Sequence record: LR756502.1
Length of the DNA: 64,000 nucleotides
Reading direction: 5' to 3' (one strand)
The notes under the pieces are model-generated. The model saw nothing but the letters and a program-made list of their open reading frames with translations. It ran no database searches and was not told the DNA's origin. This document shows, one piece after another, positions 1 to 64,000 of the stretch. Numbering within the stretch: position 1 is the first letter of the stretch; the number at the start of each line of letters is the position of its first letter. The translations under genes were made by a program, and so were the position numbers.

Positions 1-2
1 AT

Positions 3-3000
3 AGTATAAATAATGATGGCGCTTTTACTGTTACAAATGTAGATATTACTGACATTATAAATTTTGAATATGAGGTTTCTGGAGCACCAACAAACTCAAA
101 TCTTATAATGGAGGTTATAACAAGAACAGATCTTCCTATTATATATGAGGGTCCTATCGATATATCTAGTAATAAAGTTAGTTTTTCTGGAGTCGCTCCA
201 TCAATTCTTAAGCCAGGGTCAGAGTTTAAGATAGTTGGATCTTCATTAAACACAAATTTCTTAAATGTCTCGGCTCTACCAACATTTCTTGGTAACACAC
301 AACTTACATACTACTCAACTCAATCACAAGTCCTTTGGAATAACAGAGTTTATGAGTGTTTGTCAGCATATACACAAAGTGCTACATCAAGTATTAACCC
401 AGATAACACATCATATTGGACTTTATCGACATATGTTCCAGTTGATGAATCAACTGTCTCAGAAACATTACTAAATGTTCAAGTATATTTAACAACTGAC
501 CATTTCTATTTTGAATATGGGTGGACTCAAAGTAATGCTGTTACACTAGCATCAACTGCTGAGAAATATGCTGAAGATTTAAAGATATTTAATATTGATT
601 TGTATTATAAGTACAATAAATTAAAAGCGGATTTAATATACCCTAGTAATTATGCTGAAGTTAACTTCTATTACGATAATATATTAGCAACATCATCGAT
701 TGGTAGTATGAGATCTGTTTATGAGAAGGCTGTTCAAGTTAGAGAAGATCTTATAACAGAACTTAGTTATGATTATTCCACAAATAAAAGGTATAATATA
801 GTATTTACTGATATTGATGAATTTGGTATAAAGATAATTATTAATAAGATGGTTTATCAAGAGGAAATCTCTTGGGTATATTCTACTGGTATAACCGTTG
901 ATATGGATAGAACAATTGATGCCACTCTTAGAAATTGGATGGAAAGACACTATGTTAAACTAATAACTCTTGGTATAATAGCTGAGTTAGAATACATTGG
1001 TAACTTCTCTTCTATCTATTATAACTCTATAATATTAAATACTCAATATCCAAATGTTCCAATGGACTTTAGTGTTGAAGTCGGAACAACAGCTGATTTT
1101 CATATTGAACATTCAACAGTTTTATTTACTGATATGGGTGGGTATCTATCTTTCATTATAAATGATAAGAGTTACGACCAAGCTACTGTATTTTTAACAG
1201 GCACAATGTCTCAATATCCTGATATACCAGCTACTCTATCAGCTTGGGTTGAGGCACATACAGAATATCTGACTGAGTTGGGTATAACTGTGGTTGAATA
1301 TAATAACCTTTTGAGCTTCAGTATTGAGGATCTTGAAAGAAGATTTACATATGAAATAAAAATAGGCAAGTCTTTATTACCTGGTCTGTCCGCATATACA
1401 ATTAATAATAAAATCAAGGGAAATGAGGGTGTTCTTATAGCATCAAATGAGGTTTTATTACCTTCTGGTGCCGCTTCTTTGGAAGAGGCTGGATTTGCTA
1501 CGGGAATGGTATTTTCTATTAATAATACTGTTTATCCTTTTGATAATCAAGAGTATAATATTCAATATTTGGATCCTGATAGACTTAATTTAAGTTATCA
1601 AGGACCTTTCTGGGGTCTTACTGATAGTTTATGTAACTCATCTGCTTTTGTTACAATTGCATTTAACACTGGGTTTGGACAAACTGGATGTTCGCCATCA
1701 TCTCCTATTACTGGATTTGCTGGTCCTTTTGAAGATGGTCCTTTCAATACATCTGAATTTAGTATATCATATAATCCAAATACATATACTGTAAATGAGT
1801 ATGCTCTTAGTTCACATGCAGGTACATCAAATCTTATAGATATACAGTATGTGCAATTGTCTAACTCTATATATGGGCTCGGTGATGATGTTACTGTTAT
1901 AGATGCCTATACCGGATACTATAATACTACAATATCTCTTTTGGGTAATACTCAAAGTGTTGATATGGAGTACAATCCAATAAATAGTTATTTATATTGT
2001 TTAAGTTCTTATAAGCTATTTGTAGTTGATCCACTACTAAATGTGGTTGTTGATACAATAACATTAACATATTCTGGATATGATTTAGCTATTAATACAG
2101 TTAATGGTGATGTTTATGTTTCTTATGATAATATATCAAGACTCGATATATGGGACTATTCAAATACACAGCAGATACCTTTGACTGGATGGGGCGGTAC
2201 TTTTTCTGGTAAAATGGCATTTAATGTATTTCAAGAGGATATGTATCTAACTACAAAAGACACATCTGATATAGTTTATAGAATTGATGGTGCTACAAGG
2301 GCTGTTCAATATGTCTTTGGTGTACCTGGAATATCTAACTTAGAAAACCATACAATTTTATATGAGCAAGTAAATGAATCTGTATATGTTTATGGGTCAG
2401 CTTCTTTGTATAAAATAGACGGTGCTAGTGTATCATCTATATCTTCTGTATCCTCTCAAACATTTAGCGAATTATTGTTTAATAATATAAGTGGTGAGAT
2501 GAACATTTCTGACACATCTAATAACTTTACACAGTTAGACCTAAATACTAATGTTATTACACAGACCGGTGTGTCTAGATATGGTTACCTATCACTTAAT
2601 CAGTATGATGGTGATGTGTATCTGTCATCATTAAATACTAATACTATAATAGTAGTTGATTCAACTACAGGAGCTATTAACTATACTGCTCCTATGAGTG
2701 CTAATACTACCAAATCAACATATAACCCGGAAAGGAAGAGTGTTTGGGCTTTACAACCATCAACAAATGCTATGATAGAGGTTATGGTTGTGGTAAATGC
2801 TGTAATAACAATAGTTCCATCAACTCATAGTAGTATTGGAGAGAACTTATATGGTACATTATCGGATGAGTATGTTCCTAAAGACTACCTTTGGCTAAAA
2901 TCAAGAGAGTATATAAGAAAACCAAGAGAAAATTATGAGGGGGAGCATCAAACTAAATTTTACTGGAAGTGGTTCTCTGATAACGTTCCTCAGTTTTTCT

Positions 3001-5021
3001 TATATGACTTCTCCGGGGATCAATTAGAGACATCTGGTTCATATTCATATACTGGTGTAAAGCCACTTGATAAAATTGTATTGAGTAAATATCCGAATAA
3101 AGATTATACTAAAGCATCACTATCTGAGTGGCAACAAACAATATTTGATGTTATCGAATATCCACTTGAATATATTAATGACTCTACTGATATATCTACT
3201 GAGTCAGAGCCAATGCAAGTATTTGTTGGGTTTAACTCACCTGATGAGGGCGCACTTAGATCAATATTGCAGTTATTTAAGAAGGAAGAGATTGAGTTTG
3301 ATATTGTATCAAATTCAACTACTGATAACATAATAACATTTGAGACATTATTTGATTCTAATACTGGAGCAAATTATGGTCAGATATCACTTAGTGCATT
3401 ATCCGAAAATAATTTTATAGATGATGATTCTGATGAAACATTTGTTGGTGTTAAGAGAGGATTGAAAGTTGGTCAAACATTGGCTTTATATATTACTGAT
3501 AACACAAACATTAAGAAACAATACATATCACCCAATAACGGTAGATTGGTTAAAATAAGGGAGATATATACTAGAGTATTAATTGTTGATTTTATAAATA
3601 AAGACCTTGATAAATTAGATACAGAGTCCACAAAAATTTCTGATTATCCAAAAGCTGGACAGACAACCTATTTAACAACTAAGTTTAAGGTGTGGGATAG
3701 AGAGATTGGTAGATTTACAACATATGGACAAACAGAGGTAGAGGATATAAGATATAAGATAGAACTATCAAATGTTGGAAAGAATATTGGGTCAAATGAA
3801 ACATTCATATTTAAGGATTATGACATTAATGAGGGTGGTATAGACTGGACATTTTTAAATAAAAAGAGAAAGGAAATGTTGATGATGAAACATCTGATAT
3901 ATCCTTACATCGGGTCTTATAAGTCTATAATAAATGCTATTAATTACTTTGGTTATAATGATCTTGAGTTAAATGAATACTATAGAAATATCGATGAGAC
4001 ATCTGAGAACTATCTTAAGCTTTTTAAGGTGGAAATACCAGATATATTTGATAATACCGTAGAGGGTTGGACTGATAATGACTTTCTAAAACATACTCTT
4101 CCTAATGAAAAGTATCAAGAGACTAGTCTATTCAATTTAACTTATAATATAACAGATAAAGAGGGTAATATTATACTAAATTACACATTAGATGAGGTTA
4201 TTATTAAGCTACAGGGTTTAAAATATTGGTTAAAAAAGAATATAATACCACTAACTCACAAGATATTGGATATAACTGGTAGAGCTCATTTTGTTGGTGG
4301 TAGTCAAATTCAACATAGAGTGCAAGATATAAACATTATAAATGTTAGACAGTCAATGACACCTATTACATTCAAAATGAATGAGGCTTATTTAATGCCT
4401 GTAAATAGTGGATCCACTGTATATAACTGTGTATTGGACTTCTCTACACAAACAGCATCTATATTACCTGATTACTTTAATATTGATATTAAGACATATA
4501 AAACATATAAAGAATGGGCTCCTTTTACAACATATAATATTGGTGATTTGGTTACTTATTATGGTAGGATGTATGAGTCTCACATTGATAATAATAAGGT
4601 AAAAAACCCAAGAAAGTACGAAAACTTAACAAGTTGGGATGCTAATACTGTTTATATACCAACTAATATAATATCATATGAGAGAGAATTTTATGTCTAT
4701 AGTGGCATAGGAACATATTCTGCTATAGTTCCTCCTTTAGATACTACAAATTGGTTAAATATAACAGAGTGGAAGGAAATAGACTTTGAACCAGTTCAAA
4801 GGATACAAGAATTTAGAAATATTAATAGTCTATTACCATTTAACTTCACAATAGACTCAAATATTGATCCTTTTATTGCTATTGAGGTTTCTTCTGATAA
4901 CGGATATGGTCTTACATATAGAGATAAAAAGAACTACGAGGTTAGGGGTCTTTTGGACTTAAGAGATCCTGTTAGATATATTGATCCAATTGGTCCTTTC
5001 GTACCTATATCTAATATATAA
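3..5021 (+). CDS. Large virion/baseplate wedge-like protein (5' end outside window)
   Basis: Frame is open from base 3, so the ATG at 108 is internal. CBM5/12-like motifs (WAPFTTYNIGDLVTYYGRMYES), a beta-propeller-like repeat region, and a C-terminal YPYIGSYKSIINAINYFGY segment reminiscent of baseplate wedge proteins. Confidence 0.55.
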   Translation, partial: SINNDGAFTVTNVDITDIINFEYEVSGAPTNSNLIMEVITRTDLPIIYEGPIDISSNKVSFSGVAPSILKPGSEFKIVGSSLNTNFLNVSALPTFLGNTQLTYYSTQSQVLWNNRVYECLSAYTQSATSSINPDNTSYWTLSTYVPVDESTVSETLLNVQVYLTTDHFYFEYGWTQSNAVTLASTAEKYAEDLKIFNIDLYYKYNKLKADLIYPSNYAEVNFYYDNILATSSIGSMRSVYEKAVQVREDLITELSYDYSTNKRYNIVFTDIDEFGIKIIINKMVYQEEISWVYSTGITVDMDRTIDATLRNWMERHYVKLITLGIIAELEYIGNFSSIYYNSIILNTQYPNVPMDFSVEVGTTADFHIEHSTVLFTDMGGYLSFIINDKSYDQATVFLTGTMSQYPDIPATLSAWVEAHTEYLTELGITVVEYNNLLSFSIEDLERRFTYEIKIGKSLLPGLSAYTINNKIKGNEGVLIASNEVLLPSGAASLEEAGFATGMVFSINNTVYPFDNQEYNIQYLDPDRLNLSYQGPFWGLTDSLCNSSAFVTIAFNTGFGQTGCSPSSPITGFAGPFEDGPFNTSEFSISYNPNTYTVNEYALSSHAGTSNLIDIQYVQLSNSIYGLGDDVTVIDAYTGYYNTTISLLGNTQSVDMEYNPINSYLYCLSSYKLFVVDPLLNVVVDTITLTYSGYDLAINTVNGDVYVSYDNISRLDIWDYSNTQQIPLTGWGGTFSGKMAFNVFQEDMYLTTKDTSDIVYRIDGATRAVQYVFGVPGISNLENHTILYEQVNESVYVYGSASLYKIDGASVSSISSVSSQTFSELLFNNISGEMNISDTSNNFTQLDLNTNVITQTGVSRYGYLSLNQYDGDVYLSSLNTNTIIVVDSTTGAINYTAPMSANTTKSTYNPERKSVWALQPSTNAMIEVMVVVNAVITIVPSTHSSIGENLYGTLSDEYVPKDYLWLKSREYIRKPRENYEGEHQTKFYWKWFSDNVPQFFLYDFSGDQLETSGSYSYTGVKPLDKIVLSKYPNKDYTKASLSEWQQTIFDVIEYPLEYINDSTDISTESEPMQVFVGFNSPDEGALRSILQLFKKEEIEFDIVSNSTTDNIITFETLFDSNTGANYGQISLSALSENNFIDDDSDETFVGVKRGLKVGQTLALYITDNTNIKKQYISPNNGRLVKIREIYTRVLIVDFINKDLDKLDTESTKISDYPKAGQTTYLTTKFKVWDREIGRFTTYGQTEVEDIRYKIELSNVGKNIGSNETFIFKDYDINEGGIDWTFLNKKRKEMLMMKHLIYPYIGSYKSIINAINYFGYNDLELNEYYRNIDETSENYLKLFKVEIPDIFDNTVEGWTDNDFLKHTLPNEKYQETSLFNLTYNITDKEGNIILNYTLDEVIIKLQGLKYWLKKNIIPLTHKILDITGRAHFVGGSQIQHRVQDINIINVRQSMTPITFKMNEAYLMPVNSGSTVYNCVLDFSTQTASILPDYFNIDIKTYKTYKEWAPFTTYNIGDLVTYYGRMYESHIDNNKVKNPRKYENLTSWDANTVYIPTNIISYEREFYVYSGIGTYSAIVPPLDTTNWLNITEWKEIDFEPVQRIQEFRNINSLLPFNFTIDSNIDPFIAIEVSSDNGYGLTYRDKKNYEVRGLLDLRDPVRYIDPIGPFVPISNI

Positions 5022-5051
5022 AAAAATCCACTCAATTGAGTGGATTTTTTT
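5020..5051. terminator. Bidirectional intrinsic terminator
   Basis: AAAAAATCCACTC-AATT-GAGTGGATTTTTT between convergent genes. Confidence 0.85.
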
Positions 5052-5298
5052 ATGGTTTGAATTTACCAGACATATTTGACATATCTTTCATGTAAGATGA
5101 TGGGTTGAAGTTTGGCATAGTCTTAGACTGTGTATCTTCTTGGCTTTTCTTGTTTTTATCTTCTTCTTCAAGAATCTCGTTTACAAGTTTAATGTTTTCT
5201 TCAAACATCCAGAATGGCCACTCATCCATTGATACCTCAGCTACATGAAAATGTTTCTGAAGCATCAACTTATTCTTTAATATATGCTTCAAAGGCAT
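5050..5298 (-). CDS. gp51: Baseplate hub assembly protein, T4 gp51-like
   Basis: LMLQKHFH...MDEWPFWMFEENIKLVNEILEEE pattern; directly after gp26-like gene; ATG at 5298 preferred over ORF-track start 5364. Confidence 0.6.
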   Translation of the reverse strand: MPLKHILKNKLMLQKHFHVAEVSMDEWPFWMFEENIKLVNEILEEEDKNKKSQEDTQSKTMPNFNPSSYMKDMSNMSGKFKP

Positions 5299-6217
5299 TA
5301 TGAATAACGAAAATACCTGACGATCCGTTGGGAAACTGCATTTCTGCGTGGACCTCCTCGCCACAAGATGTGCATTTCTTTTTAAGTTCTTTAACTCCGA
5401 ATGTCATTTTACTAACCGCTCCATTTAAGAATTGAAATGATATATCATCCATCTCTTCAAATTCTTTAAGTTTGGCTTTTATTCCATCATAAGTAATTGA
5501 TGTTCTTCCTTCTAACATAAAAGGAATAATTTTTAAGAATGCTAAATTTGGTGGTCTTTTCTCATTGTTTTCTCTGACAATATAGTCAGTGAATGCCTTT
5601 TGTAGTCCAATATTTGGTGGTGTTAGAATAAACTCCTTATTATTGGTTGTTCTAAACCTAAAGGCTCTATTAGAATTGTCAAAATACTTATTAAGTTTTT
5701 CATCAAATTCATGAAATGTGAAGTTACCTCTTTTCAATTCTATTTGAGCTTCTTCTCCACATGCACATTTAGCATTAACTGCTAGTGAGCTACCTTGTTG
5801 GAATGTTAATTCTCTTATTAGGAATATTAGATATAATCTATCTTGGTCCTTAACATCAACATACGATGTTACCTTCCCATCAGGATATTTTACCCTAACA
5901 CATGCTTGAATCATATCATTCATTTTCTCAACTATATCATAGAAGTTATTATCATCAACCATTGAGTATGATTGTATTTCTTTAACTTGAGCTGGTCTTA
6001 CCATTAATAGAGTTCCTGTTGGATAAAATCTGCCACATGGTAACTCCTTAACATCAAAATTAAAGAACTGAAGGTCAGTTACCCTTGAATTTTCACTAGT
6101 ATTAGCTAAGAATGGTATATCGCTATTAGATTGATTCTTTGGAGATTTACCAGACTCTAGATCCTCTAAATGTTTTTTTAGATAGTCTTCCTCTGACATA
6201 TTTTTTTCTTCTGACAT
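5270..6217 (-). CDS. gp26: Baseplate hub subunit, T4 gp26-like
   Basis: LMVRP...KE, VKDQDRLYLIFLIRELTF, two CxxC pairs, C-terminal CTSCG...GIF. Confidence 0.65.
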   Translation of the reverse strand: MSEEKNMSEEDYLKKHLEDLESGKSPKNQSNSDIPFLANTSENSRVTDLQFFNFDVKELPCGRFYPTGTLLMVRPAQVKEIQSYSMVDDNNFYDIVEKMNDMIQACVRVKYPDGKVTSYVDVKDQDRLYLIFLIRELTFQQGSSLAVNAKCACGEEAQIELKRGNFTFHEFDEKLNKYFDNSNRAFRFRTTNNKEFILTPPNIGLQKAFTDYIVRENNEKRPPNLAFLKIIPFMLEGRTSITYDGIKAKLKEFEEMDDISFQFLNGAVSKMTFGVKELKKKCTSCGEEVHAEMQFPNGSSGIFVIHNAFEAYIKE

Positions 6218-6262
6218 AAAAATTATTATTTTTAATTATATATTACAAGTACATGTTCCTCC

Positions 6263-6317
6263 ATTAAAACGCATAAAAAAGGGGAGATAAATCTCCCCTT
6301 TTTTTATGCGTTTTAAT
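6263..6317. terminator. Long inverted repeat/terminator after tail sheath
   Basis: ATTAAAACGCATAAAAAAGGGGAGAT-AA-ATCTCCCCTTTTTTTATGCGTTTTAAT; about 26-bp arms with one bulge. Confidence 0.8.
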
Positions 6318-6320
6318 CTT

Positions 6321-9300
6321 TTATGGTATAATAAAACCACCTGATTGAATTGCTCCTGTTCTAAGTATTGTGATATTATTCACGATTATACCCATACCTT
6401 TTATTGGTTCAATGTAGGTATCAAGAACACCCATTTGGCTGTCTATTATATCAGATGTATTATTCTCTTCATCAATTTTATTGAAGTAGTTATATAATCC
6501 ATTTTTACTTACATAAGTCTCACAAATAACATCTGCTCTTAACTTAATTTCAGATCTAATATCTGGAGTGTTAAACTTCCATTGGAAGTCAAGTAACATT
6601 CTAGAAAGTTCTCTTTCAAGTTCAATAAGTACTTCTCTTACGTGTATATAAGATAAAGCTGACTTATATAAAGTTTGTGCAGTGTTCTCTGTTTCAATAA
6701 CATATCCTCTGTTTCTCTTGAACACAATTGGGTTCATTTGAGCTTGGTTAAGGTTTTCTATATCAGTTGGAGTGAAATCAATTTCAAGTCCAGCGATGTT
6801 AGTAACCTTACCATTTGTAACACCAGCTGCAATTGTCCAAGGTGTCATTGATGATATATTAGATGTATGCTTTCTCATATATGTAGTTGCTATATATGAT
6901 GAAGGTGGCATAAATAATGGTCTACCATTATCATCTACACTTACATATGGTGAAAAATAACCTGTACAAGTTGTACCTGCTCCATCACCAAATGAGTAAA
7001 GGAATGCTGGGTTAGACTCAGGGTCTCCACCTTGTGCTATAAATGATGTCTGTAAAACACCTTCACTATCTACAAATGTAGGTGAAGTTGAGTTTTTGAA
7101 TGACTTCATTGAAGGCATGTTTATGAATCCGAATGCGTCTAGTCTTTCACCACAAATGTCAACCAATTGTTGTTTAGATCTTTCTGTTAATCCTAAACCA
7201 AATGAATCTATTAAGTATCTAAAGTCAATAGCTTCCTTGTTAGTTACTGCCTTAAATAAAGGAGTTCCTTTAGCTACTAGATTAAGAATTTCATCCTGTC
7301 TTGTTTCAGTACCATCAGATAAAGAGTCTTGTCTGATTCTAAATCCTTTAAGTGGCATAGCTTTGTATGTTGTTACATAGTCTTCGATAGTTGTATATCT
7401 TGTAGTCTGTAAGTCACCTCCAAATGAGTATGTTGCTATTCTAGAATCACAAGTAACCTCTACTAGACTAGTATCAGCTGCGTATGTTCTCTTACTCAAA
7501 ACTCTTGTAAGATTTTTTGCAACCTCTCCAACCTCTAATGCTGAAGTATCAACATATGCTTCTAAGAAATCACCAATTTTTAACTCAGTGTATCTTGACC
7601 CATTAATAAGAATCTTATTAGGAACTTGAACATATCCAGATGGCGCTTCTATTTCAATTGTTTCTTTGAAATTTGATTTCAATGATTGAATGTAGAATAC
7701 ACTATTTAATGTTGTATCAACTGGTACAATACTTTGTAGTGTAGAATCCATAAATACTACTTCTAGATTATTTGTGTTATCTAAGTACATTTTTAAGTAA
7801 TGTTTGTCTAAGTAATCATATACCTCAGTTACTCCAAGTAATTCTTCATATGTTACATTCTCACTTACTTGATATGCGTAATATCCAGCTCCGTATCCTA
7901 ATGTTGTTGCTTGATTAACATAAGTTAGTACTGTGAAAGAACCTTGATTACTTACTGAATCTGGAACAGACACTTGGTCATATGTTAGTAAAGTAACAGC
8001 ATCCATTGGACTATAGAATACAATGTAGTCATTTCCAATTGCTGAAGATGTCGCTGATGGAGCATCTTCCCCAGGAAGGAAAATAATATCTACTGAAGAT
8101 ACAGTAGGTGAACTGAAAGTCAAGATATTTGAATAGAAGTAATCTCCTGTATTTATCTGACCATCTACATATTTAGTATACATTGTTGAGTATTCAGCAA
8201 CAACTCCACCATCGGTAGAAGATGTTCCAGTCATAGTCGCTGTAGTATTTTTAGTTGAAACAGAAGCTTGTCCTAATATAAACTCATTATCTAATGTGTA
8301 GATTAATAAGTATCCATTTAGTAAGTCTGGTATTTCAGCTGATGTCAATCCTGTGTTAAGAGTGAATGACTTATTTTGTGTATTTGATGTTACGATTCCA
8401 GTTACGGTCATATCACTAAGACTTCTCTTAGTCATAGTTGTTGAACTCATAACCATTGTCATTTTATCCTTATTAGGGCCATCCAATAGATTAATAAAGT
8501 TATTGAATGTTTTAATTCTTCTGTATTGCTCATAGTTTGATAAACTTGATGAGCTATTAGTATTATTAAAATCAACTCTAATAGAGCCACTTCCTAAATC
8601 AGTAACATAATAATCATTTGATCCAGTTCCGAATGTTAATTCGATATATGAAGATGTTCCAACTGTTACTGATGTTTGTGATATAGATGATGTTCCAAAT
8701 GCTCCAGCTTTAACATCAAAAGATACATATCCAAGAACTATATCTGTTGATCCTACACTTGGTTTTGTATTAGCTGTTGTTGTTTCTACTGTTGTTATAC
8801 TTCCAGTGCTATCAATAACAAATGCTGCGTAATAAGATACAGTACCAGATGTTAGTGGGTAAGAACTAGGAGAAAGAGTTAATGAAGACGTTGCTACTGT
8901 AAGATGTTGTCCACCTATTACAGCGTATGGGTTAACACTCGCGTTATATGCAACAACAATAGATGCTGTAGTTGATACCGCTGTTACCTCTGTTAAGTTA
9001 TTAACATATCCTTCAGCAAACCATCCAGTTCTATGTCCATTTACTACAACTCCTGTTTCTTTTGGACCGTTTCCAGTAAATGGATCTCCAAATGCATGAT
9101 ATGCATCTCTAGCAGTTGCTCCTATCGCAACAACATTTCCTGGTAAGTCAAGTGGTGTACTAGTTATAGTAACCGACTCTGATATAGTATCTCTATAAGA
9201 TAAGAAGTCAATATCAACATTCTCAACACCTACTAGTCCATTTCCAACTAAGTCTAAAAGACCATTTTTGAAATCAGCCTCTACTAAGTCTGAATTGAAT

Positions 9301-10172
9301 GCGCAGAATAAACCAGTTTTATTAGTATCTCTGTTTATTATTGTTTCAATAAATATATTTCTACCGTTCAAATCTCTGAAATAAGGAATCAATGACACAC
9401 CTTCGTAGTATGATAATAATGTAACATTTCTGTCGTTTGCGAAGTCACGAACTTTTTCTTTTCTAAGACCTGATGTATTAAAGTATGCACTCCATCTTGA
9501 GTCAACTGATAATGCTTGGTAATCTGACCAATCACCACCAACAACCACAACATCAACCATATAGTCGGATGCGTAATCATTTTGACTAACGTAAGGTGGC
9601 ATTTTTTCAACAGAACCATACCATTCGATAAGTGTTCTGTCAAATCCAGAAACTTTAGTTTTGAATATGAATGTTGTGATATATCTATCAGACATGTTTG
9701 TTAAACTGAAAGCTCTCTCAGTATAACTAGTATTACTCTTTGTTATATTTATAAAAGAATCTGTATCTCTCTTCCAAAATCCTGTTGTGTCGAAGAATCT
9801 TCTATAAGGTGCTGTTCTAACTTCATCATTATTGAAATTAGATGCCGCTGATAATGACATATATTCTAATGTGTCTAGATCATCATCTGTTGCTAGTAAG
9901 TTAATAGCGTAGACAGGAGCTGTCTCAAGCATCTTTGAAATCGTTCTGTGAAAGAAAGATCCTTTTCTTTCAAGACCCCTATCAAGTTGTCCGAAAATAG
10001 AATCAAGATCTCCTATTGTTTGCAATAAAATAGGAGTATTAACAGGTCCCTTTTTTGAAACACCTATAACCATATTAGTTATACCCTCAACAATCGGACT
10101 TGAGATAATTGATTGGTCAAACTCCTCTATGAAGATTCCTGGTCTTTTGTACTTTCCAATTTGAACTGCCAT
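6321..10172 (-). CDS. gp18: Contractile tail sheath protein with large central insertion
   Basis: N-terminal YKRPGIFIEEFDQS and GVSKKGPVNTP; C-terminal PWTIAAGVTNG, LNQAQMNPI, LSYIHVREVL, IEPIKGM. Confidence 0.92.
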   Translation of the reverse strand: MAVQIGKYKRPGIFIEEFDQSIISSPIVEGITNMVIGVSKKGPVNTPILLQTIGDLDSIFGQLDRGLERKGSFFHRTISKMLETAPVYAINLLATDDDLDTLEYMSLSAASNFNNDEVRTAPYRRFFDTTGFWKRDTDSFINITKSNTSYTERAFSLTNMSDRYITTFIFKTKVSGFDRTLIEWYGSVEKMPPYVSQNDYASDYMVDVVVVGGDWSDYQALSVDSRWSAYFNTSGLRKEKVRDFANDRNVTLLSYYEGVSLIPYFRDLNGRNIFIETIINRDTNKTGLFCAFNSDLVEADFKNGLLDLVGNGLVGVENVDIDFLSYRDTISESVTITSTPLDLPGNVVAIGATARDAYHAFGDPFTGNGPKETGVVVNGHRTGWFAEGYVNNLTEVTAVSTTASIVVAYNASVNPYAVIGGQHLTVATSSLTLSPSSYPLTSGTVSYYAAFVIDSTGSITTVETTTANTKPSVGSTDIVLGYVSFDVKAGAFGTSSISQTSVTVGTSSYIELTFGTGSNDYYVTDLGSGSIRVDFNNTNSSSSLSNYEQYRRIKTFNNFINLLDGPNKDKMTMVMSSTTMTKRSLSDMTVTGIVTSNTQNKSFTLNTGLTSAEIPDLLNGYLLIYTLDNEFILGQASVSTKNTTATMTGTSSTDGGVVAEYSTMYTKYVDGQINTGDYFYSNILTFSSPTVSSVDIIFLPGEDAPSATSSAIGNDYIVFYSPMDAVTLLTYDQVSVPDSVSNQGSFTVLTYVNQATTLGYGAGYYAYQVSENVTYEELLGVTEVYDYLDKHYLKMYLDNTNNLEVVFMDSTLQSIVPVDTTLNSVFYIQSLKSNFKETIEIEAPSGYVQVPNKILINGSRYTELKIGDFLEAYVDTSALEVGEVAKNLTRVLSKRTYAADTSLVEVTCDSRIATYSFGGDLQTTRYTTIEDYVTTYKAMPLKGFRIRQDSLSDGTETRQDEILNLVAKGTPLFKAVTNKEAIDFRYLIDSFGLGLTERSKQQLVDICGERLDAFGFINMPSMKSFKNSTSPTFVDSEGVLQTSFIAQGGDPESNPAFLYSFGDGAGTTCTGYFSPYVSVDDNGRPLFMPPSSYIATTYMRKHTSNISSMTPWTIAAGVTNGKVTNIAGLEIDFTPTDIENLNQAQMNPIVFKRNRGYVIETENTAQTLYKSALSYIHVREVLIELERELSRMLLDFQWKFNTPDIRSEIKLRADVICETYVSKNGLYNYFNKIDEENNTSDIIDSQMGVLDTYIEPIKGMGIIVNNITILRTGAIQSGGFIIP

Positions 10173-10199
10173 GTTTTATAATTTAATTTTTATGTAACA

Positions 10200-10229
10200 T
10201 ATATATAAAGTAAAGAAAATGATATTTTT
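10200..10229 (-). promoter_or_regulatory. Late promoter (TATATATA) with upstream AAAAATATCATT box, tail sheath
   Basis: The same ATATATA core precedes most structural genes; the box is shared with the gp21 promoter. Confidence 0.55.
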
Positions 10230-10230
10230 C

Positions 10231-10791
10231 TTATTTTGACTTTTTATCAGTGATATTTTTGATATAGTCCTTCATATCTTTCTCTTGTTTGCTAATCTTA
10301 TCATTTAGAGACTTCTCAGCTGCTGATGTGTCAGTAATTATTTTAGAAATTGTATCATTTGTTAATGATATTCTCTTATTAATGTCTGATATTTTTAACT
10401 GAAGTGATGACTTTTGGCTCGCATCAGTTGATGATGATAAATCTTGATTAAAATCATCTAGTTTTATTTTATCATCAACATTATTCTTTTTAAGCTTTTC
10501 TAGTCTTCTTTTTAGATCAGAAACATTTAGATATTCTACCAAAAATGGATTTCTATCTATCTTTGGTGATACTTCAGGTCCTAGTATTTCCTTAACCTTA
10601 TTAGACAACTCCTTGTCATCTTGTATCTTTATATAGGCTTGTGATATTAGATTCTTTTTGGCCTTAAACTCCTCTATTTGTGACATTAGAGTGTTTAGCT
10701 TCTCTTTAGACATTTTTAGATCAGGAGCATCAGATACTTCTGGTGTGAATAAATCTTCGTTGAATGACGAATATCCTTTTAGGTATTTCAT
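10231..10791 (-). CDS. Hypothetical coiled-coil protein with capsid-targeting-like N-terminus
   Basis: Begins MKYLKGYSSFNE. Confidence 0.6.
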   Translation of the reverse strand: MKYLKGYSSFNEDLFTPEVSDAPDLKMSKEKLNTLMSQIEEFKAKKNLISQAYIKIQDDKELSNKVKEILGPEVSPKIDRNPFLVEYLNVSDLKRRLEKLKKNNVDDKIKLDDFNQDLSSSTDASQKSSLQLKISDINKRISLTNDTISKIITDTSAAEKSLNDKISKQEKDMKDYIKNITDKKSK

Positions 10792-13181
10792 TTCTTTGGT
10801 TCATTTAACTTTGTCTTATATGCATCTTTATTCTTATTAAATAAAGCTTTAAGATCATCTGGTAGGACAAATAGTTTATCCTCTTTATTCACAACCGCAT
10901 ACACCTTAGATATCCTTGTGAATTTTACAGCCTCTGGTTTTGAGTTAGCCTTGTCATTTTTATATTCCTCTAAGTTTAGAGATTTTATTTCCATCTCAGT
11001 TCCCTGTTTTATTGGAAATTTCCTATTAGGAATTCTAGCATAGTTTAATGGGTAGATAACATCATCTTTGTCTCTATCTAACTCAATAAAGTTTGGCAAT
11101 GTTCCCTTTTCCACCTTTATCACATTCTTTGATATGTTCTTGAATGGTAAAAATGTTTCTGAGTATTTAACATATACGTAATCAGCATCAGAATCTATTA
11201 CTGATAGATAGTATTGCTTATCCTCTGTTTTTATTGAGTAAATAGCTCCTATGATTTTAGGATCAATTTCTCTTGTATCCTTAAAAGAGTATTTCTTAAC
11301 CTCTTTAGTTTTTGCTGCAACTTTCCCATTAACCGTAGTATCATTCCCACCCTTTCCAGTATATCCTAGCTTATCTGATTGGACATCCACATCAAAGTAT
11401 TCTTGTATAAATTTAGATTGTGCTCCATTTTTATAAAGTTTACTACCATCCAACATAGAGTTTATAAATGTTAATAGGGCTTTTCCTCCACCTTGTTTCT
11501 TATTTTCTCCAGATACGTTAGCTCTTGTATCGGCCTTTCCAACTTTAACAACTGTATCTTGATTAAATAAAACCTGATATTTAGAATCCTTTACTATATC
11601 AAGAACTGCATTTTCCCACCTGTTGAATAGTGCCTTATTTCTCCATGCCCCACCTGTATTCTCAGTTGGTGCTTGACCTTCTCCTACCCAATCATACTCA
11701 CCTCTTGTTCTATTTGAAATTTTACCACCACTTCTACCAGAAGGTATTATCTCTGATGTGTGTAGTTTATATGCTCTATTGAATATTTTAACTATTTCTA
11801 CTATAGGATCAATTCCATCAATTACTATTCTAGTACTATCTTTTGTTAGCTTATTAATTTCCTCATCCAGTGATTTTTTCTCAACGTCTGTTATTATCCA
11901 TCTCTTCATGAAATCTGGTTGGAATATTTTCATCCAATTGGTTTTAAGATCCGATCCCATGTCTGTTTTTTTAGACTTTGGATCCTCTGTATCCTCTGTA
12001 TTAGAAACTTCCGGATCTACAACTTCTGTATCCGCTTCATTTATTGAAATAAATTTAGCATAATTGTATAATTCAGCAAATTTTTCATTTTTAGTCTCCT
12101 CCTTTGAAATTATTGCCTTCATACTTGTGTTGAATTTAGCAATTTCTGACTTCATACTATCATCTACTCCAGTAAAGTCACCAGCCTCTTTTGTCTTGGT
12201 TATATTATATAGCCCGATCAACTTAGCACCGATGTTTTCAGGCTTGGTTAGTAATTCAACTAAACTCTCATTAACAGACTTTCTTTTGATATAATCATAT
12301 ATCTTTAATATTGGTGATTTATTTTGCTCATTACCAATTAGATTATAAAATTCTTCCTTTCTTCTATTCTCATCCTCTGTGAAAGTAAGGTATTGTTTCA
12401 TATAGTCATATAACGGCTTGATTGCCTTAAGTAGATTTGGGTCAATCGCTGATAATTGTTCATTAATAGATTGACTAAATTCATTTGAATAAGACTCAAG
12501 ATTGCTTACTGGTAGAGTTTTCTTACCTTGAATAGGTTCCTTTACCTGTACTTCTTTAGCCACAACTGCTTTAGCTGGCACTTCTTTAGCTACTGGTGCA
12601 GAGCTCTTTTTTATTTTATCATACCCATATAATATATTATATGATGATGTAAAATTCTCTATCATTTTTGGTAGAAGAGATGATGAATCTGATATAGGCT
12701 GAGTAGTGACATCTCCTATTGATTCTAAAAACTCATTTAACTTAGCTAATAGTTCTTTTTTATCCTCCTCGCTCTCTGGTTGTACTTTTAGAATACTAAT
12801 TTCCTCTATTGTATTTTTGGCTACCTTTATAACTTCACTTTTTTCATCTCCTTTATCAACTGAATCCTTTAGTTTTCCTAATAAAGCTGATATTTTAATC
12901 ATATCAATCTTTTTTAGTACATCTTTACTTAATTCAGCTCCTTTTATTTTAGCGTCTGCTACCAAAGAGTCAAAAGACTCCTTCAATTTATCAATAACCG
13001 AGTCCATTTTGAATAGATTTACCCCTATCCCAGCCTTTCTTATGACAGAGTTTATAAGCCTTCCTAGCAAGGAATCTCCCCAGTTTATATCATTGGCCAT
13101 TGGGCCACTATCGGCCTCTTCTTTTATCAATGAATACTTGTTGTTTCTGATGAATTCTTCCCTTTGTTTTAGATATCTCAT
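10788..13181 (-). CDS. Putative internal head/ejected protein
   Basis: Begins MRYLKQREEF; internal SINE, SVNE, SINE sites resemble prohead-protease sites; late promoter upstream. Confidence 0.55.
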   Translation of the reverse strand: MRYLKQREEFIRNNKYSLIKEEADSGPMANDINWGDSLLGRLINSVIRKAGIGVNLFKMDSVIDKLKESFDSLVADAKIKGAELSKDVLKKIDMIKISALLGKLKDSVDKGDEKSEVIKVAKNTIEEISILKVQPESEEDKKELLAKLNEFLESIGDVTTQPISDSSSLLPKMIENFTSSYNILYGYDKIKKSSAPVAKEVPAKAVVAKEVQVKEPIQGKKTLPVSNLESYSNEFSQSINEQLSAIDPNLLKAIKPLYDYMKQYLTFTEDENRRKEEFYNLIGNEQNKSPILKIYDYIKRKSVNESLVELLTKPENIGAKLIGLYNITKTKEAGDFTGVDDSMKSEIAKFNTSMKAIISKEETKNEKFAELYNYAKFISINEADTEVVDPEVSNTEDTEDPKSKKTDMGSDLKTNWMKIFQPDFMKRWIITDVEKKSLDEEINKLTKDSTRIVIDGIDPIVEIVKIFNRAYKLHTSEIIPSGRSGGKISNRTRGEYDWVGEGQAPTENTGGAWRNKALFNRWENAVLDIVKDSKYQVLFNQDTVVKVGKADTRANVSGENKKQGGGKALLTFINSMLDGSKLYKNGAQSKFIQEYFDVDVQSDKLGYTGKGGNDTTVNGKVAAKTKEVKKYSFKDTREIDPKIIGAIYSIKTEDKQYYLSVIDSDADYVYVKYSETFLPFKNISKNVIKVEKGTLPNFIELDRDKDDVIYPLNYARIPNRKFPIKQGTEMEIKSLNLEEYKNDKANSKPEAVKFTRISKVYAVVNKEDKLFVLPDDLKALFNKNKDAYKTKLNEPKK

Positions 13182-13236
13182 AGAGGTATATATTTTGTTT
13201 ATTATAGACTATATATAAAAATTATATACCCAAAAA

Positions 13237-13268
13237 TTTGGTAGTATTGGTATTTTTTACTATATTTG
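13237..13268 (+). promoter_or_regulatory. Bacteroidota sigma-A-type promoter
   Basis: TTTG(13237-40)-N20-TATATTTG(13261-68). Confidence 0.75.
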
Positions 13269-13316
13269 TATAGTTGAATAAGTGATAATAATTAGAATTA
13301 AATAATTACTATATAA

Positions 13317-13348
13317 TTAGGTAATTTAAGTTATAATCCTTATATTTG
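13317..13348 (+). promoter_or_regulatory. Second tandem Bacteroidota-type promoter
   Basis: TTAG-N20-TATATTTG(13341-48). Confidence 0.6.
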
Positions 13349-13386
13349 TATTATAAGTTTAACCACATACTAAAACCACAAGGACA

Positions 13387-13770
13387 ATGAAAACATCTGT
13401 AATGTTAAAGGGAGTAGAAGTTAAGATTGGTGATGAAATTCGTTTCATTAATGATGCTGATTTATATGTTGGTGATTATGAGGGTGTTGATAATATCGTT
13501 AGACCAAAAGTTGGTAAGGTTTATACTGTAAGAGGATTCAGTGATAGTAATGGTTTCTACCTTACTGAAATTGTGAACAATACTATTCCAGTAGCTTTAT
13601 TTGGTTATATCGTTGATGTTGAACCAGGATTTGGTATCTGGCGTTTTGACCCAGCTAATCCATTGATTGCTGAAGTTAAAGAGTCTGCTAAGTCTAAGAA
13701 GAAGGTTAACATTGTAATCGCTCCTGAATTGAAAGAAACTCTTGAAGAAATTCTTGAATTTACTAACTAA
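13387..13770 (+). CDS. Hypothetical early protein (SH3-like N-terminus)
   Basis: 127-aa ORF between tandem host promoters and a terminator. Confidence 0.6.
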   Translation: MKTSVMLKGVEVKIGDEIRFINDADLYVGDYEGVDNIVRPKVGKVYTVRGFSDSNGFYLTEIVNNTIPVALFGYIVDVEPGFGIWRFDPANPLIAEVKESAKSKKKVNIVIAPELKETLEEILEFTN

Positions 13771-13793
13771 TTTTAATGTTTTTAATATATTGT

Positions 13794-13823
13794 AAAAAAC
13801 CGAGAGTGATCTCGGTTTTTTTT
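13794..13823 (+). terminator. Intrinsic terminator
   Basis: AAAAAACCGAGA-GTGA-TCTCGGTTTTTTTT. Confidence 0.85.
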
Positions 13824-13929
13824 GTTTAAATAATTTTAAATTATTATACCTCGTTTTTTTCAAAATTTCAATGGTGGTGGTTTTATCGGGGAAAAATACG
13901 AATATATACTTGAGTAAATTATAATTCAT

Positions 13930-14223
13930 ATGAAGTACTTAGAACTAATAAATGGTGATAAAAGATACACCAAAGAGTCACAGATTAACGAAATACTTTC
14001 CAAAAACAAATTTTATTGGCTAATAGACTCTGAAGTAGAGAACGCTATAATAGAGATTAAAAAAGATACTATTATTTGGCATGGTGGTGACTACTATGTT
14101 GGTAATTGGTATTATGGTATATTTAAAAGAGGTAACTTCTATGGTACATGGGAGGATGGAATATTTGAAAATGGCAATTTCGGTGGTAAATGGATAGACG
14201 GCATTAATCTTAAAAAGATATAA
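13930..14223 (+). CDS. Hypothetical protein with G-x-[WF]-x-x-G repeats
   Basis: GNWYYGIFKRGNFYGTWEDGIFENGNFGGKWIDG. Confidence 0.6.
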   Translation: MKYLELINGDKRYTKESQINEILSKNKFYWLIDSEVENAIIEIKKDTIIWHGGDYYVGNWYYGIFKRGNFYGTWEDGIFENGNFGGKWIDGINLKKI

Positions 14224-14238
14224 AAAATTATTATTACT

Positions 14239-14691
14239 ATGAGAAAGAAAAAAGTTGCTTTGAAAAGAGCACACGATGTTTATAATGATAGCATCGTTAA
14301 GATTAGTAGAGAACAAAATGAGTATTTTTTTGAAATTGGAAAAGAAATAACAACGGATGTGGGTGAAGCTGTATCTATGTTAATGAGACAAAAAGATATG
14401 TGGGATAGCTCGTTTTGGGATTTAGAAATAAAAAACATTTCTTATCATGAAATTTCACCAGAGAAAGCACTGTTTTGGTTAACAGGTGGGTATGCTGAGT
14501 GGAGAACATTAGAACACTATAACAAACCTTGGTGTGATAGTTATTTGGAATTCCAAGAAGAATTTGGAATACTTATAGTTAACATTATAAAAAGGTCTAA
14601 AAAATTAAAAGATATAAGAGACAACTTTATAAAATATTTAAGTCTTCCTGTCTTATATGATTTTGCAATCAATAAGAACTTGACTAAGTAA
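14239..14691 (+). CDS. Hypothetical protein
   Basis: 150-aa ORF in operon. Confidence 0.6.
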   Translation: MRKKKVALKRAHDVYNDSIVKISREQNEYFFEIGKEITTDVGEAVSMLMRQKDMWDSSFWDLEIKNISYHEISPEKALFWLTGGYAEWRTLEHYNKPWCDSYLEFQEEFGILIVNIIKRSKKLKDIRDNFIKYLSLPVLYDFAINKNLTK

Positions 14692-14693
14692 TT

Positions 14694-14721
14694 AAAACCC
14701 ACCTTATAAGGTGGGTTTTTT
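14694..14721 (+). terminator. Intrinsic terminator
   Basis: AAAACCCACCTT-AT-AAGGTGGGTTTTTT. Confidence 0.85.
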
Positions 14722-14738
14722 ATTTTAATATATAATGC

Positions 14739-15011
14739 ATGGAAAGAGCAGTTTGTAAAAATCCTTGGTGTAAAGCAACATTTGAATACAATGAGGAAGA
14801 TATGATAGTTGTTCCTGGTGATGTTAGAGAGTCTAAGATAGATAATATACTAGGTGAAGTTAAAAGAATACCACCACAACAGTGTAAAAAGTGTAAAAGC
14901 TTTGCTAACGATTTAAGTACTGGGGTTGAGTGGAAAGAAAAGAAGTATGAGGGTAGTAGAGATGATGGTATGCCTCACCAAATAAGATATAAAATTAATA
15001 AATTTTTCTAA
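14739..15011 (+). CDS. Zinc-ribbon protein
   Basis: CKNPWC and CKKC; internal RESKIDNIL motif. Confidence 0.6.
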   Translation: MERAVCKNPWCKATFEYNEEDMIVVPGDVRESKIDNILGEVKRIPPQQCKKCKSFANDLSTGVEWKEKKYEGSRDDGMPHQIRYKINKFF

Positions 15012-15860
15012 ATGAAGGCTCACTTTTTTGACATTGATGCACTAATGATAGTTGATAGTCAACCATGGATTGTTAGTAAAAGTAATCCAAATATTCCTAT
15101 TATGAAGATATCACAATCTGACTTTAACTTAAGTAAGAATGGTATTTACAAATCACATGGTAATAAAATAGATTTTAATGGTAAGATTTTCTGGTTATCT
15201 GATAACCTGATGCATAAACTAAAAGTTAAGTCGAAAAACCACAAGGTTGATATTTCTAATTTATCTATATCTATGCAAGAGTTTCTTAACAAAGACATCA
15301 TATCTAAAATAGACTTCAAGTTAAATATGGATGTAATTATGCCTATTAAAAATACCAATGATGATGTTTATGTAATCTGTTCTAGAAACTCTAAGAGAAA
15401 CTATGAAATTATTGTTGAGAAATTAGAGGAATCTCTTAAAGAGAATGGAATTCTAATAAAAAAATACTACTTTATATCTGATACATTCTATAACAGGAAC
15501 CATGATGAGATATCATATAAGAAGGTTAGACTACTTCTACAACATCTTATTGGATATAAAACAGATGGTAATAAATTCATAGATGAAGAACTTGATAAAT
15601 ATGATGAAATAGACTATTATGATGATGATAAACACTCTATTAATTTGGTAAAGGATTCAAATAAAATACTTCAAATATTTCTATCTAAGACTGATTCCGT
15701 TATTAAGTCAAAGATTAAAGATTCTTTAAAATCTAAAGAGAATAAGTTAGTTATAAATGAAGTTACTTCAAATGATCATAATAAGTTTATAACATCCAAG
15801 GTTAATATAGAGTATAGTAATTTGATAAAGGCTTTTGAAAGCTTTAAATTTGGAAAGTAG
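15012..15860 (+). CDS. Hypothetical protein, possible degenerate HAD fold
   Basis: N-terminal HFFDID, later YYDDD. Confidence 0.4.
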   Translation: MKAHFFDIDALMIVDSQPWIVSKSNPNIPIMKISQSDFNLSKNGIYKSHGNKIDFNGKIFWLSDNLMHKLKVKSKNHKVDISNLSISMQEFLNKDIISKIDFKLNMDVIMPIKNTNDDVYVICSRNSKRNYEIIVEKLEESLKENGILIKKYYFISDTFYNRNHDEISYKKVRLLLQHLIGYKTDGNKFIDEELDKYDEIDYYDDDKHSINLVKDSNKILQIFLSKTDSVIKSKIKDSLKSKENKLVINEVTSNDHNKFITSKVNIEYSNLIKAFESFKFGK

Positions 15861-15862
15861 AA

Positions 15863-16480
15863 TTAGTCCTTCTTCTTATTCATCGCATCTTTGATTAAAT
15901 CATTTAACTTTCTGTTATCGATTATTTCACCATCCTCTGATGAGGTTATTGCGTCTATTGACTTTTGTACATCTGGATTATCAGCAACTTCATTTAATCC
16001 TAAATCTTTTCTTAACTCTTTATAGAACTTCTCTAAATCAGTTCTTTGTGTTGATGAAAATTTTGAATTTTCTCTTATTTGTCCAATTGTTTGATTGACA
16101 ACCTCATGCATTCTAGCTGAGTTGTCTCCATTATCAACTTGTCTTAGTTGTGATAAGAAGTTTTTTCTTGTCATTTTTGATAAAAAAATAGACTCTGCGT
16201 AAACAAGAGCATCTTCTTTCATTTTATTTTTTATATAGGCATGTTGTTTTAGCTGAGGGACATCACTTAGGTATAGATCAACAAGAGATTCTAATACATT
16301 CATTGCTTGTTGTGATGATACTGTTAAATCCGCATCATAATCATATATTTCTATCTCTCCTAAATCTGGTAGATCCTCAGGTCTTGCAAGGTGTTGAGTT
16401 ATATCAAACTCTTTACCTTCGGATTGTATTTGTTCAAATTCATCCTGTATTCTATTTTTCTCATTTTCTGATTTTGACAT
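15863..16480 (-). CDS. gp16: Probable terminase small subunit, T4 gp16-like
   Basis: NSARMHEVVNQTIGQI resembles the gp16 SPR..EVF..LMGQM motif; divergent from TerL. Confidence 0.55.
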   Translation of the reverse strand: MSKSENEKNRIQDEFEQIQSEGKEFDITQHLARPEDLPDLGEIEIYDYDADLTVSSQQAMNVLESLVDLYLSDVPQLKQHAYIKNKMKEDALVYAESIFLSKMTRKNFLSQLRQVDNGDNSARMHEVVNQTIGQIRENSKFSSTQRTDLEKFYKELRKDLGLNEVADNPDVQKSIDAITSSEDGEIIDNRKLNDLIKDAMNKKKD

Positions 16481-16497
16481 AGAACCACTATTTTTTC

Positions 16498-16507
16498 AAT
16501 ATATATT
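16498..16507. promoter_or_regulatory. Palindromic bidirectional late promoter
   Basis: AATATATATT lies 17 nt from both the TerS and TerL start codons. Confidence 0.6.
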
Positions 16508-16524
16508 AAAAATTAATTACCCCG

Positions 16525-18663
16525 ATGGCGGTTAAACAAAAACAAGAAATCATCAGACAGATGGTCTTTACAACAAAATTAGTTGATGAGGCCACTGAAA
16601 AGATTAATGATGGTATTGTTGTAAAGAGATATCAGAATCCTTGGTTGAAGAGTGAAGTTGGTCTTAAAAGAGCAGGTGTTTCATTTAAAATGACAACTGA
16701 TGAGCAGCAAGAATATGTAAAATGTGCACTTGATATACACTACTTCACTGAAAAGTATTGTCAAACAAAAACAGAAGATGGTAGTGTTGATAATATACTT
16801 CTGAGAGATTATCAGAAAGAAGTTCTTGATAATTTTATCAGCAATAGATTTAATATATTGATGGCTAGTAGGCAGGTTGGTAAGACAATAATGTCCTCCG
16901 TATTTATATTACATACTATTCTATTTAGTAATGATAAGAATATAATGATAGTAGCGAATAAGGGAGATACCGCAATTGAGATTGTTGATAAGATAAAGGC
17001 CATCTACTCACTATTGCCATTTTTTCTAAAACCAGGTATAAAGTTATGGAACCAAAAATCATTAACATTTGATAATGGTTGTAGAATAAAAACATCCGCT
17101 CGTACAAAGACACCGGCTATTGGTTTTACTATTGACCTTTTATTCCTAGATGAGTTTGCTCACATACCATCTAATATTATTGAGCCATATTATACCGCTG
17201 CATTTCCGGTTACATCAGCTGTTCAGAATTCAAAGATAATTATAACATCAACACCAAATGGTATGAATCTATTTCATAGACTTTTGAGTAATGCTGAGAG
17301 ACCATCCGGTGATCCTCAAAAGAATAACTATAAGGCGATGAGAGTATATTGGTACCAAGTTCCTGGTAGATTCGTTACATATCTGAGACTAAACCCACAT
17401 AAGTTATATGACTATGGTGTTACTAAGGAGGATATCTTTACTTTAATTAATGATACTTGGGGGTCTAAGACAACAGTAGAGATGAAGTTTATATTAGATT
17501 TACAGAAAGATGTTATCTATGTTTATAATAATGAGTTTTGTTCTGATGAGGCAATTAAATCAATGACATTTACTGATAAAGATGGTAACGAGGTTCCTAT
17601 TATGGCTATTGCTGAACTAACAACATGGAAAGAAGAAGCTATAAAGGATATTGGTGGTGAAGATGCATTTAACCAAGAGTATGGACTTAGATTTATTAAC
17701 TCAAGTAAGTCACTTTTAAATGAGAACTTGATAGATGATCTACTTAAACATAAGAGAAATTATATACATGAAAATATACAAGAGTTTGATAGGAAGATAA
17801 GATTTAGTTATGAGGATCTTAAATGGATTGATGATGATGAGGTATTTATGCCTATTAATAGAAAGGAAACAAAGGTAATATTGTCTGTCGATATATCAGA
17901 AGGGCTTGGACAGGATTATTCTATAATTAATATATTTAAGATATCTCCAAAGCCAATAGATCTAATAGATGCTCAGAAGATGTCATATAAGAGCATAGTT
18001 GACTTCTTTCGACTAGAGCAAATAGGTATTTTTAGAAATAACTTTGTTTCTGTTAAGCAACTTTCTGAGTTACTATATATGATTGTCTTTGAGTATTTCT
18101 ACTACGAGAATGTTAAGGTCGTTCTCGAGTTAAATAATTATGGTAATACACTGTTAGCTGAAATGCCACACGTTTTTGATGGTAATAATAACTATGGATC
18201 TTCTATATTCTTCAGATATAAACATAGAGCCGACTCACTTGATGAAAAGGTTGGACTAAAGGTTGGTGAGAATAAGAATCTTATGGTAAAAGACTACCAG
18301 GAGTTAATGCAGAACAAAGGATTTGTTATAACAAACGAGGATAATATTAGAGAAATAACAACATTTGTTAAACACGTAACAACATCAGGTAACATTAGAT
18401 ATGCTGCTGATAATGGTCATGATGATACAGTTATGACTGTTGTTAATACCACAAGTATATTTGCTAAGAGTGATTTCAGGGAAATTGTTGAAGATTATGC
18501 TAATAAAATGGTTGATAAATCATTTATGACATATGTAAATGAATGTTTAAAAACAATGGAGTATGTTGAGGGTGTTGATTATAGTCAAGTATTGAAGATA
18601 AGGAGGCAACAGATGAACAGGTATAAAGGAAATTCTAATAATAAAAATTGGTTTGATAGATAG
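16525..18663 (+). CDS. gp17: Terminase large subunit
   Basis: LRDYQ, ASRQVGKT (Walker A), LFLDEFAH (Walker B), TSTPNG, FNQEY, VDISEG, HDDTVM. Confidence 0.95.
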   Translation: MAVKQKQEIIRQMVFTTKLVDEATEKINDGIVVKRYQNPWLKSEVGLKRAGVSFKMTTDEQQEYVKCALDIHYFTEKYCQTKTEDGSVDNILLRDYQKEVLDNFISNRFNILMASRQVGKTIMSSVFILHTILFSNDKNIMIVANKGDTAIEIVDKIKAIYSLLPFFLKPGIKLWNQKSLTFDNGCRIKTSARTKTPAIGFTIDLLFLDEFAHIPSNIIEPYYTAAFPVTSAVQNSKIIITSTPNGMNLFHRLLSNAERPSGDPQKNNYKAMRVYWYQVPGRFVTYLRLNPHKLYDYGVTKEDIFTLINDTWGSKTTVEMKFILDLQKDVIYVYNNEFCSDEAIKSMTFTDKDGNEVPIMAIAELTTWKEEAIKDIGGEDAFNQEYGLRFINSSKSLLNENLIDDLLKHKRNYIHENIQEFDRKIRFSYEDLKWIDDDEVFMPINRKETKVILSVDISEGLGQDYSIINIFKISPKPIDLIDAQKMSYKSIVDFFRLEQIGIFRNNFVSVKQLSELLYMIVFEYFYYENVKVVLELNNYGNTLLAEMPHVFDGNNNYGSSIFFRYKHRADSLDEKVGLKVGENKNLMVKDYQELMQNKGFVITNEDNIREITTFVKHVTTSGNIRYAADNGHDDTVMTVVNTTSIFAKSDFREIVEDYANKMVDKSFMTYVNECLKTMEYVEGVDYSQVLKIRRQQMNRYKGNSNNKNWFDR

Positions 18664-18689
18664 TGGTTTTTTAAAATAATATATAACTA

Positions 18690-19055
18690 ATGATAACTAA
18701 GTTCAGCTTATTCTTGGAAAGTATTGGTGATAAGACCGTTTATGATCAAGAAACACGTTCAATGACAGGTGCTTATAAGGTAATAAGTAATGATGGGGTT
18801 ACTACATCTATTGAAAACTATCAGGAGATTCCTGAGCTTAAAGGGAGTAGACCACTTATTTATATGGATGATAAATTATCTGGTATAAGAATAAAGAAAG
18901 TAGTCAATATACCATCCGACCAAATTAAAATTGGAGCAGACCTTGGTGATGGATATTTTGATATATCAATACCATATTTCATATTTAAAAAATATGACTC
19001 AGATCTAGAAATTAAAAAGCTAAGTGATCGATACCGAGTAAAGGATAAGGTTTAA
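18690..19055 (+). CDS. Hypothetical protein with capsid-targeting-like N-terminus
   Basis: MITKFSLFLE; late promoter AATATATA immediately upstream. Confidence 0.55.
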   Translation: MITKFSLFLESIGDKTVYDQETRSMTGAYKVISNDGVTTSIENYQEIPELKGSRPLIYMDDKLSGIRIKKVVNIPSDQIKIGADLGDGYFDISIPYFIFKKYDSDLEIKKLSDRYRVKDKV

Positions 19056-19333
19056 TTAATCTCCATTGTTGCTAACAATCCAGCAGAAGTTAATTTATCC
19101 TTCATATCAGATATTGTTTCCAAATCACCATATTTCACATCACATTGACCATTGAAGTGAATGATATGAGCACATTGTGATGCTTGTTCCTGTTCGTGAT
19201 TACATATCTTCATAAGACAACTGATTACATGGTCGAAACTATTGTAGTCATCGTTGTGAAGCATTAGTTTGTACGGATTTGATAAAATCTCTTCCACTTG
19301 TGAATCAGTTTTTGTTTTTGTAATAGTTGCCAT
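19052..19333 (-). CDS. clpS: ClpS N-degron adaptor (Bacteroidota-like)
   Basis: LMLHNDDYNSFDHVI...QASQCAHIIHFNGQCDVKYG...GLLA. Confidence 0.9.
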   Translation of the reverse strand: MATITKTKTDSQVEEILSNPYKLMLHNDDYNSFDHVISCLMKICNHEQEQASQCAHIIHFNGQCDVKYGDLETISDMKDKLTSAGLLATMEIN

Positions 19334-19356
19334 TCTTTATTATATATTATAATTAA

Positions 19357-19881
19357 TTATTTGTTTTCAATTCTAGTTACTTTCTTGTTTATCACATCAA
19401 TAATATTAATGTCTGATCTTTGACCAACCGCCCATCTTTTGAATTCAACAAGGTGTTCATGTCTATCATCATACATTGTAAACTCTTTAACTTTAAGCTT
19501 TGCCATAGTTTCTTCAAACAATTTGGTCTTGAACTTGAATGTATCTCCTCCCCAATTTAAGTGTACTTCATCAAAGACTATGTTATTTTGCTCGAGGATC
19601 TTCTCTATATTTTTCCTCATATTTGGTACCTTTTGTAGACGTCCAGTTGCTAGTATTACGTATGCCTTTGGATCTGCTACAGCTTCCTTATATCTAGAAA
19701 GTACCCACTCATTAACTGGTATATAGAATACCTCTGTGCTTAGTGTCTCTGCTTTGCCCCACCAACCTGTGTGTGGAAATTCAAATCCAGTTTGTTCTCG
19801 CCATATTCTTCTACCCTCATGTGGTTCAGGTGAATGAAATAGTGTTCCATCAAAATCAAAGCAGTATAGTTTGTCGTACAT
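19357..19881 (-). CDS. HAD-superfamily phosphatase, Swiss-Army-Knife RNA-repair-like
   Basis: FDFDGTLFHSP...WW, LATGR, MYDDRHEH. Confidence 0.75.
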   Translation of the reverse strand: MYDKLYCFDFDGTLFHSPEPHEGRRIWREQTGFEFPHTGWWGKAETLSTEVFYIPVNEWVLSRYKEAVADPKAYVILATGRLQKVPNMRKNIEKILEQNNIVFDEVHLNWGGDTFKFKTKLFEETMAKLKVKEFTMYDDRHEHLVEFKRWAVGQRSDINIIDVINKKVTRIENK

Positions 19882-19906
19882 AGTTTATTTATTTTATATA
19901 GAGATA

Positions 19907-19937
19907 CAAATATAGTTAAAATATTGAAATTATCAAA
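19907..19937 (-). promoter_or_regulatory. Bacteroidota sigma-A-type promoter
   Basis: TTTG-N19-TATATTTG on minus strand. Confidence 0.75.
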
Positions 19938-19990
19938 ATTTACGAGGAAAAGTATCATATTTGATATATAACAATAAATAAAAAGTTTTT

Positions 19991-20407
19991 ATGAATTTTA
20001 AATTGGACATAAAATCAATAGCAATTCTTGTATTACTTGGGGCTTGTATAATATTCTTTGGTATGTGGTTTTTCAAAGGTGATGATACTAAGGATCGAGT
20101 TAAGCAATTAGAAAAAGATGTTAAGAAAATAGAGGTTGTTAGAGACTCGTTGAAAGCATATAATGTTAAGCTAAAGGGTGACTATGATAGTAGGGAAAAA
20201 GATATAACAGATAGGGATAACCAAATAAAGATAATTGAATCCCAGTTATCAATAGCTAAAGGTGATCTTAGAGTTGCTAATGGTAAAGTTGCTCAGAATG
20301 CAAAGGATCTAGCTGATACTAGAAAAAAAATAGAGGAATTGAAAAAGAATCCTGTTAATAGAACGGATGATGCTTTAATAAACTCTCTTAAAGAAAAACT
20401 AAAATAA
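19991..20407 (+). CDS. Membrane-anchored coiled-coil protein (i-spanin-like)
   Basis: N-terminal TM helix followed by a long coiled coil. Confidence 0.45.
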   Translation: MNFKLDIKSIAILVLLGACIIFFGMWFFKGDDTKDRVKQLEKDVKKIEVVRDSLKAYNVKLKGDYDSREKDITDRDNQIKIIESQLSIAKGDLRVANGKVAQNAKDLADTRKKIEELKKNPVNRTDDALINSLKEKLK

Positions 20408-20411
20408 GACT

Positions 20412-20969
20412 ATGAAGAAACTATTATTTGTATTTATGTTGTTATCATCAACAATGTTTTCTCAGGGCAAGACCTTCGGTGATTACCTACACCCATCCAC
20501 TAAGGCTAGGGAAGTTAATCAACTTAAATCAGATTACCCAAAGATTGAGACTGACTCAATGGGTATTAAAGTTGTTATTATGACGATTGAGCAAGCCCAA
20601 AAAATAGATAATAACTTGGATGTGCTTACTTTGTTAGAGAAAGCGGGTGTTCAATGTGATAGCCTTAACAAAGCATATCTAAAAGTTATTGATAACTTAG
20701 GTAAGCAAGTAAGTATATTGGAGTTAGATGTTAAAAAGTTAAAGGATCAGATAAAGGATAAAGATTTGCAAATATCAAACCTGCAAGATCGCCTAAATAA
20801 TGAGTCAATAAGTAATGGATTGTGTGAAGAACAGAAGAATAAAAAGGATGAGGAGATTAAATTACTAAAGAAGGAAGTTAGAAAGCAAAAAAGACAAAAG
20901 GTTGTTGGATTTATTGTTGGTGGCCTTGCCGCTGCTGGTGGTGTTTTTTTACTGATAGCTGGTATTTAA
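20412..20969 (+). CDS. Exported coiled-coil protein with C-terminal TM (spanin-like?)
   Basis: Signal peptide MKKLLFVFMLLSSTMFSQ, coiled coil, basic patch, then hydrophobic C-terminus. Confidence 0.4.
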   Translation: MKKLLFVFMLLSSTMFSQGKTFGDYLHPSTKAREVNQLKSDYPKIETDSMGIKVVIMTIEQAQKIDNNLDVLTLLEKAGVQCDSLNKAYLKVIDNLGKQVSILELDVKKLKDQIKDKDLQISNLQDRLNNESISNGLCEEQKNKKDEEIKLLKKEVRKQKRQKVVGFIVGGLAAAGGVFLLIAGI

Positions 20970-21029
20970 TTTGTAAAAAATGACTTTTAGAGTTTAATAT
21001 ATAAAGTACAAAAAATATTTTAATTATAG

Positions 21030-21584
21030 ATGAAGCATATTAGACAATTTGAAAGCTATCGTAATAGAAAACACAGAGAAGAGATTATTAGAGAATCAGT
21101 TCTTCAAGTTAATGATATCTACAAAGTAAAAGCAATGATTGACATTCCTAAGTCACTTATCAATTCTTATGTTAAGAAGGTAAAAGAAATAGGTGGTCAG
21201 GACTTAAGACAGTTTTTTGGTGATTATGATCTTGCTGAGGAAATTGTTAAGTATATAACATTAAACAACTTGGATGCTGATAAAATACCAGCTAATGCAT
21301 TGATGGGTGGTCCCGCTCAAGCACAAGCTCCACAAGCACAAACACAACAAGCTCCACAAGCACAAACACAACAAGCTCCAGAAGCACAAGCAGCACCGGC
21401 TCCAGAAGCACAAGCAGCACCAGCTCCAGAAGCACAAGCAGCAACAGCTCCAGAAGCACAAGCTCCACAAGTTCAGGTTCAAACTCAAACTGAAGGTGGT
21501 GAGAATGTAGGGGAATTTGAAGAGCCTAATGTTCAAACTGAAAAAGAGAAAGAAGAAGAAGGTGAAGAAGAACTTCCACTTTAG
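21030..21584 (+). CDS. Capsid-targeting-motif protein with Ala/Pro/Gln/Glu repeats
   Basis: MKHIRQFESY; APQAQTQQ and APEAQAAP repeats; acidic tail. Confidence 0.65.
   Translation: MKHIRQFESYRNRKHREEIIRESVLQVNDIYKVKAMIDIPKSLINSYVKKVKEIGGQDLRQFFGDYDLAEEIVKYITLNNLDADKIPANALMGGPAQAQAPQAQTQQAPQAQTQQAPEAQAAPAPEAQAAPAPEAQAATAPEAQAPQVQVQTQTEGGENVGEFEEPNVQTEKEKEEEGEEELPL
21316..21480 (+). repeat. Coding tandem repeats (GCTCCAcaagcacaa / GCTCCAgaagcacaa units)
   Basis: Direct repeats visible in DNA, in frame. Confidence 0.9.
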
Positions 21585-21604
21585 TCTAATCTAAATATAT
21601 TATT

Positions 21605-21631
21605 AAAACCCATCATATTGATGGGTTTTTT
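21605..21631 (+). terminator. Intrinsic terminator
   Basis: AAAACCCATCA-TAT-TGATGGGTTTTTT. Confidence 0.85.
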
Positions 21632-21649
21632 ATTTTTATATATACATAG

Positions 21650-22264
21650 ATGAAATACATTAAGACCTATGAGAACCATAATAATTCAACACTTATAATT
21701 GTTGATGTTCAGAAGTCATTTAGGAAATACTTCAATGAAATGTATCTTAATGAACTTAAGAAATACTGTAAAAACTTCCAAAATGTTTACCAAATTTGGG
21801 ATAATCATGTCGATGGTAAGAATGTTGATAAGGATTATCTATACCATAGTTCACCTGATATACCAGTACATGAGGATCTGTATGATTTTCCAAACCAAAA
21901 GGATATAATTGAGAAGAGATATAACTACGATGTTGATGTTGATTTCTATAAGAAGATATTAAGTAAGGAAACATATAAAGAAATAAAATCTAAAGAGAAA
22001 AAAAGTCTATTAAAGAAGGGTGATCTTTTTAGGACAAGTGAGGGTACCGCTATTGCTTATATAGGAAATAATCACCAATGGACACATGTTCCTAAGAAGC
22101 TACTCAGTCTTTTGGAGTCACTAAGGGGTATGAATGTTGTTATTGTTGGTGGTGCTGATGGTGAATGCTTAGAAGATATATTTGTGGTTGCTGAATCTAT
22201 TGGTGTTATTGTTAAGAGGGACTGGAAGTTCATTTATACCGCATCTCATTGTCCAATTCGATAA
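21650..22264 (+). CDS. Isochorismatase/cysteine hydrolase family protein
   Basis: TLIIVDVQKSF, IIEK, IVGGADGECL (D-K-C triad); N-terminus MKYIKTYEN. Confidence 0.75.
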   Translation: MKYIKTYENHNNSTLIIVDVQKSFRKYFNEMYLNELKKYCKNFQNVYQIWDNHVDGKNVDKDYLYHSSPDIPVHEDLYDFPNQKDIIEKRYNYDVDVDFYKKILSKETYKEIKSKEKKSLLKKGDLFRTSEGTAIAYIGNNHQWTHVPKKLLSLLESLRGMNVVIVGGADGECLEDIFVVAESIGVIVKRDWKFIYTASHCPIR

Positions 22265-22298
22265 CATTTCCATGAATTTTGCTTTTAATATATAAAAT

Positions 22299-22742
22299 AT
22301 GAGATATCTAAAAACATTTGAAAGTTTTGATTACGATACAATAGATGCTAATGAGGATGAGTATCTATATGTTCAAGAATCGCAGATTCCAAACTCCGGT
22401 AGTGGTTTATTTACAGCGATAGATATAGGTAAGGATGAGATAGTGTCAAAATTTATTGGTGAGGTTATATCAGAGGAAGAGTCACAAATAAGAGTTGATA
22501 ATGATGATGATCAATATTTTATGAGTCTCCCGTCAGGTGAAATGTTTGATTGTAAAAGAACAGATTGTTTCGCCAAATATGCAAATGATGCTGAAGGACT
22601 TCCCACAAAATTCAAAAATAATACATTTATAGGAATGGATGATGATGATAATGTTGTTTTAATAGCCAAGAGAGATATTAAAGCTGGTGATGAGATATTT
22701 ACTGGATATGGTAAAGAATATTGGGGTAAACACGGTATATAA
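22299..22742 (+). CDS. SET-domain methyltransferase
   Basis: GSGLFT, KYANDA, AKRDIKAGDEIFTGYG..YW; N-terminus MRYLKTFESF. Confidence 0.88.
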   Translation: MRYLKTFESFDYDTIDANEDEYLYVQESQIPNSGSGLFTAIDIGKDEIVSKFIGEVISEEESQIRVDNDDDQYFMSLPSGEMFDCKRTDCFAKYANDAEGLPTKFKNNTFIGMDDDDNVVLIAKRDIKAGDEIFTGYGKEYWGKHGI

Positions 22743-22752
22743 TTTTTGAAAA

Positions 22753-23847
22753 TTAAAGATTATCTATAAACTTATAAAGCTTTTTAACATATTCTCTTCT
22801 CTTATATTCTGGATTTGTCATAGTATATACAACAAATGAAAAGTAATTCATTTTCTCAATTAATAACTCCTTAGAGATATTACCTCCAACATACCTGAAC
22901 TCAACATAATTATTATCAAGTTTTGTAATATTAAATCCGAAGTTTTTGTGACCAAGCTCTTTAATCTTCCCTGTAAGAAAACTGTTTAATGTTTCTTCTG
23001 TTTCTTTTAGATTGTTTAAATCAATTGACCTCTTCAACTTTTCTATTACTTTACTATCTAGTGATTTTATTGCTGGTATTAAAGATCCACAGAAGTGACT
23101 ATTCATTCTCCATGTCATATCTTTGAATGTTAGAGGCGGTGCATCACCCTCGTTAAAATCATTTAACATAAGTAATCCCTTTATTGGGTTCCATTCAGCG
23201 TTATTATCATTTACTCCAATGTTTATATGTAGTCCAGTTTTTTCTGTAAATTTCCAATAGCTTTGCTTTTCTAAATCAGAATAAAAGTCGTTGATCATCT
23301 CTGTTCCCTCGGAAAGACCTACTAGATATGTTTTTGGCTTTATTTCTATACCTCTGTCCAATGTAACATCTTCAACTAAATCTATCTTTTTGGACCATTT
23401 CTTTATAAAGTTTGGTAGGTATTTTTTTGTTTGTTTTGTCATGTATAGTAGATCTGATTCAGCTATTTGACTCATTACGGCTGACTTAATAAACTTTACA
23501 ATTTCCCTTTCCCTATTACTTTCGTAATTATCTAGGTTGAATATTTTGACCATGTCTTCTTTTATAGTACCATCCTCATTCGCATCTACCAGTGATTGTA
23601 TAATGCTTTTAACTAGAGTTTTTTCAGATCTAGTCCTTATATCCATTTCGTGTTTTGTGCTACTTATTATATCATCAATATCATCTTCATCTTCCAGAAT
23701 ACTAAAGTCCATTTTAATGTTTGACTTATCATCCGTCTCTATCTCAAACTCAAATGATACTGTGAAATATTTATCCATGTTCTGGATAAATGATATATCC
23801 TTTGGATTTACTTCTTCAAAAAGAGAAAATTTAATAATGTGTTTCAT
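22753..23847 (-). CDS. Putative amidoligase (COOH-NH2 ligase type 2)
   Basis: SFEFEIE, GIEIKP, TGLHINIG, YVEFRYVGG; N-terminus MKHIIKFSLFEE. Confidence 0.75.
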   Translation of the reverse strand: MKHIIKFSLFEEVNPKDISFIQNMDKYFTVSFEFEIETDDKSNIKMDFSILEDEDDIDDIISSTKHEMDIRTRSEKTLVKSIIQSLVDANEDGTIKEDMVKIFNLDNYESNREREIVKFIKSAVMSQIAESDLLYMTKQTKKYLPNFIKKWSKKIDLVEDVTLDRGIEIKPKTYLVGLSEGTEMINDFYSDLEKQSYWKFTEKTGLHINIGVNDNNAEWNPIKGLLMLNDFNEGDAPPLTFKDMTWRMNSHFCGSLIPAIKSLDSKVIEKLKRSIDLNNLKETEETLNSFLTGKIKELGHKNFGFNITKLDNNYVEFRYVGGNISKELLIEKMNYFSFVVYTMTNPEYKRREYVKKLYKFIDNL

Positions 23848-23906
23848 GAATATTATATATTAAAAATTAATATATAATAAAATAATACAAAAATTTACCA
23901 GTGAAA

Positions 23907-24398
23907 ATGAAAGAAACTCGTATAATGAACTTTGGAACATTTGTTAATGAATCCTATGATTTTGAAGATTTTACAATGAATGATATGGAGTTTGTTAAAG
24001 AACTTTGGAATGATGGAATGACTGATACTGTTCAAATAGCAATTGAGTGTGATTTGGATAAACCAACAGTTGTGCAAATATTAGATACTCTTAAAAGACG
24101 AGGTGATATTAAAGATACTGATGGTGTATTGGAGTCTGAACAATTTGATGAACATGATGAGGAACATTCTGGGTGCGGTTGTCATATTTGTAACTGTGTT
24201 GGAGAATGTGAATGTGAATGTTGTTGTTCAGATGTTTCGGATATTAAGAGTTGTAAATGGTGTTATAAAGAATTTGAGCCAGAAAACAATTCTCAATGCT
24301 GTTGTAGTGAATGTGATTCAAAATATAATAACTATTTATCAAATGATAATTCAAAGACTCCTTGGAGTGATGATAAGTACAATTATCGAGAAAGATAA
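23907..24398 (+). CDS. Acidic protein with Cys-rich metal-binding C-terminal half
   Basis: CGCHICNCVGECECECCC...CKWC...CCCSEC; NFGTFVNE near N-terminus. Confidence 0.6.
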   Translation: MKETRIMNFGTFVNESYDFEDFTMNDMEFVKELWNDGMTDTVQIAIECDLDKPTVVQILDTLKRRGDIKDTDGVLESEQFDEHDEEHSGCGCHICNCVGECECECCCSDVSDIKSCKWCYKEFEPENNSQCCCSECDSKYNNYLSNDNSKTPWSDDKYNYRER

Positions 24399-24428
24399 AA
24401 AAAGAGTCAGATTATTCTGACTCTTTTT
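24399..24428. terminator. Bidirectional terminator
   Basis: AAAAAGAGTCAG-ATTATT-CTGACTCTTTTT between convergent genes. Confidence 0.8.
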
Positions 24429-24900
24429 CTTTTAATATATCATCAATTGCCTCATCTCTATGAATCTGTTTATAGTCAATAAACTCTCTAACCGTTTCTA
24501 AATCCGCAGAGACTGAGGAATTTTTTGAATTTATGACCCAATTTGATTCGTCCTTTAGACTAATTTGCCATAGATATATTGGGTTACCAAGATCCTCAAT
24601 TTGAACTCCATCTTTAATACAAAATTGGTTTTTCAATAAGTCATCTTTAACTGTAAAGTATCCTAATTTTGCATCATCATAAGATCTAACCCATATCTTC
24701 CATTTAGTAATCGATTGCTCAATGGTTTCACCATCTTTAAATATATATCCATGAATGACCGGATGTAGCCAGTCATTCAAAGAGGATATACTATCATCAG
24801 AATATACCTTAGCTTGTGTTGGATCCTGTGATTTACTCCAAAAGGTATCACACTTGAAGTGTTTTTTACCTCCCATCTCTACAAATAATAAAGCTCTCAT
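24412..24900 (-). CDS. Hypothetical protein with C-terminal RDxxIxxIL motif
   Basis: Ends HRDEAIDDILKEKESE. Confidence 0.6.
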   Translation of the reverse strand: MRALLFVEMGGKKHFKCDTFWSKSQDPTQAKVYSDDSISSLNDWLHPVIHGYIFKDGETIEQSITKWKIWVRSYDDAKLGYFTVKDDLLKNQFCIKDGVQIEDLGNPIYLWQISLKDESNWVINSKNSSVSADLETVREFIDYKQIHRDEAIDDILKEKESE

Positions 24901-24901
24901 C

Positions 24902-25306
24902 TTACATTCTGAATATTTTGGCTAAAATAGATTTCTTTTCCTCTGTGACTGGTATTCCAGAGACTATAGAGTTTGTGATTTTAGTAATTTCGGTTTTGTC
25001 TGTTTTTTCAGAAATCGCCTCTTTAATTGTAGATACTTTTTCCTTCATTGTTTTGAAATTTTTTGTGGATTTTAATTCTTTGTTCAAAAACAAAATATGC
25101 TTTATTACACATTTTGCGTTCCCCTCATACCAGCTGATATATTGGTCAATGTCATAGATTGTTGTCTTATCACCATTAAGAACGATGATATTATTGCCCT
25201 CTACAAATACTTTATAGAGTTCTCCATTTTTCTTTACGAATAAATGTTTTGATGTTTGTTCTAAGTAATTTAATACTTCTGTTTTGATTTGTTCTTTTGT
25301 TTTCAT
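24902..25306 (-). CDS. Hypothetical protein
   Basis: 134-aa ORF in the PTH2 operon. Confidence 0.6.
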   Translation of the reverse strand: MKTKEQIKTEVLNYLEQTSKHLFVKKNGELYKVFVEGNNIIVLNGDKTTIYDIDQYISWYEGNAKCVIKHILFLNKELKSTKNFKTMKEKVSTIKEAISEKTDKTEITKITNSIVSGIPVTEEKKSILAKIFRM

Positions 25307-25317
25307 AGTTTTTAGTT

Positions 25318-25782
25318 TTATTTTTTTAGTAATTGATTTATTTTTAATTCTCTTTTGTAACTTCTTTTGAATTCAAAATCGCGCCCTAGTAAATTTTCTA
25401 GGAAGTCCTTTATAAACTCTACATTTTTTAGTCTTATATCAAATATGTGATCTACTCCTTCCCATCTATCTTCTCTATCGGAAAATGAACATCTATCTAA
25501 AATATCATTATATTCAATAACTCCAGATTCTGTCCTGTATACACTATACTGAGCACGACCACTCTTATTTTCAAATATATAGTAGGATCCATCATCATAT
25601 ATTACATGGTAGTGTTTGTCTCTATTTGGTCCATCTGATATACTATACACTCCTTCAAATACATCACTTATCCAAATATCACATTGTTCATTATATGAGT
25701 ATTTTTGGTCTATTCTATCTTTGTCTGGTATCAATCCCTCTGATTTTAACCACTCGATTGATTTTTTATTAAATGGCCACAT
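25318..25782 (-). CDS. Hypothetical protein with C-terminal RELKINQLL motif
   Basis: Ends KRELKINQLLKK; start overlaps the PTH2 end. Confidence 0.6.
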   Translation of the reverse strand: MWPFNKKSIEWLKSEGLIPDKDRIDQKYSYNEQCDIWISDVFEGVYSISDGPNRDKHYHVIYDDGSYYIFENKSGRAQYSVYRTESGVIEYNDILDRCSFSDREDRWEGVDHIFDIRLKNVEFIKDFLENLLGRDFEFKRSYKRELKINQLLKK

Positions 25783-26125
25783 TTTCTTCTCTATTTTTTA
25801 ATAACAATGGTAGTTTACTTAACTTCTTCCTTATTGCATGTGATCCATACACACACATTGATGTATACTCATCAATATCTGGTTCAAAGAATAGAACTGA
25901 ATTTGTCTCATCCTTTAACTTATCATATAGCTTTAGTAATTCTTTTTGGTCTGGGGTTCTCAGGCAAATTATGGAATTTGTATCTTCTTTCCACATTTTA
26001 AATACTTCGGGGTGTTCATACGCGAAGTCAGCTACCGAATGGCAACTTTGGACAGCTTGGTATCCTGGTGAGATATCACTTCTGGTGATAACTATTAACT
26101 TTGTTTCTTCAATCTAATTTTTCAT
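25769..26125 (-). CDS. Peptidyl-tRNA hydrolase 2-like protein with in-frame TAG at codon 4
   Basis: ATG AAA AAT TAG ATT..., then KLIVITRSDISPGYQAVQSCHSVADF...FFEPD...TSM, in frame with ORF 25769..25996; the ORF track misses the N-terminal PTH2 motif. Confidence 0.75.
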
Positions 26126-26144
26126 AATTTTATGTTTTGTTTTT

Positions 26145-26212
26145 AAAATAAAAATCTCCTTAATATTATTCTCGCATCACCATGGCAGATGACAGAAAAT
26201 CCTATTAAGGAG
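26145..26212 (-). terminator. Attenuator-like terminator hairpin
   Basis: CTCCTTAATA/TATTAAGGAG 10-bp arms plus inner pairings (AUUUUC/GAGAAU, UCAUC/GGUGA), followed by AUUUUUAUUUU. Confidence 0.7.
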
Positions 26213-26273
26213 GCTTAACTACTAAATTTTTATATGTTTTAATCTAATTCATTTTCTTCTATTTTTTATTCAT
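26205..26273 (-). CDS. Leader peptide MNKK*KKMN*IKTYKNLVVKPP* (two in-frame TAG)
   Basis: Read directly; Pro-Pro-TAA lies in the hairpin 5' arm. Confidence 0.6.
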
Positions 26274-26275
26274 TA

Positions 26276-26315
26276 ATTATACTACAAATATATATAGAAA
26301 GTTTCAAACTACAAA
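26276..26315 (-). promoter_or_regulatory. Overlapping Bacteroidota-type and AAAC-type promoters for the PTH2 leader
   Basis: TTTG-N19-TATATTTG (26315..26285) and AAAC-N19-TATAAT (26304..26276). Confidence 0.65.
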
Positions 26316-26327
26316 AAATAATTTTAA

Positions 26328-26705
26328 TTATTTTATAATAGCGTATACTTCGTAGTCTGTTATTTGAAATTTTATCTCCATAACCTCTTGATAGTTCTCT
26401 GGGTCTGATGAAAATTCGGCCTTTAGTTGGAAATTCATATCAGATATCTCCGGGATATATTCAAATATCTGATTAAGTATATTTTTTTCAACCGCCTCTG
26501 ATGATACTCTAGTCTGAAATAGAAGTTTTGGTAAGTCTCCCCCGAAATTTGGGTCACCCAATACCTCACCTTTATTTGTGAATATTATCATTTCGTACTT
26601 TTGAATGATTACTCTAACTAAGTCATCCTCTATCATCTTTTTATCGACAAATCTAGGATGATTCTTATACCCAATGTAGAAATCTATGAAGTTAAAGCTT
26701 GCCAT
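26328..26705 (-). CDS. gp25: Baseplate wedge protein gp25-like
   Basis: IFTNKGEVLGDPNFGGDLPKLLF. Confidence 0.8.
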   Translation of the reverse strand: MASFNFIDFYIGYKNHPRFVDKKMIEDDLVRVIIQKYEMIIFTNKGEVLGDPNFGGDLPKLLFQTRVSSEAVEKNILNQIFEYIPEISDMNFQLKAEFSSDPENYQEVMEIKFQITDYEVYAIIK

Positions 26706-26796
26706 AATTAAAATATATATTAAATTTTGTTATGGCTGGTATTTAATATCTTAAATATAGTATATTCTACCAAATACAAATGCCTTATTGCTTTCT

Positions 26797-27231
26797 TCAA
26801 AACGAGGTTATTCTATATGCAACCTTGACGAGTTTAATACCACGATTCACACTACTGGATCCTATAAAACTTTGTGAGGTGGGAAAATTATAAAATGGTA
26901 CTCTTAAATTGTTTTTTTCTTCACCATCAAAAATAACACCAATATATTCAAAATTCATATTATCACTTTGTTTTATATAGGATATCAATCTATCAATTGC
27001 ATCAGATACATCAGAGTACTTAAATACCTTTAGATTATCTGATATAGGAATTAAATGAGGTGATATCTCACCATTGGCTATAAAAATACTTCTTGATAAT
27101 TTACCAGAAGCTCCCAATCTTATATAGAAACCATCATCTTCTAAATCTAAACAAATGTCATTTAAGTCATCGTTGATTGATGATTCAAAATCATCGGATT
27201 CAAATAAATTATATTTAATTAAGTGATTCAT
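26797..27231 (-). CDS. Hypothetical protein with capsid-targeting-like N-terminus
   Basis: MNHLIKYNLFES. Confidence 0.55.
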   Translation of the reverse strand: MNHLIKYNLFESDDFESSINDDLNDICLDLEDDGFYIRLGASGKLSRSIFIANGEISPHLIPISDNLKVFKYSDVSDAIDRLISYIKQSDNMNFEYIGVIFDGEEKNNLRVPFYNFPTSQSFIGSSSVNRGIKLVKVAYRITSF

Positions 27232-27275
27232 GATGTATATATTTTTATTTAATATTAAAATTTAATATATACCTT

Positions 27276-27608
27276 ATGAAAAATTTAAAAAGTTGGAAAC
27301 TATTCACCGAAAGCGTTGATACAGACATTGATATATTGGATCCTAAATTTACTGATGGTAATGCTGAAGAATTCTTAACACGACTTGGTGTGGAGGTTAC
27401 AAAATCGACGGGTGAGTATAAACCAGGTGTGCCTGAGGAATCTAATGTTGGTATTAGGCCATATCCAAATAATGTCTCCTATGGATTTAAATTGCAAAAA
27501 GACTGTGATAATTTTGAGGAGTATGTGAAGGGTAAGAACATTAAATATAAGACTTTTCCTTCAGAGGGTGCTAGATATCCATACCATATTATAGTTTATA
27601 AGAACTAA
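27276..27608 (+). CDS. Hypothetical protein with capsid-targeting-like N-terminus
   Basis: MKNLKSWKLFTE. Confidence 0.55.
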   Translation: MKNLKSWKLFTESVDTDIDILDPKFTDGNAEEFLTRLGVEVTKSTGEYKPGVPEESNVGIRPYPNNVSYGFKLQKDCDNFEEYVKGKNIKYKTFPSEGARYPYHIIVYKN

Positions 27609-28573
27609 TTAAGTATATCTCTAAACTTACCTATTATTGTCATTCCTAAAATTATAGGATCTGTATTGGTTTCTAGCTTAGATGTATAATCTGCAATTAT
27701 GTAATTCATTTCAAATAGCTTATTAATATCTTCTTTCTTCTCATTAATTAACCAATCATTAAAAGGTCTACCAAGTAGATTTATCATAACATCTATTTTA
27801 TCAGCACCAAACGATGACATTAGAAAGTGATATATTTTTTCATAATCAACAGATTTATCATATAATAGATTATATAGTTCAAGCTTTAGTTTATTGGATA
27901 CATTTGAAGTCTCTTGAATAACACCATCAGTGTTTATGTATATCTGAACACTTTGTAATATTCCTCTAAAATCTGGAAATTTCTTTGTTATAATTGAGAC
28001 TAAATGTTCTTTTGGGATGACAAACTTCTCAGTGGGTAGAATAACATTTGTTATTCTTTTGTATATTTCGGTCTTTAGGTATTTCTCTTCTTCCAAGTCC
28101 TGACAGTCAAAATTTATTTCTGTGAATCTAGACTTAATTCCTTGTGATATTTTATTTATATGGTTTGTCGTTAATATAAATCTGACATTTTTGTGATATT
28201 TTTCAATAAATGCCTTGAAAGCATCTTGATATTGTGGAGACACTCTTTCAAACTCATCCAGAAATACATATTTAATATCAGAGTCAGTCTCCATCATTGG
28301 AGTTGTTTTACAAAATGTTTCTATCTCTGATCTAAGTGTATCAATAGATGTGAATAAAGAACTGTTTAGTTCCAAGTATGCTTTATCTTTCGAGTATCGA
28401 CCAATTAATATTCTAGCAAGTGTTGTTTTACCAGTTCCGTAATGTCCATGTAGTATGTAGTTTGAGTTAACTCCATTTTCAAATTGCTTTCGGATTCTAG
28501 GCAGAAGTATTATATCGTCTGTTGTTTTTGGACGCCACTTCTCCCACAATAATAAATTTTTAATATCTGACAT
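27605..28573 (-). CDS. gp44: Clamp loader large subunit (RFC-like AAA+)
   Basis: WEKWRPKT, GHYGTGKTT, FLDEFE, FILTTN, IKSRF. Confidence 0.92.
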   Translation of the reverse strand: MSDIKNLLLWEKWRPKTTDDIILLPRIRKQFENGVNSNYILHGHYGTGKTTLARILIGRYSKDKAYLELNSSLFTSIDTLRSEIETFCKTTPMMETDSDIKYVFLDEFERVSPQYQDAFKAFIEKYHKNVRFILTTNHINKISQGIKSRFTEINFDCQDLEEEKYLKTEIYKRITNVILPTEKFVIPKEHLVSIITKKFPDFRGILQSVQIYINTDGVIQETSNVSNKLKLELYNLLYDKSVDYEKIYHFLMSSFGADKIDVMINLLGRPFNDWLINEKKEDINKLFEMNYIIADYTSKLETNTDPIILGMTIIGKFRDILN

Positions 28574-28590
28574 AGTTTCTAATTGTAGTA

Positions 28591-28618
28591 AATATATTCT
28601 GGTTGGAAGAGAAAGTTT
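28591..28618 (-). promoter_or_regulatory. AAAC-N18-TATA promoter (clamp loader)
   Basis: AAAC-N18-TATATT. Confidence 0.55.
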
Positions 28619-28637
28619 ATTTTTTATATATAATCTT

Positions 28638-29453
28638 ATGATAGGAGAAAGGTTTAATTTTGAAGACGTCTTTTTTAGAGATCTTACCGTTTGTGTTCTT
28701 GATACACTTGAAGGGCAGGTTAAGTGGTTAAATAGATTTTCTACAGGTGATGTACATGTACAAGTCCCATTTTACTACTCTCTTACTGGGGATGAAAGAT
28801 TTCTTTTAGATTCTTTTCAAGATGATATTGTTTCGCAAAATAGATTTGTTGAATTAAACACGGATCTTATTCCAAGAGGTCATTTAACAATGACTGGGTT
28901 TAATATAAAGTCTGATGAGTTTGCTAATCCAAATGTTTGGTTAAAAATGGTTATAGAAAACGATTTAGAGATAAGAAAAGTTTTGGGAAAAGTAAGAGCT
29001 GTTCCTATTTCTGTTAACTATGACTTAACTATTACTGTATCTAGTGAAATAGATGTTTTTAAGTGTAGTCAGTCGATAATGGATACTCTGTGGTTATATA
29101 GATATATGTATTTTGAACATAATTTTATGAACATTGATGCTATTATGATCATGCCTGATACTGAGCAAATAGAGCTACAAAGAGAAAAAAATATGTCAAG
29201 TGATAATAATATTAAATTAACTGCATCATTTGAAGTACATACTTATTATCCTGCACTTAGAAAAGATAAGATGGGAAATAATGGATTTGCTAATACTCAA
29301 TCTGGGGTAACTCCTTCTGATGGTGGCTTAGATCCGGCATACGCAATGGTTCCAAAGAGGACAAGATGGTTTAATAATATTTTAAAAACAAGAGAAACTT
29401 CCACACTGAGACCTAATAATCCAAACTCAGAAAATTCAAATAGCACAGAGTAA
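28638..29453 (+). CDS. gp15: Tail sheath stabilizer/terminator gp15-like
   Basis: VPFYYS...RFL, IPRGHL, VPISVNYDLTI. Confidence 0.6.
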   Translation: MIGERFNFEDVFFRDLTVCVLDTLEGQVKWLNRFSTGDVHVQVPFYYSLTGDERFLLDSFQDDIVSQNRFVELNTDLIPRGHLTMTGFNIKSDEFANPNVWLKMVIENDLEIRKVLGKVRAVPISVNYDLTITVSSEIDVFKCSQSIMDTLWLYRYMYFEHNFMNIDAIMIMPDTEQIELQREKNMSSDNNIKLTASFEVHTYYPALRKDKMGNNGFANTQSGVTPSDGGLDPAYAMVPKRTRWFNNILKTRETSTLRPNNPNSENSNSTE

Positions 29454-29520
29454 TGGAAATGACAAAAATTGACATTTTGGATATAATATATAATACATAT
29501 AAAAAATAACATTTTAAAGT

Positions 29521-30804
29521 ATGAAGAATCTTAAATTAGAACTGTTCAACTTCAAGAAGAATCTTTCTCTTGACCAAGAAGAAGTTTCAAGAGTAATTGA
29601 GGCACATTTGAATTCATGTAATGACTTTTCTGAAAAGGCTATAGTACTTTCATTGAATGAAAGACTTAAACCATATACTTACGATGGGGACGTTAAATCC
29701 TTATTAGAAGGCCTAAATGATGATATGAAGAATTTTGAACTTGTTTATGAGTTAAAAAACTTATATTCTGTTCTTAATACTAAGAATCAAGGGGAACTTT
29801 ACAGACAACCAATAAATGTTTTGTTACAAACAATAAATCTTGAGTCAGATCAAGATAGAATGTCTAAGATACTTAATGAATTGGCTGTTTATGACTGGGT
29901 TCCTGAAATTAAGTTATTTGTTCATAATTTAACTAAATCTCCTGAGCAAAGATCTAACCTATTAAGTGGTGGTAAAGGTGAATCAATATTCACAATTGCT
30001 GAACAAGTTGAGGATGGTCACATTGCACTTGTTAAAGACTCTTGGTTTTTACTAGGTGAAAATGTTATAGAGAAAACTTTATTAGAGAATCATGTTAAAG
30101 ATGAAGAAACTCTAAGAACTATGAGAATGTTAGAAACTGCTATGAAATACGCATCTGTGTATGAAGATAGAGTTAATTTCAGAATTTCGGAATATTTAAC
30201 AATTGGTATCTCTGTTGGTAAAAAAGGAATTTATTATATAAATGATGATGAAATGAATGAAGAAACAACTCTTGAGAGTTTATTTTCTTCTCCGATAGTA
30301 CCGATAGTAAATAAAAACTTTTACCCTTTGTTAATGGAAGTATCTAAAAATATGGATAAATTTGTTGAATTAGATGTTGTAAAAAGAATATCTAATCTTG
30401 TTAACCCTTACCTTGAAGCATTCGCTTTCAATTATAAAAACAGCACATTCTTATATAGATGTGATGAAAGATATGGTAACTCATTCTTTAAATATGAATC
30501 AGCTTTAGAATTAGTAAACGAAGTTAGAAATGAACTTAACTACGACTTAACTTATTTCTATGAGAATAGATTAGATAAAGAAATCGTTTCAAGAAAAAAA
30601 CTTGAAGATAAAGAAAGAGAAATATCTCTAAAATTAGAAGATGTTAACTTTAACATTTCAAAAATTAAAGGATCAATTCAAATGATTGGTGAATCTCAAG
30701 TTCTTGTTGTTGCGTTAGGTAACCTAGAAAAGAGAAAAGTAACTTTGGATTCTGACCTTTTAGCCTTGAAAGAACTTCAATACAAAGAGAGAATTAAACT
30801 TTAA
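29521..30804 (+). CDS. Hypothetical late protein with C-terminal coiled coil
   Basis: 427-aa ORF after a late promoter. Confidence 0.6.
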   Translation: MKNLKLELFNFKKNLSLDQEEVSRVIEAHLNSCNDFSEKAIVLSLNERLKPYTYDGDVKSLLEGLNDDMKNFELVYELKNLYSVLNTKNQGELYRQPINVLLQTINLESDQDRMSKILNELAVYDWVPEIKLFVHNLTKSPEQRSNLLSGGKGESIFTIAEQVEDGHIALVKDSWFLLGENVIEKTLLENHVKDEETLRTMRMLETAMKYASVYEDRVNFRISEYLTIGISVGKKGIYYINDDEMNEETTLESLFSSPIVPIVNKNFYPLLMEVSKNMDKFVELDVVKRISNLVNPYLEAFAFNYKNSTFLYRCDERYGNSFFKYESALELVNEVRNELNYDLTYFYENRLDKEIVSRKKLEDKEREISLKLEDVNFNISKIKGSIQMIGESQVLVVALGNLEKRKVTLDSDLLALKELQYKERIKL

Positions 30805-30805
30805 T

Positions 30806-31009
30806 ATGAAACACGTAAATAAATTTTCTGAGTTTATAACAGAAGAACATAGACTTGGATACCTTGATAAAGAAGATAAAGAGCAGGTTCTTGAATTTGA
30901 ACCAAAAGAAGGAGAGTCCTTTGAAGAGGCTAAGAATAGATTACTCGGAGACTTTAAGTTTTTTTGGTCTCACTATATAAGACCAGAAGTTGAAGAAACA
31001 AAGAATTAA
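30806..31009 (+). CDS. Small protein with capsid-targeting-like N-terminus
   Basis: MKHVNKFSEFITEE, close to T4 MKTYQEFIAE. Confidence 0.6.
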   Translation: MKHVNKFSEFITEEHRLGYLDKEDKEQVLEFEPKEGESFEEAKNRLLGDFKFFWSHYIRPEVEETKN

Positions 31010-31016
31010 AAATCTA

Positions 31017-31048
31017 AATAAATCCTCAAAGAAATTTGAGGATTTATT
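31017..31048 (+). terminator. Hairpin/terminator with GAAA loop
   Basis: AATAAATCCTCAAA-GAAA-TTTGAGGATTTATT. Confidence 0.7.
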
Positions 31049-31057
31049 ATTTTAAAT

Positions 31058-31085
31058 AAACTTTTATCAATATACATCGTATAAC
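31058..31085 (+). promoter_or_regulatory. AAAC-N18-TATAAC promoter (late sigma gene)
   Basis: Same spacing as six other sites. Confidence 0.6.
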
Positions 31086-31127
31086 ATGAAAGCATGAATA
31101 ATTTATCTATAAAAATAATCAAAATGG

Positions 31128-31493
31128 ATGTACTTAAATAATAAAGATTTGTATGTAGAAGTGATAGTATCAAAAGCACAAGGGAAACTTACTAGAAGCG
31201 CTGAAAAAATGTTGGAGCTACTTGCTAAAAAGACAATAAAGAAAATGAGATATTGGTCTAATGATGATAAACTTGATTGTTACCAAAGTGGTCTTTTAGA
31301 TATGTTTCAAAACTGGTATAACTTTAATGAATATAAGAGTGTTAATGCATTTGCATACTTTACTGAAGTTTTTAAGAGAGGAATCGCTAAGGGATATAAC
31401 GAACTTTACAAGAAGAAAGGCGATAACGAACATTTAATAAAACTAATATCTATTGAGGGTTCAAATGATGGAATGGGATTACACTCATTATAA
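31128..31493 (+). CDS. gp55: Late-transcription sigma factor, T4 gp55-like
   Basis: YLNNKDLY, NFN, NAFAYFTEV. Confidence 0.85.
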   Translation: MYLNNKDLYVEVIVSKAQGKLTRSAEKMLELLAKKTIKKMRYWSNDDKLDCYQSGLLDMFQNWYNFNEYKSVNAFAYFTEVFKRGIAKGYNELYKKKGDNEHLIKLISIEGSNDGMGLHSL

Positions 31494-31494
31494 A

Positions 31495-31632
31495 ATGGAC
31501 TACAACTTCCCTAATTTTGATAAAACTATAAGTAGGTTGAATTATCAACCATCTATTTATCTGAAAAGAAATACAGTTCGTATTTATAAAATAAATAAAA
31601 TATTATCTAAACTAAAAAAGACAATCAATTGA
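31495..31632 (+). CDS. 45-aa ORF not in ORF track, carrying RIYKINKIL motif
   Basis: MDYNFPNFDKTISRLNYQPSIYLKRNTVRIYKINKILSKLKKTIN. Confidence 0.5.
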   Translation: MDYNFPNFDKTISRLNYQPSIYLKRNTVRIYKINKILSKLKKTIN

Positions 31633-31643
31633 TTGTCTTTTTT
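31614..31643. terminator. Bidirectional terminator
   Basis: AAAAAAGACAATC-AATT-GATTGTCTTTTTT. Confidence 0.85.
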
Positions 31644-31649
31644 ATATTA

Positions 31650-31967
31650 TTACTTCTTAGTTTTAGTATTTAACTTTTCCAACATATCTGGAGTAGCCAT
31701 ATTCATGTCTATTTCCTCACTTGGTTCCTTAACACCATGTAGTGTTCCTTTACCATCTACTGTTGATGCGCTAAGATTATATGTTCCAAGCTCTACATCT
31801 TGGTTTTGATTAGCTATGAACTCCATTTTATCTTCAGCTTCTTCTTGATTCTTCGCTCTAACTGTAATATCACAAGTAAATGTGTAGTAATTGTTCTCAT
31901 CTATATCAGATCCCCATTTTTCTTTAGGGTTTTGCTCATATAATTCATTGAACTTTTTGATTTTCAT
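31650..31967 (-). CDS. Hypothetical protein with capsid-targeting-like N-terminus
   Basis: MKIKKFNELYE. Confidence 0.55.
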   Translation of the reverse strand: MKIKKFNELYEQNPKEKWGSDIDENNYYTFTCDITVRAKNQEEAEDKMEFIANQNQDVELGTYNLSASTVDGKGTLHGVKEPSEEIDMNMATPDMLEKLNTKTKK

Positions 31968-32022
31968 GGTATCAATTTTATTTTTATTAACATATATATT
32001 AAAAGCAAAAACCCTTTTTTAC

Positions 32023-32051
32023 AAAAAACCCACTCGATTGAGTGGGTTTTT
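32023..32051 (-). terminator. Intrinsic terminator after glutamine synthetase
   Basis: AAAAAACCCACTC-GATT-GAGTGGGTTTTT. Confidence 0.85.
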
Positions 32052-32052
32052 G

Positions 32053-33150
32053 TTAATTTTCTATAGTCTCTTCAATGTTCGAATATACTGTTTTAAGCAT
32101 TTGATTGGCGACTAAGTATGGGTCACAATTTGAAGATGGTCTTCGGTCTTCAAAGTAACCTTTTTTATCCACAATAGACTGAGCCGGTATTCTAATACTT
32201 GTATCTCTAGTGCTGTATCCGAAGCTAAAGTCATCAATTCCTGATGTCTCATGTTCGCCAGTTAATCTTTCCTCATTATGTAGTCCATATACTTTAATAT
32301 GCGCTTTATGACTTTTTTCAAGTTTATGCATTGTACTTTCTATAATATCTATTCCGCCTTCCACTCTCATTTCTTTTGATGAGAAGTTAACATGGCATCC
32401 AGTTCCATTCCAGTCACCTCTGACTGGTTTGGGATGTATTGATACATTAACATTATGTTTTTCAGCAACCCTTTGTAGTAAATATCTTGATATCCATAGT
32501 TGATCAGCTCCTATTAATGCTGGTACTGGTCCAATTTGATATTCCCATTGTCCTAATAATACTTCAGCATTTATACCAGATATCTCTAGTCCAATTTCCA
32601 TACACACATTCATGTGTTCTTCTACGATTTCTCTACCAACAACACTATCATATCCAACTCCGCAGTAATAATCTCCTTGTGGTCTAGGATGTCCGGTTGG
32701 TCCTTGAGCAAATCCCAAAGGAATTCCATTTCCCTCACCGAAAGGAGCATTTGGTTTATGAGTTAGTGTGTATTCCTGTTCCCATCCGAACCATGGTAGG
32801 ATGTCTATTGACTGGTCTTCTGTTATTTTAAGATCTTTAACTTTTTTGGAAAGGATATGTCTATTATTACTTGCATGTGGTGTTCCATCCGGATTCAAAA
32901 CTTCACACATAACTAATCTACCATTTTTTCTAAATGGGTCTTCGGTTACAAATACCGGCTTTAATAAACAATCGGTATTATTGCCTTTACCAGACTTTGC
33001 TTGATTAGTGGAACTACCATCAAATGACCAAATTGGATAATCTTTTGGTAAAAAAGTATCCATTTTAGAAACTATTTTTGTCTTACTCCTTATCTGTTGT
33101 GGGTTGTTCCCATCTAACCAAATGTACTCTAGAGTTATTTTAGTATTCAT
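32053..33150 (-). CDS. glnII: Glutamine synthetase type II
   Basis: LEYIWLDG, WSFDGSST, WFGWEQEY, GINAEVLLGQWEYQIGP, DWNGTGCH, RLTGEHET, YFEDRRP. Confidence 0.95.
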   Translation of the reverse strand: MNTKITLEYIWLDGNNPQQIRSKTKIVSKMDTFLPKDYPIWSFDGSSTNQAKSGKGNNTDCLLKPVFVTEDPFRKNGRLVMCEVLNPDGTPHASNNRHILSKKVKDLKITEDQSIDILPWFGWEQEYTLTHKPNAPFGEGNGIPLGFAQGPTGHPRPQGDYYCGVGYDSVVGREIVEEHMNVCMEIGLEISGINAEVLLGQWEYQIGPVPALIGADQLWISRYLLQRVAEKHNVNVSIHPKPVRGDWNGTGCHVNFSSKEMRVEGGIDIIESTMHKLEKSHKAHIKVYGLHNEERLTGEHETSGIDDFSFGYSTRDTSIRIPAQSIVDKKGYFEDRRPSSNCDPYLVANQMLKTVYSNIEETIEN

Positions 33151-33169
33151 ATATTAAAGTTATTTTCGA

Positions 33170-33197
33170 ATTATATTAGTTTATGTAATATTTGTTT
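33170..33197 (-). promoter_or_regulatory. AAAC-N18-TATAAT promoter (glnII)
   Basis: Exact spacing. Confidence 0.6.
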
Positions 33198-33270
33198 ACT
33201 GTGTAGTAAAATAAATAGATTATATTAAACTTAGTCTCCATTAAATTATAAAATTATAAATATAGAATTT

Positions 33271-33582
33271 ATGAATAAGGTAATTTTGCAATTTTGGGAG
33301 GAATCTGAAAGAGGATCTGGTGTAAGACCAGATGGGTGTTCATTACATATGGATAAGTCCGCAAGACATATTTATGTTAGTAATGTATATAATAACAGAA
33401 GTGAGGAATTCATACCTAGTGAGTATGATAGAGTCGTTGGTGATCCGATTGATGCCTTTATTAGTGATGTTTTATATTCTAAAGTTAAGCTTAAGTCATC
33501 AATTCGTATTCATCAACATGAACTAAACAATCTTATGTCTATGGCGATGTTGGTAATAAGAGAAGAAAAAAATGATAAATAA
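33271..33582 (+). CDS. Hypothetical protein
   Basis: WEESERGSGVRPDGCSLH motif; 103 aa. Confidence 0.6.
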   Translation: MNKVILQFWEESERGSGVRPDGCSLHMDKSARHIYVSNVYNNRSEEFIPSEYDRVVGDPIDAFISDVLYSKVKLKSSIRIHQHELNNLMSMAMLVIREEKNDK

Positions 33583-33919
33583 CATATTTTATATACTATC
33601 TATATTATTCATATTAAATGAATTTTATTATATTAATAATAGGGCACTTTTGGATATGAAGTTCAAGGAGAGATCACTTGACTCATTTAGTAAAATGGAT
33701 GTTATCTACTATCTAATGAGAGTTCTTTCTTGGGTGTGGATAGTATGTGGTTGTTTTTCTAGTCTTCATTTTTATTTTTATACCTTGGTAGGTATTTCAT
33801 CCTTTAGATTACTTATCTACCCAATAAGTAAAATATCATATTTGATATATGATAGAATATATCCATTTATATCATTATCTATAATGTCCTTTATTCTATA
33901 TAAGTTTATTATAGGTTAA
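33572..33919 (+). CDS. Small multi-TM membrane protein
   Basis: Three to four hydrophobic segments. Confidence 0.55.
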   Translation: MINNIFYILSILFILNEFYYINNRALLDMKFKERSLDSFSKMDVIYYLMRVLSWVWIVCGCFSSLHFYFYTLVGISSFRLLIYPISKISYLIYDRIYPFISLSIMSFILYKFIIG

Positions 33920-34433
33920 ACTTCTTTAGATGTTCCTCAGTTATTATTATAAATGTATATCCCTTTTTCTCACACCATTTTATCATCGTTTCCCATTTAT
34001 TTTTGTTTTTATATGCCATTTTTAGGTCATATTCAAAGTTCTTTATTTTTTTAAGACCTTCGGGTACACTAAGTCTACCTTCGTTTAGACTTTGAACCAT
34101 TTTATACTCCTTCATTGGCTTAACCTCAGCAACAACTTGTTTTAGTACCCCGTCTGATGTCCTCATTTCATAATAAAAGTCTGGAAAGTAAGAATGTTCT
34201 TTTATTCTCGTATCCCCGTTCTCAAAATGTGTCATTTGGTATGGTATACGTAGACACTCGGCGCCCCATTTAGTTATATCTGGATTATTATCAAGCCAAG
34301 TCATTATTCTTTTTTCTAGACCAGACCTAAAGAATAGACCTCCCTGATTATTTAATTTCAGTACCTTATCCTTATATTTTGGTATAAAATTCCCTTGATG
34401 GTATTTTTTATTATTTGGTTTCGAATTTAACAT
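33909..34433 (-). CDS. gp4: Head completion nuclease gp4-like (TnsA fold)
   Basis: FRSGLE, KWGAE..IPY, YFPDFY, EVKP, N.NKW. Confidence 0.88.
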   Translation of the reverse strand: MLNSKPNNKKYHQGNFIPKYKDKVLKLNNQGGLFFRSGLEKRIMTWLDNNPDITKWGAECLRIPYQMTHFENGDTRIKEHSYFPDFYYEMRTSDGVLKQVVAEVKPMKEYKMVQSLNEGRLSVPEGLKKIKNFEYDLKMAYKNKNKWETMIKWCEKKGYTFIIITEEHLKKFNL

Positions 34434-34522
34434 ATGGTTTATTTTTTATTATTGGTCCTTATTGACTTGTAGAAATCAAATCTTAGATTCCTTTTATTTA
34501 TATATAAAATAAAAAGTTTCTC

Positions 34523-35218
34523 ATGGGTGCTCTTCAAGATAAGGTTGATCTCAGTCTACTCGTTTATGGTGATGGTGTAGCTGATAACTTTAAGAATAAC
34601 TGCCTTTTTTTATATGATAAGTATCAAAAAAGTGACAAAAGTGTAACCAGTATAAATGTTACTGATATAGAGGTTGGTGGTTTCTACTTTATTCATTACC
34701 TTGATGATTCTAATTGGATGAGATGGTCTCCTGTATTCGTATCCAATTCAAAAAAGTTTTCTAATATGGTTATATTATTTGCTATTAATTTTAACTTCAT
34801 ACCTATTGAAGTTAGAGTTGCTATATTTGATAAGTATATAAAGGAAGAAGATTTCGAAAATAATTCTCTATTAAAAGTTGATTATAAGGGTGTATATGCT
34901 GAGTTAGTAAAATTTGGTTTTGAGTATGCTTTAATGGAGTATAATCTATTGCAGGTTAAATTTGTTCATAAAATATCTATGGATATGGTTCCGAGGTTCC
35001 TGTACTCACAGCATCCTCAAAATAAATATGATCCAAATAAGTTAATGCAGATTTGGAATGCAAAGATCGGGCAGCAAGACCAAAGGCATAAAGAGATTAT
35101 GTCTTCATTGATAAGTGATTTTTATGATTTAAATGGTGAGATAAAGGACCAATATAAACTACTAAAGGATCACATTCAAAGAATACAGAAGAGTTTAAGT
35201 AAATATGGTGGTAAATAA
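34523..35218 (+). CDS. gp2: DNA end-protector gp2-like
   Basis: FYFIHY...SPVFV...AINFNFIP..VR; adjacent to gp4. Confidence 0.55.
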   Translation: MGALQDKVDLSLLVYGDGVADNFKNNCLFLYDKYQKSDKSVTSINVTDIEVGGFYFIHYLDDSNWMRWSPVFVSNSKKFSNMVILFAINFNFIPIEVRVAIFDKYIKEEDFENNSLLKVDYKGVYAELVKFGFEYALMEYNLLQVKFVHKISMDMVPRFLYSQHPQNKYDPNKLMQIWNAKIGQQDQRHKEIMSSLISDFYDLNGEIKDQYKLLKDHIQRIQKSLSKYGGK

Positions 35219-35231
35219 TAATATATAAGTT

Positions 35232-36002
35232 ATGAAATATCTATCGAAATATAATATGTTTATTGAGCAAAAGTCAATTGGGTATAATAAACAGGGATAT
35301 CTTGATTCAATTGAACTATACCATGTCGGTGATCATATATACGCTGTTAAAATATTAGATAGCCATTCTCGTGCTATGTTGTTTATGAGATCTCAAGAGT
35401 TCTATGAAAGTGCCTTTGATGAGATAATAAAGAAGCAATTCAAGACATCTAGATTTATTGATGTATATAAGCAACATTATGGTAAACAAGAATTTACATA
35501 CGGATCTGATTGGTCTGGATTTAATATACCTTCGGATGTTTTAGAGGAATGTATGTTTAATATTAATGATGATGATTTTAACACTTATGATAAAGTTATG
35601 TTATCAATTATATTAAGTATTAGAGAATTGGAGGGTGATGGTAAATATTACTTACTTGGTGTTGATGAATTATCGAATGATCTTTTGGAGCATGAGTTTG
35701 CGCATGCTATGTACTATACACTGCCTGATTATAAGTTATCTGTTAATAAATTGACATCAAGTTGTGATAGCGTTGTGAAGGATATGATGTATAAATGTAT
35801 AACAAAATATGGGTATGCTGACCATGTTCTTCCTGATGAGATGCAGGCCTATATGTCAACTGGTCTGGGTGATGAGATGGAGAAGATGAATATACCAAAC
35901 ATTGACAAGGAGATTGAAAAATATAAGGAAGTATTTAATAAGTATTATAATAATAATCTATATAAGGATCCGATAAAATTGAATATAAAATTTAATATAT
36001 AA
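35232..36002 (+). CDS. Putative zinc metallopeptidase with capsid-targeting-like N-terminus
   Basis: LLEHEFAHA (HExxH), DEMQAY; MKYLSKYNMFIE. Confidence 0.55.
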   Translation: MKYLSKYNMFIEQKSIGYNKQGYLDSIELYHVGDHIYAVKILDSHSRAMLFMRSQEFYESAFDEIIKKQFKTSRFIDVYKQHYGKQEFTYGSDWSGFNIPSDVLEECMFNINDDDFNTYDKVMLSIILSIRELEGDGKYYLLGVDELSNDLLEHEFAHAMYYTLPDYKLSVNKLTSSCDSVVKDMMYKCITKYGYADHVLPDEMQAYMSTGLGDEMEKMNIPNIDKEIEKYKEVFNKYYNNNLYKDPIKLNIKFNI

Positions 36003-36006
36003 GTAT

Positions 36007-36480
36007 ATGAAACATCTTAGAAAATTCGAAGAGTTAAATTATTCAACCTATACTAGTGCTGTTGATAAGTTAGGTCAATATGGTCAAAGGGGAAGAGCTG
36101 ATAGGATAAAAGCTCATGCTGAGGAAATGGAACTACTTCATATAAATGATATGAAGTTTGATATATTGGTTGGTGAATCAAGAACCTTTCCTGGTGCTAA
36201 ATATAGTTCAGTGCAGGTTATGAGAGAGACATCATCGAAGGCGATTCTTATGATTTTTAAATCCGGTGATAATACTCATAGAGTTTTAGCTAATATAAGT
36301 CCAGATGGTACTATTGTTTGGAGAGATTTTAATAAATTTGCAAATAGAAGGTCTGTCAATGAGTATCAAAAGGCTATAAGACTACTAGCTTCATTTAACC
36401 CAGCTGTTAAAAAACTGATAGAGGAGATGTCATTAACTCCGGAATCTTTAAATGTTGTATCTAGAACTTTCTACATCTAA
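36007..36480 (+). CDS. Hypothetical protein with capsid-targeting-like N-terminus
   Basis: MKHLRKFEEL. Confidence 0.55.
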   Translation: MKHLRKFEELNYSTYTSAVDKLGQYGQRGRADRIKAHAEEMELLHINDMKFDILVGESRTFPGAKYSSVQVMRETSSKAILMIFKSGDNTHRVLANISPDGTIVWRDFNKFANRRSVNEYQKAIRLLASFNPAVKKLIEEMSLTPESLNVVSRTFYI

Positions 36481-36544
36481 GTAATGACCACTTGGTTTGG
36501 AGGGACATTTATTTTTTAATATATATCCTAAATTTAATCTTTAA

Positions 36545-38260
36545 ATGGCTTCATATAATCCATCGGGTAACCAACAAGGAAATTTTCAAATAAACTCCTC
36601 CATAGAAAATAAAGGACTATTTAGTAGAATACTGAGAAATCTATCATCATTTGGCATGAACTATGATGATATGATTATACGAAATCAGGTTGGTGTTGGT
36701 ATAAATGAGGATCCATACGCATCAAAAGGAAATTCAATGTACGACTTCTTTAGTCAAAGAGCCGTTGCGTCTGTGCTTAACAGGAAATCAATTCCATATC
36801 TAGATAAAGCATATGGTGATAAAAGAAGAATTCTTAGAGAATATTCAATAAAGGATGAAATTAGAGATTTCGTAAGTACATTAGCAGATGAGACTGTTAT
36901 ATATGATGATGATAAAGATTTTTGTCAACCAAAGGTTTTATCAAGTGATTACTCACAGGAGATAAGAGATAAGTACCAGGAGATTTTCGAGAAAATATAT
37001 AATAAATATGGATTCTCTGATAGTATTACCGCTTGGAATATGATTAGAGACTTCTTGATTGATGGGTATGTTGCTGTTGAGATTATATTTGATGATAAAA
37101 AGAAAAATATTATAGGTTTTAATAGACTTAGACCCGAGACTCTTGTTCCGGCATATGAGCCACAAGTTGGTCACCTATGGATACAGTTTCCAGAGGATCC
37201 ACAGCTAAGAAGGATCTTTTTAGATTCTCAGATAGTTTATATTTCATATTCAACACAAAATGATTATTCTGAAACTTCTTATGTAGAAGGACTAATAAAA
37301 CCATATAACCAATTAAAGATTATTGAGCAAACAAGAATAATGTTCAATATAATCAATGCTACTGTTTATCAGAAATTTACTATTCCTATTAAAGGACTTC
37401 CTAGACAAAGAGCTGAGGAACAAATCGGTCAGTTAATACATGATTATTCAGAAGAGGTTGAGTGGGATGATAGTTTAGGTACTTTAACTATAAATGGTGC
37501 TAAACATTTACCTTATAATAAACAAGTATGGTTTCCAGAGGGAGATGGTGGTACTCCAAACATGGAGTTGGTTTCTCCTGAGGGGCATAACTTAAATGAG
37601 AGTGATATCATGACTTGGTTTTATAATGCTTTAAAGAGAGCAAGTAAAATTCCTTTTCAGAGATTTGATAAAGAGAATGGTGGTGGTAATATGTTTACTG
37701 ATGCTGCTGAAATGACAAGAGATGAAGTTAAGTTTTCAAATTTTATCAACAGGTTAAGAGCTAACTTCAAGGAACTTATTGTTAAGCCTATTAAGTTACA
37801 GATGTTAATAGAGTTTCCAGAATTAAAAGATGATGAGGTATTTACTAATCAGCTTGATATAACATTCAACTCAAACGATTTGTTTGAGGAGTGGAAAAAA
37901 ATTGGTAATATGGAGAAAAAGTCAGGTGTCTTGGGTACATTATTGGGTATTCAAACTCCGGATGGCAAGCCTTATTTTCATATTGAATATTTAATTGATC
38001 ACGTATTTAAACTATCACAAGAAGAGAAAGAAGAGAATAAGAAGTATTGGACAAAAGATGCTGCTGGGGCTGGAGCTGCTGAAGCTGGCCCAGAAGGTGG
38101 TCCAGAAGGTGGTCCTGAGATGGGTGGTCCAGAAGGTGGTCCAGAAGGTGCTCAAGGTGCTCCTGAAGCAGGTGGTGAAACTCCTCCTCCTGAAACAGGT
38201 GCTGAAACTCCTCCTCCTGAAACAGGTGGTGGTGGTGAAGGATCTGAATTTGAATTTTAA
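36545..38260 (+). CDS. gp20: Portal protein
   Basis: IDGY, LIKPYNQLKIIEQ, EGDGGT, RDEVKFSNFINRLR; Gly/Pro/Glu low-complexity tail. Confidence 0.93.
   Translation: MASYNPSGNQQGNFQINSSIENKGLFSRILRNLSSFGMNYDDMIIRNQVGVGINEDPYASKGNSMYDFFSQRAVASVLNRKSIPYLDKAYGDKRRILREYSIKDEIRDFVSTLADETVIYDDDKDFCQPKVLSSDYSQEIRDKYQEIFEKIYNKYGFSDSITAWNMIRDFLIDGYVAVEIIFDDKKKNIIGFNRLRPETLVPAYEPQVGHLWIQFPEDPQLRRIFLDSQIVYISYSTQNDYSETSYVEGLIKPYNQLKIIEQTRIMFNIINATVYQKFTIPIKGLPRQRAEEQIGQLIHDYSEEVEWDDSLGTLTINGAKHLPYNKQVWFPEGDGGTPNMELVSPEGHNLNESDIMTWFYNALKRASKIPFQRFDKENGGGNMFTDAAEMTRDEVKFSNFINRLRANFKELIVKPIKLQMLIEFPELKDDEVFTNQLDITFNSNDLFEEWKKIGNMEKKSGVLGTLLGIQTPDGKPYFHIEYLIDHVFKLSQEEKEENKKYWTKDAAGAGAAEAGPEGGPEGGPEMGGPEGGPEGAQGAPEAGGETPPPETGAETPPPETGGGGEGSEFEF
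38070..38240 (+). repeat. Portal C-terminal coding repeats (GGPE, ETPPPETG)
   Basis: GGTCCAGAAGGT and GAAACTCCTCCTCCTGAAACAGGT repeats. Confidence 0.85.
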
Positions 38261-38261
38261 T

Positions 38262-38293
38262 AAAAAATCCACTCAAATTGAGTGGATTTTTTT
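38262..38293. terminator. Bidirectional terminator
   Basis: AAAAAATCCACTC-AAATT-GAGTGGATTTTTT. Confidence 0.85.
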
Positions 38294-38714
38294 ATTCTAA
38301 GTAGAATCCTCCGTATGGTGAAATCATTCCGTTTATATATGATATTTTAAGTTGTAACTCAATATCGCTGTTTATTATATTTTCAATTATTTCCCCATTG
38401 AGCGTTTCCATTGTTTCAATAATTATTGATAATTTTTCAACAATATCATTTTTTATTATAAATGTCATTGATTTAACTTTGAATGATACCGTTGAATTAG
38501 CAGCAAAACGATCTGGTTGTCCAGTTGTTCCGTATAGAGGATTGCCTTTTACTTCCGTTATATCAAACTGGGTTCTTTTACTACTATCTAGTATGTTATT
38601 TATCAGTATATCCCTTTTGAAGGAATTGAACTCAGGCATTCTCTCCAATATTGTGTAGAATGATGAAAATTTACTTGATATATCATCTAATTGTAACTCA
38701 AATTTCTTTTCCAC
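38292..38714 (-). CDS. Hypothetical protein with internal RDILINNIL motif
   Basis: 140-aa ORF. Confidence 0.55.
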   Translation of the reverse strand: MEKKFELQLDDISSKFSSFYTILERMPEFNSFKRDILINNILDSSKRTQFDITEVKGNPLYGTTGQPDRFAANSTVSFKVKSMTFIIKNDIVEKLSIIIETMETLNGEIIENIINSDIELQLKISYINGMISPYGGFYLE

Positions 38715-39097
38715 TATTTCTTAGATATATTGTCTACTCCGTACTTTTCAATAATGGTATTCTTCATTTTTGTTAATACCTTTTTGTTCTGAATTGGGTA
38801 ATCTACTCCGTAGTTTTCTTGTAGAGATTTTTTTCTTTTAGCCTCGGAACATTTTCTACAATAGTATTCACCCCATTTATTGTCATACTTTACATAATTC
38901 TTAAATATTACTTCTTTTTCCTTATTACATCCATATCCATCACACTTACACTTTATTCTAAAGTGAGAGCCCTTTGAGAGTAATTCTATTGGAATTACAA
39001 GATCCTCACCTATAGATACATCATCATATCCCATATCTTCATAGTATTGATAATTTGACTCTGTTATTCTAATAGTTATCTCTCTTGTTAATATCAT
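38714..39097 (-). CDS. Zn-finger plus [K/N]YGV-repeat protein (homing-endonuclease accessory domain, no nuclease)
   Basis: CKCDGYGC, YCRKC, ENYGVDYP, EKYGVDN. Confidence 0.55.
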   Translation of the reverse strand: MILTREITIRITESNYQYYEDMGYDDVSIGEDLVIPIELLSKGSHFRIKCKCDGYGCNKEKEVIFKNYVKYDNKWGEYYCRKCSEAKRKKSLQENYGVDYPIQNKKVLTKMKNTIIEKYGVDNISKK

Positions 39098-39192
39098 AAA
39101 GTGTTAATTTTTGTAATTTCTTTATTTATTAAAATGTTTAGGCTTCATTTTAAATGTTTTCATGTTCGTTGTTGATACTTGGTCATGTGATG

Positions 39193-39243
39193 TCTGTAAA
39201 AAATCCACCTATATAAAAATATCATTCCACTCTACAATATATA
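39193..39243 (+). promoter_or_regulatory. Late promoter region of prohead protease
   Basis: TCTGTAAAAAATCCACC, AAAAATATCATT and AATATATA elements. Confidence 0.55.
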
Positions 39244-39271
39244 CTATACCTTAAAAAATAAGAAATTTTAA

Positions 39272-41371
39272 ATGAAACCAGTTTTAATCGTAGAAAACGC
39301 AACAAACTCCTTGATAAGAGAAGGTGTTGCGGGCAAGAATGATTATATCATGGGTGGTATTTTTACTGAATTCGGTGTTAAAAACCGTAATGAAAGAATT
39401 TATACTGCTGATAAATTTCTTCCTTGTTTGGAAGAAATGAATGATAGAATGAATTCTTTTGGTACAGTTTATGGTGAATTCGATCATCCAGATGTATTTG
39501 ATACATCATTATCGAGAGCATCTCACATAATCACAAAAGCTGAATATGTAAAAGAGTCAAATAGAGTAGAGGGTGAAATTAGATTACTAAGTACTTATTG
39601 GGGAAAAGAAGCTAAGGCATTAGTCAATGACGGATGTCCTGTTTTCGTTTCCTCTAGAGCTGCTGGTATTACTGAGTCCGATGGTACAGTTACATTGAAG
39701 AAGTTATTTACTTATGATATTGTTGCTGATCCAGGATTTGCATCTGCTAAAATGAGTGTAAAAGTACTTAATGAGTCATTGGCTTATGGAGCACCTAGCA
39801 CAAACACAAACTTCAGGATATATGAAATGTCCGATGAGTCAAAAATTAATGAACTATTCAATATGAACAAGAATGAGTTTGTCACAAAAGAGCAATTAAC
39901 AGATTACTCTAAGTATTTAGTTAAAGAACTATTAGATACTAAGAAAGAAGTTAAAAACGCTTTAACTAAGGGTAACGTAGCACCTAAAAAGTTAGAAAAT
40001 CTTCTAGAATACTATGAAGAATTACAAAAGAGTAACACACAAATGGTTAAGTATCTTGACTATTTATCTGAAAAAATTCAAGTTGTTGTTGATGAAAATT
40101 CTTCATTAAAGAAAACAGCTGATAAATTAATTAAGCATAATGATTATTTAGCTGAGAATTTAGAGAAATCTATTAACTACTCTGAATATCTTGCTGAAAG
40201 TCTTGATAAAAATATTGACTATTCTGAGTATATCGCTGAAAATTTAGATAAGAACATTTCTTATGGTGAGTATTTAGCAGAAAATTTAGATAAGAACATT
40301 TCTTATGCTGAGTATATCGCTGAAAACTTAGATAAGAATATTCAGTATTCTGAATATATCGCTGAGAACTTAGATAGTAATATAGCTTACTCAGAATATA
40401 TTGCTGAAAGTCTTGATAAGAACATTTCTTATTCCGAATACTTAGCAGAACACTTAGATAATTCTATTGCTTACTCAGAATATTTAGCTGAGAATGTTGA
40501 AGGAAATATCGCTTATTCTGAATATATCGCAGAACACTTAGATGATAATATCGCTTATTCTGAATATATCGCTGAAAACTTAGATAAGAGCATTTCTTAC
40601 CAAGGTTTAATAGTTGAAAAACTAAATGGTGGTAAACTAAACGAAAATAATGGAGAGATTTTACCATCTCTTAATGTTGCTGGATTCGAAAGCATTGAAG
40701 AAACACCTGTATCAAATGAGGTTGTTGCTGATGTTGTTGAAGAAGTTGCTACTGAACCTACAATGGAAAATGTTGTTGAGGAGTCTACAGACGATTCTGC
40801 ATCTGAATCTACTGAAGAAGAAGAAGTACATGAAAATATTAGTGGTGATTCTGATACAGAATTATCATTATCTATTGATAAATTAATTGAAGAAGCTAAA
40901 AAACGTAAAGTTTCTGAATCAACTGACTTGAACTTCTTAAAGTTCTTGAACAAGTCACAAGTTGATAGCTTTTACGCTCTAAGTCCAGAGGAACAGGAAA
41001 CTGTTAAACTTCATATAAACGAAAGAAGTTATTTTACATCTAAGGACGTATTAGGGTTAATAAGTGAATCATTATCTACTAAGAACGAAACTCTTGAAGA
41101 AAGAGTTATCAGATTAATGCCGGAAAACATTAAGGCAATCTGGAATCAGTTAAATGAATCTTCTAAAAAGTCTATCTTATCACAAGCTAGATTATATCCA
41201 GAAGATGTATTAATGACTGAAGGTCAAGTTGAGCATTTCTGGACAACTAGAAATCTTAAAAAGAATGAGTCTGTTACTAAAAAGTTAGTATCTCATGAAA
41301 GCCTTATCCAAGAGGATAAACTTTCTGATAAAGATGTACAAGCTATAATGGAGAGATTCAAAAACATTTAA
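39272..41371 (+). CDS. gp21: Prohead protease fused to scaffold
   Basis: GIFTEFGVKNRNERIY, GEFDHP, VSSRAAG, TYDIVADPGF; long coiled-coil/repeat C-terminus. Confidence 0.92.
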   Translation: MKPVLIVENATNSLIREGVAGKNDYIMGGIFTEFGVKNRNERIYTADKFLPCLEEMNDRMNSFGTVYGEFDHPDVFDTSLSRASHIITKAEYVKESNRVEGEIRLLSTYWGKEAKALVNDGCPVFVSSRAAGITESDGTVTLKKLFTYDIVADPGFASAKMSVKVLNESLAYGAPSTNTNFRIYEMSDESKINELFNMNKNEFVTKEQLTDYSKYLVKELLDTKKEVKNALTKGNVAPKKLENLLEYYEELQKSNTQMVKYLDYLSEKIQVVVDENSSLKKTADKLIKHNDYLAENLEKSINYSEYLAESLDKNIDYSEYIAENLDKNISYGEYLAENLDKNISYAEYIAENLDKNIQYSEYIAENLDSNIAYSEYIAESLDKNISYSEYLAEHLDNSIAYSEYLAENVEGNIAYSEYIAEHLDDNIAYSEYIAENLDKSISYQGLIVEKLNGGKLNENNGEILPSLNVAGFESIEETPVSNEVVADVVEEVATEPTMENVVEESTDDSASESTEEEEVHENISGDSDTELSLSIDKLIEEAKKRKVSESTDLNFLKFLNKSQVDSFYALSPEEQETVKLHINERSYFTSKDVLGLISESLSTKNETLEERVIRLMPENIKAIWNQLNESSKKSILSQARLYPEDVLMTEGQVEHFWTTRNLKKNESVTKKLVSHESLIQEDKLSDKDVQAIMERFKNI
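40136..40597 (+). repeat. 11 x 42-bp coding tandem repeat (YSEY[IL]AENLDKNI)
   Basis: Units counted from the translation; in frame. Confidence 0.92.
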
Positions 41372-41422
41372 TCTGTATAAAAAATCCACCCTTGAAAAAT
41401 ATAGGTTTAGGATGAATATATA
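41372..41422 (+). promoter_or_regulatory. Late promoter region of major capsid gene
   Basis: TCTGTATAAAAAATCCACC, then AATATATA 24 nt later. Confidence 0.55.
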
Positions 41423-41451
41423 TAGATATACAAAAAAGAAAATAATAAATT

Positions 41452-43167
41452 ATGTCACACATTAGAATAGACAAACAAAAAGCAGTTAAGAAGTGGGGAC
41501 CTGTTCTTGAGAACATGGGAGTTACTGGCGACAGAATTGATTGGATGGCAGAATATGCTGAATTTCACCAAATCAATGAGAACGCATATGTAAACGCTTC
41601 TAACGTAGCAGGTATGGGTCAAGTTATTGCAGCTGGTCCATCAATATTACCAGGTGCTACAATTGGTACAAATTGGTCATCAACAGGAATCGCAGGTTCA
41701 GGTGATGTTGGTCAAAACCTTTTACCAGTAGCAATGAAAATCGCAGCTCAAACAATCGGTTTGGATTTAGTAGCTGTTAAGCCTTCTCCAGGACCAAAAA
41801 TTGACTTACTTTATATTGATTTTCAATATGATGATACTCAATTGGGTGCTAATGATGAGAGACCACAGGTTTTCAAATTAAACATGACAGAATTGTCAAC
41901 AGTTCAAATCGCTCTTAGAGCTTTTATGTCTGCTAACGGTATCGTTGAGTCTCAAGGTGGGATGAATGATAGAATCTGGGCTAACATAAACGGATCTTCA
42001 ACAATCTCTACTTTTACTACAACTGATCAAACAGCAAATAGTAAAGTTGGTACAGTTGAATTCTTAGGTTTCTCTCGTATCGATGGTTACCCAATGTTCA
42101 GAGCTTACAGACAGTTTAACACAGCTCACACAGCAGTTACAACTGGTTCTACTCTTTGGTCATTTGACGCAACTAGAAACACATTTAACCCAACACAATC
42201 TATGATTACTCAAGTAACAGCAATTGGTACAGTTTCTGTTAGTGGTGTAACTCTTGAGTTGGTATCAGCTCTTGAAGATCATATCCCGGGATTCTCTGCA
42301 AATTGGAACTCTAGTTCAACTGGATTTGCTGGTAACTATCCAATGGACAGATTACAAGATGACAGCACATATGCTGGTGTTATCGGACCAAAAATTTCTT
42401 CTAAATCTATTGCAGTTGGTACTATTGAAGTAACTTCAGCTCTTAGAAGATCAGAAATTGAAGATATCAAAGCTAACACAGGTATGGACATCGTTCAAAA
42501 GATGGAGTCAATCCTTGTTAATGAGTTATCTCAAACAATTTCTAAACAAATTGTAGCTAAGATTTTCGAAATGGGTGATCTAAACAGAACAACAGCTCCT
42601 TTATTTACTGGAACTGCTTTAGCTGGTGACCCAACTGGAAAAACTATCTTCGACTTAAACACTGTATATGCAGCAGTTGCAACAGGACCAGGAGGAGAAA
42701 CTACACACGCGATTCAACGTAAGTTGATCACTAAGATAGCTCACGCTTCTAACTACATTGCGACTGAAGGTCGTGTTGGTCCAGCTCAATACTTGATCAC
42801 AAATGGAGGTCTTGCAGCAGCTTTACAAGATATCGCTGGTTACACAGTTAACCCTATGAAATCTAAATTAAACTCACAAGGTCAATTATACCCTGTAGGT
42901 ACAATTGGAGATATCTCTATCTATGTTGATCCTTATATGAAGTATAATGACAACAGAATTGTTGTAGGAAGAAAGAACAACGCTGACCAACCTGGTATTA
43001 TTTTCGTACCTTATTTGATGGCTCAGTCTATCTCTGTAATCTCTGAAGCTACATTCGCACCACGTATGTTGTTAAGATCAAGATATGCAGTTGCTGAAGT
43101 TGGTTGGTTCCCACAAAAACAATTTATGACTATTAAAGTTGTAGATGCTAATGGTTACTTAAACTAA
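41452..43167 (+). CDS. gp23: Major capsid protein
   Basis: KKWGPVLE, HQINE cleavage-like site, DLVAVKPSPGP, IYVDPY, PGIIFVPY, FAPRMLLRSRYAV. Confidence 0.95.
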   Translation: MSHIRIDKQKAVKKWGPVLENMGVTGDRIDWMAEYAEFHQINENAYVNASNVAGMGQVIAAGPSILPGATIGTNWSSTGIAGSGDVGQNLLPVAMKIAAQTIGLDLVAVKPSPGPKIDLLYIDFQYDDTQLGANDERPQVFKLNMTELSTVQIALRAFMSANGIVESQGGMNDRIWANINGSSTISTFTTTDQTANSKVGTVEFLGFSRIDGYPMFRAYRQFNTAHTAVTTGSTLWSFDATRNTFNPTQSMITQVTAIGTVSVSGVTLELVSALEDHIPGFSANWNSSSTGFAGNYPMDRLQDDSTYAGVIGPKISSKSIAVGTIEVTSALRRSEIEDIKANTGMDIVQKMESILVNELSQTISKQIVAKIFEMGDLNRTTAPLFTGTALAGDPTGKTIFDLNTVYAAVATGPGGETTHAIQRKLITKIAHASNYIATEGRVGPAQYLITNGGLAAALQDIAGYTVNPMKSKLNSQGQLYPVGTIGDISIYVDPYMKYNDNRIVVGRKNNADQPGIIFVPYLMAQSISVISEATFAPRMLLRSRYAVAEVGWFPQKQFMTIKVVDANGYLN

Positions 43168-43188
43168 TCTTTAGGATTAAAGAATACC

Positions 43189-43218
43189 GAAAAAAGTCCC
43201 TTAATTGGGACTTTTTTC
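43189..43218 (+). terminator. Intrinsic terminator
   Basis: GAAAAAAGTCCC-TTAATT-GGGACTTTTTTC. Confidence 0.85.
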
Positions 43219-43252
43219 ATTTTAAATAGTTTGTGAATTAATATATACACAT

Positions 43253-43942
43253 ATGAAAAAGTATATCCTAGTTGCTGATGATCCTAATTGTACTGATTTA
43301 TATCTTCAATATTTTGATGATCTAATAGGAGTATATCAATTTGTTTGTGACGATCTAACATATGATGACTTTGATATCGAAGATTTTATGGCTGGTGGTT
43401 CTACTGGATATAGCTGCGTTGAAGAAAGAATTCAAGAACATGAAGTTAGTTATAACCTATTTAAAAATGGTGAATCTGATTGCACTTTCATACTAAGTGG
43501 GGATGATGGATCTTGGGAAGAATTTACCAATATTTGTTTTGGTATTAAGGAGAATAAGATTATAAAATTTGATAAATTTAATGAGGGTAAGAAGGATAAA
43601 TTTCCAAATCTTAAAAAGCTAGAAATAGATGGATTTGTTGTGTATATTGGTAAGGATGCTATTTCAAATGATCATCTAACATTCAATATCGCCTATCCGG
43701 AAGATATTTGGATGCATGCTAAGGGTGTTCCTGGTAGTCATGTTGTTATAAGAGTAAGAGAAAATCTACCAACAAAAGAAACAATAAAAAAAGTGGCACA
43801 ACTAGCATTAAAAAATAGTAAGTCTAAGTCAGATAGAGCTTCAGTTGTCTATTGTCAAAGAAAATTTGTTAAAAAAGAAAAGGGTATGAATCCTGGTGAA
43901 GTTAGGGTTGATTATACCAATTCTGAGGAAATTGCTATTTGA
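43253..43942 (+). CDS. Acidic N-domain plus NFACT-R (DUF814, RqcH/FbpA C-terminal) domain
   Basis: YIGKDAISNDHLT...DIWMHAKGVPGSHVVI...LA...SK...PGEV. Confidence 0.82.
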   Translation: MKKYILVADDPNCTDLYLQYFDDLIGVYQFVCDDLTYDDFDIEDFMAGGSTGYSCVEERIQEHEVSYNLFKNGESDCTFILSGDDGSWEEFTNICFGIKENKIIKFDKFNEGKKDKFPNLKKLEIDGFVVYIGKDAISNDHLTFNIAYPEDIWMHAKGVPGSHVVIRVRENLPTKETIKKVAQLALKNSKSKSDRASVVYCQRKFVKKEKGMNPGEVRVDYTNSEEIAI

Positions 43943-43974
43943 AATTAATATATAGAATATAAAATAAGTATAAT

Positions 43975-45351
43975 ATGGCTGATAAAACAAGTACTCCTGC
44001 AACACCAAGATTGACATTTACACAGGATCTTATAGATATTTTAGATAAATTATCAGCTGATAATAGTTATCTAGCATTTGAGTTACTTGGGTTAATTGAA
44101 CCAAATGTTAAATATCATAATGGATTGAAAATAACTATGGTTGGTCCATCTAAAGAAGATTGGTGTTTTGATATTGTTATTAACAATAAGAGAATGCCTA
44201 TGAAGATTGGTAAATTCGCTAGATATTTTATAGGCAATGAATCAATAATATCAAACCAAGAGGTATATAAGTTCAGTTCTAGTTATAATAAGCTTAAGAA
44301 TGATGAGCCTGATAATAATGATGCTGAAGAACAATATACTCCAATAGTAGTTCCTGAATTTTCATATAATCCAAAGGATGTTAAAGCAACTTTTCTTTCT
44401 ATGGTAACAAAGACATATCCACATGGACATGAGGATGAGGTCTTGCAGTTTTTGCCTGAGTTGCAAAAAGATTCTGTTGGTAATTACTATTTAATAGTTG
44501 GTAAGTCACAAACTATGTTTACTTCACATCTAGATACTGCTGATAGACTACAGGAACCAACTGTATTATATGATGCTGAGTTAGATGGTGATGATTTTAT
44601 AATAACTGATGGTCATACTATACTTGGTGCTGATGATAAATCTGGAATAACTGTTATGTTGTATATGATATCTCATAATATTCCCGGATTATATTATTTT
44701 TTCATTGGTGAGGAAAGAGGTGGTATTGGATCTGGTAAATTATCCGCTGTTTTTAACTCAACAGATCACGTTAGGAACATTAAGCGTTGTGTTTCCTTTG
44801 ATAGAAGAAGTTATCATTCAGTTATTACTGAACAATTAGGTAGAAGATGTTGTTCTGATGAGTTTGGAACAGCTTTGTGTAAGGAATATAATAAGACTGG
44901 ATTTGTTAAGCTGTCACTTGATCCAACTGGTATATATACCGATTCAGCATCCTTTTTGGATGATATACCGGAGTGTACTAATATATCTGTTGGTTATATG
45001 CATGAGCATACCGGTGATGAGTTTCAGAATATAACATATCTGGAGAGTCTTTGTAAGGCATCATTGCTTATAAATTGGGAGGGATTACCAACACTTAGAA
45101 AAGTTGGAATAGATCAAGAAATTGTTAAGAAATATAGAAAGTTTTTAGATGATGTTAAATTGGCAGCATTTGAATTGGATGTTAAGCTTTTTGGATATGA
45201 GGGTAAGGTTTCATTGAGAGTTGATTTGGAAGAAACTGATATAGACACCATACATAGTGATCTACTTTCAATTTCAGAACTATTCAAAAAACATAAAATG
45301 GATCCAAATATCACATTCAGAGACACTTATTTAAAAATAGAATTAATATAA
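43975..45351 (+). CDS. M20/M28-family metallopeptidase with N- and C-terminal extensions
   Basis: SHLDTA, LGADDKSG, GEERGGIGS, SFDRR, TNISVGYMHEHT. Confidence 0.82.
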   Translation: MADKTSTPATPRLTFTQDLIDILDKLSADNSYLAFELLGLIEPNVKYHNGLKITMVGPSKEDWCFDIVINNKRMPMKIGKFARYFIGNESIISNQEVYKFSSSYNKLKNDEPDNNDAEEQYTPIVVPEFSYNPKDVKATFLSMVTKTYPHGHEDEVLQFLPELQKDSVGNYYLIVGKSQTMFTSHLDTADRLQEPTVLYDAELDGDDFIITDGHTILGADDKSGITVMLYMISHNIPGLYYFFIGEERGGIGSGKLSAVFNSTDHVRNIKRCVSFDRRSYHSVITEQLGRRCCSDEFGTALCKEYNKTGFVKLSLDPTGIYTDSASFLDDIPECTNISVGYMHEHTGDEFQNITYLESLCKASLLINWEGLPTLRKVGIDQEIVKKYRKFLDDVKLAAFELDVKLFGYEGKVSLRVDLEETDIDTIHSDLLSISELFKKHKMDPNITFRDTYLKIELI

Positions 45352-45869
45352 TGAAGCTTAAGAAATATAAAGACATTTTCGAGAAAAGCGTTCGTACTCC
45401 AACTAGCATGGATGATTACCCAATTGATTATGGTGATGATGATGATGATGATATCTACGGTAGACCTAGTTATGGTATTGGTAGTTATGGTTCGATTGGA
45501 CCATCGGGTATTTCATATGGTGGTAAAGGGAAATCCAAAGCAAAAGTTGAAGATGAGATACCATCTGAGGATATGGAACATTTGTTATATTTATTAAGGA
45601 CACTTTTTAAGAATAGTGGTGTTGATGCTGATATTGAGAGTAAGGGTCTTGATATAACAATTTTTGTTGTATTGAATAAAAAAGAGAAAATGTCTTCTAT
45701 TATTAAGGTATTTGATGTTGCTAAAAAGCTTAAGAAGGACATACTACCACAATATGACTCAGAATTTGAGATGTGGGAGACTAAAACCGGAGATCCTATG
45801 CTTACCTTCAACTTTATGTATGAAGGTGATGATGATGATGAAAACTACGATGGTAACGCTCCTTTCTAA
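45351..45869 (+). CDS. Hypothetical protein with capsid-targeting-like N-terminus
   Basis: MKLKKYKDIFE; Gly/Ser/Tyr linker. Confidence 0.55.
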   Translation: MKLKKYKDIFEKSVRTPTSMDDYPIDYGDDDDDDIYGRPSYGIGSYGSIGPSGISYGGKGKSKAKVEDEIPSEDMEHLLYLLRTLFKNSGVDADIESKGLDITIFVVLNKKEKMSSIIKVFDVAKKLKKDILPQYDSEFEMWETKTGDPMLTFNFMYEGDDDDENYDGNAPF

Positions 45870-45918
45870 GAAAAATAGATAAAAGTCTATATTTATAACT
45901 AATATATAATAATCACAG

Positions 45919-45956
45919 AAACATTTTTGTTATTAAGTAATATAAGTGTATATTTG
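45919..45956 (+). promoter_or_regulatory. Tandem AAAC-N18-TATAAG and Bacteroidota TTTG-N19-TATATTTG promoters for tmRNA
   Basis: Read directly upstream of ssrA. Confidence 0.7.
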
Positions 45957-45978
45957 TGTAAGAATATAATTACAACTT

Positions 45979-46357
45979 GGGGGTGTCATAGAATAGATTC
46001 GCAGAGTAAAGGTAGTTATGCAGGTATCGGGTGGTAAGATGTCCGATTAATAAATTATCATACAAACTTGTAAACGACAACGTTTCAGAAGTAGGAACCC
46101 GTGAAGACATAGTATCGGCTCTACAAAACAACATGATCTCTGTAGGAGATCTAGCAGTAGCTTAATCGCAACTCTACTAAATAAATTCTACAACTGATTC
46201 ACAACAGTAAAACAAGGTGAGATTTTTTGTTGTTATTTGTTTGAGTCTTTCAAAATCAAATAACTATTTTGTCCACTTAGAAAAATGGACTAAGCCTGTA
46301 AATGAATAGATACAATTAACTGAGGAAGACACCGGGGGCAGTGCCTGGTCACCTCCA
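45979..46357 (+). ncRNA. ssrA: tmRNA
   Basis: Acceptor stem GGGGGTG/CACCTCC with G3:U70 and discriminator A; T-arm ACCGGG-GGCAGTG-CCTGGT; tag ORF 46076..46165 ending LAVA*. Confidence 0.92.
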
Positions 46358-46363
46358 CAAAAG

Positions 46364-46427
46364 AAAAGCCATTTGCGCTAGGTTAAGCCACGTTTTAGGA
46401 GGCTTTTTTTCGGCAAATGGCTTTTTT
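46364..46427 (+). terminator. Nested hairpin terminator after tmRNA
   Basis: Outer AAAAGCCATTTGC/GCAAATGGCTTTT; inner AAGCC/GGCTT followed by a U-run. Confidence 0.75.
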
Positions 46428-46435
46428 AATTTTAA

Positions 46436-46717
46436 ATGGAAATCATCGTAAATTCTAGAAAAAAAAGAGAACCTATATCATTAATATTTGATTCAGAGGT
46501 TTATTTACCAAATGAGTTGCTTCGGTCGTTTGATGAGTTAATAGTTCTTAAAAAGATTACACAAGAGGTTTTAGAGTATCTTGGTTTAAATACTGAGAAA
46601 ATTAGTGGATTGAATCCAGGATTTAAAATAACAAAAGTGCTCGTTGATGATGATGAATATGTTAGAATAAAAACAATTGTTAAAAGAGATAATATAATAG
46701 AAAATATACTAAGATGA
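46436..46717 (+). CDS. Hypothetical protein with C-terminal RDNIIENIL motif
   Basis: Ends KRDNIIENILR. Confidence 0.55.
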   Translation: MEIIVNSRKKREPISLIFDSEVYLPNELLRSFDELIVLKKITQEVLEYLGLNTEKISGLNPGFKITKVLVDDDEYVRIKTIVKRDNIIENILR

Positions 46718-47175
46718 TAGATAAATTTGATGGTCGATTTAGATTTTTATCTAATTTCTACCCCTCTGAAATAGAGTACCAAGGAATAACTTACCCAACT
46801 AATGAGCACTATTACGTTGCTATGAAAATAAATGACATACAACTAATAAATGGTCAGATGTTAACTGTTAACGATGCTAGAGAGCTCGTTGCTTCTATTG
46901 AGAGTTCTGGTAAGGTTAAAAGATTTGGTAGGTCTATAAAGGTAAGAAAAGATTGGGATGATGTGAAGTTGAAGGTTATGGAGTATGGAGTTCGTCAAAA
47001 ATTTACAAAGCACAAAAATCTATCAGATCTATTGATATCAACTGGTGATGAACAACTTATTGAAGGCAATTGGTGGGGTGATATTTTTTGGGGTGTTTGT
47101 GATGGTAAAGGAGAAAATAATCTAGGTAAGATTCTAATGATGATCCGTGATGAAATCAGAGGAAAAAGAATATAA
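46714..47175 (+). CDS. NADAR/YbiA family hydrolase
   Basis: FLSNFYPS, EHYY.AMK, WDDVK..VM, LIEGNWWGDIFWG, G.N.LGKILM.IR. Confidence 0.92.
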   Translation: MIDKFDGRFRFLSNFYPSEIEYQGITYPTNEHYYVAMKINDIQLINGQMLTVNDARELVASIESSGKVKRFGRSIKVRKDWDDVKLKVMEYGVRQKFTKHKNLSDLLISTGDEQLIEGNWWGDIFWGVCDGKGENNLGKILMMIRDEIRGKRI

Positions 47176-47410
47176 GTTTTTAATTTTCGTATTTAAACTC
47201 GATGTTGGACCCAATAGCGAGATTATGGAATCATATGCTAATGAGGAACAGTTAATTAAATTAGGATTAGATCCATCAAAAGATATGGATATAAAAATTG
47301 ACCACAAAGGATATAATGTGGCTTCTATTAACCTATCTGGTAAATTCAAAGATAAATATCCACATCATAAAAGAGACCTTTCTCTCCGTAAATTATTTGA
47401 TGAATTGTAG
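47147..47410 (+). CDS. Hypothetical protein with C-terminal RDLSLRKLF motif
   Basis: 87-aa ORF. Confidence 0.55.
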   Translation: MMKSEEKEYKFLIFVFKLDVGPNSEIMESYANEEQLIKLGLDPSKDMDIKIDHKGYNVASINLSGKFKDKYPHHKRDLSLRKLFDEL

Positions 47411-47413
47411 TCC

Positions 47414-47441
47414 AAACTTTTTGAGTAGTAATTAGTATAAT
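47414..47441 (+). promoter_or_regulatory. AAAC-N18-TATAAT promoter (dam)
   Basis: Exact spacing. Confidence 0.6.
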
Positions 47442-47459
47442 TAAAAACTAATATAATAC

Positions 47460-48410
47460 ATGTCAATAATATCATACTTTGGTGGTAAGTCCAGCAATAT
47501 TTTCATCGAATTTATAAATTCGAAAATACCAAAATCAGGTATTAAAACATATGTAGAGCCATTTAGTGGGTCTATGGGTACCTATATGGATGATCCATCT
47601 TTAAATTTTGATACCGTTATTTATAATGATAAAAATAGACACCAAGTAAACCTAGTTAAGTGTTGCTCTGATCCTGAAAAATTTGTTATTTACTTGGAGA
47701 AACTTAAAGATACTTTGTTAAAAACGAATGAAACGGATCCACTTAAAAAGTGGGACTTCTATAAATCTATTTATCATAAATATACTAAAAATGACTTTCT
47801 TGATGATATGAATTTTGAAATCGGTGATTTCAAAAAAGCTGCTATTTATGCTTTTTTAATAACATCTAGCTTTTCTTCTGTGTATCCAAGAGGTGGGGGA
47901 TTTTCTGGATATAACAAGGCAAAAGATAGATTGAAACTAGAGGTACTCATAGGTAAATTAAAGAAAAATAAATATACCAATAAAATAAAGTCAATAACTA
48001 ATTTTTACAATGTTGATTTTGAAGAACTCATTTTAAAATATGATTCAGATGAGACTTATTTATATTTAGATCCTCCTTATGCTAGATTTAATGAAGAAAG
48101 TGGTGAGGATGATGACTCAAAAAGACTATTCTGGTATGGGTCTGATAAGGATGGTGTGTTTGGTCCTCAATCACATAGAAGATTGTTGGAGTTATTAAAG
48201 AATACCAAATGTAGATGGTCACTCTCTTATTACTATTTTCCTCTTTTAGAGGAATTATTACCAAGAGATAAATATTTCTGGACACAGAAGGAGGTATTCA
48301 GAGGATCTGCCCAAGGTGGTAATAATCATGATCCAAATAAAGATCACGCAAAAGGTGTAGAAATTCTAATTATGAATTACGATCCATCTACTGGTAAAAA
48401 AACAAATTAA
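47460..48410 (+). CDS. dam: DNA adenine methyltransferase (D12 class, alpha group)
   Basis: YFGGKS, YVEPFSG, VIYND, LYLDPPY; target sequence not determinable from sequence. Confidence 0.88.
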   Translation: MSIISYFGGKSSNIFIEFINSKIPKSGIKTYVEPFSGSMGTYMDDPSLNFDTVIYNDKNRHQVNLVKCCSDPEKFVIYLEKLKDTLLKTNETDPLKKWDFYKSIYHKYTKNDFLDDMNFEIGDFKKAAIYAFLITSSFSSVYPRGGGFSGYNKAKDRLKLEVLIGKLKKNKYTNKIKSITNFYNVDFEELILKYDSDETYLYLDPPYARFNEESGEDDDSKRLFWYGSDKDGVFGPQSHRRLLELLKNTKCRWSLSYYYFPLLEELLPRDKYFWTQKEVFRGSAQGGNNHDPNKDHAKGVEILIMNYDPSTGKKTN

Positions 48411-48416
48411 TATTAC

Positions 48417-49202
48417 ATGAAATATGATGATATAGTTGATGGTATCAATTTTAATAGAATTAAACTATTTGAGAGTCATGAATTAGCGATCAGTAATAGT
48501 AATCTAAAAAACCCAACATCTTTTGGATTAAGTGTTCCTTTGGTGGATCCACAGTCACTTGTAAATGATATTGGTATTAATGCAGAAGATAATATATTTG
48601 GTATAATAAGACGAGAAGTTTCACAATCAGTAAATAGTATAATTTTCTCTAAACTATTTGCAACTAGAAAGTTTGAGTACTTGGATTTATCTAAATCTGG
48701 TGGGATATCTGGATCTACATATAAGGATCAAAGAAGTTTATATAATCTTATAGTTAGTTCCAATGAAGGATATAGTAATATTATATCTAATGGATATGTT
48801 GCTACATCTCTACAGGATTTACCGGAGTATATACTTACGGGTAGAAATATTCAACGGGATAATTATAATTTCAATGATTATGGTCGTTTGTCTATTCCCA
48901 AAGATATGAGTTTTAATGGACCTGATAGTATAAATATATGGGTTGATCCATATATGACGTATAATGATACTAGATTAGTTATGTTTAGTAATGTTGAATT
49001 TAATTTTACAAATTTGTGTTCCGCTGTTGTTAATAATGCAACATTTACCCCATCAATTAAAATTCAATATGATTTGTCGGTTGATGTTGGTGATTCAAAG
49101 GTAATATTTGTCATTGATAATGAGTCATCTGATGTTTTCCGAAAGTATAAATCACTTCAGCGTGATATAAAAATAGATAATGTTCTTGATGAAGAAGACT
49201 AG
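48417..49202 (+). CDS. Truncated major-capsid paralog
   Basis: IIRREVSQSVNSIIFSKLF, ISNGYVATSLQD and IWVDPYMTYNDTRLV match gp23 ILVNELSQTISKQIVAKIF, ITNGGLAAALQD and IYVDPYMKYNDNRIV. Confidence 0.8.
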   Translation: MKYDDIVDGINFNRIKLFESHELAISNSNLKNPTSFGLSVPLVDPQSLVNDIGINAEDNIFGIIRREVSQSVNSIIFSKLFATRKFEYLDLSKSGGISGSTYKDQRSLYNLIVSSNEGYSNIISNGYVATSLQDLPEYILTGRNIQRDNYNFNDYGRLSIPKDMSFNGPDSINIWVDPYMTYNDTRLVMFSNVEFNFTNLCSAVVNNATFTPSIKIQYDLSVDVGDSKVIFVIDNESSDVFRKYKSLQRDIKIDNVLDEED

Positions 49203-49458
49203 AACATCATCTATTTATGTGAATCCTGGTCCATCTAAACATGAATTAGCAATGGATGTTGATGGTATTACTAGAACCGATAGATTGGTTATTATAGACA
49301 CTGTTGATGGTAAAGAATGGGAGTTATTAATAAAAGATGGTAAAATATCAATAGAGCCATTTGAGCTATCCGAAAAAAGAGATTTTAAAATTAAAAAGGT
49401 GTTAAAGTCATCGGTCAGCATCGGTGAATGGTTGTTATCTAAAATTAAAAATAGATAA
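49180..49458 (+). CDS. Hypothetical protein with RDFKIKKVL motif
   Basis: 92-aa ORF. Confidence 0.5.
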   Translation: MFLMKKTRTSSIYVNPGPSKHELAMDVDGITRTDRLVIIDTVDGKEWELLIKDGKISIEPFELSEKRDFKIKKVLKSSVSIGEWLLSKIKNR

Positions 49459-49460
49459 AT

Positions 49461-49811
49461 TTATCTACTAGCAATATCTAGAATCGCCTTAGCAAGAATA
49501 GATAAATCTCCATTCCCTTTTGACATAGCTTCAACTCTTTCCCATCCATCTTGATTTAGTTCATCCTCAACATTATATATTGGATCGTGATGTTCTAATT
49601 TACTCTCTAAACTATCTATCTTATCTTGAAGCATTGCTGGAGTTAAGTCATCTATTTTTCGAGTAACTTTATTAAATACCATCTTGGAATTCCCTATTAT
49701 CTGTTGCTTCTCAACATCATTCTTGGAAAATCCTCTTCTAATCTTTTTTAGTTCTTCTTTCTCAACATCATTGTTGAAGTCATTGAAGCTTACTATCTTT
49801 TTCTTAGCCAT
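49461..49811 (-). CDS. Hypothetical late protein with capsid-targeting-like N-terminus
   Basis: KIVSFNDF. Confidence 0.5.
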   Translation of the reverse strand: MAKKKIVSFNDFNNDVEKEELKKIRRGFSKNDVEKQQIIGNSKMVFNKVTRKIDDLTPAMLQDKIDSLESKLEHHDPIYNVEDELNQDGWERVEAMSKGNGDLSILAKAILDIASR

Positions 49812-49842
49812 TTAGTATTTTACTTTTTATTATATATTAAAT

Positions 49843-50532
49843 CTAGGATTTAATTTTTTCATCTAATATTCTTGCAATATTACTTCCAATGAAGAAGTGT
49901 ATATTCTTTATTGTGTCTGACTCCACTGTCTCTATTGTATCCATGAACTTAAATTGGAATTTATATATGTCTGTATCATCATCCTCACTATCTATTTTAT
50001 TGATGGATAAGTTCATTTTGTAATTATCATTAATATTTATTTCAAAATCAAATGTGGTTTTGTCACAAGGAGTTGACTTGAACTTTGGTTCATATTTAAC
50101 ATCAAATATTGAATAATCAGTTATTTTAGCTCTTCTCATGTAGTAATTTAGAAACATTGCTGGTGCTTCAATAAAATCTGATAGAATTTGAAGATCTTCA
50201 CCAAAGTTTTTTGACTCAATTATATCTTCTATTTTCTTTTTCATATCAACTATATTACTAAAGTCTATTCTATGATATACGCAATTTATATCATATAAAT
50301 ATATTAATGAGTTTTCTATAATATTTCTTTTATCCAAATCTGTTTTGTAGATAAACTTTGTGTGTATTATTGATGTGTCCTCAATTGATAGTCCATGTAT
50401 ACATATAACCAGCTTATAGAATTCCTTATCATCCGATATTTCATATACCGTCTCGACTGATGTTACTACCCCTTCTTCCTCTTCAAAGATTTCCTTAAAT
50501 GCTTGTTCTATTTCTGATATTTTAATGTTCAT
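49843..50532 (-). CDS. Hypothetical acidic protein
   Basis: 229-aa ORF overlapping the NTase stop. Confidence 0.6.
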   Translation of the reverse strand: MNIKISEIEQAFKEIFEEEEGVVTSVETVYEISDDKEFYKLVICIHGLSIEDTSIIHTKFIYKTDLDKRNIIENSLIYLYDINCVYHRIDFSNIVDMKKKIEDIIESKNFGEDLQILSDFIEAPAMFLNYYMRRAKITDYSIFDVKYEPKFKSTPCDKTTFDFEININDNYKMNLSINKIDSEDDDTDIYKFQFKFMDTIETVESDTIKNIHFFIGSNIARILDEKIKS

Positions 50533-51620
50533 AACCCAAATTCTTCTTTTATATCCTTTACTAACTCTTTAAATGAGTTAAAAGTTTCAGTTCTATTATT
50601 TTTAAAATCTCCGAATACTGTGTTTCCATAGTTTTGTCTTTCAACTCTTATCGGACTTTCTTTATAGAATACTCTTAAATGATCTGAAAATCCTTCAGAA
50701 TATCCATGTGATGAGTAATCAATATCCATATAATCTTTTGATTCATCAAAGTCATATGTTAGACTACAAGACCAACTTTCATCACTTGTTTTAGATATTT
50801 CTTTATCTATATTATCAAGCTCATATAATAGACCCAATATGTCACTATCTGATGATTCAAATTGCTTATCATAGGCATATTTTTTCATATCCATTATCTT
50901 ACTTATATATCCATTTCGTCTTAATAACTTGAACATGATATTTCCTATTGAATATTCACCACTTTCACTCTCTAATCCACTTTTTCTTAGATCTTTTATT
51001 TTCTTCCATACCTTATCAATCTTAACCTTGAAGGATGAGTAGTTATCCTCATCAACCTGTTCTTCAATTTCATCAACCTTATACATTATTGACTTTGCCT
51101 TGGATGATATTAGCTTCTCATCCGGTTCAAAGTCTGCTTTTATTGGCCTTTTTATCCACTTATTATTAAGTATTGAAAATACACCACCCATTCTTCCTGA
51201 TTTTATAGCAACTTTGAGATCATCTTCATCTTGAATAGCAATTTCTACCTCATATCCCTTTATAGTTATATCATGCATTGAATTCCATAACTTCTTGGCG
51301 TAGTCACAAAGTTGTTCAACCAACTCTAGATTTTCATCAACATCTTTGTAATTTATTATTATATGTAAGTCAAAATCGGAATATTTTTCCGACCAATTGT
51401 AATTACACAATGACCCACACAACGCAATATCAATAACATCTACCTCTATATCTGTCGACTCGAAAAAATCTTGTGCAATTTGAAGAAGTTGTTCTCTTGT
51501 TTCTTTATCTAAATCAAATCCATCCCATAACTTAGGATTTAAATCATCCTTTAGGTAAAATGACTTAATTGGTTCTAAATCAACCTCTTTGAATTCATAG
51601 AATTTACTTAACATAATCAT
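50529..51620 (-). CDS. Pol-beta-family nucleotidyltransferase
   Basis: GSLCNYNWS..SDFDLH, VEI (third acidic residue); N-terminus LSKFYEFKE. Confidence 0.82.
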   Translation of the reverse strand: MIMLSKFYEFKEVDLEPIKSFYLKDDLNPKLWDGFDLDKETREQLLQIAQDFFESTDIEVDVIDIALCGSLCNYNWSEKYSDFDLHIIINYKDVDENLELVEQLCDYAKKLWNSMHDITIKGYEVEIAIQDEDDLKVAIKSGRMGGVFSILNNKWIKRPIKADFEPDEKLISSKAKSIMYKVDEIEEQVDEDNYSSFKVKIDKVWKKIKDLRKSGLESESGEYSIGNIMFKLLRRNGYISKIMDMKKYAYDKQFESSDSDILGLLYELDNIDKEISKTSDESWSCSLTYDFDESKDYMDIDYSSHGYSEGFSDHLRVFYKESPIRVERQNYGNTVFGDFKNNRTETFNSFKELVKDIKEEFGL

Positions 51621-51685
51621 ATATATTAAATTGACTGAATACTATTTATTATAAACTTTGATATTTTATATATATAAACAATCAA

Positions 51686-53026
51686 ATGGATAAAACATAT
51701 AATAGTGAAATGGGTAAATTAGTTACATTAAATGGAGTAGATGATCAAAAGCTACTTGATGAAATTATAGACAATGAAATAGTTGTCATTGAAGATGTTC
51801 AGGGTAGTAAAATTTGGGTTAATTGGGATGGTGAAAAATTTTCAATAAAGCCAAAGTCAATAAGCAATGATCCTATTAATTTAATAGACCTTGCTATGCA
51901 AAACTACTATAACCCAGCTATAAACTACCTTGACTCATTGGATAGTAGGATTAAATCACTTTTGAATAAAAAGTGGTCATTTTGCTTTGAATATTTCCCT
52001 GATAATCAACCAGCTAATATTGAATATCAGAAAATGCCAAAAAATAATCTGGTTCTTACTTCAATATGTAAAAATGGTAAGTATGATTATACACTAGAAG
52101 AACTTGACGAATATGCAAGACTATTTGATGTTGATATTATACCAGTTGTTTTTAAAGGTAAGCTCTCTCAAAGAATGGTTGAGGCCATTAAATATTTTAT
52201 AAACACTGGTGAAGATGACTTGGAGTATGTATTTGGTGAAAAGTCATTTGCATTTTTCTTCTATAAGATATTAAACCCTTCTTCTGATAGTTCTTTTTTG
52301 ATGGATGGTGATAACTTTCAGGATAACTTAGAAAAGCTTATTATAAAAGTGCAGGGTAAAGATATTTCATTTGAAATACTAAACCCTCTTTATAAGAGAG
52401 TTAGTGATACCAACTCAACCGAATTTGTTGAAATATATACACTTATACTTATAAACTTTCTTAACTTCTGTCAATCCATTGATATGGATGATATAAAGCT
52501 AAAGGGTGAATCAAAGGACGAGTCATATATTTATCTAATCTGTAAACTATATAACATATATGTCTCCGAGGTAAAGGATGACTTGATAAATTTTGATTTT
52601 ATCATACCTGAATTTTTTGACAAGGATAAGTTCAAAATTAACAAGGAGTTAATATCAAATAAGCTAACAAAGGAATATATTGATGAGAGTGATAAGCTTG
52701 AGTATATATTTAAAGTTATACTTGGATCATTTAATAGAAAAAGAAAAAAGCCACTTGGTGTTTTTAGTGATAGTACGGTTATTACATTTAATGCATTCGT
52801 TGATAGTATTAATGTGTATATCGAGAAATATCTAAATAGAATTCATGAGGTTGAATTAACAAGAGCTGGTCTTCTAGACTTTGGTGACTTTTTTGAGATT
52901 AAGTATGATCAAGATGCTGAAGGTGATGTTTATCCTGATGTATATGGCGAGTTTGAAAAAGAACCAACTGAGTCTAAGAAAAAGGGCAAAGGTGGTAAGT
53001 ATCCATCAAAAGCTCCATCCAAGTAG
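51686..53026 (+). CDS. RNA-ligase-like fold with degenerate motif I
   Basis: VIEDVQGSKIW in place of EKxDGS; FCFEYF; IIPVVFKG. Confidence 0.45.
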   Translation: MDKTYNSEMGKLVTLNGVDDQKLLDEIIDNEIVVIEDVQGSKIWVNWDGEKFSIKPKSISNDPINLIDLAMQNYYNPAINYLDSLDSRIKSLLNKKWSFCFEYFPDNQPANIEYQKMPKNNLVLTSICKNGKYDYTLEELDEYARLFDVDIIPVVFKGKLSQRMVEAIKYFINTGEDDLEYVFGEKSFAFFFYKILNPSSDSSFLMDGDNFQDNLEKLIIKVQGKDISFEILNPLYKRVSDTNSTEFVEIYTLILINFLNFCQSIDMDDIKLKGESKDESYIYLICKLYNIYVSEVKDDLINFDFIIPEFFDKDKFKINKELISNKLTKEYIDESDKLEYIFKVILGSFNRKRKKPLGVFSDSTVITFNAFVDSINVYIEKYLNRIHEVELTRAGLLDFGDFFEIKYDQDAEGDVYPDVYGEFEKEPTESKKKGKGGKYPSKAPSK

Positions 53027-53187
53027 TGAAAATCATCGATTTGAATTTAACATCTGTTGTTGTTCAATGCAAAACAGTTAAAATTCGCTCTAAATGGACT
53101 AGAGTGATGGCTCATGATATTTATGTGATGGGTAGGAAAAATTCCTTTAGGAAAGATAAAATTCGTAAAATTTTAGATTCTATATAA
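53026..53187 (+). CDS. 53-aa ORF not in ORF track, with RKDKIRKIL motif
   Basis: GTG overlaps the preceding TAG; ends SFRKDKIRKILDSI. Confidence 0.55.
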   Translation: MKIIDLNLTSVVVQCKTVKIRSKWTRVMAHDIYVMGRKNSFRKDKIRKILDSI

Positions 53188-53216
53188 ACAATCTCCACTT
53201 TTTGCTTATAAAAATT

Positions 53217-54437
53217 ATGAATGTAGTAGTAAATTGGGATGATATTTCAAGATCATCCATTCGATCAAAGTTAGAAGACAAGAAGAATAGTTTACAATTT
53301 CTTCCACATTGTCTTGAGGAATCCTCAAAATTAAATACCTTTACTTATAAGGGACAAAAACTAAAGATGTCCTATGTTGTCGATATAGTACATAACCTAA
53401 TACTTAAGTATTATTTCAAGAGAGATAATAAATTTAACCTATCATCCGTTATTTTAAAGGAAAAATATGGATATTTATATAACTACTATATTAACTACCT
53501 TGTTGATCAAAAGATAATACTAATGCTTTTTAATTATAAGGCTGGTACAAGGTCAAGAGTATATGCTCTAAATGAGTCAATATTGAGAGGGAATATTAAG
53601 AGATATAGAAATTCTGATAAGACTATTCTTAAAAAATATAAGAATAAAGTGTCTCAGGTCGAAGAGGGTGGCATAGAGAACTCTCTTATAGATAATGATA
53701 TTAAATCTAAATTGGTCAATGATCTATTTAATATTAAGATAGAATTTGATAGATCTGTATTCTATCTGGATTCACTTAAGAACGAGGATAGTGACATATA
53801 TAATAGAAACAAGTATAGTGTTGAGTGTATAAACGATAAGCATATATTCTATCATTTTGATAACTATGGTCGTATGCATACAAACTTCACAATATTAAAA
53901 TCCTTTATAAGGAAGAACTGTCTTCTTATAGATGATATGAGGACTTCCGAAATAGACATACCTAATAGCCAACCACTATTTCTATCAAAACTAATTGAGA
54001 ATAGTAAGTGGGTTGATGTTGATGAACTAAAGCTATTTAAATATCTAACAATAGAGGGAATATACTATAAGTATGTAATGACCGAATTGGGTATATCTGA
54101 TAAGTCCGAGGTTAAAGAACTAACATATAAAGTTCTATTTGGAAGAAATGGTAAAAATAGTAAGTCTGATATACTTTTCTGTAAACTATTTCCAACAATA
54201 CATAATTTTATAAAGCTATATAAGAAGGAGATGGGAGATTATAAAATATTAGCATATGAATTACAAAAGGCTGAGTCGAATTTGATATTCAATAAGATAA
54301 TAAGGCAAATAATGACACTATATCCGGATATAAAGATAGTAACTGTACATGATAGTATAATTGTTGCTGATAAATGGAAGGATCAAGTGTCTGCTGTTTT
54401 TTATTCTAAATTATATGAGGAGTTCGGTGTAATATGA
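53217..54437 (+). CDS. Family-A-polymerase-like protein lacking exonuclease domains
   Basis: YGRMHT, EIDIPNSQP (motif A), KELTYKVLFG (motif B), LQKAES, VTVHDS (motif C); helical N-domain. Confidence 0.55.
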   Translation: MNVVVNWDDISRSSIRSKLEDKKNSLQFLPHCLEESSKLNTFTYKGQKLKMSYVVDIVHNLILKYYFKRDNKFNLSSVILKEKYGYLYNYYINYLVDQKIILMLFNYKAGTRSRVYALNESILRGNIKRYRNSDKTILKKYKNKVSQVEEGGIENSLIDNDIKSKLVNDLFNIKIEFDRSVFYLDSLKNEDSDIYNRNKYSVECINDKHIFYHFDNYGRMHTNFTILKSFIRKNCLLIDDMRTSEIDIPNSQPLFLSKLIENSKWVDVDELKLFKYLTIEGIYYKYVMTELGISDKSEVKELTYKVLFGRNGKNSKSDILFCKLFPTIHNFIKLYKKEMGDYKILAYELQKAESNLIFNKIIRQIMTLYPDIKIVTVHDSIIVADKWKDQVSAVFYSKLYEEFGVI

Positions 54438-54589
54438 AAACATTTTATCTTAAAAATAAAATTGATGAGAGTACTAAAATTAGTGTGGGTGCCAATACCC
54501 TCGATCAAGCTATAAAGCTTTTTTCCAAAATTAAAAAATTAGGGAAAGATGATCTTCTTAAAAAATTTATTGTAACTGATCGATTATGA
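54434..54589 (+). CDS. 51-aa basic ORF not in ORF track
   Basis: ATGA overlap with upstream stop; MKTFYLKNK...TDRL. Confidence 0.5.
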   Translation: MKTFYLKNKIDESTKISVGANTLDQAIKLFSKIKKLGKDDLLKKFIVTDRL

Positions 54590-54607
54590 TAATTTAATAT
54601 ATACTTA

Positions 54608-55138
54608 ATGATAGGATTGGACCAATCAACATCTTCTTATATTATAATCTCGACAAATAATGGTATTGAAAGTACTCTTTATGGTCGAGACTATTCTATT
54701 ATCCCTATAAAGGAGTTCTATAAGGGATCCTATGTTGACTATATCATATCTTATGGTCGTGTCGATAATGGTAATCTTAGAAAAGATGTTTTATTTTTAT
54801 TAAATGAGTTTAACCAGGATTCGGCTATTATAAAATATACTGGAGAAAATATAATTAGAAAGATATACCGAGATGGATCTGAAGTACAGGTTGATATAGA
54901 TTTATATAGTACCGACTTTGACAAAGAGTCATACATTTACAATGGGTATTCATTCTCTTTTACCGAAACAAAGAAGTATTTCTTCCCTACAAAAAAGGAA
55001 GACATTAAGATAGGGATGATAGTTGAATTTTTTAATAATAATAAATGGGTTGAGAAGAAAGTCTATAACCCAGATTTGGAATATGATAATCTGTATAAAT
55101 TACTTATTAAGTATAATAAGGTAAGAATTCCTATTTAG
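54608..55138 (+). CDS. Hypothetical protein
   Basis: 176-aa ORF with late promoter. Confidence 0.55.
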   Translation: MIGLDQSTSSYIIISTNNGIESTLYGRDYSIIPIKEFYKGSYVDYIISYGRVDNGNLRKDVLFLLNEFNQDSAIIKYTGENIIRKIYRDGSEVQVDIDLYSTDFDKESYIYNGYSFSFTETKKYFFPTKKEDIKIGMIVEFFNNNKWVEKKVYNPDLEYDNLYKLLIKYNKVRIPI

Positions 55139-55887
55139 TTTATTTTAAACCAAACAAAATTTTTATAGAATGTCATATTAGTTTCACATATGTTATATCT
55201 ACCACCATCAACATAATCAATCATCATTAGTCCGCCCCCACTGTTATCGTTTTCTATTCGTCCTATAATTACCTTATCTGGATCAATTCTACTTGAAATG
55301 ATAATTTTAGATCCGTTAAAACTACCAATTATACTTGGGTTATTACTTGCCGTCTCTGGTGAAGTATAAGTATTTAGTAGTGTTTTAAATATTTTTTGTG
55401 TTTCAACTCCAGCAATTATTATATTCGCTGGTCCTTTCCTGGATAACTGTGCGATCATGTTTGATAGACCAGTCAATCTAGCTACAATCTTCCGTAGTGT
55501 ATCGTTATATGTTATTGTAGAAAGATTACAGGTTGATAGATAAGAGTGTTGTCCTTTTGTGTTTGATTCAATGTAGTCAATTACATCATTCCAAGTATCG
55601 ATGTTTGATTTGAAGTTGGTGTTGGCTAGAACATTCATTGATTTTACCTTAACTGAGAATTCTGGATAGATCATCATTTCATCTGATCCAAGGTGAAATC
55701 GATTATCATATTCTTCCACTTTGTCTTCAAGAATAACATCAAGAGCAAGATTTCTATTTTTTTGAATTATAGATCTCTTATACTCATCACTACTACTATC
55801 TTCTGATTCAATGTAGTTTATAACAGATTTTGGTTGATCTACCTTTATATAATTACATATTATTTTAATATCCTCTTTACTTATCAT
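55135..55887 (-). CDS. Second divergent major-capsid paralog fragment
   Basis: LRKIVARLTGLSNMIAQLSRKGPANIII and IGSFNG..KVIIGR match gp23 RKLITKIAHASNYIATEGRVGPAQYLI and VGTIG..RIVVGR. Confidence 0.65.
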   Translation of the reverse strand: MISKEDIKIICNYIKVDQPKSVINYIESEDSSSDEYKRSIIQKNRNLALDVILEDKVEEYDNRFHLGSDEMMIYPEFSVKVKSMNVLANTNFKSNIDTWNDVIDYIESNTKGQHSYLSTCNLSTITYNDTLRKIVARLTGLSNMIAQLSRKGPANIIIAGVETQKIFKTLLNTYTSPETASNNPSIIGSFNGSKIIISSRIDPDKVIIGRIENDNSGGGLMMIDYVDGGRYNICETNMTFYKNFVWFKIN

Positions 55888-56632
55888 ATTTGTTTACCAT
55901 TCCAATTTTTTGTTGAGAAATGTTAATCTGTCTAGCTAATTCTTCTTTAGAAACATTGGCCGCACCGCTTAGTATCTGAAGATTCCTTTGATACCACTTC
56001 ATGTCTGGGTTGTCCTTACTATGATATAAATGATAACACTTATATTTTAACTCTGTCCATGTTAGAAAATGCTTGACCTTCATTGTCTGAAAGTCATCCT
56101 CTCCTCCCCATCCAATGAAGTCTTCGTTCCATCCTCCTATTTTAGTAATGGCTTCCTTTTTGAACATTGCAATTCCACCAGAGATGTTAATTTTTTGATT
56201 ATCATTTTCTCCTCTACCTGGTCTATTTATCTGCATTATTTGTCCAAATTCTAATCCACTTTCTTGTGGTGTTAGGTCAACTACTGAATAATATGGGCTA
56301 ACCATATCAAAATTTTGAACATTCTTCAATCCTTCTATAAACTCATCTGGGTTCATTAGTAAGTCAGAATCACCGAATACTAATATTGGTGAAGTTGAAT
56401 ACCTTAGAGCTACATTAAATGCCCATGACCTATTGTATGGCATATTCGACTTAATGAATATATGTTTCGCTTTTAGATTTAGATTTTTAATTTTAGAGTG
56501 TGTGTCTTGTTCAACTAATAGTACTTCGGCGCCACTAAATCCGTTAATCCACTCAAGGACTCTTTTTAGATTTGATAGTCTGTCTAGTCTATGTCTGTAT
56601 CCGATGACATAAGTAAAGGAATATGGATTCAT
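55877..56632 (-). CDS. Glycosyltransferase (GT2/GT7-like)
   Basis: LVEQD, YNRSWAFN, FGDSD, IGGWNEDFIGWGGEDD, YHLYH. Confidence 0.85.
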   Translation of the reverse strand: MNPYSFTYVIGYRHRLDRLSNLKRVLEWINGFSGAEVLLVEQDTHSKIKNLNLKAKHIFIKSNMPYNRSWAFNVALRYSTSPILVFGDSDLLMNPDEFIEGLKNVQNFDMVSPYYSVVDLTPQESGLEFGQIMQINRPGRGENDNQKINISGGIAMFKKEAITKIGGWNEDFIGWGGEDDFQTMKVKHFLTWTELKYKCYHLYHSKDNPDMKWYQRNLQILSGAANVSKEELARQINISQQKIGMVNKYDK

Positions 56633-56650
56633 TAAAGATATTATTTTTTA

Positions 56651-56678
56651 TTTATACTTTTTTAAACAGATAATGTTT
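56651..56678 (-). promoter_or_regulatory. AAAC-N18-TATAAA promoter (glycosyltransferase operon)
   Basis: Exact spacing. Confidence 0.55.
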
Positions 56679-56765
56679 AATTGTATTTGGGTAATCAGTA
56701 AAATTTATTATATTTGTAGGACGAAGCTATAAAATATATATAAAAGTAAAGTAATTTTTTCAAAA

Positions 56766-57170
56766 ATGAATAAAATTGGAAGAGTGGAGAAAATAAGTTT
56801 TCCAGATCTTAATATACTTTCACTAGACGCAAAGGTTGATACTGGAGCATATGGTACAGCTTTGCATGTTGATGGTATACGAGCAAGAGCTGGTAAATTA
56901 TCATTTTGGATAAATGATCCATCTAACAGATTGTACTTTGATAGATATAGAGTAATTAATGTTAGAAACTCTTTTGGTAAAAAGCAAAAAAGATATTCAA
57001 TTATGACAAGAGTTGTAGTTGGTGATTCAACATATAAGATATTTATATCACTTACAAACAGAAAGGATATGAAGTATCCTGTGTTGATTGGTCGTAGATT
57101 TCTATATAAGTTCAATTATATAGTTGATGTTAGAAAAAAACATTTAAATGATAAATCTAAAAAGGTGTAA
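56766..57170 (+). CDS. RimK-associated retropepsin-like protease
   Basis: IGRVEKI, AKVDTGAYGTALH, MKYPVLIGRRFL. Confidence 0.82.
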   Translation: MNKIGRVEKISFPDLNILSLDAKVDTGAYGTALHVDGIRARAGKLSFWINDPSNRLYFDRYRVINVRNSFGKKQKRYSIMTRVVVGDSTYKIFISLTNRKDMKYPVLIGRRFLYKFNYIVDVRKKHLNDKSKKV

Positions 57171-57696
57171 CTATATTACTGGAGATCCTCAATCAATATC
57201 GTTTGGTGTTGCTCGGATACTCGACTATCTTGAACTAGATGGTAGAAATATAGTATTACTAACTCTAGGTAAGAGAAATATAAGACAAAGTCTAACCCCA
57301 CTTTCATATTTTGTAAATAATAAGATTGAATATAATAATATCGGTGATTTTGGAAATATATTTTCTGATACATCAGTACTATTTAGGGTTGATCTTATTG
57401 TTGTTGATTTTTGGCATTTGAAGACTTCTGAGATTATAGACTATAAGGATATATTAGATAGTTCTAATATTGATTATATTATAGTGGCCAAAGAATACCA
57501 CTATAAGGACTCTGATGATGTTAATGATTATCATATAAAGAAGGAATCATCAGCCACAAGCATTGGGTTTCATCAACCTGATTCCAACTATATTATAACA
57601 AATAAAGTAGATGGTTGGTCAAGTGACCTTGATAGTATTGTAAAATCACATGTAAGAGATAAGAAGATTGATGGTATAATTGGTACTAAAGAATAG
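57148..57696 (+). CDS. Hypothetical protein with C-terminal RDKKIDGII motif
   Basis: Possible degenerate RecA-like fold (LIVVDFW). Confidence 0.5.
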   Translation: MINLKRCNYITGDPQSISFGVARILDYLELDGRNIVLLTLGKRNIRQSLTPLSYFVNNKIEYNNIGDFGNIFSDTSVLFRVDLIVVDFWHLKTSEIIDYKDILDSSNIDYIIVAKEYHYKDSDDVNDYHIKKESSATSIGFHQPDSNYIITNKVDGWSSDLDSIVKSHVRDKKIDGIIGTKE

Positions 57697-57739
57697 TAAA
57701 CTTTTATCTAAATTCTTTCTAAATTACATAATAAATCCG

Positions 57740-57747
57740 TATATTTG
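57740..57747 (+). promoter_or_regulatory. Bacteroidota -7 element
   Basis: TATATTTG 17 nt upstream of ATG. Confidence 0.55.
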
Positions 57748-57764
57748 TATAAATAGACATAAAT

Positions 57765-58949
57765 ATGCGAATTAGACGAAAATTTCTTCAATTAACAAGT
57801 TGGACTTATCCTTATGGAACTGAGTATACACTTGAGAGTTACCTACCAAAAGGATTTCAAAGAGATGAAAATGAGAACTATTATATTGTAGTTGGTAATA
57901 ATCCAAGTACAATGTTTACTTGTCATTTAGATACAGCTTGTTCATATCAGGAAAAAGTAACACATGTACCCAGTGGTAATTTTATTAGAACTAATGGTAA
58001 GACAATTTTAGGATCTGATGATAAGGCTGGTATGACAGTTATGTTATATATGATTGAGAAAAAGGTTCCTGGTATATACTACTTCTTTACTGGTGAGGAA
58101 GTTGGATGTATTGGATCTGGTGATTTGGCAGATCAGTGGTTTGAGTTAAAAATGTTTAATGATATAACTAAAATTGTTTCTTTTGATAGAAGGGGTACTG
58201 GTTCTGTAATTACTCACCAATTATATGGTAGATGTTGTTCAAATGAGTTCGCTGAAGAACTATCAAAGAGATTAAACGATACTGATGAGGGCATTAATAT
58301 GTCTCCGGATAATACTGGTATAATGACAGATTCTGCTAAGTTTGTTGATATGGTTCCGGAGTGTACTAACATTTCAGTTGGATATTATAAAGAACATACT
58401 GTTGATGAGTGTCAAGATATTGAATTTTTGCAGAGGTTGTGTAAGGCTGTTGTTAAAATTGACTGGGAAACACTTCCGGTTAAGAGAGATCCGACCGAAG
58501 AAGAAGAGGAAAGTTATATAGATACTTATGCAAATTGGAGTAATGGAAAATATAAGTACTCAATAGATGAAGATGGATATGAGTTCTTGGAGGAAAACTA
58601 TACATATGTTCAGTATTCTACACCAACTGGTAAGGATGTAAAGAAAATGCTTATTTCAAAGGATAGAGTTTCTGAGGAAAAGAAATATATATACAACTGG
58701 GTATTCTCAACCGGGTTATATAGTGATATGACTGGTATGGATTGGAATGGTCATTCATTGTATATTGCAAATGCGAAAGGAAATCTTGAATTTGTTGGTA
58801 ATAGAGTTGAGCTTATGGATTATGTCCCTGAGTTAAAGACTGTTCCAACAAGATGTCTTTCTGATAAACCTAGGAAGCACGTTAAGGATATAGACACTGA
58901 AGTTACTGACATGAGTGATGATAGGTTTATGGAAGAGTATATGTATTAA
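57765..58949 (+). CDS. Second M20/M28-family metallopeptidase
   Basis: CHLDTA, LGSDDKAG, GEEVGCIGS, SFDRRG, TNISVGYYKEHT. Confidence 0.82.
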   Translation: MRIRRKFLQLTSWTYPYGTEYTLESYLPKGFQRDENENYYIVVGNNPSTMFTCHLDTACSYQEKVTHVPSGNFIRTNGKTILGSDDKAGMTVMLYMIEKKVPGIYYFFTGEEVGCIGSGDLADQWFELKMFNDITKIVSFDRRGTGSVITHQLYGRCCSNEFAEELSKRLNDTDEGINMSPDNTGIMTDSAKFVDMVPECTNISVGYYKEHTVDECQDIEFLQRLCKAVVKIDWETLPVKRDPTEEEEESYIDTYANWSNGKYKYSIDEDGYEFLEENYTYVQYSTPTGKDVKKMLISKDRVSEEKKYIYNWVFSTGLYSDMTGMDWNGHSLYIANAKGNLEFVGNRVELMDYVPELKTVPTRCLSDKPRKHVKDIDTEVTDMSDDRFMEEYMY

Positions 58950-58959
58950 ACCAAAAACT

Positions 58960-59868
58960 TTAATGTAATTTAGAACCTACGAAATCTTCGTAGGTTTCTT
59001 TTTTTACAACGTGAATGCAATCATCGATGGAGAATGAAAGCGAGAATCGATCAATGTCGTCATGAATAAAAACACCATCAGACCCATCTCCAAAGGAATT
59101 ATATGTACCAATAACAACTTTAATTAAAGAAGATCTCAGTGGTTGTACATCCGCGCGATCCAGCTTTAATATCTTGAGACTCTCACTGGTCACTAATACT
59201 ACTTTATCCTCATCTTCAAGACTATTTCTCTCATCTTTAATTTCATTTAATATTTGGAAGTTAACCTTGTCACTTTTTAGTGACTTAGCAATGGACGACA
59301 TATCCATATTTGTAATTACTTGATTAGTTGTTGTCTCTATTATATTCTTACTAGTATATTCATCCTTGTAGTCTTCTATTAGATCACATGTTGTGAAGTC
59401 AGCATCACCACTTACTGTCTTATATTTATGATGTAGGTCACCGAAAACCTTATCTATTGCATTCTCGTATGTTTTTCTAACTTCTTCCTCTATCTCAGTT
59501 GATATGTATAATAACCAATCTGGTGCATCATTAGAAGCCTTTTCTAAAACCTTTTCGGGCTCAGCAAAATCATTATATGTTTCTTTTTTAACTATATGGA
59601 AAGCATGTTCTATTGTATAAACAGTATCGTTAGTCGAAGTTCCTAATACATAACAATTATCATTTTGATCAAACCATCTTTCTAATTTAAATTGATATGT
59701 ATCATATCCACCGCTGAAATATGTAGCTAAAACTTCATCACCCTCCATAAGAGAATTTCTCTCATCATCTAATTTAGTAAGCACAGAAAGGTCAACCTCA
59801 TCATTTACGCACTTGAAGTCGTGTGATTGAACATATAGTTCATTGAACTGTTTCCACTTTTTGATCAT
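58960..59868 (-). CDS. Tandem-duplicated-domain protein with capsid-targeting-like N-terminus
   Basis: MIKKWKQFNE; DERNSL and H[IV]VKKETY.DF each occur twice. Confidence 0.6.
   Translation of the reverse strand: MIKKWKQFNELYVQSHDFKCVNDEVDLSVLTKLDDERNSLMEGDEVLATYFSGGYDTYQFKLERWFDQNDNCYVLGTSTNDTVYTIEHAFHIVKKETYNDFAEPEKVLEKASNDAPDWLLYISTEIEEEVRKTYENAIDKVFGDLHHKYKTVSGDADFTTCDLIEDYKDEYTSKNIIETTTNQVITNMDMSSIAKSLKSDKVNFQILNEIKDERNSLEDEDKVVLVTSESLKILKLDRADVQPLRSSLIKVVIGTYNSFGDGSDGVFIHDDIDRFSLSFSIDDCIHVVKKETYEDFVGSKLH
58972..59005 (+). terminator. Intrinsic terminator overlapping the 3' end of the opposite-strand gene
   Basis: AACCTACGAA-ATC-TTCGTAGGTT followed by a U-run. Confidence 0.75.
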
Positions 59869-60059
59869 TATCCTAAAATAATACCTGGGCTTTTATATTC
59901 CTTTTGTGTAGCAATCTCTAACATCTGTGTAGTTGATAGATTTTTAGGATCCCATCCTTTTTGCTTAGAGTATTCTCCAATAAATTTCTCTCTTAATAGA
60001 GTTGTCTCTTCTTTTGTAATTGCTTGATTCTTTATCAAGTCTGATTTCTTTTCAATCAT
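59868..60059 (-). CDS. Small hypothetical protein
   Basis: 63-aa ORF in operon. Confidence 0.55.
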   Translation of the reverse strand: MIEKKSDLIKNQAITKEETTLLREKFIGEYSKQKGWDPKNLSTTQMLEIATQKEYKSPGIILG

Positions 60060-60074
60060 AATTATATTTTATTT

Positions 60075-60500
60075 TTAGTTTATTAGAAATATGTATATAA
60101 AGACCTCTGTTACCAACCCAGCCAACATAAATATGGTCCTATTTCTATATGTCATTATCTTTGTCATTTTAGCTGTTGATGTTGTTGACTGATCTTGCCA
60201 TCTAAGCTTGTATATATTCTCATCCAACTTGTTTCTTGTGTAGTAGTAGGCTCCATTATGAAAGAAACTAAATATTAACATAAGAGCAGCTACGCATAGT
60301 AATGAATAAAATCCTATTGTGTGAGCTAGTATCAATGCAATTGTCAGTAAAACAAGTCCTCTTTGAATAGAGAATATAGGATGTATTTCGAACTTAAACT
60401 CCCTTCTACTATTACTTTTGAAGTGCCAGTAAAACCCCTCTCTAAACCCTTCTAGTAATGAGTATAATATCCATATTATATTTGTAATAATTAATATCAT
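60075..60500 (-). CDS. Membrane protein
   Basis: About four hydrophobic segments. Confidence 0.55.
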   Translation of the reverse strand: MILIITNIIWILYSLLEGFREGFYWHFKSNSRREFKFEIHPIFSIQRGLVLLTIALILAHTIGFYSLLCVAALMLIFSFFHNGAYYYTRNKLDENIYKLRWQDQSTTSTAKMTKIMTYRNRTIFMLAGLVTEVFIYIFLIN

Positions 60501-60538
60501 TATATAAATGTTTTCTTTTATATATTAAAATTTTTTTG

Positions 60539-60546
60539 TATCTTTG
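60539..60546 (+). promoter_or_regulatory. Bacteroidota -7 element (near-leaderless transcript)
   Basis: TATCTTTG ending 4 nt before ATG 60551. Confidence 0.5.
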
Positions 60547-60550
60547 TGTT

Positions 60551-61333
60551 ATGAAAGAGAAGGAATTACTATGGAACATACTAAATTCTACTAATCCTGC
60601 AGAGGAATTGGATGGACTTGATAATGCTGGTGTTTTAGAACATCTACTTCCTGAGTTAACTAAACTAAGAGGAGTTGATATTGTTGATGGACAAGGACAC
60701 AAAGATAACTTTTTACACACTTTACAAGTAGTTAAACAAACTGCTGAGGTTTCTATAAACCCTTGGCTACGTCTTGTTGCTATTCTACACGATGCTGGTA
60801 AGGCTCCTACAAAAAGATTTGATAAAGAGAAAGGTTGGACATTTCAAAACCACGAACTTGTTAGTTCAAGAATGGTTAATGATATCTTTAAGAGATTTGA
60901 CTTAGATAGAACAAAAATAGAATATGTTTCTAAGTTAGTTGAATACCACGGTATCGCCAAAGAGTTGACCAAGAAAGGTGTTACTGACTCAGCTATTCGT
61001 AGATTCTCTACTGAGTTGGGTGATTGGGTGGATGATATGTTATTATTTTGTAGATGTGATATGACCACAAAATCTGCAGCTAATCGTCAAAGATTTCAAG
61101 CTGAACTTGATGGACTTAAATCAAGAATTGAAGAAGTTCGCAAATCAGATGAGGCTTCTAAATGGAGAGCACCTATCGATGGTAACTTCATTATGAAGGA
61201 ACTTGGTATCACACCTGGTCGTAGACTTGGTCAAATAAAATCTGAAATTGAAAGAGCTATTAAGGCTAATGAGATTGAAGATAACTTTATGAGTGCTTAC
61301 AATTACTTACTGAAAATTAAAGATAAATTCTAA
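60551..61333 (+). CDS. Stand-alone HD/tail half of CCA-adding enzyme
   Basis: LLPEL..L.GV...HKDNFLHTLQV, LHDAGK.PTKRF...GWTF.NHE, PIDGN.IM..LGI.PG..LG; no GGxVRD/DxD head domain. Confidence 0.82.
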   Translation: MKEKELLWNILNSTNPAEELDGLDNAGVLEHLLPELTKLRGVDIVDGQGHKDNFLHTLQVVKQTAEVSINPWLRLVAILHDAGKAPTKRFDKEKGWTFQNHELVSSRMVNDIFKRFDLDRTKIEYVSKLVEYHGIAKELTKKGVTDSAIRRFSTELGDWVDDMLLFCRCDMTTKSAANRQRFQAELDGLKSRIEEVRKSDEASKWRAPIDGNFIMKELGITPGRRLGQIKSEIERAIKANEIEDNFMSAYNYLLKIKDKF

Positions 61334-61527
61334 TGAATATTTTATTGGAATTAAATAATAAGATTGTAGAGTTGAAGAGTATTGGAATTAATGACTCTCA
61401 AATTAAAGAAGAGAGTCTTAGATTCCTAAAAGATATTCTAAAAGAGTCTTCCTTTCAAGATAGAAAAGACTTTTGGTTACACATTGATAGAAATAAAAAA
61501 TTAGATGAATTACTCAGTGGTAAATAA
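61333..61527 (+). CDS. Small protein with RNKKLDELL motif
   Basis: 64-aa ORF. Confidence 0.55.
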   Translation: MNILLELNNKIVELKSIGINDSQIKEESLRFLKDILKESSFQDRKDFWLHIDRNKKLDELLSGK

Positions 61528-62023
61528 CATAGTTAGTCATTTAACAAATGTCTATGGGTTTGAACTCGTTTCTCCGTCTATTCCGAGAAACGAGTTTCAG
61601 CGTTTAAAGAGATCCTTTTACTTATTCATATTAAGTAGTGTGAGTGAGAAACTATTCTATTTCCTTAGAGATAAGGTATCTCCTATAAAATTTAAACTTG
61701 AAAGACCAGATGGTGAAGTTTGGATGAGAAGAAGATTCAGTGTTGAGGCTGGATCTATGTGTGAGATTGAAATAAGACCAATTCCTCCAGAGGCTGCTAT
61801 CTATGTGATTGATGATAAGGGCATTTATACACCTGATTATCGAGATAATTTTAAGATTAATATTTGGTATCCAATTATTTATAGTGAAAAAACTGGAGAG
61901 GCTAAGTCTTTTCCAGTTAATTCAAAAAGATTTGATGAGTGTGTTGATGCTCATTTTTCTGACTTGCCTCAACTGAGAGAGTCATTAAGAGATTATAAAT
62001 TAAAAAAACTTTTCAATGAATAA
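61505..62023 (+). CDS. Hypothetical protein with RDYKLKKLF motif
   Basis: 172-aa ORF. Confidence 0.55.
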   Translation: MNYSVVNNIVSHLTNVYGFELVSPSIPRNEFQRLKRSFYLFILSSVSEKLFYFLRDKVSPIKFKLERPDGEVWMRRRFSVEAGSMCEIEIRPIPPEAAIYVIDDKGIYTPDYRDNFKINIWYPIIYSEKTGEAKSFPVNSKRFDECVDAHFSDLPQLRESLRDYKLKKLFNE

Positions 62024-62372
62024 AAAAATTCACTGTATCATAACCAAATTGATTAGTACTACTACAATAATAGTATCTATACTCTTCACCCCATTTCAAT
62101 ATTACTATTGTGGTTTGAATTTCACCTGGGTTAATTTGACCATCTTGATATTAATGTCATTTATGTTCTTTTCGTTTGGGAGGTTTCAACTTCTAAAAAC
62201 AAATAACCCACTAAGTAGATATAATCCATTCTCATTACACCCTAGATGGAAAACAAGAATGGATTATAGTATGGAAGAGAAACCTGGTCAACTATATCAA
62301 CTTGATGATCCAACAGAAGAAGAGATATTGCAGTTGAATAGAGATAAAAAAATAAATCAGTTACTAAAATAA
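62016..62372 (+). CDS. Two-TM membrane protein with RDKKINQLL motif
   Basis: Hydrophobic N-half; motif at C-terminus. Confidence 0.55.
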   Translation: MNKKIHCIITKLISTTTIIVSILFTPFQYYYCGLNFTWVNLTILILMSFMFFSFGRFQLLKTNNPLSRYNPFSLHPRWKTRMDYSMEEKPGQLYQLDDPTEEEILQLNRDKKINQLLK

Positions 62373-62716
62373 TGTCGGATAGTTTTTTTGATAGCTTTAA
62401 GTCTGATGGTGTTCCAAAATCAGTCAATAATACCAAAGTAGTGCACTTTAAGAAGGAAGACTATGATGTTTATATTGGTCGTCTACCAGGTGGTAAATAT
62501 AATAAGTGGGCTTATCCTAAGGAGTTGAGAGATTCTTTTCCAAAGGGGACACCAAGAAAACAGATAGTAGATGCTTATAGAGACTATGTTCTCTCTAAGC
62601 CCGAATTAATTAAGGATTTATGTGAGATAAAGGATAAAGTTCTTGGTTGTTGGTGTAAGCCATCAAAGTCTTGTCATGGTGATATACTTGTTGAATTGAT
62701 ATCAAAATATTGCTAA
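62372..62716 (+). CDS. DUF4326 family protein
   Basis: YDVYIGR, KWAYP, KVLGCWCKP..CHGDIL. Confidence 0.82.
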   Translation: MSDSFFDSFKSDGVPKSVNNTKVVHFKKEDYDVYIGRLPGGKYNKWAYPKELRDSFPKGTPRKQIVDAYRDYVLSKPELIKDLCEIKDKVLGCWCKPSKSCHGDILVELISKYC

Positions 62717-62720
62717 AATT

Positions 62721-62748
62721 AAACTAAAATAAACATCTATCATATAAA
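62721..62748 (+). promoter_or_regulatory. AAAC-N18-TATAAA promoter (P-loop/thyA operon)
   Basis: Exact spacing. Confidence 0.55.
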
Positions 62749-62752
62749 AAAC

Positions 62753-63298
62753 GTGTTTAATAAAAACTTTAATATAATCTTAGGTAAAAGATCAAGTGGT
62801 AAAACATACCTTCTTTGGGAAATTTCAAAGATTTTTAAATCACTTGGATATAAGATATGTTTTATCGGACTATCTAATGAATTTACTGAGGGTTATGTTG
62901 GTGATGATTTTCTAAAACATTTTGATCTTCATCGTAATCTTACAGATATTACTGGGAATAATGACATTAAGATGTTGGAGCTTGTAAAGGAGATAGTTGA
63001 GAGAGATAAGTTTGACTTTATATTTATAGATGATATGCATCTTAATGAAAGGATACATAAACTGATATCTGAAATTGAAGTTAGAAAAGTTTGCACATCA
63101 AACAGTATTAGTTCATCCAAGCAATCTCCAATTAGCTTTGATAAAGATTTTGATACCTATAGTATAAATAATTCTTATGATGATGAAACAATGAAGTCAG
63201 TGTCAATGATACAATATAATGGTTTATTGGTTGGTGAAATTAAAGAATTCCTACTCTCTTTAACAAGAGAATTAAAAATTAATAATGTATTAAAATGA
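62753..63298 (+). CDS. P-loop protein with C-terminal RELKINNVL motif
   Basis: [14 protein letters not shown]. Confidence 0.6.
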
Positions 63299-64000
63299 AT
63301 TCAGTAGATAGACAATACCTTGATTTACTAAGACACATATTAGAAAATGGTGTCATAAAAACTGATAGAACCGGCACAGGAACGATTTCTGTGTTTGACT
63401 ACACAATGAGATTCAATATGAGTGAGGGTTTTCCCTTACTAACATCAAAGAAGATGTTTACTAAAGGTGTTATACATGAATTGATTTGGTTCCTTCGAGG
63501 TGATACAAATATTAAGTATCTTGTTGATAACGATGTTCATATTTGGGATGGTGATGCCTATAAGAGTTACCTAAAAAATGTCATTACTTCCTCTAATCCA
63601 TATGATAGAAACATCATATCAATGGATGTGGTTGATGGGATAGGTTCATTTAAGATTGGTGACCCTTTCAGTAAAGAAGAATTTATTGAGAAAATAAAAA
63701 CAGATTCTAGGTTTGCTAAGACATGGGGTGAATTAGGGCCGGTTTATGGTAAGCAGTGGAGAAGATGGGAATATGTTGAGGGTTCGTCTATTAGAGATGT
63801 TTCAAGAAGAGATGGTAGAGTAATACATATAGACCAAATATCAAACCTAATTAACGACCTTAAAAACAATCCAGATTCAAGAAGATTGATGGTATCTGCT
63901 TGGAACGTTGCTGAAATAGACCAAATGACACTACCCCCTTGTCACTATGGATTCCAATGTTATACATCCGAAATAACCACCTTTGAGAGAAAGAAGATAT
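63295..64000 (+). CDS. thyA: Thymidylate synthase (3' end outside window)
   Basis: [51 protein letters not shown]. Confidence 0.95.

What the first reader, a model, noticed from the sequence alone, without database searches (positions are those of the whole stretch)
10231..59868. Window-wide N-terminal capsid-targeting-like signal on about 19 unrelated proteins
Seen: ORFs at 10791, 13181, 18690, 21030, 21650, 22299, 23847, 23907, 27231, 27276, 30806, 31967, 35232, 36007, 45351, 49811, 51620 and 59868 begin M-[KR]-x-[LI]-[KR]-x-[FYW]-x-x-[FYL]..E (e.g. MKHVNKFSEFITE, MKYLKGYSSFNE, MRYLKTFESF). There is also an internal copy (KFDKFNE) in the NFACT-R protein. Most of these genes have their own AATATATA late promoter. 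Established: T4 internal proteins use the CTS MKTYQEFIAE, which gp21 cleaves after Glu. Inference: a large cargo set is packaged in the head and injected, defined by one portable tag.
Basis: partly seen in the sequence, partly recalled or inferred. Interest (0 to 1): 0.8.

Follow-up and report, generated by a model that had tools for sequence, protein, structure and literature searches.

The report
T4-like capsid-targeting tag, hugely expanded
About one fifth of the proteins of this 642-kb environmental phage start with the same 11-residue tag, which closely resembles the signal phage T4 uses to load proteins into its head, so the phage probably ships a very large set of proteins into each new host along with its DNA.

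Summary
The window is positions 186001-250000 of LR756502.1, a 642-kb Mahaphage predicted to infect Bacteroidetes.

- **The tag:** 16 of the 18 listed ORFs carry M-K-[HY]-[LI]-K-x-[YF]-x-x-F-(E). Genome-wide 189 of 956 ORFs do (cross-validated 18.6% against 0.4-0.6% in three controls).
- **Portable and protein-level:** information is confined to residues 1-12, synonymous codons vary freely, and 164 of 189 carriers share nothing else.
- **T4-type head genes in the window:** gp20-like portal, gp21-like prohead protease with a scaffold-like extension, gp23-like capsid protein and a gp55-like late sigma factor.
- **Cross-check on T4:** a matrix trained only on this phage ranks ipI, ipII and ipIII within the top four of 266 T4 ORFs.
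- **Residue match:** the two aromatics spaced by three match T4's targeting residues 4 and 7. An L/I/V-x-E cleavage-type site follows in 39% of tags here and 60% in related viral contigs.
- **Timing:** tagged genes carry the AATATATA element of the structural genes (52% against 13%).
- **Distribution:** common in environmental viral contigs, near chance level in 596 Gb of cellular genomes.

Packaging, cleavage and injection are inferred, not shown. Verdict: a greatly expanded variant of the T4 capsid-targeting sequence, confidence about 0.6.

The parts
10231..10791 (-). Tagged ORF, 186 aa, MKYLKGYSSFNE. Operon-internal: its ATG overlaps the stop of the upstream gene.
   Evidence: 24.5 bits. 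The ortholog in LR745206 is also tagged.
10788..13181 (-). Tagged ORF, 797 aa, MRYLKQREEFIR. AATATATA ends 5 nt before the ATG.
   Evidence: 21.8 bits. No Pfam or PHROG family.
18690..19055 (+). Tagged ORF, 121 aa, short register MITKFSLFLES with an L-F-L-E-S site.
   Evidence: 13.3 bits.
21030..21584 (+). Tagged ORF, 184 aa, MKHIRQFESYRN. Conserved, and tagged, in relatives.
   Evidence: 20.7 bits. Tagged orthologs in L014 and L143.
21650..22264 (+). Tagged ORF, 204 aa, MKYIKTYENH. Highly conserved alpha/beta protein of unknown function.
   Evidence: 25.0 bits. More than 1200 homologs, the 120 listed about 70% identical; all 14 full-length sequences read out of 15 fetched are tagged. In the AF2 model residues 1-11 have pLDDT below 50 and the fold begins at residue 14. 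No PDB fold match.
22299..22742 (+). Tagged SET-domain methyltransferase, 147 aa, MRYLKTFESFDY. The domain spans residues 34-138.
   Evidence: 24.1 bits. Pfam SET 2.3e-11. The tagged ortholog lies next to the 204-aa gene in freshwater contigs.
22753..23847 (-). Tagged ORF, 364 aa, MKHIIKFSLFEE, with an L-F-E site.
   Evidence: 26.4 bits. The ortholog in LR745206 lacks the tag.
26797..27231 (-). Tagged ORF, 144 aa, MNHLIKYNLFES, with an L-F-E site.
   Evidence: 24.4 bits. AATATATA ends 4 nt before the ATG.
27276..27608 (+). Tagged ORF, 110 aa, MKNLKSWKLFTES.
   Evidence: 21.3 bits. AATATATA ends 4 nt before the ATG.
30806..31009 (+). Tagged ORF, 67 aa, MKHVNKFSEFITE|E. A full T4-like F-x-x-F-I-x-E.
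   Evidence: 25.3 bits. Operon-internal, with no promoter element of its own.
31650..31967 (-). Tagged ORF, 105 aa, MKIKKFNELYEQ (register one residue shorter).
   Evidence: 18.5 bits.
35232..36002 (+). Tagged ORF, 256 aa, MKYLSKYNMFIEQ. An untagged paralog elsewhere in the genome lacks the first ~25 residues.
   Evidence: 22.9 bits. Alignment with paralog g0765.
36007..36480 (+). Tagged ORF, 157 aa, MKHLRKFEELNY, immediately upstream of the portal gene.
   Evidence: 26.9 bits.
45351..45869 (+). Tagged ORF, 172 aa, MKLKKYKDIFEK.
   Evidence: 16.2 bits. Tagged ortholog in LR745206.
50529..51620 (-). Tagged ORF, 363 aa, MIMLSKFYEFKE. Weak similarity to a nucleotidyltransferase palm domain.
   Evidence: 16.3 bits. 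Pfam MTPAP-like E = 0.007, below the curated cut-off.
58960..59868 (-). Tagged ORF, 302 aa, MIKKWKQFNELY (short register).
   Evidence: 15.8 bits.
49461..49811 (-). Weak or doubtful tag, MAKKKIVSFNDFNND.
   Evidence: 6.1 bits only.
23907..24398 (+). Doubtful: no tag at Met1, only a loose MNFGTFVNES at Met7.
   Evidence: -8.5 bits.
43559..43585 (+). Relic of an N-terminal tag (IIKFDKFNE), now internal to the NFACT-R ORF 43253-43942.
   Evidence: The LR745206 ortholog starts here with MIKKYKLFKEGKKDKFPNLKK. NFACT-R_1 domain 1.7e-14.
39272..41371 (+). Prohead protease of the T4 gp21 family with a ~470-residue C-terminal, scaffold-like extension. Presumed reader and cutter of the tag.
   Evidence: phrog_207 head maturation protease 6e-28; Pfam Peptidase_S77 4.6e-4. 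Aligns with T4 gp21 across GELNHP/GEFDHP and VSSRGLG/VSSRAAG. The closest annotated homologs are 'prohead core scaffold and protease'.
36545..38260 (+). T4 gp20-type portal protein.
   Evidence: Pfam Portal_T4 1.3e-57; phrog_213.
41452..43167 (+). T4 gp23-type major capsid protein, with a conserved I-N-E-N near residue 46 (candidate maturation site).
   Evidence: Pfam Gp23 3.7e-28. Alignment of 9 orthologs.
31128..31493 (+). gp55-like late sigma factor. Supports reading AATATATA as a T4-style late promoter.
   Evidence: phrog_234 late sigma transcription factor 9.7e-6.
16525..18663 (+). T4-type large terminase. Context: head and packaging module.
   Evidence: Terminase_6N 8.5e-19; phrog_5989 1.3e-50.

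Best explanation
The N-terminal motif M-K-[HY]-[LI]-K-x-[YF]-x-x-F-(E/[LIV]-x-E) is this phage lineage's version of the T4 capsid-targeting sequence (CTS).

Proposed mechanism:
1. Tagged proteins are made late, together with the head proteins.
2. The short amphipathic leader docks them onto the scaffolding core of the assembling prohead. The key contacts are the two aromatic residues three positions apart.
3. When the gp21-family prohead protease is activated, it cuts many of the leaders after a nearby Glu. This frees the cargo inside the shell.
4. The cargo stays in the head with the DNA and enters the next host cell with it. There it can act before any phage gene is expressed, for example in host takeover or anti-defence.

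Shown here:
- The tag exists and sits at the N-terminus.
- Selection acts at the protein level.
- It is portable between unrelated proteins.
- It resembles the T4 CTS at the functionally mapped positions.
- It coexists with T4-type head genes.
- It is linked to the promoter element of the structural genes.
- It is restricted to viruses.

Inferred:
- Binding to the scaffold.
- Cleavage by the protease.
- Residence in the virion.
- Injection into the host.
For: 1. **Enrichment.** 18.6% of N-termini carry the tag against 0.4-0.6% in three controls, with cross-validation. Genome-wide this is 189 of 956 ORFs.
2. **Portability.** 164 of 189 carriers have no detectable paralog beyond the tag. Tagged and untagged paralogs differ by an N-terminal extension. 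Information is confined to residues 1-12. In the AF2 model of ORF 21650 the tag is a low-confidence segment ahead of the fold.
3. **Protein-level selection.** Synonymous codons vary at tag positions much as they do genome-wide, for example His3 CAC 0.54 / CAT 0.46 and Leu4 spread over four codons.
4. **T4-type head genes in the window.** Portal (1e-57), gp21-family protease (6e-28, with the His and Ser motifs aligned to T4 gp21), gp23-type MCP (4e-28) and a gp55-like late sigma factor.
5. **Cross-check on T4.** The matrix trained on this phage ranks T4 ipI, ipIII and ipII at 15.0, 14.3 and 14.3 bits. They fall within the top 4 of 266 T4 ORFs, whose mean is -5.9 with sd 6.3.
6. **Match to mapped T4 residues.** In T4, residues 4 and 7 of the CTS carry targeting and residues 8 and 10 carry processing, and gp21 cuts after L/I-x-E (PMC9026906). 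The tag's invariant aromatics are spaced i, i+3.
7. **Cleavage-type site.** In 261 environmental tags, positions 11-13 are [LIVM]-x-E in 49% against 2% background. These positions were not constrained by the search pattern. In this phage [LIVM]9-F10-E11 occurs in 26% against 2%.
8. **Capsid protein.** MCP orthologs share a conserved [ILM]-x-E-N near residue 46.
9. **Late-promoter link.** 52% against 13%, p = 3e-27. Tagged genes are depleted in the host-type TAnnTTTG element, 4% against 11%.
10. **Virus-restricted.** In 596 Gb of cellular genomes there were only 118 hits, and 91 of them are not at a tagged ORF.
11. **Same head type nearby.** Neighbours of environmental tags include the same portal, terminase, protease, MCP and sheath families.
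12. **Within-phage similarity.** Tags on unrelated proteins are more alike within one phage than between phages: 0.51 against 0.41 identity, with 0 of 300 permutations reaching the difference. This fits a genome-specific receptor.
13. **A cultured relative.** Sphingomonas phage PAU has its own shared leader, MK[ST][LI]xxLYExKLNE[AS]. It sits on two genes deposited as 'internal capsid protein', on two neighbouring genes and, in its first nine residues only (without the KLNE site), on the scaffold gene.
14. **Capacity (inference).** One copy of each tagged protein totals about 4.2 MDa. T4 carries about 1000 internal-protein molecules in a 169-kb head (PMC3012670).
Against: - No virion proteome, cleavage data or cultured phage with this tag is available.
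- About 60% of this phage's tags lack a canonical L/I/V/M-x-E site within residues 11-15.
- The conserved 204-aa protein has its fold starting only about 3 residues after the tag. This leaves little room for a cleavable linker.
- Loading about 190 different proteins, 19% of coding capacity, has no precedent.
- Tagged proteins are more acidic than untagged ones: median net charge -3.3 against -1.5 per 100 aa. T4 internal proteins contact DNA through lysines (PMC3012670).
- A few tagged proteins have functions usually exercised inside the infected cell: HNH nuclease, RNA ligase, lysozyme and one PQ-loop membrane protein.
- Three sampled relatives with T4-type heads show no such tag in 50-kb samples: Tenacibaculum phage PTm1, Lak-A1 and LR756500, which has 1 hit.
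- Between orthologs the tag is no better conserved residue-by-residue than the rest of the protein: 0.49 against 0.49.
Confidence: 0.6

Rival explanations
1. The tag does target proteins to the scaffolding core, but most carriers are not injected effectors. They would serve as auxiliary scaffold or filler for a very large prohead. The protease would degrade them, or they would be expelled before or during DNA packaging, as happens to T4 gp22, gp67 and gp68.
For: - A prohead for a 642-kb genome needs a very large core. The only recognisable scaffold is the extension of the protease gene.
- In PAU the scaffold protein itself carries the first nine residues of the shared leader.
- Tagged proteins are acidic, like many scaffolding proteins.
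- More than 90% of them have no recognisable enzymatic domain.
Against: - The carriers are 164 unrelated singletons of very different sizes, an unlikely make-up for a structural filler.
- Several are enzymes: SET, NUDIX, GNAT, DHH, RNA ligase, lysozyme and methyltransferase.
- The extra tagged genes are lineage-specific insertions between core genes. That pattern is typical of accessory conflict genes, not of assembly parts.
Confidence: 0.15
2. The tag is an amphipathic helix that sends late proteins somewhere other than the head. Candidates are the inner face of the host membrane (like the N-terminal helix of E. coli MreB) or a phage-built compartment or assembly site.
For: - The pattern K-x-[LI]-K-x-[FY]-x-x-F gives a short basic and aromatic amphipathic segment.
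- Related huge phages without the tag exist, so the tag is not an obligatory part of T4-type head assembly.
Against: - The same matrix singles out T4's proven CTS-bearing proteins.
- The tag is followed by acidic residues and a Glu-cleavage-type site, which would oppose binding to anionic membranes.
- Tagged proteins are depleted in membrane segments, 3% against 10%.
- The tag is essentially absent from cellular genomes, so it is not a host localisation signal.
Confidence: 0.1
3. The shared start is a translation or transcription feature of late, nearly leaderless messages: a nucleic-acid-level or nascent-peptide element that promotes initiation. On this reading it is not a protein-sorting signal.
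For: - In tagged genes the AATATATA element ends only 4-7 nt before the ATG in 75 of 98 cases. These mRNAs may therefore be leaderless.
- Bacteroidota largely lack Shine-Dalgarno-led initiation (own knowledge).
Against: - Synonymous codons vary freely at every conserved tag position.
- Substitutions follow amino-acid classes: K/R, L/I/V, F/Y/W.
- Tags are equally good on operon-internal genes with no promoter of their own: 10791, 30806 and 59868.
- Structural late genes lack the tag.
Confidence: 0.05
4. The similarity reflects common descent of the proteins (one large paralogous family), or a recombination cassette of promoter plus first codons copied between genes, or simply the K/N/F/Y/E-rich composition of a 31% G+C genome.
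For: - The genome is AT-rich.
- A few small paralog groups are wholly tagged.
- Tags are more alike within a phage than between phages. Gene conversion could also produce this.
Against: - Composition-matched controls give under 1%.
- 164 of 189 carriers are singletons beyond residue 20.
- There is no nucleotide-level conservation.
- The tag persists on genes without the promoter element.
Confidence: 0.03

Closest known systems
Capsid-targeting sequence (CTS) of phage T4 internal proteins IPI, IPII and IPIII
   Same: - A leader of about 10 residues at the very N-terminus of otherwise unrelated proteins.
- Begins with M-K.
- Two aromatic residues spaced i, i+3, which are the T4 targeting residues 4 and 7.
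- Often followed by [LIV]-x-E, which corresponds to T4 processing residues 8 and 10.
- The phage encodes a gp21-family protease and gp20- and gp23-type head proteins, and expresses the tagged genes late.
- The matrix trained here ranks the three T4 IPs in the top 4 of 266 T4 ORFs.
   Different: - Three extra residues ([HY]-[LI]-K) lie between M-K and the first aromatic.
- In this phage the Glu site is degenerate, canonical in about 40% of tags.
- About 190 carriers against 3 in T4 (4 if gp61.1 counts).
- Carriers are mostly acidic.
- Nothing has been shown experimentally.
Hypervariable internal-protein loci of T-even phages: diverse defence-countering proteins that share only the CTS (PMC3012670)
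   Same: - Diverse, lineage-specific cargo genes united only by the leader.
- Many have their own late promoter.
- Tandem arrays of tagged genes occur in environmental relatives, for example 14 of 27 ORFs in L052.
- The extra tagged genes here are insertions between conserved core genes.
   Different: - The scale is one to two orders of magnitude larger.
- Tagged genes are spread over nearly the whole 642-kb genome, not gathered in one or two loci.
Ejection and inner-body proteins of phiKZ-like giant phages (phiKZ, 201phi2-1, SPN3US)
   Same: - Giant heads that carry dozens of different proteins.
- Maturation by a diverged gp21 homolog that cuts after Glu (PMC9026906).
   Different: - Those proteins have longer propeptides cut at S/A-x-E.
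- They share no short common N-terminal tag.
- Their head genes are not recognisably T4-like at the sequence level.
Shared leader of Sphingomonas phage PAU head-internal proteins (gp142 and gp154 deposited as 'internal capsid protein'; also gp143 and gp153, with the scaffold gp152 sharing only its first nine residues)
   Same: - A cultured jumbo phage whose portal is 27% identical to the one here.
- Four head-region proteins begin MK[ST][LI]xxLYExKLNE[AS], ending in an L-N-E site. The scaffold gp152 shares only the first nine residues, MKTLTQLYE, and lacks the L-N-E site.
   Different: - A different consensus, which scores below 7 bits with the matrix built here.
- Only about five carriers seen in the 50 kb sampled.
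- The basis of the depositors' annotation was not found in the paper library.
N-terminal signal peptides and membrane-targeting helices of bacteria (Sec, Tat, lipoprotein; MreB-type amphipathic helix)
   Same: An N-terminal position and a few basic residues near the start.
   Different: - No hydrophobic core.
- No AxA site, lipobox or twin-arginine motif.
- Followed by acidic residues.
- Essentially absent from cellular genomes.

Membership tests
T4-type capsid-targeting sequence (CTS) | A leader of about 10 residues at the extreme N-terminus, shared by proteins that are otherwise unrelated. | tested here: met
   Information is confined to residues 1-12. 164 of 189 carriers are singletons beyond the tag. 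Paralogs occur with and without the extension.
T4-type capsid-targeting sequence (CTS) | Targeting determinants at two aromatic or hydrophobic residues spaced i, i+3 (T4 residues 4 and 7). | tested here: met
   Position 7 is Y or F in 138 of 150 tags. Position 10 is F in 83, Y in 11 and L in 7 of 150. T4 mapping from PMC9026906. The T4 internal proteins score 14-15 bits with this matrix.
T4-type capsid-targeting sequence (CTS) | A processing site L/I-x-E directly after the targeting residues (T4 residues 8-10). | tested here: inconclusive
   [LIVM]-x-E with the Glu at residues 11-15 occurs in 39% of this phage's tags against 9% of untagged N-termini. In environmental tags it is 60% against 10%. 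It is therefore enriched but not universal. T4 data show that targeting can occur without processing.
T4-type capsid-targeting sequence (CTS) | The phage encodes a gp21-family (S77) prohead protease and a T4-type scaffolding core, portal and capsid protein. | tested here: met
   phrog_207 6e-28, Peptidase_S77 4.6e-4, with His and Ser motifs aligned to T4 gp21. Portal_T4 1e-57. Gp23 4e-28.
T4-type capsid-targeting sequence (CTS) | Carriers are expressed late, together with the head proteins. | tested here: inconclusive
   The promoter-like AATATATA is shared with the portal, MCP, protease, TerL and sheath genes. It is found at 52% of tagged against 13% of untagged genes. A gp55-like sigma factor is present. 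The timing itself was not measured.
T4-type capsid-targeting sequence (CTS) | Carriers are physically present inside mature heads and are delivered to the host. | not testable with these tools
   The phage is uncultured and no proteome is available.
T4-type capsid-targeting sequence (CTS) | The tag alone is sufficient to load a foreign protein into the head. | not testable with these tools
   This needs a fusion experiment.
Sec, Tat or lipoprotein signal peptide | A hydrophobic core of 10-15 residues after a basic N-region, with an AxA, lipobox or twin-arginine motif. | tested here: not met
   Positions 8-20 are polar or acidic, with hydrophobic content of 5-35% per column and no run. Tagged proteins are depleted in membrane-type segments.
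phiKZ-type head-protein propeptides | Longer N-terminal propeptides cut at S/A-x-E, with no shared leader. | tested here: not met
   Here there is a shared 11-12-residue leader, and the enriched site has L/I/V/M at P3. phiKZ motif from PMC9026906.

The most novel reading that the evidence does not exclude
Huge phages of this lineage pre-load their heads with a 'first-strike proteome' of well over a hundred different soluble proteins, a fifth of their genes, all addressed by one T4-derived tag. The same tag marks thousands of proteins in environmental T4-like phages. If so, a simple N-terminal motif search would identify injected phage effectors, including anti-defence enzymes, directly from metagenomes. 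It would also explain what many of the unknown genes of huge phages are for.
Probability: 0.35. Interest if true: 0.85.

Novelty: new variant of a known kind. Interest (0 to 1): 0.72.

Why it matters
**What huge phages do with their unknown genes.** The function of the many hundreds of unknown genes in huge phages is an open question. If one fifth of them carry a head-loading address, a large part of the coding capacity would be devoted to proteins delivered with the DNA. These proteins would act before transcription starts. Host takeover in huge phages would then look different from current assumptions.

**A way to find injected proteins.** The tag would be a cheap, sequence-only marker for injected phage proteins in uncultured phages. 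The tagged set already includes enzyme types known from phage-host conflict: SET and SAM methyltransferases, NUDIX, GNAT, DHH and 2H phosphoesterases, RNA ligase and lysozyme.

**An older origin for the T4 CTS.** The T4 CTS, known from a handful of proteins in coliphages, would be an ancient and widely used device of the T4 superfamily.

**Practical use.** Packaging proteins into engineered phage heads might gain alternative tags.

**Search for prior reports.** Literal tag strings returned no paper. None of the papers listed in the searches for 'capsid targeting sequence' concerns huge or environmental phages. The jumbo-phage comparative review does not mention the tag.

Tried and rejected
**Search for a cultured phage with the same tag.** Each sample was 50 kb.
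- Maribacter phage Molly_1: 1 weak hit among 102 ORFs.
- Tenacibaculum phage PTm1, the nearest cultured portal: 0 of 65.
- Prevotella phage Lak-A1: 0 of 87.
- Only PAU showed a leader, and it is a different one.
- A tblastn with a 21-residue consensus found nothing usable.

**Literature.** Literal tag strings returned no paper.

**My early guess for ORF 21650 was wrong.** I first read it as nicotinamidase- or isochorismatase-like from its 'LIIVDVQ' strand. There is no Pfam hit. The AF2 model has mean pLDDT 66 and no PDB fold match at E < 0.001. I withdrew the guess.

**Tag against body conservation in orthologs.** There is no difference, 0.49 against 0.49 over 13 pairs. The tag is kept as a pattern, not as exact residues.

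**A common promoter motif upstream of environmental tagged genes.** None emerged from the mixed set.

**Host inference from MAG titles in the cellular-genome scan.** The few multi-tag loci sit in MAGs of assorted phyla and are probably mis-binned phage contigs. I dropped this as evidence.

**Pfam on the tagged proteins.** About 93% return nothing, so the functional spectrum rests on about 11 proteins.

Full report
**Identity of the window.** The window matches LR756502.1, an uncultured phage genome of 642,428 bp, at 100% identity. It corresponds to positions 186001-250000 on the + strand. This is one of the four largest complete phage genomes described by Al-Shayeb et al. 2020. It belongs to the Mahaphage clade and is predicted to replicate in Bacteroidetes (PMC7162821). 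G+C content is about 31%. The window has no N runs and no tRNA genes. I fetched the whole genome as L001-L013 so that the motif could be counted genome-wide.

**Check of the observation.** All 18 coordinates are ATG starts of ORFs.
- I built a 14-column position matrix iteratively from the genome's N-termini. Its consensus is M1 K2 [H/Y]3 [L/I]4 K5 [K/T/S]6 [Y/F]7 [N/K/E]8 [E/I/S/L]9 F10 E11, anchored on Met1.
- Information content falls to background by residue 13.
- With training on alternate genes and testing on the rest, 18.6% of N-termini reach 8 bits. The controls give 0.5% for shadow ORFs, 0.4% for windows starting at internal Met and 0.6% for shuffled N-termini.
- Sixteen of the 18 listed ORFs score 13-27 bits. 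49811 scores 6.1 and 23907 scores -8.5, so both are weak or doubtful.
- Genome-wide, 189 of 956 ORFs carry the tag at 10 bits or more, and four more carry it at a downstream Met. This is 19% of all coding residues.

**The tag is a portable add-on selected at the protein level.**
- After removal of the first 20 residues, 164 of 189 carriers have no BLAST-detectable relative in the genome.
- Where paralogs exist, tagged and untagged members differ by an N-terminal extension. Examples are the NUDIX group and ORF 35232 against its paralog.
- Synonymous codons vary at the conserved positions much as they do elsewhere in the genome. His3 is CAC 0.54 / CAT 0.46. Leu4 is spread over TTA, CTA, CTT and TTG. 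Lys5 is AAA 0.56 / AAG 0.44.
- Substitutions follow amino-acid classes. This excludes a DNA or RNA motif.
- ORF 21650 has more than 1200 homologs, the 120 listed about 70% identical. All 14 full-length sequences that I read, out of 15 fetched, carry the tag.
- In an AF2 model of ORF 21650, residues 1-11 have pLDDT below 50 and the fold starts at residue 14.

**Context: a T4-type head.** The window encodes:
- a gp20-type portal (Portal_T4, 1.3e-57);
- a gp23-type major capsid protein (3.7e-28);
- a T4-type large terminase and a tail sheath;
- a 699-residue protein whose N-terminal third is a head maturation protease (phrog_207 6e-28; Peptidase_S77 4.6e-4).

The protease aligns with T4 gp21 across the GELNHP/GEFDHP and VSSRGLG/VSSRAAG segments. 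Its nearest annotated homologs are 'prohead core scaffold and protease' proteins of other jumbo phages. ORF 31128-31493 is a gp55-like late sigma factor.

**Comparison with the T4 CTS.** According to the review PMC9026906:
- the first 10 residues of IPIII suffice for head incorporation;
- residues 4 and 7 carry targeting, and residues 8 and 10 carry processing;
- gp21 cuts after L/I-x-E;
- 20-200 fusion proteins can be loaded per head.

I fetched 97% of the T4 genome and scored its 266 ORFs with the matrix trained only on the huge phage. ipI (15.0 bits), ipIII (14.3) and ipII (14.3) fall within the top four. The ORF mean is -5.9 with sd 6.3. The fourth is gp61.1, at 16.6 bits.

In the best register T4's Y4/F4 and F7 align with the tag's [YF]7 and F10. 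T4's I8-x-E10 aligns with positions 11-13. The tag is therefore the T4 CTS with three extra residues after M-K.

**The cleavage-type site.**
- A back-translated pattern covering only residues 1-10 was used to scan IMG/VR.
- In those loci 321 of 1500 ORFs are tagged.
- The environmental consensus is MKHIKLFEEF[IV]NE.
- Positions 11-13 were not constrained by the search. They are [LIVM]-x-E in 49% of 261 non-redundant tags, against 2% in untagged N-termini.
- In the 642-kb phage the site is degenerate. [LIVM]9-F10-E11 occurs in 26% against 2%. Any such site with Glu at residues 11-15 occurs in 39% against 9%.
- Capsid protein orthologs down to 28% identity share [ILM]-x-E-N near residue 46. This is a plausible maturation site of the same type.

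**Expression.**
- The most enriched upstream octamer is AATATATA, found at 200 genes where 13 are expected.
- It precedes the portal, protease, capsid, terminase and sheath genes.
- It precedes 52% of tagged genes against 13% of untagged genes, p = 3e-27.
- A second upstream element, TAnnTTTG, resembles the Bacteroidetes housekeeping -7 box (own knowledge). It is depleted at tagged genes, 4% against 11%.
- Together with the gp55-like factor, this supports late expression. The timing itself is inferred.

**Distribution.**
- Neighbours of environmental tags include the same portal (phrog_213) and terminase families.
- They also include homologs of this phage's portal, protease, capsid protein and sheath at 30-80% identity.
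- Freshwater contigs are syntenic with the window: TerL, three tagged genes including the SET gene, clamp loader, gp15-like gene, glutamine synthetase-like gene, portal. They are more compact. The window's additional tagged genes are therefore insertions between core genes.
- Tags on proteins with unrelated bodies are more alike within a locus than between loci: 0.51 against 0.41, with 0 of 300 permutations reaching the difference. This fits co-evolution with a genome-specific receptor.
- The same pattern found only 118 places in 596 Gb of bacterial and archaeal genomes. Ninety-one of them are not at a tagged ORF. The tag is therefore viral, not a host signal.
- Related Mahaphages carry it to varying degrees. 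The counts are 9 of 52 ORFs in LR745206, 6 of 55 in LR756501, 2 of 54 in LR756504 and 1 of 49 in LR756500.
- PTm1 and Lak-A1 samples carry none.
- Sphingomonas phage PAU has a different shared leader ending in L-N-E. It sits on two genes deposited as 'internal capsid protein' and on two neighbouring genes. The scaffold gene shares its first nine residues but not the L-N-E site.

**What the cargo looks like.**
- Of 149 tagged proteins, only about 11 match Pfam families. These are phage lysozyme, T4-type RNA ligase, NUDIX, SAM methyltransferase, SET, HNH, GNAT, DHH, a PQ-loop protein and two DUF6576 proteins (SET also).
- No replication or tail proteins are among the hits.
- Tagged proteins have a median length of 165 aa. 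They are more acidic than untagged ones and poor in membrane segments.
- One copy of each totals about 4.2 MDa. T4 packs about 1000 internal-protein molecules (PMC3012670). By my estimate a head scaled to a genome 3.8 times larger could hold on the order of ten copies of each. This is inference.

**Verdict.**
- The best explanation is a T4-derived capsid-targeting tag that addresses a very large late-made cargo to the prohead core. Many leaders would be trimmed by the gp21-family protease, and the cargo delivered to the next host. Confidence is about 0.6.
- The main rival keeps the targeting step but denies injection, treating the carriers as auxiliary scaffold or filler (0.15).
- Other localisation signals (0.1), a translation-level feature (0.05), and paralogy or composition (0.03) fit the data poorly.
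- Evidence that weighs against the best explanation:
  - about 60% of the tags lack a canonical cleavage site;
  - the cargo is acidic;
  - the number of carriers has no precedent;
  - no proteome is available.
- I found no earlier report of this tag outside T-even phages.

Noticed in passing
window, e.g. 22281-22298, 27258-27275, 35214-35231, 35989-36006; genome-wide in L001-L013: In tagged genes the AATATATA element ends only 4-7 nt before the ATG (75 of 98 cases). In structural genes it ends 18-26 nt upstream. If it works like the T4 late -10 element, the tagged genes' mRNAs would be leaderless or nearly so. At 51620 the motif overlaps the ATG itself.
   Followed up: partly
genome-wide (L001-L013); in the window e.g. 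upstream of 13387, 19881 and 57765: A second enriched upstream element, TA..TTTG / TATATTTGTA, resembles the Bacteroidetes sigma-A -7 box. It probably marks early, host-polymerase promoters. It fits the predicted Bacteroidetes host and is depleted at tagged genes.
   Followed up: partly
window 19052-19333 (-): A ClpS-like N-degron adaptor homolog (phrog_27368, 2.8e-8; Pfam ClpS in the syntenic freshwater contigs) sits next to the terminase gene and is conserved there. Whether it relates to new N-termini created by head maturation is unknown.
   Followed up: no
window 43253-43942 (+); L014 37508-37897: The NFACT-R domain gene just after the capsid gene is tagged and 129 aa long in the 634-kb relative. 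Here it is fused in frame to a ~100-residue N-terminal extension, which leaves the old tag internal and without a Met.
   Followed up: yes
L141 13966-14130 (-) = T4 NC_000866 18966-19130, gene 61.1: T4 gp61.1, a 54-aa hypothetical protein, begins MKTFKEFIKE. That is a CTS-like leader with an I-K-E site, and it scores higher (16.6 bits) than the three known internal proteins. It may be an unrecognised head-targeted protein, or a chance match.
   Followed up: no
L265 (Sphingomonas phage PAU 85001-135000): 21051, 21521, 27151, 27994, 28313: Four genes near the PAU head genes start with MK[ST][LI]xxLYExKLNE[AS], and two of them are deposited as 'internal capsid protein'. The scaffold gene (27151) shares only the first nine residues. 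This looks like a lineage-specific CTS in a cultured jumbo phage, which could serve as an experimental model.
   Followed up: partly
window 32053-33150 (-): A glutamine synthetase-like gene (Gln-synt_N/C in the syntenic contigs) lies between the terminase and portal genes and is conserved there in freshwater relatives.
   Followed up: no
window 43975-45351 (+) and 57765-58949 (+): A four-member paralog family of peptidase-like proteins (phrog_4191; weak M28 similarity). One copy lies directly downstream of the capsid and NFACT-R genes and is conserved in LR745206. One paralog (57765) has a marginal tag.
   Followed up: partly
window 23848-23906 and 27232-27275: Two pairs of divergently transcribed genes share 45-60-nt intergenic regions. 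Each region holds two AATATATA elements in opposite orientation, forming compact back-to-back late promoter units. In the 27231/27276 pair both genes are tagged; in the 23847/23907 pair only 23847 is clearly tagged.
   Followed up: no
L113 3924-4463; L010 23785-24309 (genome 473785-474309): A tagged 2H-phosphoesterase (2'-5' RNA ligase superfamily) protein occurs in an environmental array and in this genome. Untagged homologs are found in Maribacter phages. This fold includes known cyclic-nucleotide-degrading anti-defence enzymes, so it is a candidate injected counter-defence protein.
   Followed up: partly
window 108-5021 (+): A 1637-aa ORF at the start of the window was not examined.
   Followed up: no

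What the first reader, a model, noticed from the sequence alone, without database searches (positions are those of the whole stretch)
14739..63298. Second portable motif R[DE]xK[IL]xx[IL]L on about 16 unrelated ORFs, never together with the capsid-targeting motif
Seen near the C-terminus: RDEAIDDIL (24412), RELKINQLL (25318), RIYKINKIL (31495), RDNIIENIL (46436), RDLSLRKLF (47147), RDIKIDNVL (48417), RDFKIKKVL (49180), RKDKIRKIL (53026), RDKKIDGII (57148), RNKKLDELL (61333), RDYKLKKLF (61505), RDKKINQLL (62016), RELKINNVL (62753). Seen internally: RESKIDNIL (14739), RDILINNIL (38292), RNLALDVIL (55135). Arg codons vary (AGA/AGG/CGT), which suggests protein-level selection. The motif also marked two small ORFs missing from the ORF track. 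Inference: an amphipathic docking helix for one hub (replication or assembly compartment, chaperone, or protease adaptor), forming a second sorting signal alongside the capsid tag. I know of no described function.
Basis: partly seen in the sequence, partly recalled or inferred. Interest (0 to 1): 0.8.

Follow-up and report, generated by a model that had tools for sequence, protein, structure and literature searches.

The report
Shared C-terminal tag on phage proteins
About one in six proteins of this 642-kb uncultured phage, almost all of unknown function and unrelated to each other, end in the same short helix-forming peptide (R-D/E/N-x-K-I/L-x-x-I/L-L), which behaves like an address label for a partner that has not been identified.

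Summary
All 16 peptides exist, although the coordinates given are ORF borders, not motif positions. The window is part of LR756502.1, a 642-kb metagenomic phage.

- **Scale:** 161 of 993 ORFs end in R-[DEN]-x-K-[IL]-[NDSE]-x-[ILV]-L plus 0-8 residues, or in the variant R-[DN]-x-K-L-x-x-[LI]-G-[IL]-COOH. Shuffled sequences give 0.15.
- **Level of selection:** codon usage in the motif tracks genome usage, so selection acts on the protein.
- **Bearers:** with the tag removed, 124 bearers fall into 120 BLAST clusters. Folds differ (HK97, RecA-like, riboflavin kinase).
- **Conservation:** the tag is among the most conserved segments in two orthologous families. A second genome and many IMG/VR relatives carry it.
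- **Second tag:** the C-terminal tag almost never occurs with an N-terminal MK[HY]LKxYKxFE tag carried by about 88 ORFs.
- **Promoters:** tagged genes almost never follow the promoter-like motif found upstream of structural genes (1% against 57% for N-tagged genes).

Best reading: a docking or sorting helix on non-late accessory proteins. The receptor is unknown. A phage-encoded ClpC-like ATPase with two ClpP genes is only a candidate. I found no description in the literature.

The parts
24433..24459 (-). RDEAIDDIL, 6 residues before the stop of ORF 24412-24900 (162 aa)
   Evidence: matrix score 20.7 bits
25327..25353 (-). RELKINQLL, 2 residues before the stop of ORF 25318-25782 (154 aa)
   Evidence: 22.9 bits
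31579..31605 (+). RIYKINKIL, 8 residues before the stop of a small open frame 31447-31632 that is not in the 60-aa ORF list
   Evidence: 16.5 bits
46685..46711 (+). RDNIIENIL, 1 residue before the stop of ORF 46436-46717 (93 aa)
   Evidence: 17.2 bits
47372..47398 (+). RDLSLRKLF, 3 residues before the stop of ORF 47147-47410 (87 aa); weakest C-terminal example
   Evidence: 12.0 bits
49161..49187 (+). RDIKIDNVL, 4 residues before the stop of ORF 48417-49202 (261 aa), a small HK97-fold protein distantly similar to the major capsid protein
   Evidence: 22.7 bits; motif 88% identical across 27 homologues against 31% for the rest
49378..49404 (+). RDFKIKKVL, 17 residues before the stop of ORF 49180-49458 (92 aa)
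   Evidence: 20.1 bits
53149..53175 (+). RKDKIRKIL, 3 residues before the stop of small ORF 53026-53187 (53 aa)
   Evidence: 14.8 bits
57655..57681 (+). RDKKIDGII, 4 residues before the stop of ORF 57148-57696 (182 aa), predicted RecA/KaiC-like fold
   Evidence: 22.1 bits
61489..61515 (+). RNKKLDELL, 3 residues before the stop of ORF 61333-61527 (64 aa)
   Evidence: 23.2 bits
61988..62014 (+). RDYKLKKLF, 2 residues before the stop of ORF 61505-62023 (172 aa)
   Evidence: 17.7 bits
62340..62366 (+). RDKKINQLL, 1 residue before the stop of ORF 62016-62372 (118 aa)
   Evidence: 25.0 bits
63266..63292 (+). RELKINNVL, 1 residue before the stop of ORF 62753-63298 (181 aa, weak P-loop ATPase hits)
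   Evidence: 17.0 bits
14826..14852 (+). RESKIDNIL, internal copy (52 residues before the stop) in ORF 14739-15011 (90 aa)
   Evidence: 18.7 bits
38589..38615 (-). RDILINNIL, internal copy (98 residues before the stop) in ORF 38292-38714 (140 aa)
   Evidence: 14.1 bits
55729..55755 (-). RNLALDVIL, internal copy (197 residues before the stop) in ORF 55135-55887 (250 aa); weak, could be chance
   Evidence: 12.8 bits

Best explanation
The motif is a short linear peptide signal selected at the protein level. It is a helix of about 13-17 residues with consensus [K/hydrophobic]-S-x-hydrophobic-R-[DEN]-x-K-[IL]-[NDSE]-x-[ILV]-L. The helix ends in a polar cap residue and a short tail, or in the interchangeable ending L-G-[IL]-COOH. 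It has been attached to the C-termini of about 160 otherwise unrelated, mostly small proteins of unknown function in this T4-like huge phage and its relatives.

Shown: the motif is real, portable, conserved in orthologues, predicted helical, almost always at the C-terminal end, and confined to genes that lack the promoter-like motif of the structural genes.

Inferred: it works as a common docking handle. One receptor recognises the hydrophobic face (positions 5, 8, 9 or 10) together with the conserved Arg1, acidic or amide residue 2 and Lys4. In this way the phage handles a large, fast-changing set of non-late accessory proteins as one class.

My preferred receptor is an AAA+ protease system, held at about 20% within this statement. 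The phage encodes a ClpC-like unfoldase without the usual N-domain and two ClpP genes. The tag would be either a degron for timed removal of these proteins, or a tether by which they deliver bound host targets for degradation.
For: - Enrichment: 161 C-terminal sites against 0.15 in shuffles, and about 95 times the number expected from the interior rate (161 against 1.7).
- The pattern's free positions are strongly biased.
- Synonymous codons follow genome usage at Arg1, Asp2, Asn2, Ile5, Asn6 and Asp6.
- With the tag removed, 124 bearers form 120 BLAST clusters. Only 6 of 124 hit any Pfam family, and each family is different.
- Folds differ: HK97, RecA/KaiC-like, and a complete riboflavin kinase domain followed by an 85-residue extension that ends in the tag.
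- Out-of-sample test on LR745206.1: 55 of 325 ORFs are tagged against 8 of 54,458 interior windows. 14 of 14 orthologues of bearers keep the tag at a mean 38% identity, against 2 of 106 for non-bearers.
- In IMG/VR relatives, 58 of 63 homologues of bearers keep the tag, against 8 of 404.
- In two families the motif is 77-88% identical while the rest is 31-46%.
- The two endings interchange within one family.
- AlphaFold places the tag in the distal half of a terminal helix. Confidence falls there (74 to 46, and 55 to 40) although it is the most conserved segment. This is typical of an intermolecular contact.
- Tails are far shorter than chance: mode 1 residue, and 115 of 124 have 5 or fewer.
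- The promoter-like motif TAATATATA lies upstream of the terminase, portal and capsid genes. It precedes 1% of tagged genes, 57% of N-tagged genes and 15% of other small genes. At array heads the figures are 7% and 69%.
- Clp candidate: a ClpC-like ATPase of 707 aa with two AAA modules, a UVR motif and a VGF loop, plus two ClpP genes (E 1e-77 and 1e-69). One ClpP gene sits in an operon-like run with tagged genes.
Against: - No partner was identified and no binding was computed. The docking function is an inference from anatomy.
- The Clp link rests only on the presence of the genes, the C-terminal position of the tag and precedent. Known Clp degrons do not look like this motif.
- Most tagged proteins end in polar tails, not a nonpolar free end.
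- About 30 internal copies beyond chance show that a free C-terminus is not strictly needed.
- Flanks of ClpC-like genes in more distant viral contigs carry no tags, though flanks are a poor test.
- Calling TAATATATA a late promoter is itself an inference.
- The association of tagged arrays with the Bacteroidota-type TAnnTTTG element is weak: 21% against 13%, p=0.057.
- 160 different clients for one receptor is unusually many for a phage.
Confidence: 0.5

Rival explanations
1. Second capsid-loading signal. The helix binds the inside of the procapsid or the scaffold, as scaffolding-protein C-termini and encapsulin cargo peptides do, so that tagged proteins are packaged and injected.
For: - The phage has a T4-like head module: portal, gp21-like protease and gp23-like capsid protein.
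- Some bearers lie inside this module, and one is itself an HK97-fold protein.
- C-terminal helices are known capsid-binding handles (from my own knowledge of P22 and 80-alpha scaffolds and encapsulin cargo peptides).
Against: - Tagged genes almost never follow the promoter-like motif of the structural genes: 1% against 57% for N-tagged genes.
- The phage already has a T4-CTS-like N-terminal tag on about 88 ORFs that does follow that motif, and the two tags exclude each other.
- The motif does not resemble encapsulin cargo peptides.
Confidence: 0.1
2. Generic stabilising end-cap. This would be a standard C-terminal helix that improves folding or solubility, or hides the C-terminus of newly evolved small proteins from host tail-specific proteases. 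No dedicated receptor would be involved.
For: - Bearers are small and lack recognisable families, and few have a detectable homologue in the sampled parts of the second genome.
- The tag has helix-capping features: S at -3, and G/N/D/K after L9.
Against: - A generic cap would not need a near-invariant Arg, an acidic or amide residue at position 2 and Lys at position 4, conserved down to 25-40% identity.
- It would not be excluded from N-tagged proteins or from genes that follow the structural-gene promoter-like motif.
Confidence: 0.1
3. Sliding-clamp binding motif. [DEN]-x-x-[IL]-x-x-[ILV]-L has the spacing of a PIP box and sits at the C-terminus as PIP boxes do.
For: The spacing h-x-x-h-h and the C-terminal position match (compared with the PIP consensus from my own knowledge).
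Against: - Gln at the first position occurs in 3 of 124 and aromatic residues are rare (F in 7 of 124).
- No polymerase, ligase or nuclease is among the bearers.
- About 160 clamp clients is implausible.
Confidence: 0.05
4. Nucleic-acid-level signal at gene ends (promoter, translational coupling element or recombination junction) that happens to be translated. A related version is a nascent-peptide effect on termination.
For: - Tagged genes are tightly packed: median gap -1, and 58% overlap the next gene.
- There is a mild excess of A-ending codons at positions 4, 8 and 9.
Against: - All synonymous codons are used in genome proportions at most positions.
- 17% of tagged genes have no downstream gene on the same strand, and some are followed by terminator-like hairpins.
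- About 30 internal copies exist.
- The tag has two alternative peptide endings that interchange in orthologues.
Confidence: 0.04
5. Hidden common ancestry. The bearers would be one hugely diverged paralogous family in which only the last helix is still recognisable.
For: - Bearers occur in tandem arrays.
- A few pairs are detectably related.
Against: - 120 clusters among 124 proteins.
- Lengths range from 50 to 622 aa.
- At least three unrelated folds and a complete cellular enzyme domain carry the tag.
- There is no conservation signal beyond about 8 residues upstream of the Arg.
Confidence: 0.04
6. Composition artefact of K/I/N/L-rich termini in an AT-rich genome.
For: The genome is 31% G+C and rich in I, K, L, N and D.
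Against: Shuffling each protein gives 0.15 C-terminal hits against 161 observed. The interior rate predicts 1.7.
Confidence: 0.01

Closest known systems
T4 capsid targeting sequence (CTS) of internal proteins and Alt
   Same: It is a short portable peptide placed on unrelated, fast-changing phage proteins as an address label. This phage also has a CTS-like N-terminal tag, MK[HY]LKxYKxFE, on about 88 ORFs.
   Different: The CTS is N-terminal, cleaved by the prohead protease and linked to late expression. The present tag is C-terminal, never co-occurs with the N-tag, and avoids the promoter-like motif of the structural genes.
C-terminal protease signals and adaptor tethers (ssrA tag; the ClpX-binding tail of SspB; SPO1 gp53, an adaptor-like protein acting on ClpCP, PMC6873191)
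   Same: These are short C-terminal peptides that bring many different proteins to one AAA+ protease. The phage encodes a ClpC-like ATPase and two ClpP genes. A phage early protein that acts on ClpCP has been described (title and abstract of PMC6873191).
   Different: There is no sequence resemblance. Most tags end in polar tails rather than a nonpolar free end. The tag is helical with conserved charges. No functional link was tested.
PIP box and bacterial clamp-binding motifs
   Same: C-terminal position and h-x-x-h-h spacing.
   Different: The tag lacks the defining Gln and the aromatic pair. It is carried by about 160 proteins of unknown function, not by replication enzymes.
Compartment-targeting motifs shared by many clients (Rubisco-binding motif of algal pyrenoid proteins; encapsulin cargo-loading peptides; microcompartment encapsulation peptides)
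   Same: One short, often C-terminal helix is shared by many unrelated proteins and is sufficient to send them to one place (from my own knowledge).
   Different: The sequences are unrelated, and no compartment is known for this phage clade.

Membership tests
Short linear motif (generic docking or sorting peptide) | Short, few fixed positions, found on unrelated proteins | tested here: met
   9-13 informative positions; 120 clusters among 124 bearers; different folds
Short linear motif (generic docking or sorting peptide) | Conserved in orthologues more than its surroundings | tested here: met
   Motif 77-88% identical against 31-46% for the rest; 14 of 14 and 58 of 63 orthologues keep it
Short linear motif (generic docking or sorting peptide) | Binds a defined partner | not testable with these tools
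   No complex prediction or binding assay was available
T4-type capsid targeting sequence | N-terminal position followed by a prohead-protease site | tested here: not met
   0 N-terminal hits against 161 C-terminal hits
T4-type capsid targeting sequence | Expressed with the head genes | tested here: not met
   The promoter-like motif of structural genes lies upstream of 1% of tagged genes and 57% of N-tagged genes. This is an indirect test.
PIP box / clamp-binding motif | Gln at position 1 and two aromatic residues at positions 7-8 | tested here: not met
   Q in 3 of 124; F in 7 of 124 at the last position; none at position 8
PIP box / clamp-binding motif | Carried by replication and repair enzymes | tested here: not met
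   No such Pfam family among 124 bearers or the 10 largest
ssrA-like C-terminal Clp degron | Nonpolar residues at the free C-terminus | tested here: inconclusive
   The variant ending LG[IL]-COOH (about 44 ORFs) fits. The main form ends in K/D/N/G/S/E tails of 0-8 residues.
ssrA-like C-terminal Clp degron | Tag-dependent degradation by a Clp protease | not testable with these tools
   Only the presence of ClpC-like and ClpP genes was shown
Membrane-targeting amphipathic helix (MinD/FtsA type) | Net positive charge, large hydrophobic or aromatic face, few acidic residues | tested here: not met
   Conserved D/E at position 2, and D/E common at positions 6 and 7; bearers are not enriched in membrane segments (12 of 161 against 72 of 630)
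Encapsulin cargo-loading peptide | C-terminal peptide resembling the G-S-L type consensus, encoded next to a shell gene | tested here: not met
   Consensus differs (against the consensus from my own knowledge); bearers are scattered over the whole genome

The most novel reading that the evidence does not exclude
The tag is the client or adaptor handle of a virus-run targeted proteolysis system. More than 150 fast-evolving non-late phage proteins dock through one C-terminal helix onto the phage's own N-domain-less ClpC-like unfoldase with its ClpP pair. Either they are cleared on schedule, or each delivers a bound host protein for destruction. Together with the N-terminal capsid tag, the phage would then sort about a quarter of its proteome with two mutually exclusive peptide labels.
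Probability: 0.15. Interest if true: 0.9.

Novelty: new variant of a known kind. Interest (0 to 1): 0.8.

Why it matters
Huge phages are mostly genes of unknown function. A label shared by about 160 of them gives a handle for studying them as one class. One pull-down or one structure-prediction screen with a 15-residue peptide could name the partner and so assign a common pathway to a sixth of the proteome.

The split between an N-terminal tag on genes that follow the structural-gene promoter-like motif and a C-terminal tag on genes that do not suggests that these phages sort proteins by peptide labels on a scale not described for phages. The tag also helps annotation. It flags real small ORFs and marks members of this phage clade in metagenomes.

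Tried and rejected
- **Chance or composition:** rejected by shuffles and interior controls.
- **DNA-level element:** rejected by codon usage, by tagged genes with no downstream neighbour and by internal copies.
- **Paralogy:** rejected by BLAST clustering without the tag and by different folds.
- **Pfam and PHROGs on window bearers:** gave nothing useful.
- **Cultured relatives:** a tblastn of the HK97-fold bearer against 50,697 GenBank phage records found only the two metagenomic genomes.
- **ClpC-like protein against GenBank phages:** found mostly ClpB/ClpC-type genes in Staphylococcus, Listeria, Enterococcus and other phage-labelled records and in faecal contigs, which I take to be largely host-derived sequence. 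It did not help test co-occurrence.
- **Flanks of ClpC-like genes in 80 IMG/VR contigs:** tags appear only in the closer relatives, and absence elsewhere is uninformative because the flanks are short.
- **Bacteroidota-type TAnnTTTG promoter:** the link to tagged arrays is only a trend, p=0.057. I therefore claim 'not late' and not 'early'.
- **Literature:** searches for Mahaphage, megaphage plus C-terminal motif, phage-encoded ClpP, and capsid targeting sequence found no description of this motif.
- **tmRNA-like stretch:** ARAGORN and Rfam did not confirm the stretch I saw by eye.


Full report
**What the window is.** The window is identical to bases 186001-250000 of LR756502.1, an unannotated 642,428-bp 'uncultured phage' genome from a metagenome. 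From memory, I take it to be one of the largest huge-phage genomes of Al-Shayeb et al. 2020 (PMC7162821, listed) and a member of their Mahaphage clade; neither assignment was checked against the paper here. The only related GenBank phage record is LR745206.1, 634,780 bp. The window has 31% G+C and no N runs. It holds a T4-like morphogenesis module: tail sheath (6321-10172), large terminase (16525-18663), gp20-like portal (36545-38260), gp21-like prohead protease (39272-41371) and gp23-like major capsid protein (41452-43167).

**Checking the observation.** All 16 peptides are present in frame. Thirteen are C-terminal: twelve lie 1-8 residues before the stop and one lies 17 residues before it. 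Three are internal. Shuffles of those same termini give 0.73, and the rate is 21 times that in protein interiors. The bearers show no BLAST similarity to each other and essentially no Pfam or PHROG hits.

**Genome-wide picture.**
- I read the whole record in overlapping 50-kb pieces and called ORFs piece by piece. This gave 993 ORFs of at least 50 aa. The set includes some spurious ORFs at piece borders, so fractions are approximate.
- The loose pattern occurs 214 times, and 124 ORFs carry it within 8 residues of the C-terminus.
- The positions the pattern leaves free are far from random. Position 2 is D/E/N in 105 of 124, position 4 is K in 75 of 124, position 6 is N/D/S/E/K, and position 10 is a helix-cap type residue (K, D, N, G). 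There is weaker signal at -4 (K) and -3 (S), and none beyond about -8.
- A weight matrix over positions -4 to +9 scores at least 12 bits at the C-terminus of 161 ORFs. The interior rate predicts 1.7 and shuffles give 0.15. Interior windows number 35 against 2.75 in shuffles. N-termini give none.
- The matrix also revealed a second ending, R-[DN]-x-K-L-x-x-[LI]-G-[IL]-COOH, on about 44 ORFs. The two endings interchange between homologues of one family.
- Bearers are small (median 112 aa, range 50-622). They lie in tightly packed same-strand runs with a median gap of -1. They are densest at 0-120 kb and 600-642 kb; within 620-642 kb the loose pattern alone marks 20 of 55 ORFs, and more than 20 of the LG[IL]-COOH sites also lie there.

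**Protein level or DNA level.** At Arg1, Asp2, Asn2, Ile5, Asn6 and Asp6 the synonymous codons occur in genome proportions. There is only a mild excess of A-ending codons at positions 4, 8 and 9. Seventeen percent of tagged genes have no downstream gene on the same strand. I conclude that selection acts on the peptide.

**Portability.**
- With the tag cut off, 124 bearers form 120 BLAST clusters.
- Only 6 of the 124 hit any Pfam family, each a different one.
- One bearer has a complete riboflavin kinase domain (residues 2-128) followed by an 85-residue extension that ends in the tag.
- AlphaFold models built from homologue alignments give an HK97 capsid-like fold for ORF 48417-49202.
- They give a RecA/KaiC-like fold for ORF 57148-57696.
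- In both models the tag occupies the distal half of a terminal helix where confidence falls. Yet it is among the most conserved segments of each alignment: 77-88% identity against 31-46% for the rest.

**Conservation and spread.**
- The matrix was trained on LR756502.1. In four 50-kb pieces of LR745206.1 it finds the tag on 55 of 325 ORFs, against 8 of 54,458 interior windows.
- There, 14 of 14 orthologues of bearers keep the tag at a mean 38% identity, against 2 of 106 orthologues of non-bearers.
It returned 122 matches, 67 of them within 8 codons of a stop in a long open frame (one of these has a stop inside the motif).
- Those loci carry further tagged ORFs, for example 9 of 22, 8 of 38, 8 of 25 and 7 of 13.
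- 62 of the 68 tagged loci encode relatives of this phage's proteins.
- In these loci 58 of 63 homologues of bearers keep the tag, against 8 of 404. This last set was chosen through the motif, so it is biased. The LR745206.1 test is not.

**Relation to the other tag and to promoters.**
- About 88 ORFs begin with MK[HY]LKxYK[IL]FE. From memory, this resembles the T4 capsid targeting sequence.
- Only one ORF, a spurious match, has both tags, where about 14 would be expected (Fisher p=2.6e-6).
- An unbiased k-mer search of upstream regions found a sharply positioned TAATATATA-type motif 10-40 nt before start codons. It precedes the terminase, portal and capsid genes, among others.
- This motif lies directly upstream of 57% of N-tagged genes, 25% of large untagged genes, 15% of small untagged genes and 1% of C-tagged genes.
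- At the heads of gene runs the figures are 69% for N-tagged runs, 27% for untagged runs and 7% for C-tagged runs (p=6.6e-8).
- Several heads of tagged runs carry TATATTTG, which fits the Bacteroidota -7 element TAnnTTTG (my own knowledge). The enrichment is only a trend: 21% against 13%, p=0.057.
- I therefore say the tagged genes are not part of the structural-gene (presumed late) class. I do not claim they are proven early genes.

**How it most likely works.**
- Shown: a helix of about three turns, with a hydrophobic face (positions 5, 8, 9 or 10), three conserved polar residues (R1, D/E/N2, K4) and a cap. It is strongly selected to sit at the very end of otherwise unrelated proteins of one expression class.
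- Inferred: it is a common docking handle read by one receptor.
- The conserved acidic residues and the lack of enrichment for membrane segments argue against membrane binding.
- The absence of Gln and of aromatic residues, and the absence of replication enzymes among bearers, argue against a clamp-binding motif.
- The promoter split and the exclusion from the N-tag argue against a second capsid-loading signal.
- A receptor serving about 160 clients is most plausibly a general handling machine: a protease with its adaptor, a chaperone, or a compartment scaffold.
- The genome encodes one such machine. It has a 707-aa ClpC-like double-ring AAA+ protein that lacks the usual N-domain and carries a VGF loop, which I read as the ClpP-docking loop by analogy with ClpC (my own knowledge, not tested here). 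It also has two bona fide ClpP genes, one of which sits in a run with tagged genes.
- ClpP in jumbo phages has been noted before as a likely anti-host device (PMC7824862). A phage early protein that acts as an adaptor on ClpCP is described in the title and abstract of PMC6873191.
- I hold the Clp link at roughly 15-20%. It is a lead, not a finding.

**Novelty.** Searches of the held literature found no description of this motif. In concept it belongs with peptide sorting signals and degrons. As a proteome-scale C-terminal label in a phage, paired with an N-terminal capsid-type label, it appears to be new.

**Limits.**
- The ORF calls are my own and are crude.
- The IMG/VR scan is a sample, not a census.
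- The promoter classes are inferred from sequence alone.
- No binding, stability or localisation could be tested.
- The N-terminal tag was defined with a hand-made pattern.

Noticed in passing
window, e.g. ORFs 10231-10791(-), 10788-13181(-), 21030-21584, 21650-22264, 22299-22742, 22753-23847(-), 26797-27231(-), 27276-27608, 30806-31009, 35232-36002, 36007-36480; genome-wide about 88 ORFs of LR756502.1: An N-terminal tag, MK[HY]LKxYK[IL]FE, recalls the T4 capsid targeting sequence (from memory). It is found on about 88 ORFs with a median length of 171 aa. 57% of them lie directly behind the TAATATATA promoter-like motif. The tag is mutually exclusive with the C-terminal tag.
   Followed up: partly
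window, 10-40 nt upstream of many start codons, e.g. before 16525 (terminase), 36545 (portal), 41452 (capsid protein), 43253, 43975: A sharply positioned TAATATATA / AATATATAA motif occurs upstream of 194 ORFs genome-wide, including the structural genes. It is probably the late promoter of this phage.
   Followed up: partly
window 45979-46357 (+): This stretch looks like a tmRNA by eye. The 5' GGGGGUG pairs with the 3' CACCUCC, including a G-U at the third pair. An internal frame (46118-46165) reads ALQNNMISVGDLAVA-stop. The would-be T-loop is unusual. ARAGORN and Rfam do not detect it, so it is unconfirmed.
   Followed up: partly
window 48417-49202 (+): A 261-aa protein is predicted with an HK97 capsid or encapsulin-like fold (best matches are T4 head proteins and encapsulins). 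It is 30% identical over 99 residues to the major capsid protein at 41452-43167. It carries the C-terminal tag and lies outside the runs that follow the structural-gene promoter-like motif.
   Followed up: partly
LR756502.1 440544-442667 (+), 58607-59281 (-), 112095-112817 (-); outside the window: The phage encodes a ClpC-like double AAA+ unfoldase that lacks the Clp N-domain and has a VGF loop. It also encodes two ClpP genes. The second ClpP gene is followed 4 nt downstream by a C-tagged gene. LR745206.1 has the ATPase at 84% identity.
   Followed up: partly
window 57148-57696 (+): A 182-aa protein is predicted with a RecA/KaiC-like core fold but a degenerate P-loop (GDPQSIS). It has 88 homologues in metagenomes, all unnamed.
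   Followed up: partly
window 43975-45351 (+) and 57765-58949 (+): Two paralogues are 51% identical over 243 residues. The first matches PHROG 4191, annotated 'peptidase', and sits just after the capsid gene.
   Followed up: no
window 39272-41371 (+): The prohead protease homologue is 699 aa, more than three times the length of T4 gp21 (from memory). Only the first ~400 residues match the protease families, so it carries a large extra C-terminal part.
   Followed up: no
LR756502.1, 35 interior sites listed, e.g. 256301-257968 (555 aa, motif at residue 246) and 366984-367580: About 30 more internal copies of the tag exist than chance predicts. They are often followed by an acidic or polar linker and more protein. 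These may be fusions of a tagged protein with a downstream domain.
   Followed up: no

What the first reader, a model, noticed from the sequence alone, without database searches (positions are those of the whole stretch)
21650..23847. Three adjacent capsid-tagged enzymes: cysteine hydrolase, SET methyltransferase, amidoligase
Seen: each has a recognisable catalytic motif set, its own late promoter and the capsid-targeting-like N-terminus. Inference: these metabolic or protein-modifying enzymes are made late for delivery into the next host, to methylate or amide-modify host targets or deplete a metabolite before phage transcription starts.
Basis: partly seen in the sequence, partly recalled or inferred. 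Interest (0 to 1): 0.65.

Follow-up and report, generated by a model that had tools for sequence, protein, structure and literature searches.

The report
Three leader-tagged enzymes in a huge phage
Three neighbouring enzyme genes of a 642-kb uncultured freshwater phage each carry the same 12-residue N-terminal leader, which about 150 otherwise unrelated proteins of this phage also carry, and which most resembles, in logic though not in sequence, the signal phage T4 uses to load proteins into its capsid.

Summary
The window is LR756502.1, a 642-kb uncultured huge phage with a T4-type head module. The three genes are real.

- A (21650-22264): new family, isochorismatase-like Asp-Lys-Cys triad; family assignment moderately supported.
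- B (22299-22742): bona fide SET domain, about 60% identical to Flavobacterium SET proteins.
- C (22753-23847, minus strand): new family with a glutamine-synthetase fold, so a carboxylate-amine ligase.

Each is preceded by a TTAATATATA-type motif 4-6 nt before the ATG. The same motif precedes the structural genes, and a gp55-like late sigma factor is encoded nearby.

Each starts with M-K-[HY]-[LI]-K-x-[YF]-x-x-F-E. This leader sits on 153 of 952 ORFs (16%) but on only 0.5% of internal Met positions. It is selected at the peptide level and joins 133 unrelated protein clusters. It moves to the new N-terminus in fusion proteins. It is present on phage SET orthologues (36 of 38) and absent from bacterial ones (0 of 82).

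Capsid targeting is the best available explanation but is not shown. It is an analogy with the T4 capsid targeting sequence; no virion or expression data exist.

The parts
21605..21629 (+). Terminator-like hairpin closing the upstream tagged gene (21030-21584)
   Evidence: 11-pair stem followed by a T run
21635..21644 (+). Late-type promoter motif TTTATATATA, 5 nt before the ATG of A
   Evidence: motif class statistics
21650..22264 (+). Gene A, 204 aa. Residues 1-12 are the leader. The core is a divergent isochorismatase-like (cysteine hydrolase) domain with candidate triad D19-K89-C173.
22285..22294 (+). Late-type promoter motif TTAATATATA, 4 nt before the ATG of B
22299..22742 (+). Gene B, 147 aa. 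Residues 1-10 are the leader, followed by a SET-domain methyltransferase.
22753..23847 (-). Gene C, 364 aa. Residues 1-12 are the leader and are disordered in the model. The core has a GS-fold carboxylate-amine ligase domain with a helical insert at about residues 46-130.
23854..23862 (-). Late-type promoter motif TAATATATA, 6 nt before the ATG of C
21030..21584 (+). Tagged Gln/Pro/Ala-rich repeat protein (MKHIRQFESY), a conserved upstream neighbour of A
31128..31493 (+). gp55-like late sigma factor, the candidate reader of the promoter motif
   Evidence: phrog_234, E 9.7e-6
36545..38260 (+). T4-type portal (gp20)
   Evidence: PF07230, E 1.3e-57
39272..41371 (+). Head-maturation protease fused to a scaffold-like region with about 10 tandem 14-aa repeats SEY[IL]AENLDKNI
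   Evidence: phrog_207, E 6e-28
41452..43167 (+). T4-type major capsid protein (gp23)
   Evidence: PF07068, E 3.7e-28

Best explanation
A, B and C are three functional enzymes: an isochorismatase-like cysteine amidohydrolase, a SET methyltransferase taken from a Flavobacteriia-type host, and a GS-fold ATP-dependent carboxylate-amine ligase. They are transcribed from gp55-type late promoters placed so close to the ATG that the mRNAs are probably leaderless. Each carries a roughly 12-residue amphipathic N-terminal leader that is not part of the enzyme fold. The leader is a portable, phage-clade-specific sorting peptide. Its most likely role is to load the proteins into the T4-type prohead, as a cargo or capsid-targeting signal. 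Some leaders may then be removed by the Glu-specific head protease. The enzymes would then travel in the virion and act either inside the head or at the start of the next infection.

Shown: the genes, folds and motifs, the leader and its statistics, its portability, and the promoter motif.

Inferred: late timing, leaderless transcripts, prohead loading, cleavage, delivery, and all substrates.
For: Leader is real and acts as a peptide:
- 153 of 952 N-termini carry it, against 0.5% of internal Met positions, with a bimodal score distribution.
- Synonymous codons are mixed at the conserved positions.

Leader is portable:
- With the first 15 residues removed, the 153 proteins fall into 133 BLAST clusters.
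- In A-domain fusion proteins the leader sits at the new N-terminus, and distant A homologues start directly at strand 1.
- Phage SET orthologues are tagged in 36 of 38 cases, bacterial ones in 0 of 82.
- The leader is kept on SET genes that have no promoter of their own.

Leader lies outside the fold: pLDDT is below 50 for C residues 1-12 and A residues 1-7.

T4-type head machinery is present. The scaffold repeats carry [IL]-A-E. Glu occurs within residues 8-12 in 85% of tagged against 29% of untagged proteins, and [IL]xE ending by residue 16 in 44% against 16%.

The promoter type is shared with the sheath, terminase, portal, protease and capsid genes, and a gp55-like sigma factor is encoded.

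Structural and housekeeping proteins in the window lack the leader. Tagged proteins are seldom membrane proteins: 3.9% against 10.9%.

Precedent: the T-even internal proteins share only the capsid targeting sequence (PMC3012670).
Against: - There are no virion, N-terminal or expression data, and no RNA run holds the locus.
- The leader does not match the T4 capsid targeting sequence quantitatively.
- A and B have T-[YF]-E rather than [IL]-x-E.
- About 150 cargo species is unprecedented.
- Tagged proteins are acidic, unlike the basic T4 internal proteins.
- The tagged set includes an Rnl1-type ligase, an HNH nuclease, a lysozyme and a PQ-loop hit.
- The C orthologue in LR745206 and some other orthologues lack the leader.
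- The isochorismatase assignment for A rests on weak signals, and the Pfam HMM finds nothing.
Confidence: 0.4

Rival explanations
1. The leader is a peptide signal for something other than capsid loading. It could bind a common phage or host partner such as a chaperone, a protease or adaptor (the phage encodes ClpS), or another compartment. It would then control the stability, timing or location of accessory proteins inside the infected cell. The three enzymes would act in the producing cell.
For: - The scale, 16-20% of the proteome, and the functional mix fit a general regulatory tag better than a cargo list.
- ClpS is encoded 2.3 kb upstream.
- Tagged proteins are acidic and soluble.
- A is very conserved, like a core intracellular function.
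- The leader does not score as the T4 capsid targeting sequence.
Against: - No partner has been identified.
- ClpS reads N-terminal Leu, Phe, Tyr or Trp, not Met-Lys (established knowledge of the N-degron pathway, not tested here).
- Replication and transcription proteins lack the leader, so it is not a general marker of phage proteins.
- The only proteinaceous compartment evidenced in the genome is the prohead.
Confidence: 0.33
2. The leader reflects translation. The conserved first codons or nascent peptide are needed for efficient initiation on leaderless or translationally coupled mRNAs, and have no sorting role.
For: - The leader is strongly associated with the promoter motif lying 2-10 nt from the ATG: 76 of 153 tagged against 64 of 799 untagged.
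- Codons 2-4 show start-proximal bias, and the leader is very AT-rich: 0.78 against 0.73.
Against: - Position-specific amino-acid conservation comes with mixed synonymous codons.
- 64 genes with the same short spacing have unrelated N-termini, including very large proteins.
- 65 tagged genes have no such promoter.
- The leader is kept across phages with only 36-76% capsid-protein identity.
Confidence: 0.08
3. A and C are conserved morphogenetic or virion-modifying enzymes. The ligase would add an amide-linked group to a head protein or to DNA, and the hydrolase would trim it. The leader takes them into the prohead to work there, not to be injected as host-directed effectors. SET is a later insertion.
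For: - The order TerL-ClpS-HAD-...-A-C-baseplate is conserved in LR745206 and in independent contigs.
- A is about 70% identical across more than 1200 clusters.
- SET is absent between A and C in LR745206.
Against: - No substrate evidence exists.
- A and C are convergently transcribed, so they are not an operon.
- The C leader is dispensable in some lineages.
Confidence: 0.15

Closest known systems
T4 capsid targeting sequence (CTS) of internal proteins IPI, IPII, IPIII and Alt
   Same: - A roughly 10-residue N-terminal leader is the only feature shared by diverse proteins.
- The head is T4-type, with gp20, a gp21-like protease and gp23.
- Expression is late.
- A Glu lies at the end of the leader.
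- T4 ipI begins MKTFKEF against MK[HY][LI]Kx[YF] here.
   Different: - The motif is different; T4 leaders score -11 to -14 on the PSSM.
- About 150 carriers here against a handful in T4.
- The carriers are acidic.
- Many leaders lack [IL]-x-E.
- Packaging has not been demonstrated.
Isochorismatase-like hydrolases and nicotinamidase PncA (PF00857)
   Same: - The strand-1 motif hhhVDxQxxF is present.
- The Asp-Lys-Cys order is kept.
- GGAxxEC[LV] here matches GLATDYCV of PncA.
- The best structural rows with 19-20% identity are nicotinamidases.
   Different: - The Pfam HMM finds nothing, even at E 10.
- An insert of about 80 residues lies between strand 2 and the Lys region.
- The family has only 173 clusters at 50% identity, essentially all viral or metagenomic.
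Small bacterial and viral SET-domain lysine methyltransferases (PF00856)
   Same: - The match covers the full SET model.
- The core is 52-61% identical to Flavobacterium and Winogradskyella proteins.
- The same invariant blocks are kept: GxGLFT, CFAKYANDA, GDE..YG.
   Different: The phage versions carry the 10-12 residue leader, which every bacterial homologue lacks.
Glutamine synthetase / GCS2 (YbdK) / PafA-Dop carboxylate-amine ligases, including Amidoligase_2
   Same: - The fold matches at Z 11.3-7.4 over residues 14-364.
- The invariant pattern is E-x-E ... E ... H ... E-x-R.
   Different: - No sequence-level match to any Pfam family at E up to 5 in any of 32 members.
- There is no GS N-terminal beta-grasp domain.
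- An extra helical-bundle insert lies at residues 46-130.
Cargo-loading peptides of encapsulins and encapsulation peptides of bacterial microcompartments
   Same: A short amphipathic terminal peptide sorts unrelated enzymes into a protein shell (my own knowledge, used only as an analogy).
   Different: The shell system and sequences are different, and no shell-binding evidence exists here.

Membership tests
SET domain (PF00856) | Match to the family HMM above the gathering score | tested here: met
   44.5 bits against 22.4, E 2.3e-11, model positions 1-105 of 105
SET domain (PF00856) | Conserved SET core blocks shared with bona fide homologues | tested here: met
   GxGLFT, CFAKYANDA and GDE..YG are at least 95% conserved over 120 phage and bacterial homologues
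SET domain (PF00856) | SAM-dependent methyl transfer | not testable with these tools
   needs an enzyme assay
Isochorismatase-like cysteine hydrolase (PF00857) | Match to the family HMM | tested here: not met
   no hit at E 0.1; no hit in the whole phage record at E 10.
Isochorismatase-like cysteine hydrolase (PF00857) | Asp-Lys-Cys triad in order, conserved family-wide | tested here: met
   D19 in 69 of 73, K89 in 69 of 73, C173 in 66 of 73. D19 and C173 align to the catalytic Asp and Cys.
Isochorismatase-like cysteine hydrolase (PF00857) | Profile or fold similarity to solved members | tested here: inconclusive
   - hhalign P 5e-4, probability 30%, nulls 9-16 against a score of 30.6.
- VIA Z 4.8-5.8 for about 20 of 50 rows, on a model with pLDDT 65.
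- Atlas lead at 0.86 to a viral cluster in which 17% of members carry PF00857.
GS-like carboxylate-amine ligase superfamily (Gln-synt_C, GCS2, Amidoligase_2) | Match to a family HMM | tested here: not met
   none of 32 members hits any of these families at E up to 5. PDB HMM search was empty.
GS-like carboxylate-amine ligase superfamily (Gln-synt_C, GCS2, Amidoligase_2) | GS catalytic-domain fold | tested here: met
   GS Z 11.3 (201 aligned, rmsd 3.7), GmaS 10.9, human GS 10.8, YbdK 8.6, Dop 8.1, PafA 7.4; all top Foldseek rows are GS, probability up to 0.98.
GS-like carboxylate-amine ligase superfamily (Gln-synt_C, GCS2, Amidoligase_2) | Metal and ATP-binding acidic, His and Arg residues | tested here: inconclusive
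   E33, E35, E37, E168, H207, N209, E316 and R318 are invariant. Their equivalence to GS ligands rests on my knowledge of GS motifs, not on a residue-level superposition.
T4-type capsid targeting sequence | Short N-terminal leader as the only shared feature of diverse proteins | tested here: met
T4-type capsid targeting sequence | Sequence likeness to the T4 CTS | tested here: not met
   ipI, ipII and ipIII score -10.9 to -13.7 against a threshold of 2.1
T4-type capsid targeting sequence | T4-type prohead machinery (portal, protease/scaffold, gp23) | tested here: met
T4-type capsid targeting sequence | Removal at an (L/I)-x-E site by the head protease | tested here: inconclusive
   44% of leaders have [IL]xE ending by residue 16, with a peak at residue 11. 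C has LFE; A has TYE and B has TFE.
T4-type capsid targeting sequence | Presence of the proteins in the virion | not testable with these tools
gp55-type late promoter | Single AT-rich 8-10-mer upstream of the virion structural genes, plus a gp55 homologue | tested here: met
gp55-type late promoter | Late transcription start mapped downstream of the motif | not testable with these tools
   no RNA runs

The most novel reading that the evidence does not exclude
Mahaphage-type huge phages use a dedicated N-terminal cargo peptide to load well over a hundred different proteins into the capsid. The cargo includes host-derived enzymes such as a SET methyltransferase, a nicotinamidase-like hydrolase and a GS-fold ligase. 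The virion would then deliver a whole pre-made takeover proteome, and the leader would be a programmable packaging tag.
Probability: 0.3. Interest if true: 0.85.

Novelty: new variant of a known kind. Interest (0 to 1): 0.66.

Why it matters
If the leader is a packaging signal, it gives a sequence-only way to list the injected proteome of uncultured huge phages. It would show that a phage can turn a host enzyme into virion cargo simply by adding 12 residues. It would also offer a compact tag for loading foreign proteins into large capsids.

Whatever the mechanism, a peptide shared by 16-20% of a phage proteome across at least five huge-phage genomes is an unexplained organising principle. A and C also define two unannotated enzyme families that are widespread in freshwater viromes.

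Tried and rejected
I rebuilt bases 1-642000 of LR756502.1 from 12 loci plus the window.
- HMM searches of A and C against PDB sequences gave only noise.
- Foldseek on the low-confidence A model gave nothing.
- T4 gp55 as a single query found nothing in the phage. The PHROG profile did find a gp55-like protein.
- The first Atlas call was busy. A stored homologue was used instead.
- Sequencing-run search found only DNA metagenomes.
- Rejected, that the leader is the conserved N-terminus of one paralogous family: there are 133 clusters and 123 singletons.
- Rejected, a DNA-level promoter cassette or gene conversion: synonymous codons are mixed, and the leader persists without a promoter.
- Rejected, sigma-70 promoters: fewer sites than in shuffles.
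- K122/K123 as the catalytic Lys of A: not conserved family-wide, whereas K89 is.
Full report
**Identity and context**

The window is bases 186001-250000 of LR756502.1, an unannotated 642,428-bp "uncultured phage" record. Its nearest relatives by major capsid protein are:
- other huge uncultured phages: LR745206 at 76%, LR756504 and LR756501 at 51%, LR756500 at 36%;
- Lak phages at 30%;
- cultured jumbo phages of Bacteroidota and Sphingomonas at 25-27%: PTm1, PAU, MA9V and MaF61.

The DNA is found in freshwater and lake metagenomes only, and no RNA run holds it.

The window is a T4-type morphogenesis region. It holds:
- tail sheath at 6321-10172;
- large terminase at 16525-18663;
- gp20-type portal at 36545-38260, E 1e-57;
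- head-maturation protease at 39272-41371, phrog_207 E 6e-28;
- gp23-type capsid protein at 41452-43167;
- gp25-like baseplate wedge, a clamp loader, and a gp55-like late sigma factor at 31128-31493.

**The three genes**

*Gene B (22299-22742)* is a full-length SET domain. Its 38 closest homologues, at 60% identity or more, lie on phage-type contigs. The next 82, at 52-61%, are chromosomal proteins of Flavobacterium, Winogradskyella and other Bacteroidota. The same core blocks are conserved in both groups. This points to a Flavobacteriia-type host and to host-to-phage transfer.

*Gene C (22753-23847, minus strand)* has no Pfam, PHROG or PDB sequence match. This holds even when 32 family members are scanned at E up to 5.
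- A confident model (pLDDT 85.6) has the glutamine-synthetase catalytic fold. Matches are GS Z 11.3, gamma-glutamylmethylamide synthetase 10.9, human GS 10.8, YbdK 8.6, Dop 8.1, and PafA and GCL 7.4. All top Foldseek rows are GS.
- Invariant residues are E33/E35/E37, E168, H207/N209 and E316/R318.
- I read it as an active ATP-dependent carboxylate-amine ligase of a new sequence family. "Amidoligase" is right at the superfamily level, but it is not a member of Pfam Amidoligase_2.

*Gene A (21650-22264)* belongs to a compact family.
- There are more than 1200 clusters at about 70% identity, but only 173 clusters at 50% identity among 1.84 billion representatives.
- No Pfam model hits it, and PF00857 finds nothing in the whole phage at E 10.
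- Four weak lines point the same way:
  1. D19, K89 and C173 are kept in 66-69 of 73 diverse members.
  2. hhalign against E. coli EntB, YcaC, PncA and RutB scores 30.6 (P 5e-4), against 9-16 for 30 column-shuffled nulls. D19 lands on the catalytic Asp, and GGAxxEC173L on GLATDYCV of PncA.
  3. About 20 of the top 50 structural rows are isochorismatase-family chains, with nicotinamidases first at 19-20% identity. The Z scores are only 4.8-5.8, and the model is poor at pLDDT 65.
  4. A language-model lead points to a viral cluster in which 17% of members carry PF00857.
- I put about 0.65-0.7 on an isochorismatase-like cysteine hydrolase. The substrate is unknown.
- One metagenomic relative fuses the C-terminal half of the A domain to a Tad3 anti-Thoeris domain. 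That hints at NAD-related chemistry, but it is a single case.

**Synteny**

The order TerL-ClpS-HAD-two membrane proteins-tagged Gln/Pro-rich protein-A-(SET)-C recurs in LR745206 and on three independent contigs. SET is absent between A and C in LR745206, and one contig has an extra gene there. So A and C are conserved neighbours, and SET sits in a variable slot.

**Promoters**

TAATATATA occurs 25 times in the window against 6.5 expected.

Genome-wide, [AT]ATATATA lies within 60 nt upstream of 58% of strictly tagged genes and 20% of the other genes; the background is about 2%. The spacing falls into two classes:
- 2-10 nt before the ATG: 76 of 153 tagged genes and 64 of 799 untagged;
- 14-34 nt before the ATG: 10 tagged genes and 76 untagged, including portal, protease, capsid, sheath and terminase.

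Both classes share the extended TTAATATATA and an upstream A-tract. A gp55-like sigma factor is encoded. Sigma-70-type sites are not enriched.

"Late promoter" is therefore a supported inference. By analogy with T4 late promoters (established knowledge), the short class should give leaderless mRNAs. A, B and C all belong to the short class, with spacings of 5, 4 and 6 nt. A terminator-like hairpin precedes the promoter of A.

**The leader**

*Census.* I rebuilt the genome and scored every ORF N-terminus with an iterated PSSM. 153 of 952 ORFs (16%) carry M-K-[HY]-[LI]-K-x-[YF]-[NKE]-[EIL]-[FS]-E-S. The score distribution is bimodal, and only 19 of 3708 internal Met positions score as high. A shorter variant, M[IK]xK[KR][YF]xxF[IV]xE, adds more carriers. 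That variant is the form used in LR756501.

*Spread across genomes.* A strict DNA pattern for the leader occurs:

| Genome | Hits |
|---|---|
| LR756502 | 57 (reverse-read control 1) |
| LR745206 | 53 |
| LR756504 | 33 |
| LR756500 | 13 |
| Lak-B5, PTm1, PAU, MaF61, MA9V-2 | 0 |

*Peptide-level selection.* Conserved positions use mixed synonymous codons: His CAT 32 / CAC 37; Leu TTA 53 / CTA 27 / CTT 10 / TTG 7; Lys5 and Glu at genomic ratios.

*Portability.*
- With the first 15 residues removed, the 153 proteins fall into 133 BLAST clusters, 123 of them singletons.
- Of the 76 largest, only a lysozyme, a T4 Rnl1-type ligase, an HNH nuclease, a PQ-loop hit and DUF6576 match Pfam.
- In proteins where the A domain is C-terminal, the leader sits at the N-terminus of the fusion and the A domain begins at profile position 9-10. 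Distant A homologues start MGKVLVIVDVQ with no leader.
- Phage SET orthologues are tagged in 36 of 38 cases, and the other two have mis-called starts. Bacterial orthologues are tagged in 0 of 82 cases and begin about 10 residues later.
- The leader is kept on SET genes that abut A without a promoter of their own.

*Position relative to the fold.* The leader is disordered in the models and directly precedes the first structured element.

**What the leader does**

The closest precedent is the T4 capsid targeting sequence. [quoted passage not shown]

In favour of the same logic here:
- The head machinery is T4-type.
- The promoter is late-type.
- Canonical structural and housekeeping proteins lack the leader.
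- The tagged set is soluble.
- Glu lies within residues 8-12 in 85% of tagged against 29% of untagged proteins. [IL]-x-E peaks at residue 11 and is present in 44% against 16%.
- The protease gene carries a scaffold-like tract of about ten 14-residue repeats SEY[IL]AENLDKNI. Each holds an [IL]-A-E like the T4 cleavage site and the EFIAE of the T4 CTS.

Against:
- T4 leaders score -11 to -14 on the PSSM.
- A and B have T-[YF]-E.
- The number of carriers is unprecedented.
- The carriers are acidic.
- Some C orthologues lack the leader.
- A is far more conserved than typical injected counter-defence proteins.
- Nothing shows packaging.

I put about 0.4 on prohead loading, 0.33 on another peptide-level role inside the infected cell, and under 0.1 on a purely translational role. 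A variant, counted inside the prohead-loading estimate, is that A and C work inside the head rather than in the next host.

**Verdict**

The enzyme calls are right in kind. The capsid-delivery story is a reasonable but untested analogy. I found no description of this leader in the papers searched.

Noticed in passing
window 40181-40599 (within gene 39272-41371): The head-maturation protease gene carries about 10 tandem 42-nt (14-aa) repeats SEY[IL]AENLDKNI.Y. This looks like a scaffold tract built from repeated [IL]-A-E protease-site-like units.
   Followed up: partly
window 19052-19333 (-) and 19357-19881 (-): The phage encodes a ClpS adaptor homologue (PF02617, E 1.6e-18). Next to it is a HAD_SAK_1 phosphatase. 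Both are conserved beside the terminase gene in relatives.
   Followed up: partly
whole genome, e.g. record 11122-16154, 20622-25572, 419029-421860: Long tandem arrays of small tagged ORFans, often with ATGA start/stop overlaps. The first 100 kb of the record holds about 60 tagged genes.
   Followed up: partly
window 21030-21584 (+): A tagged protein with a Gln/Pro/Ala-rich tandem-repeat tail (APEAQA units, DNA repeat at 21320-21471). It is a conserved upstream neighbour of A in all relatives seen.
   Followed up: no
window 32053-33150 (-): A second, separate GS-like gene whose N-terminus looks like a type II glutamine synthetase. It has only a PHROG hit of unknown function (phrog_21628, E 3e-22), and it is untagged.
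   Followed up: no
window 38714-39097 (-): A homing-endonuclease-like gene (phrog_12131, E 2e-10) is inserted between the portal and protease genes.
   Followed up: no
window 23901-24398 (+): A small protein with an extremely Cys-rich segment (CGCHICNCVGECECECCC...), in the variable block between C and the baseplate gene. That block is absent from LR745206.
   Followed up: no
P0270 (metagenomic relative of A): A 622-aa protein joins a Tad3 anti-Thoeris domain (PF25185, E 8e-34) to the C-terminal half of the A domain.
   Followed up: no
window 43975-45351 (+): A 458-aa protein next to the capsid gene matches phrog_4191 'peptidase' (E 3e-64). This is a second peptidase in the head module.
   Followed up: no
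L028 (LR756501 451967-460506): The 735-kb relative uses a leader one residue shorter (MIKKYGQFLNEL, MKVIKFSDYLKES) and has none of the strict pattern. The leader has therefore diverged between clades whose capsid proteins are 51% identical.
   Followed up: partly
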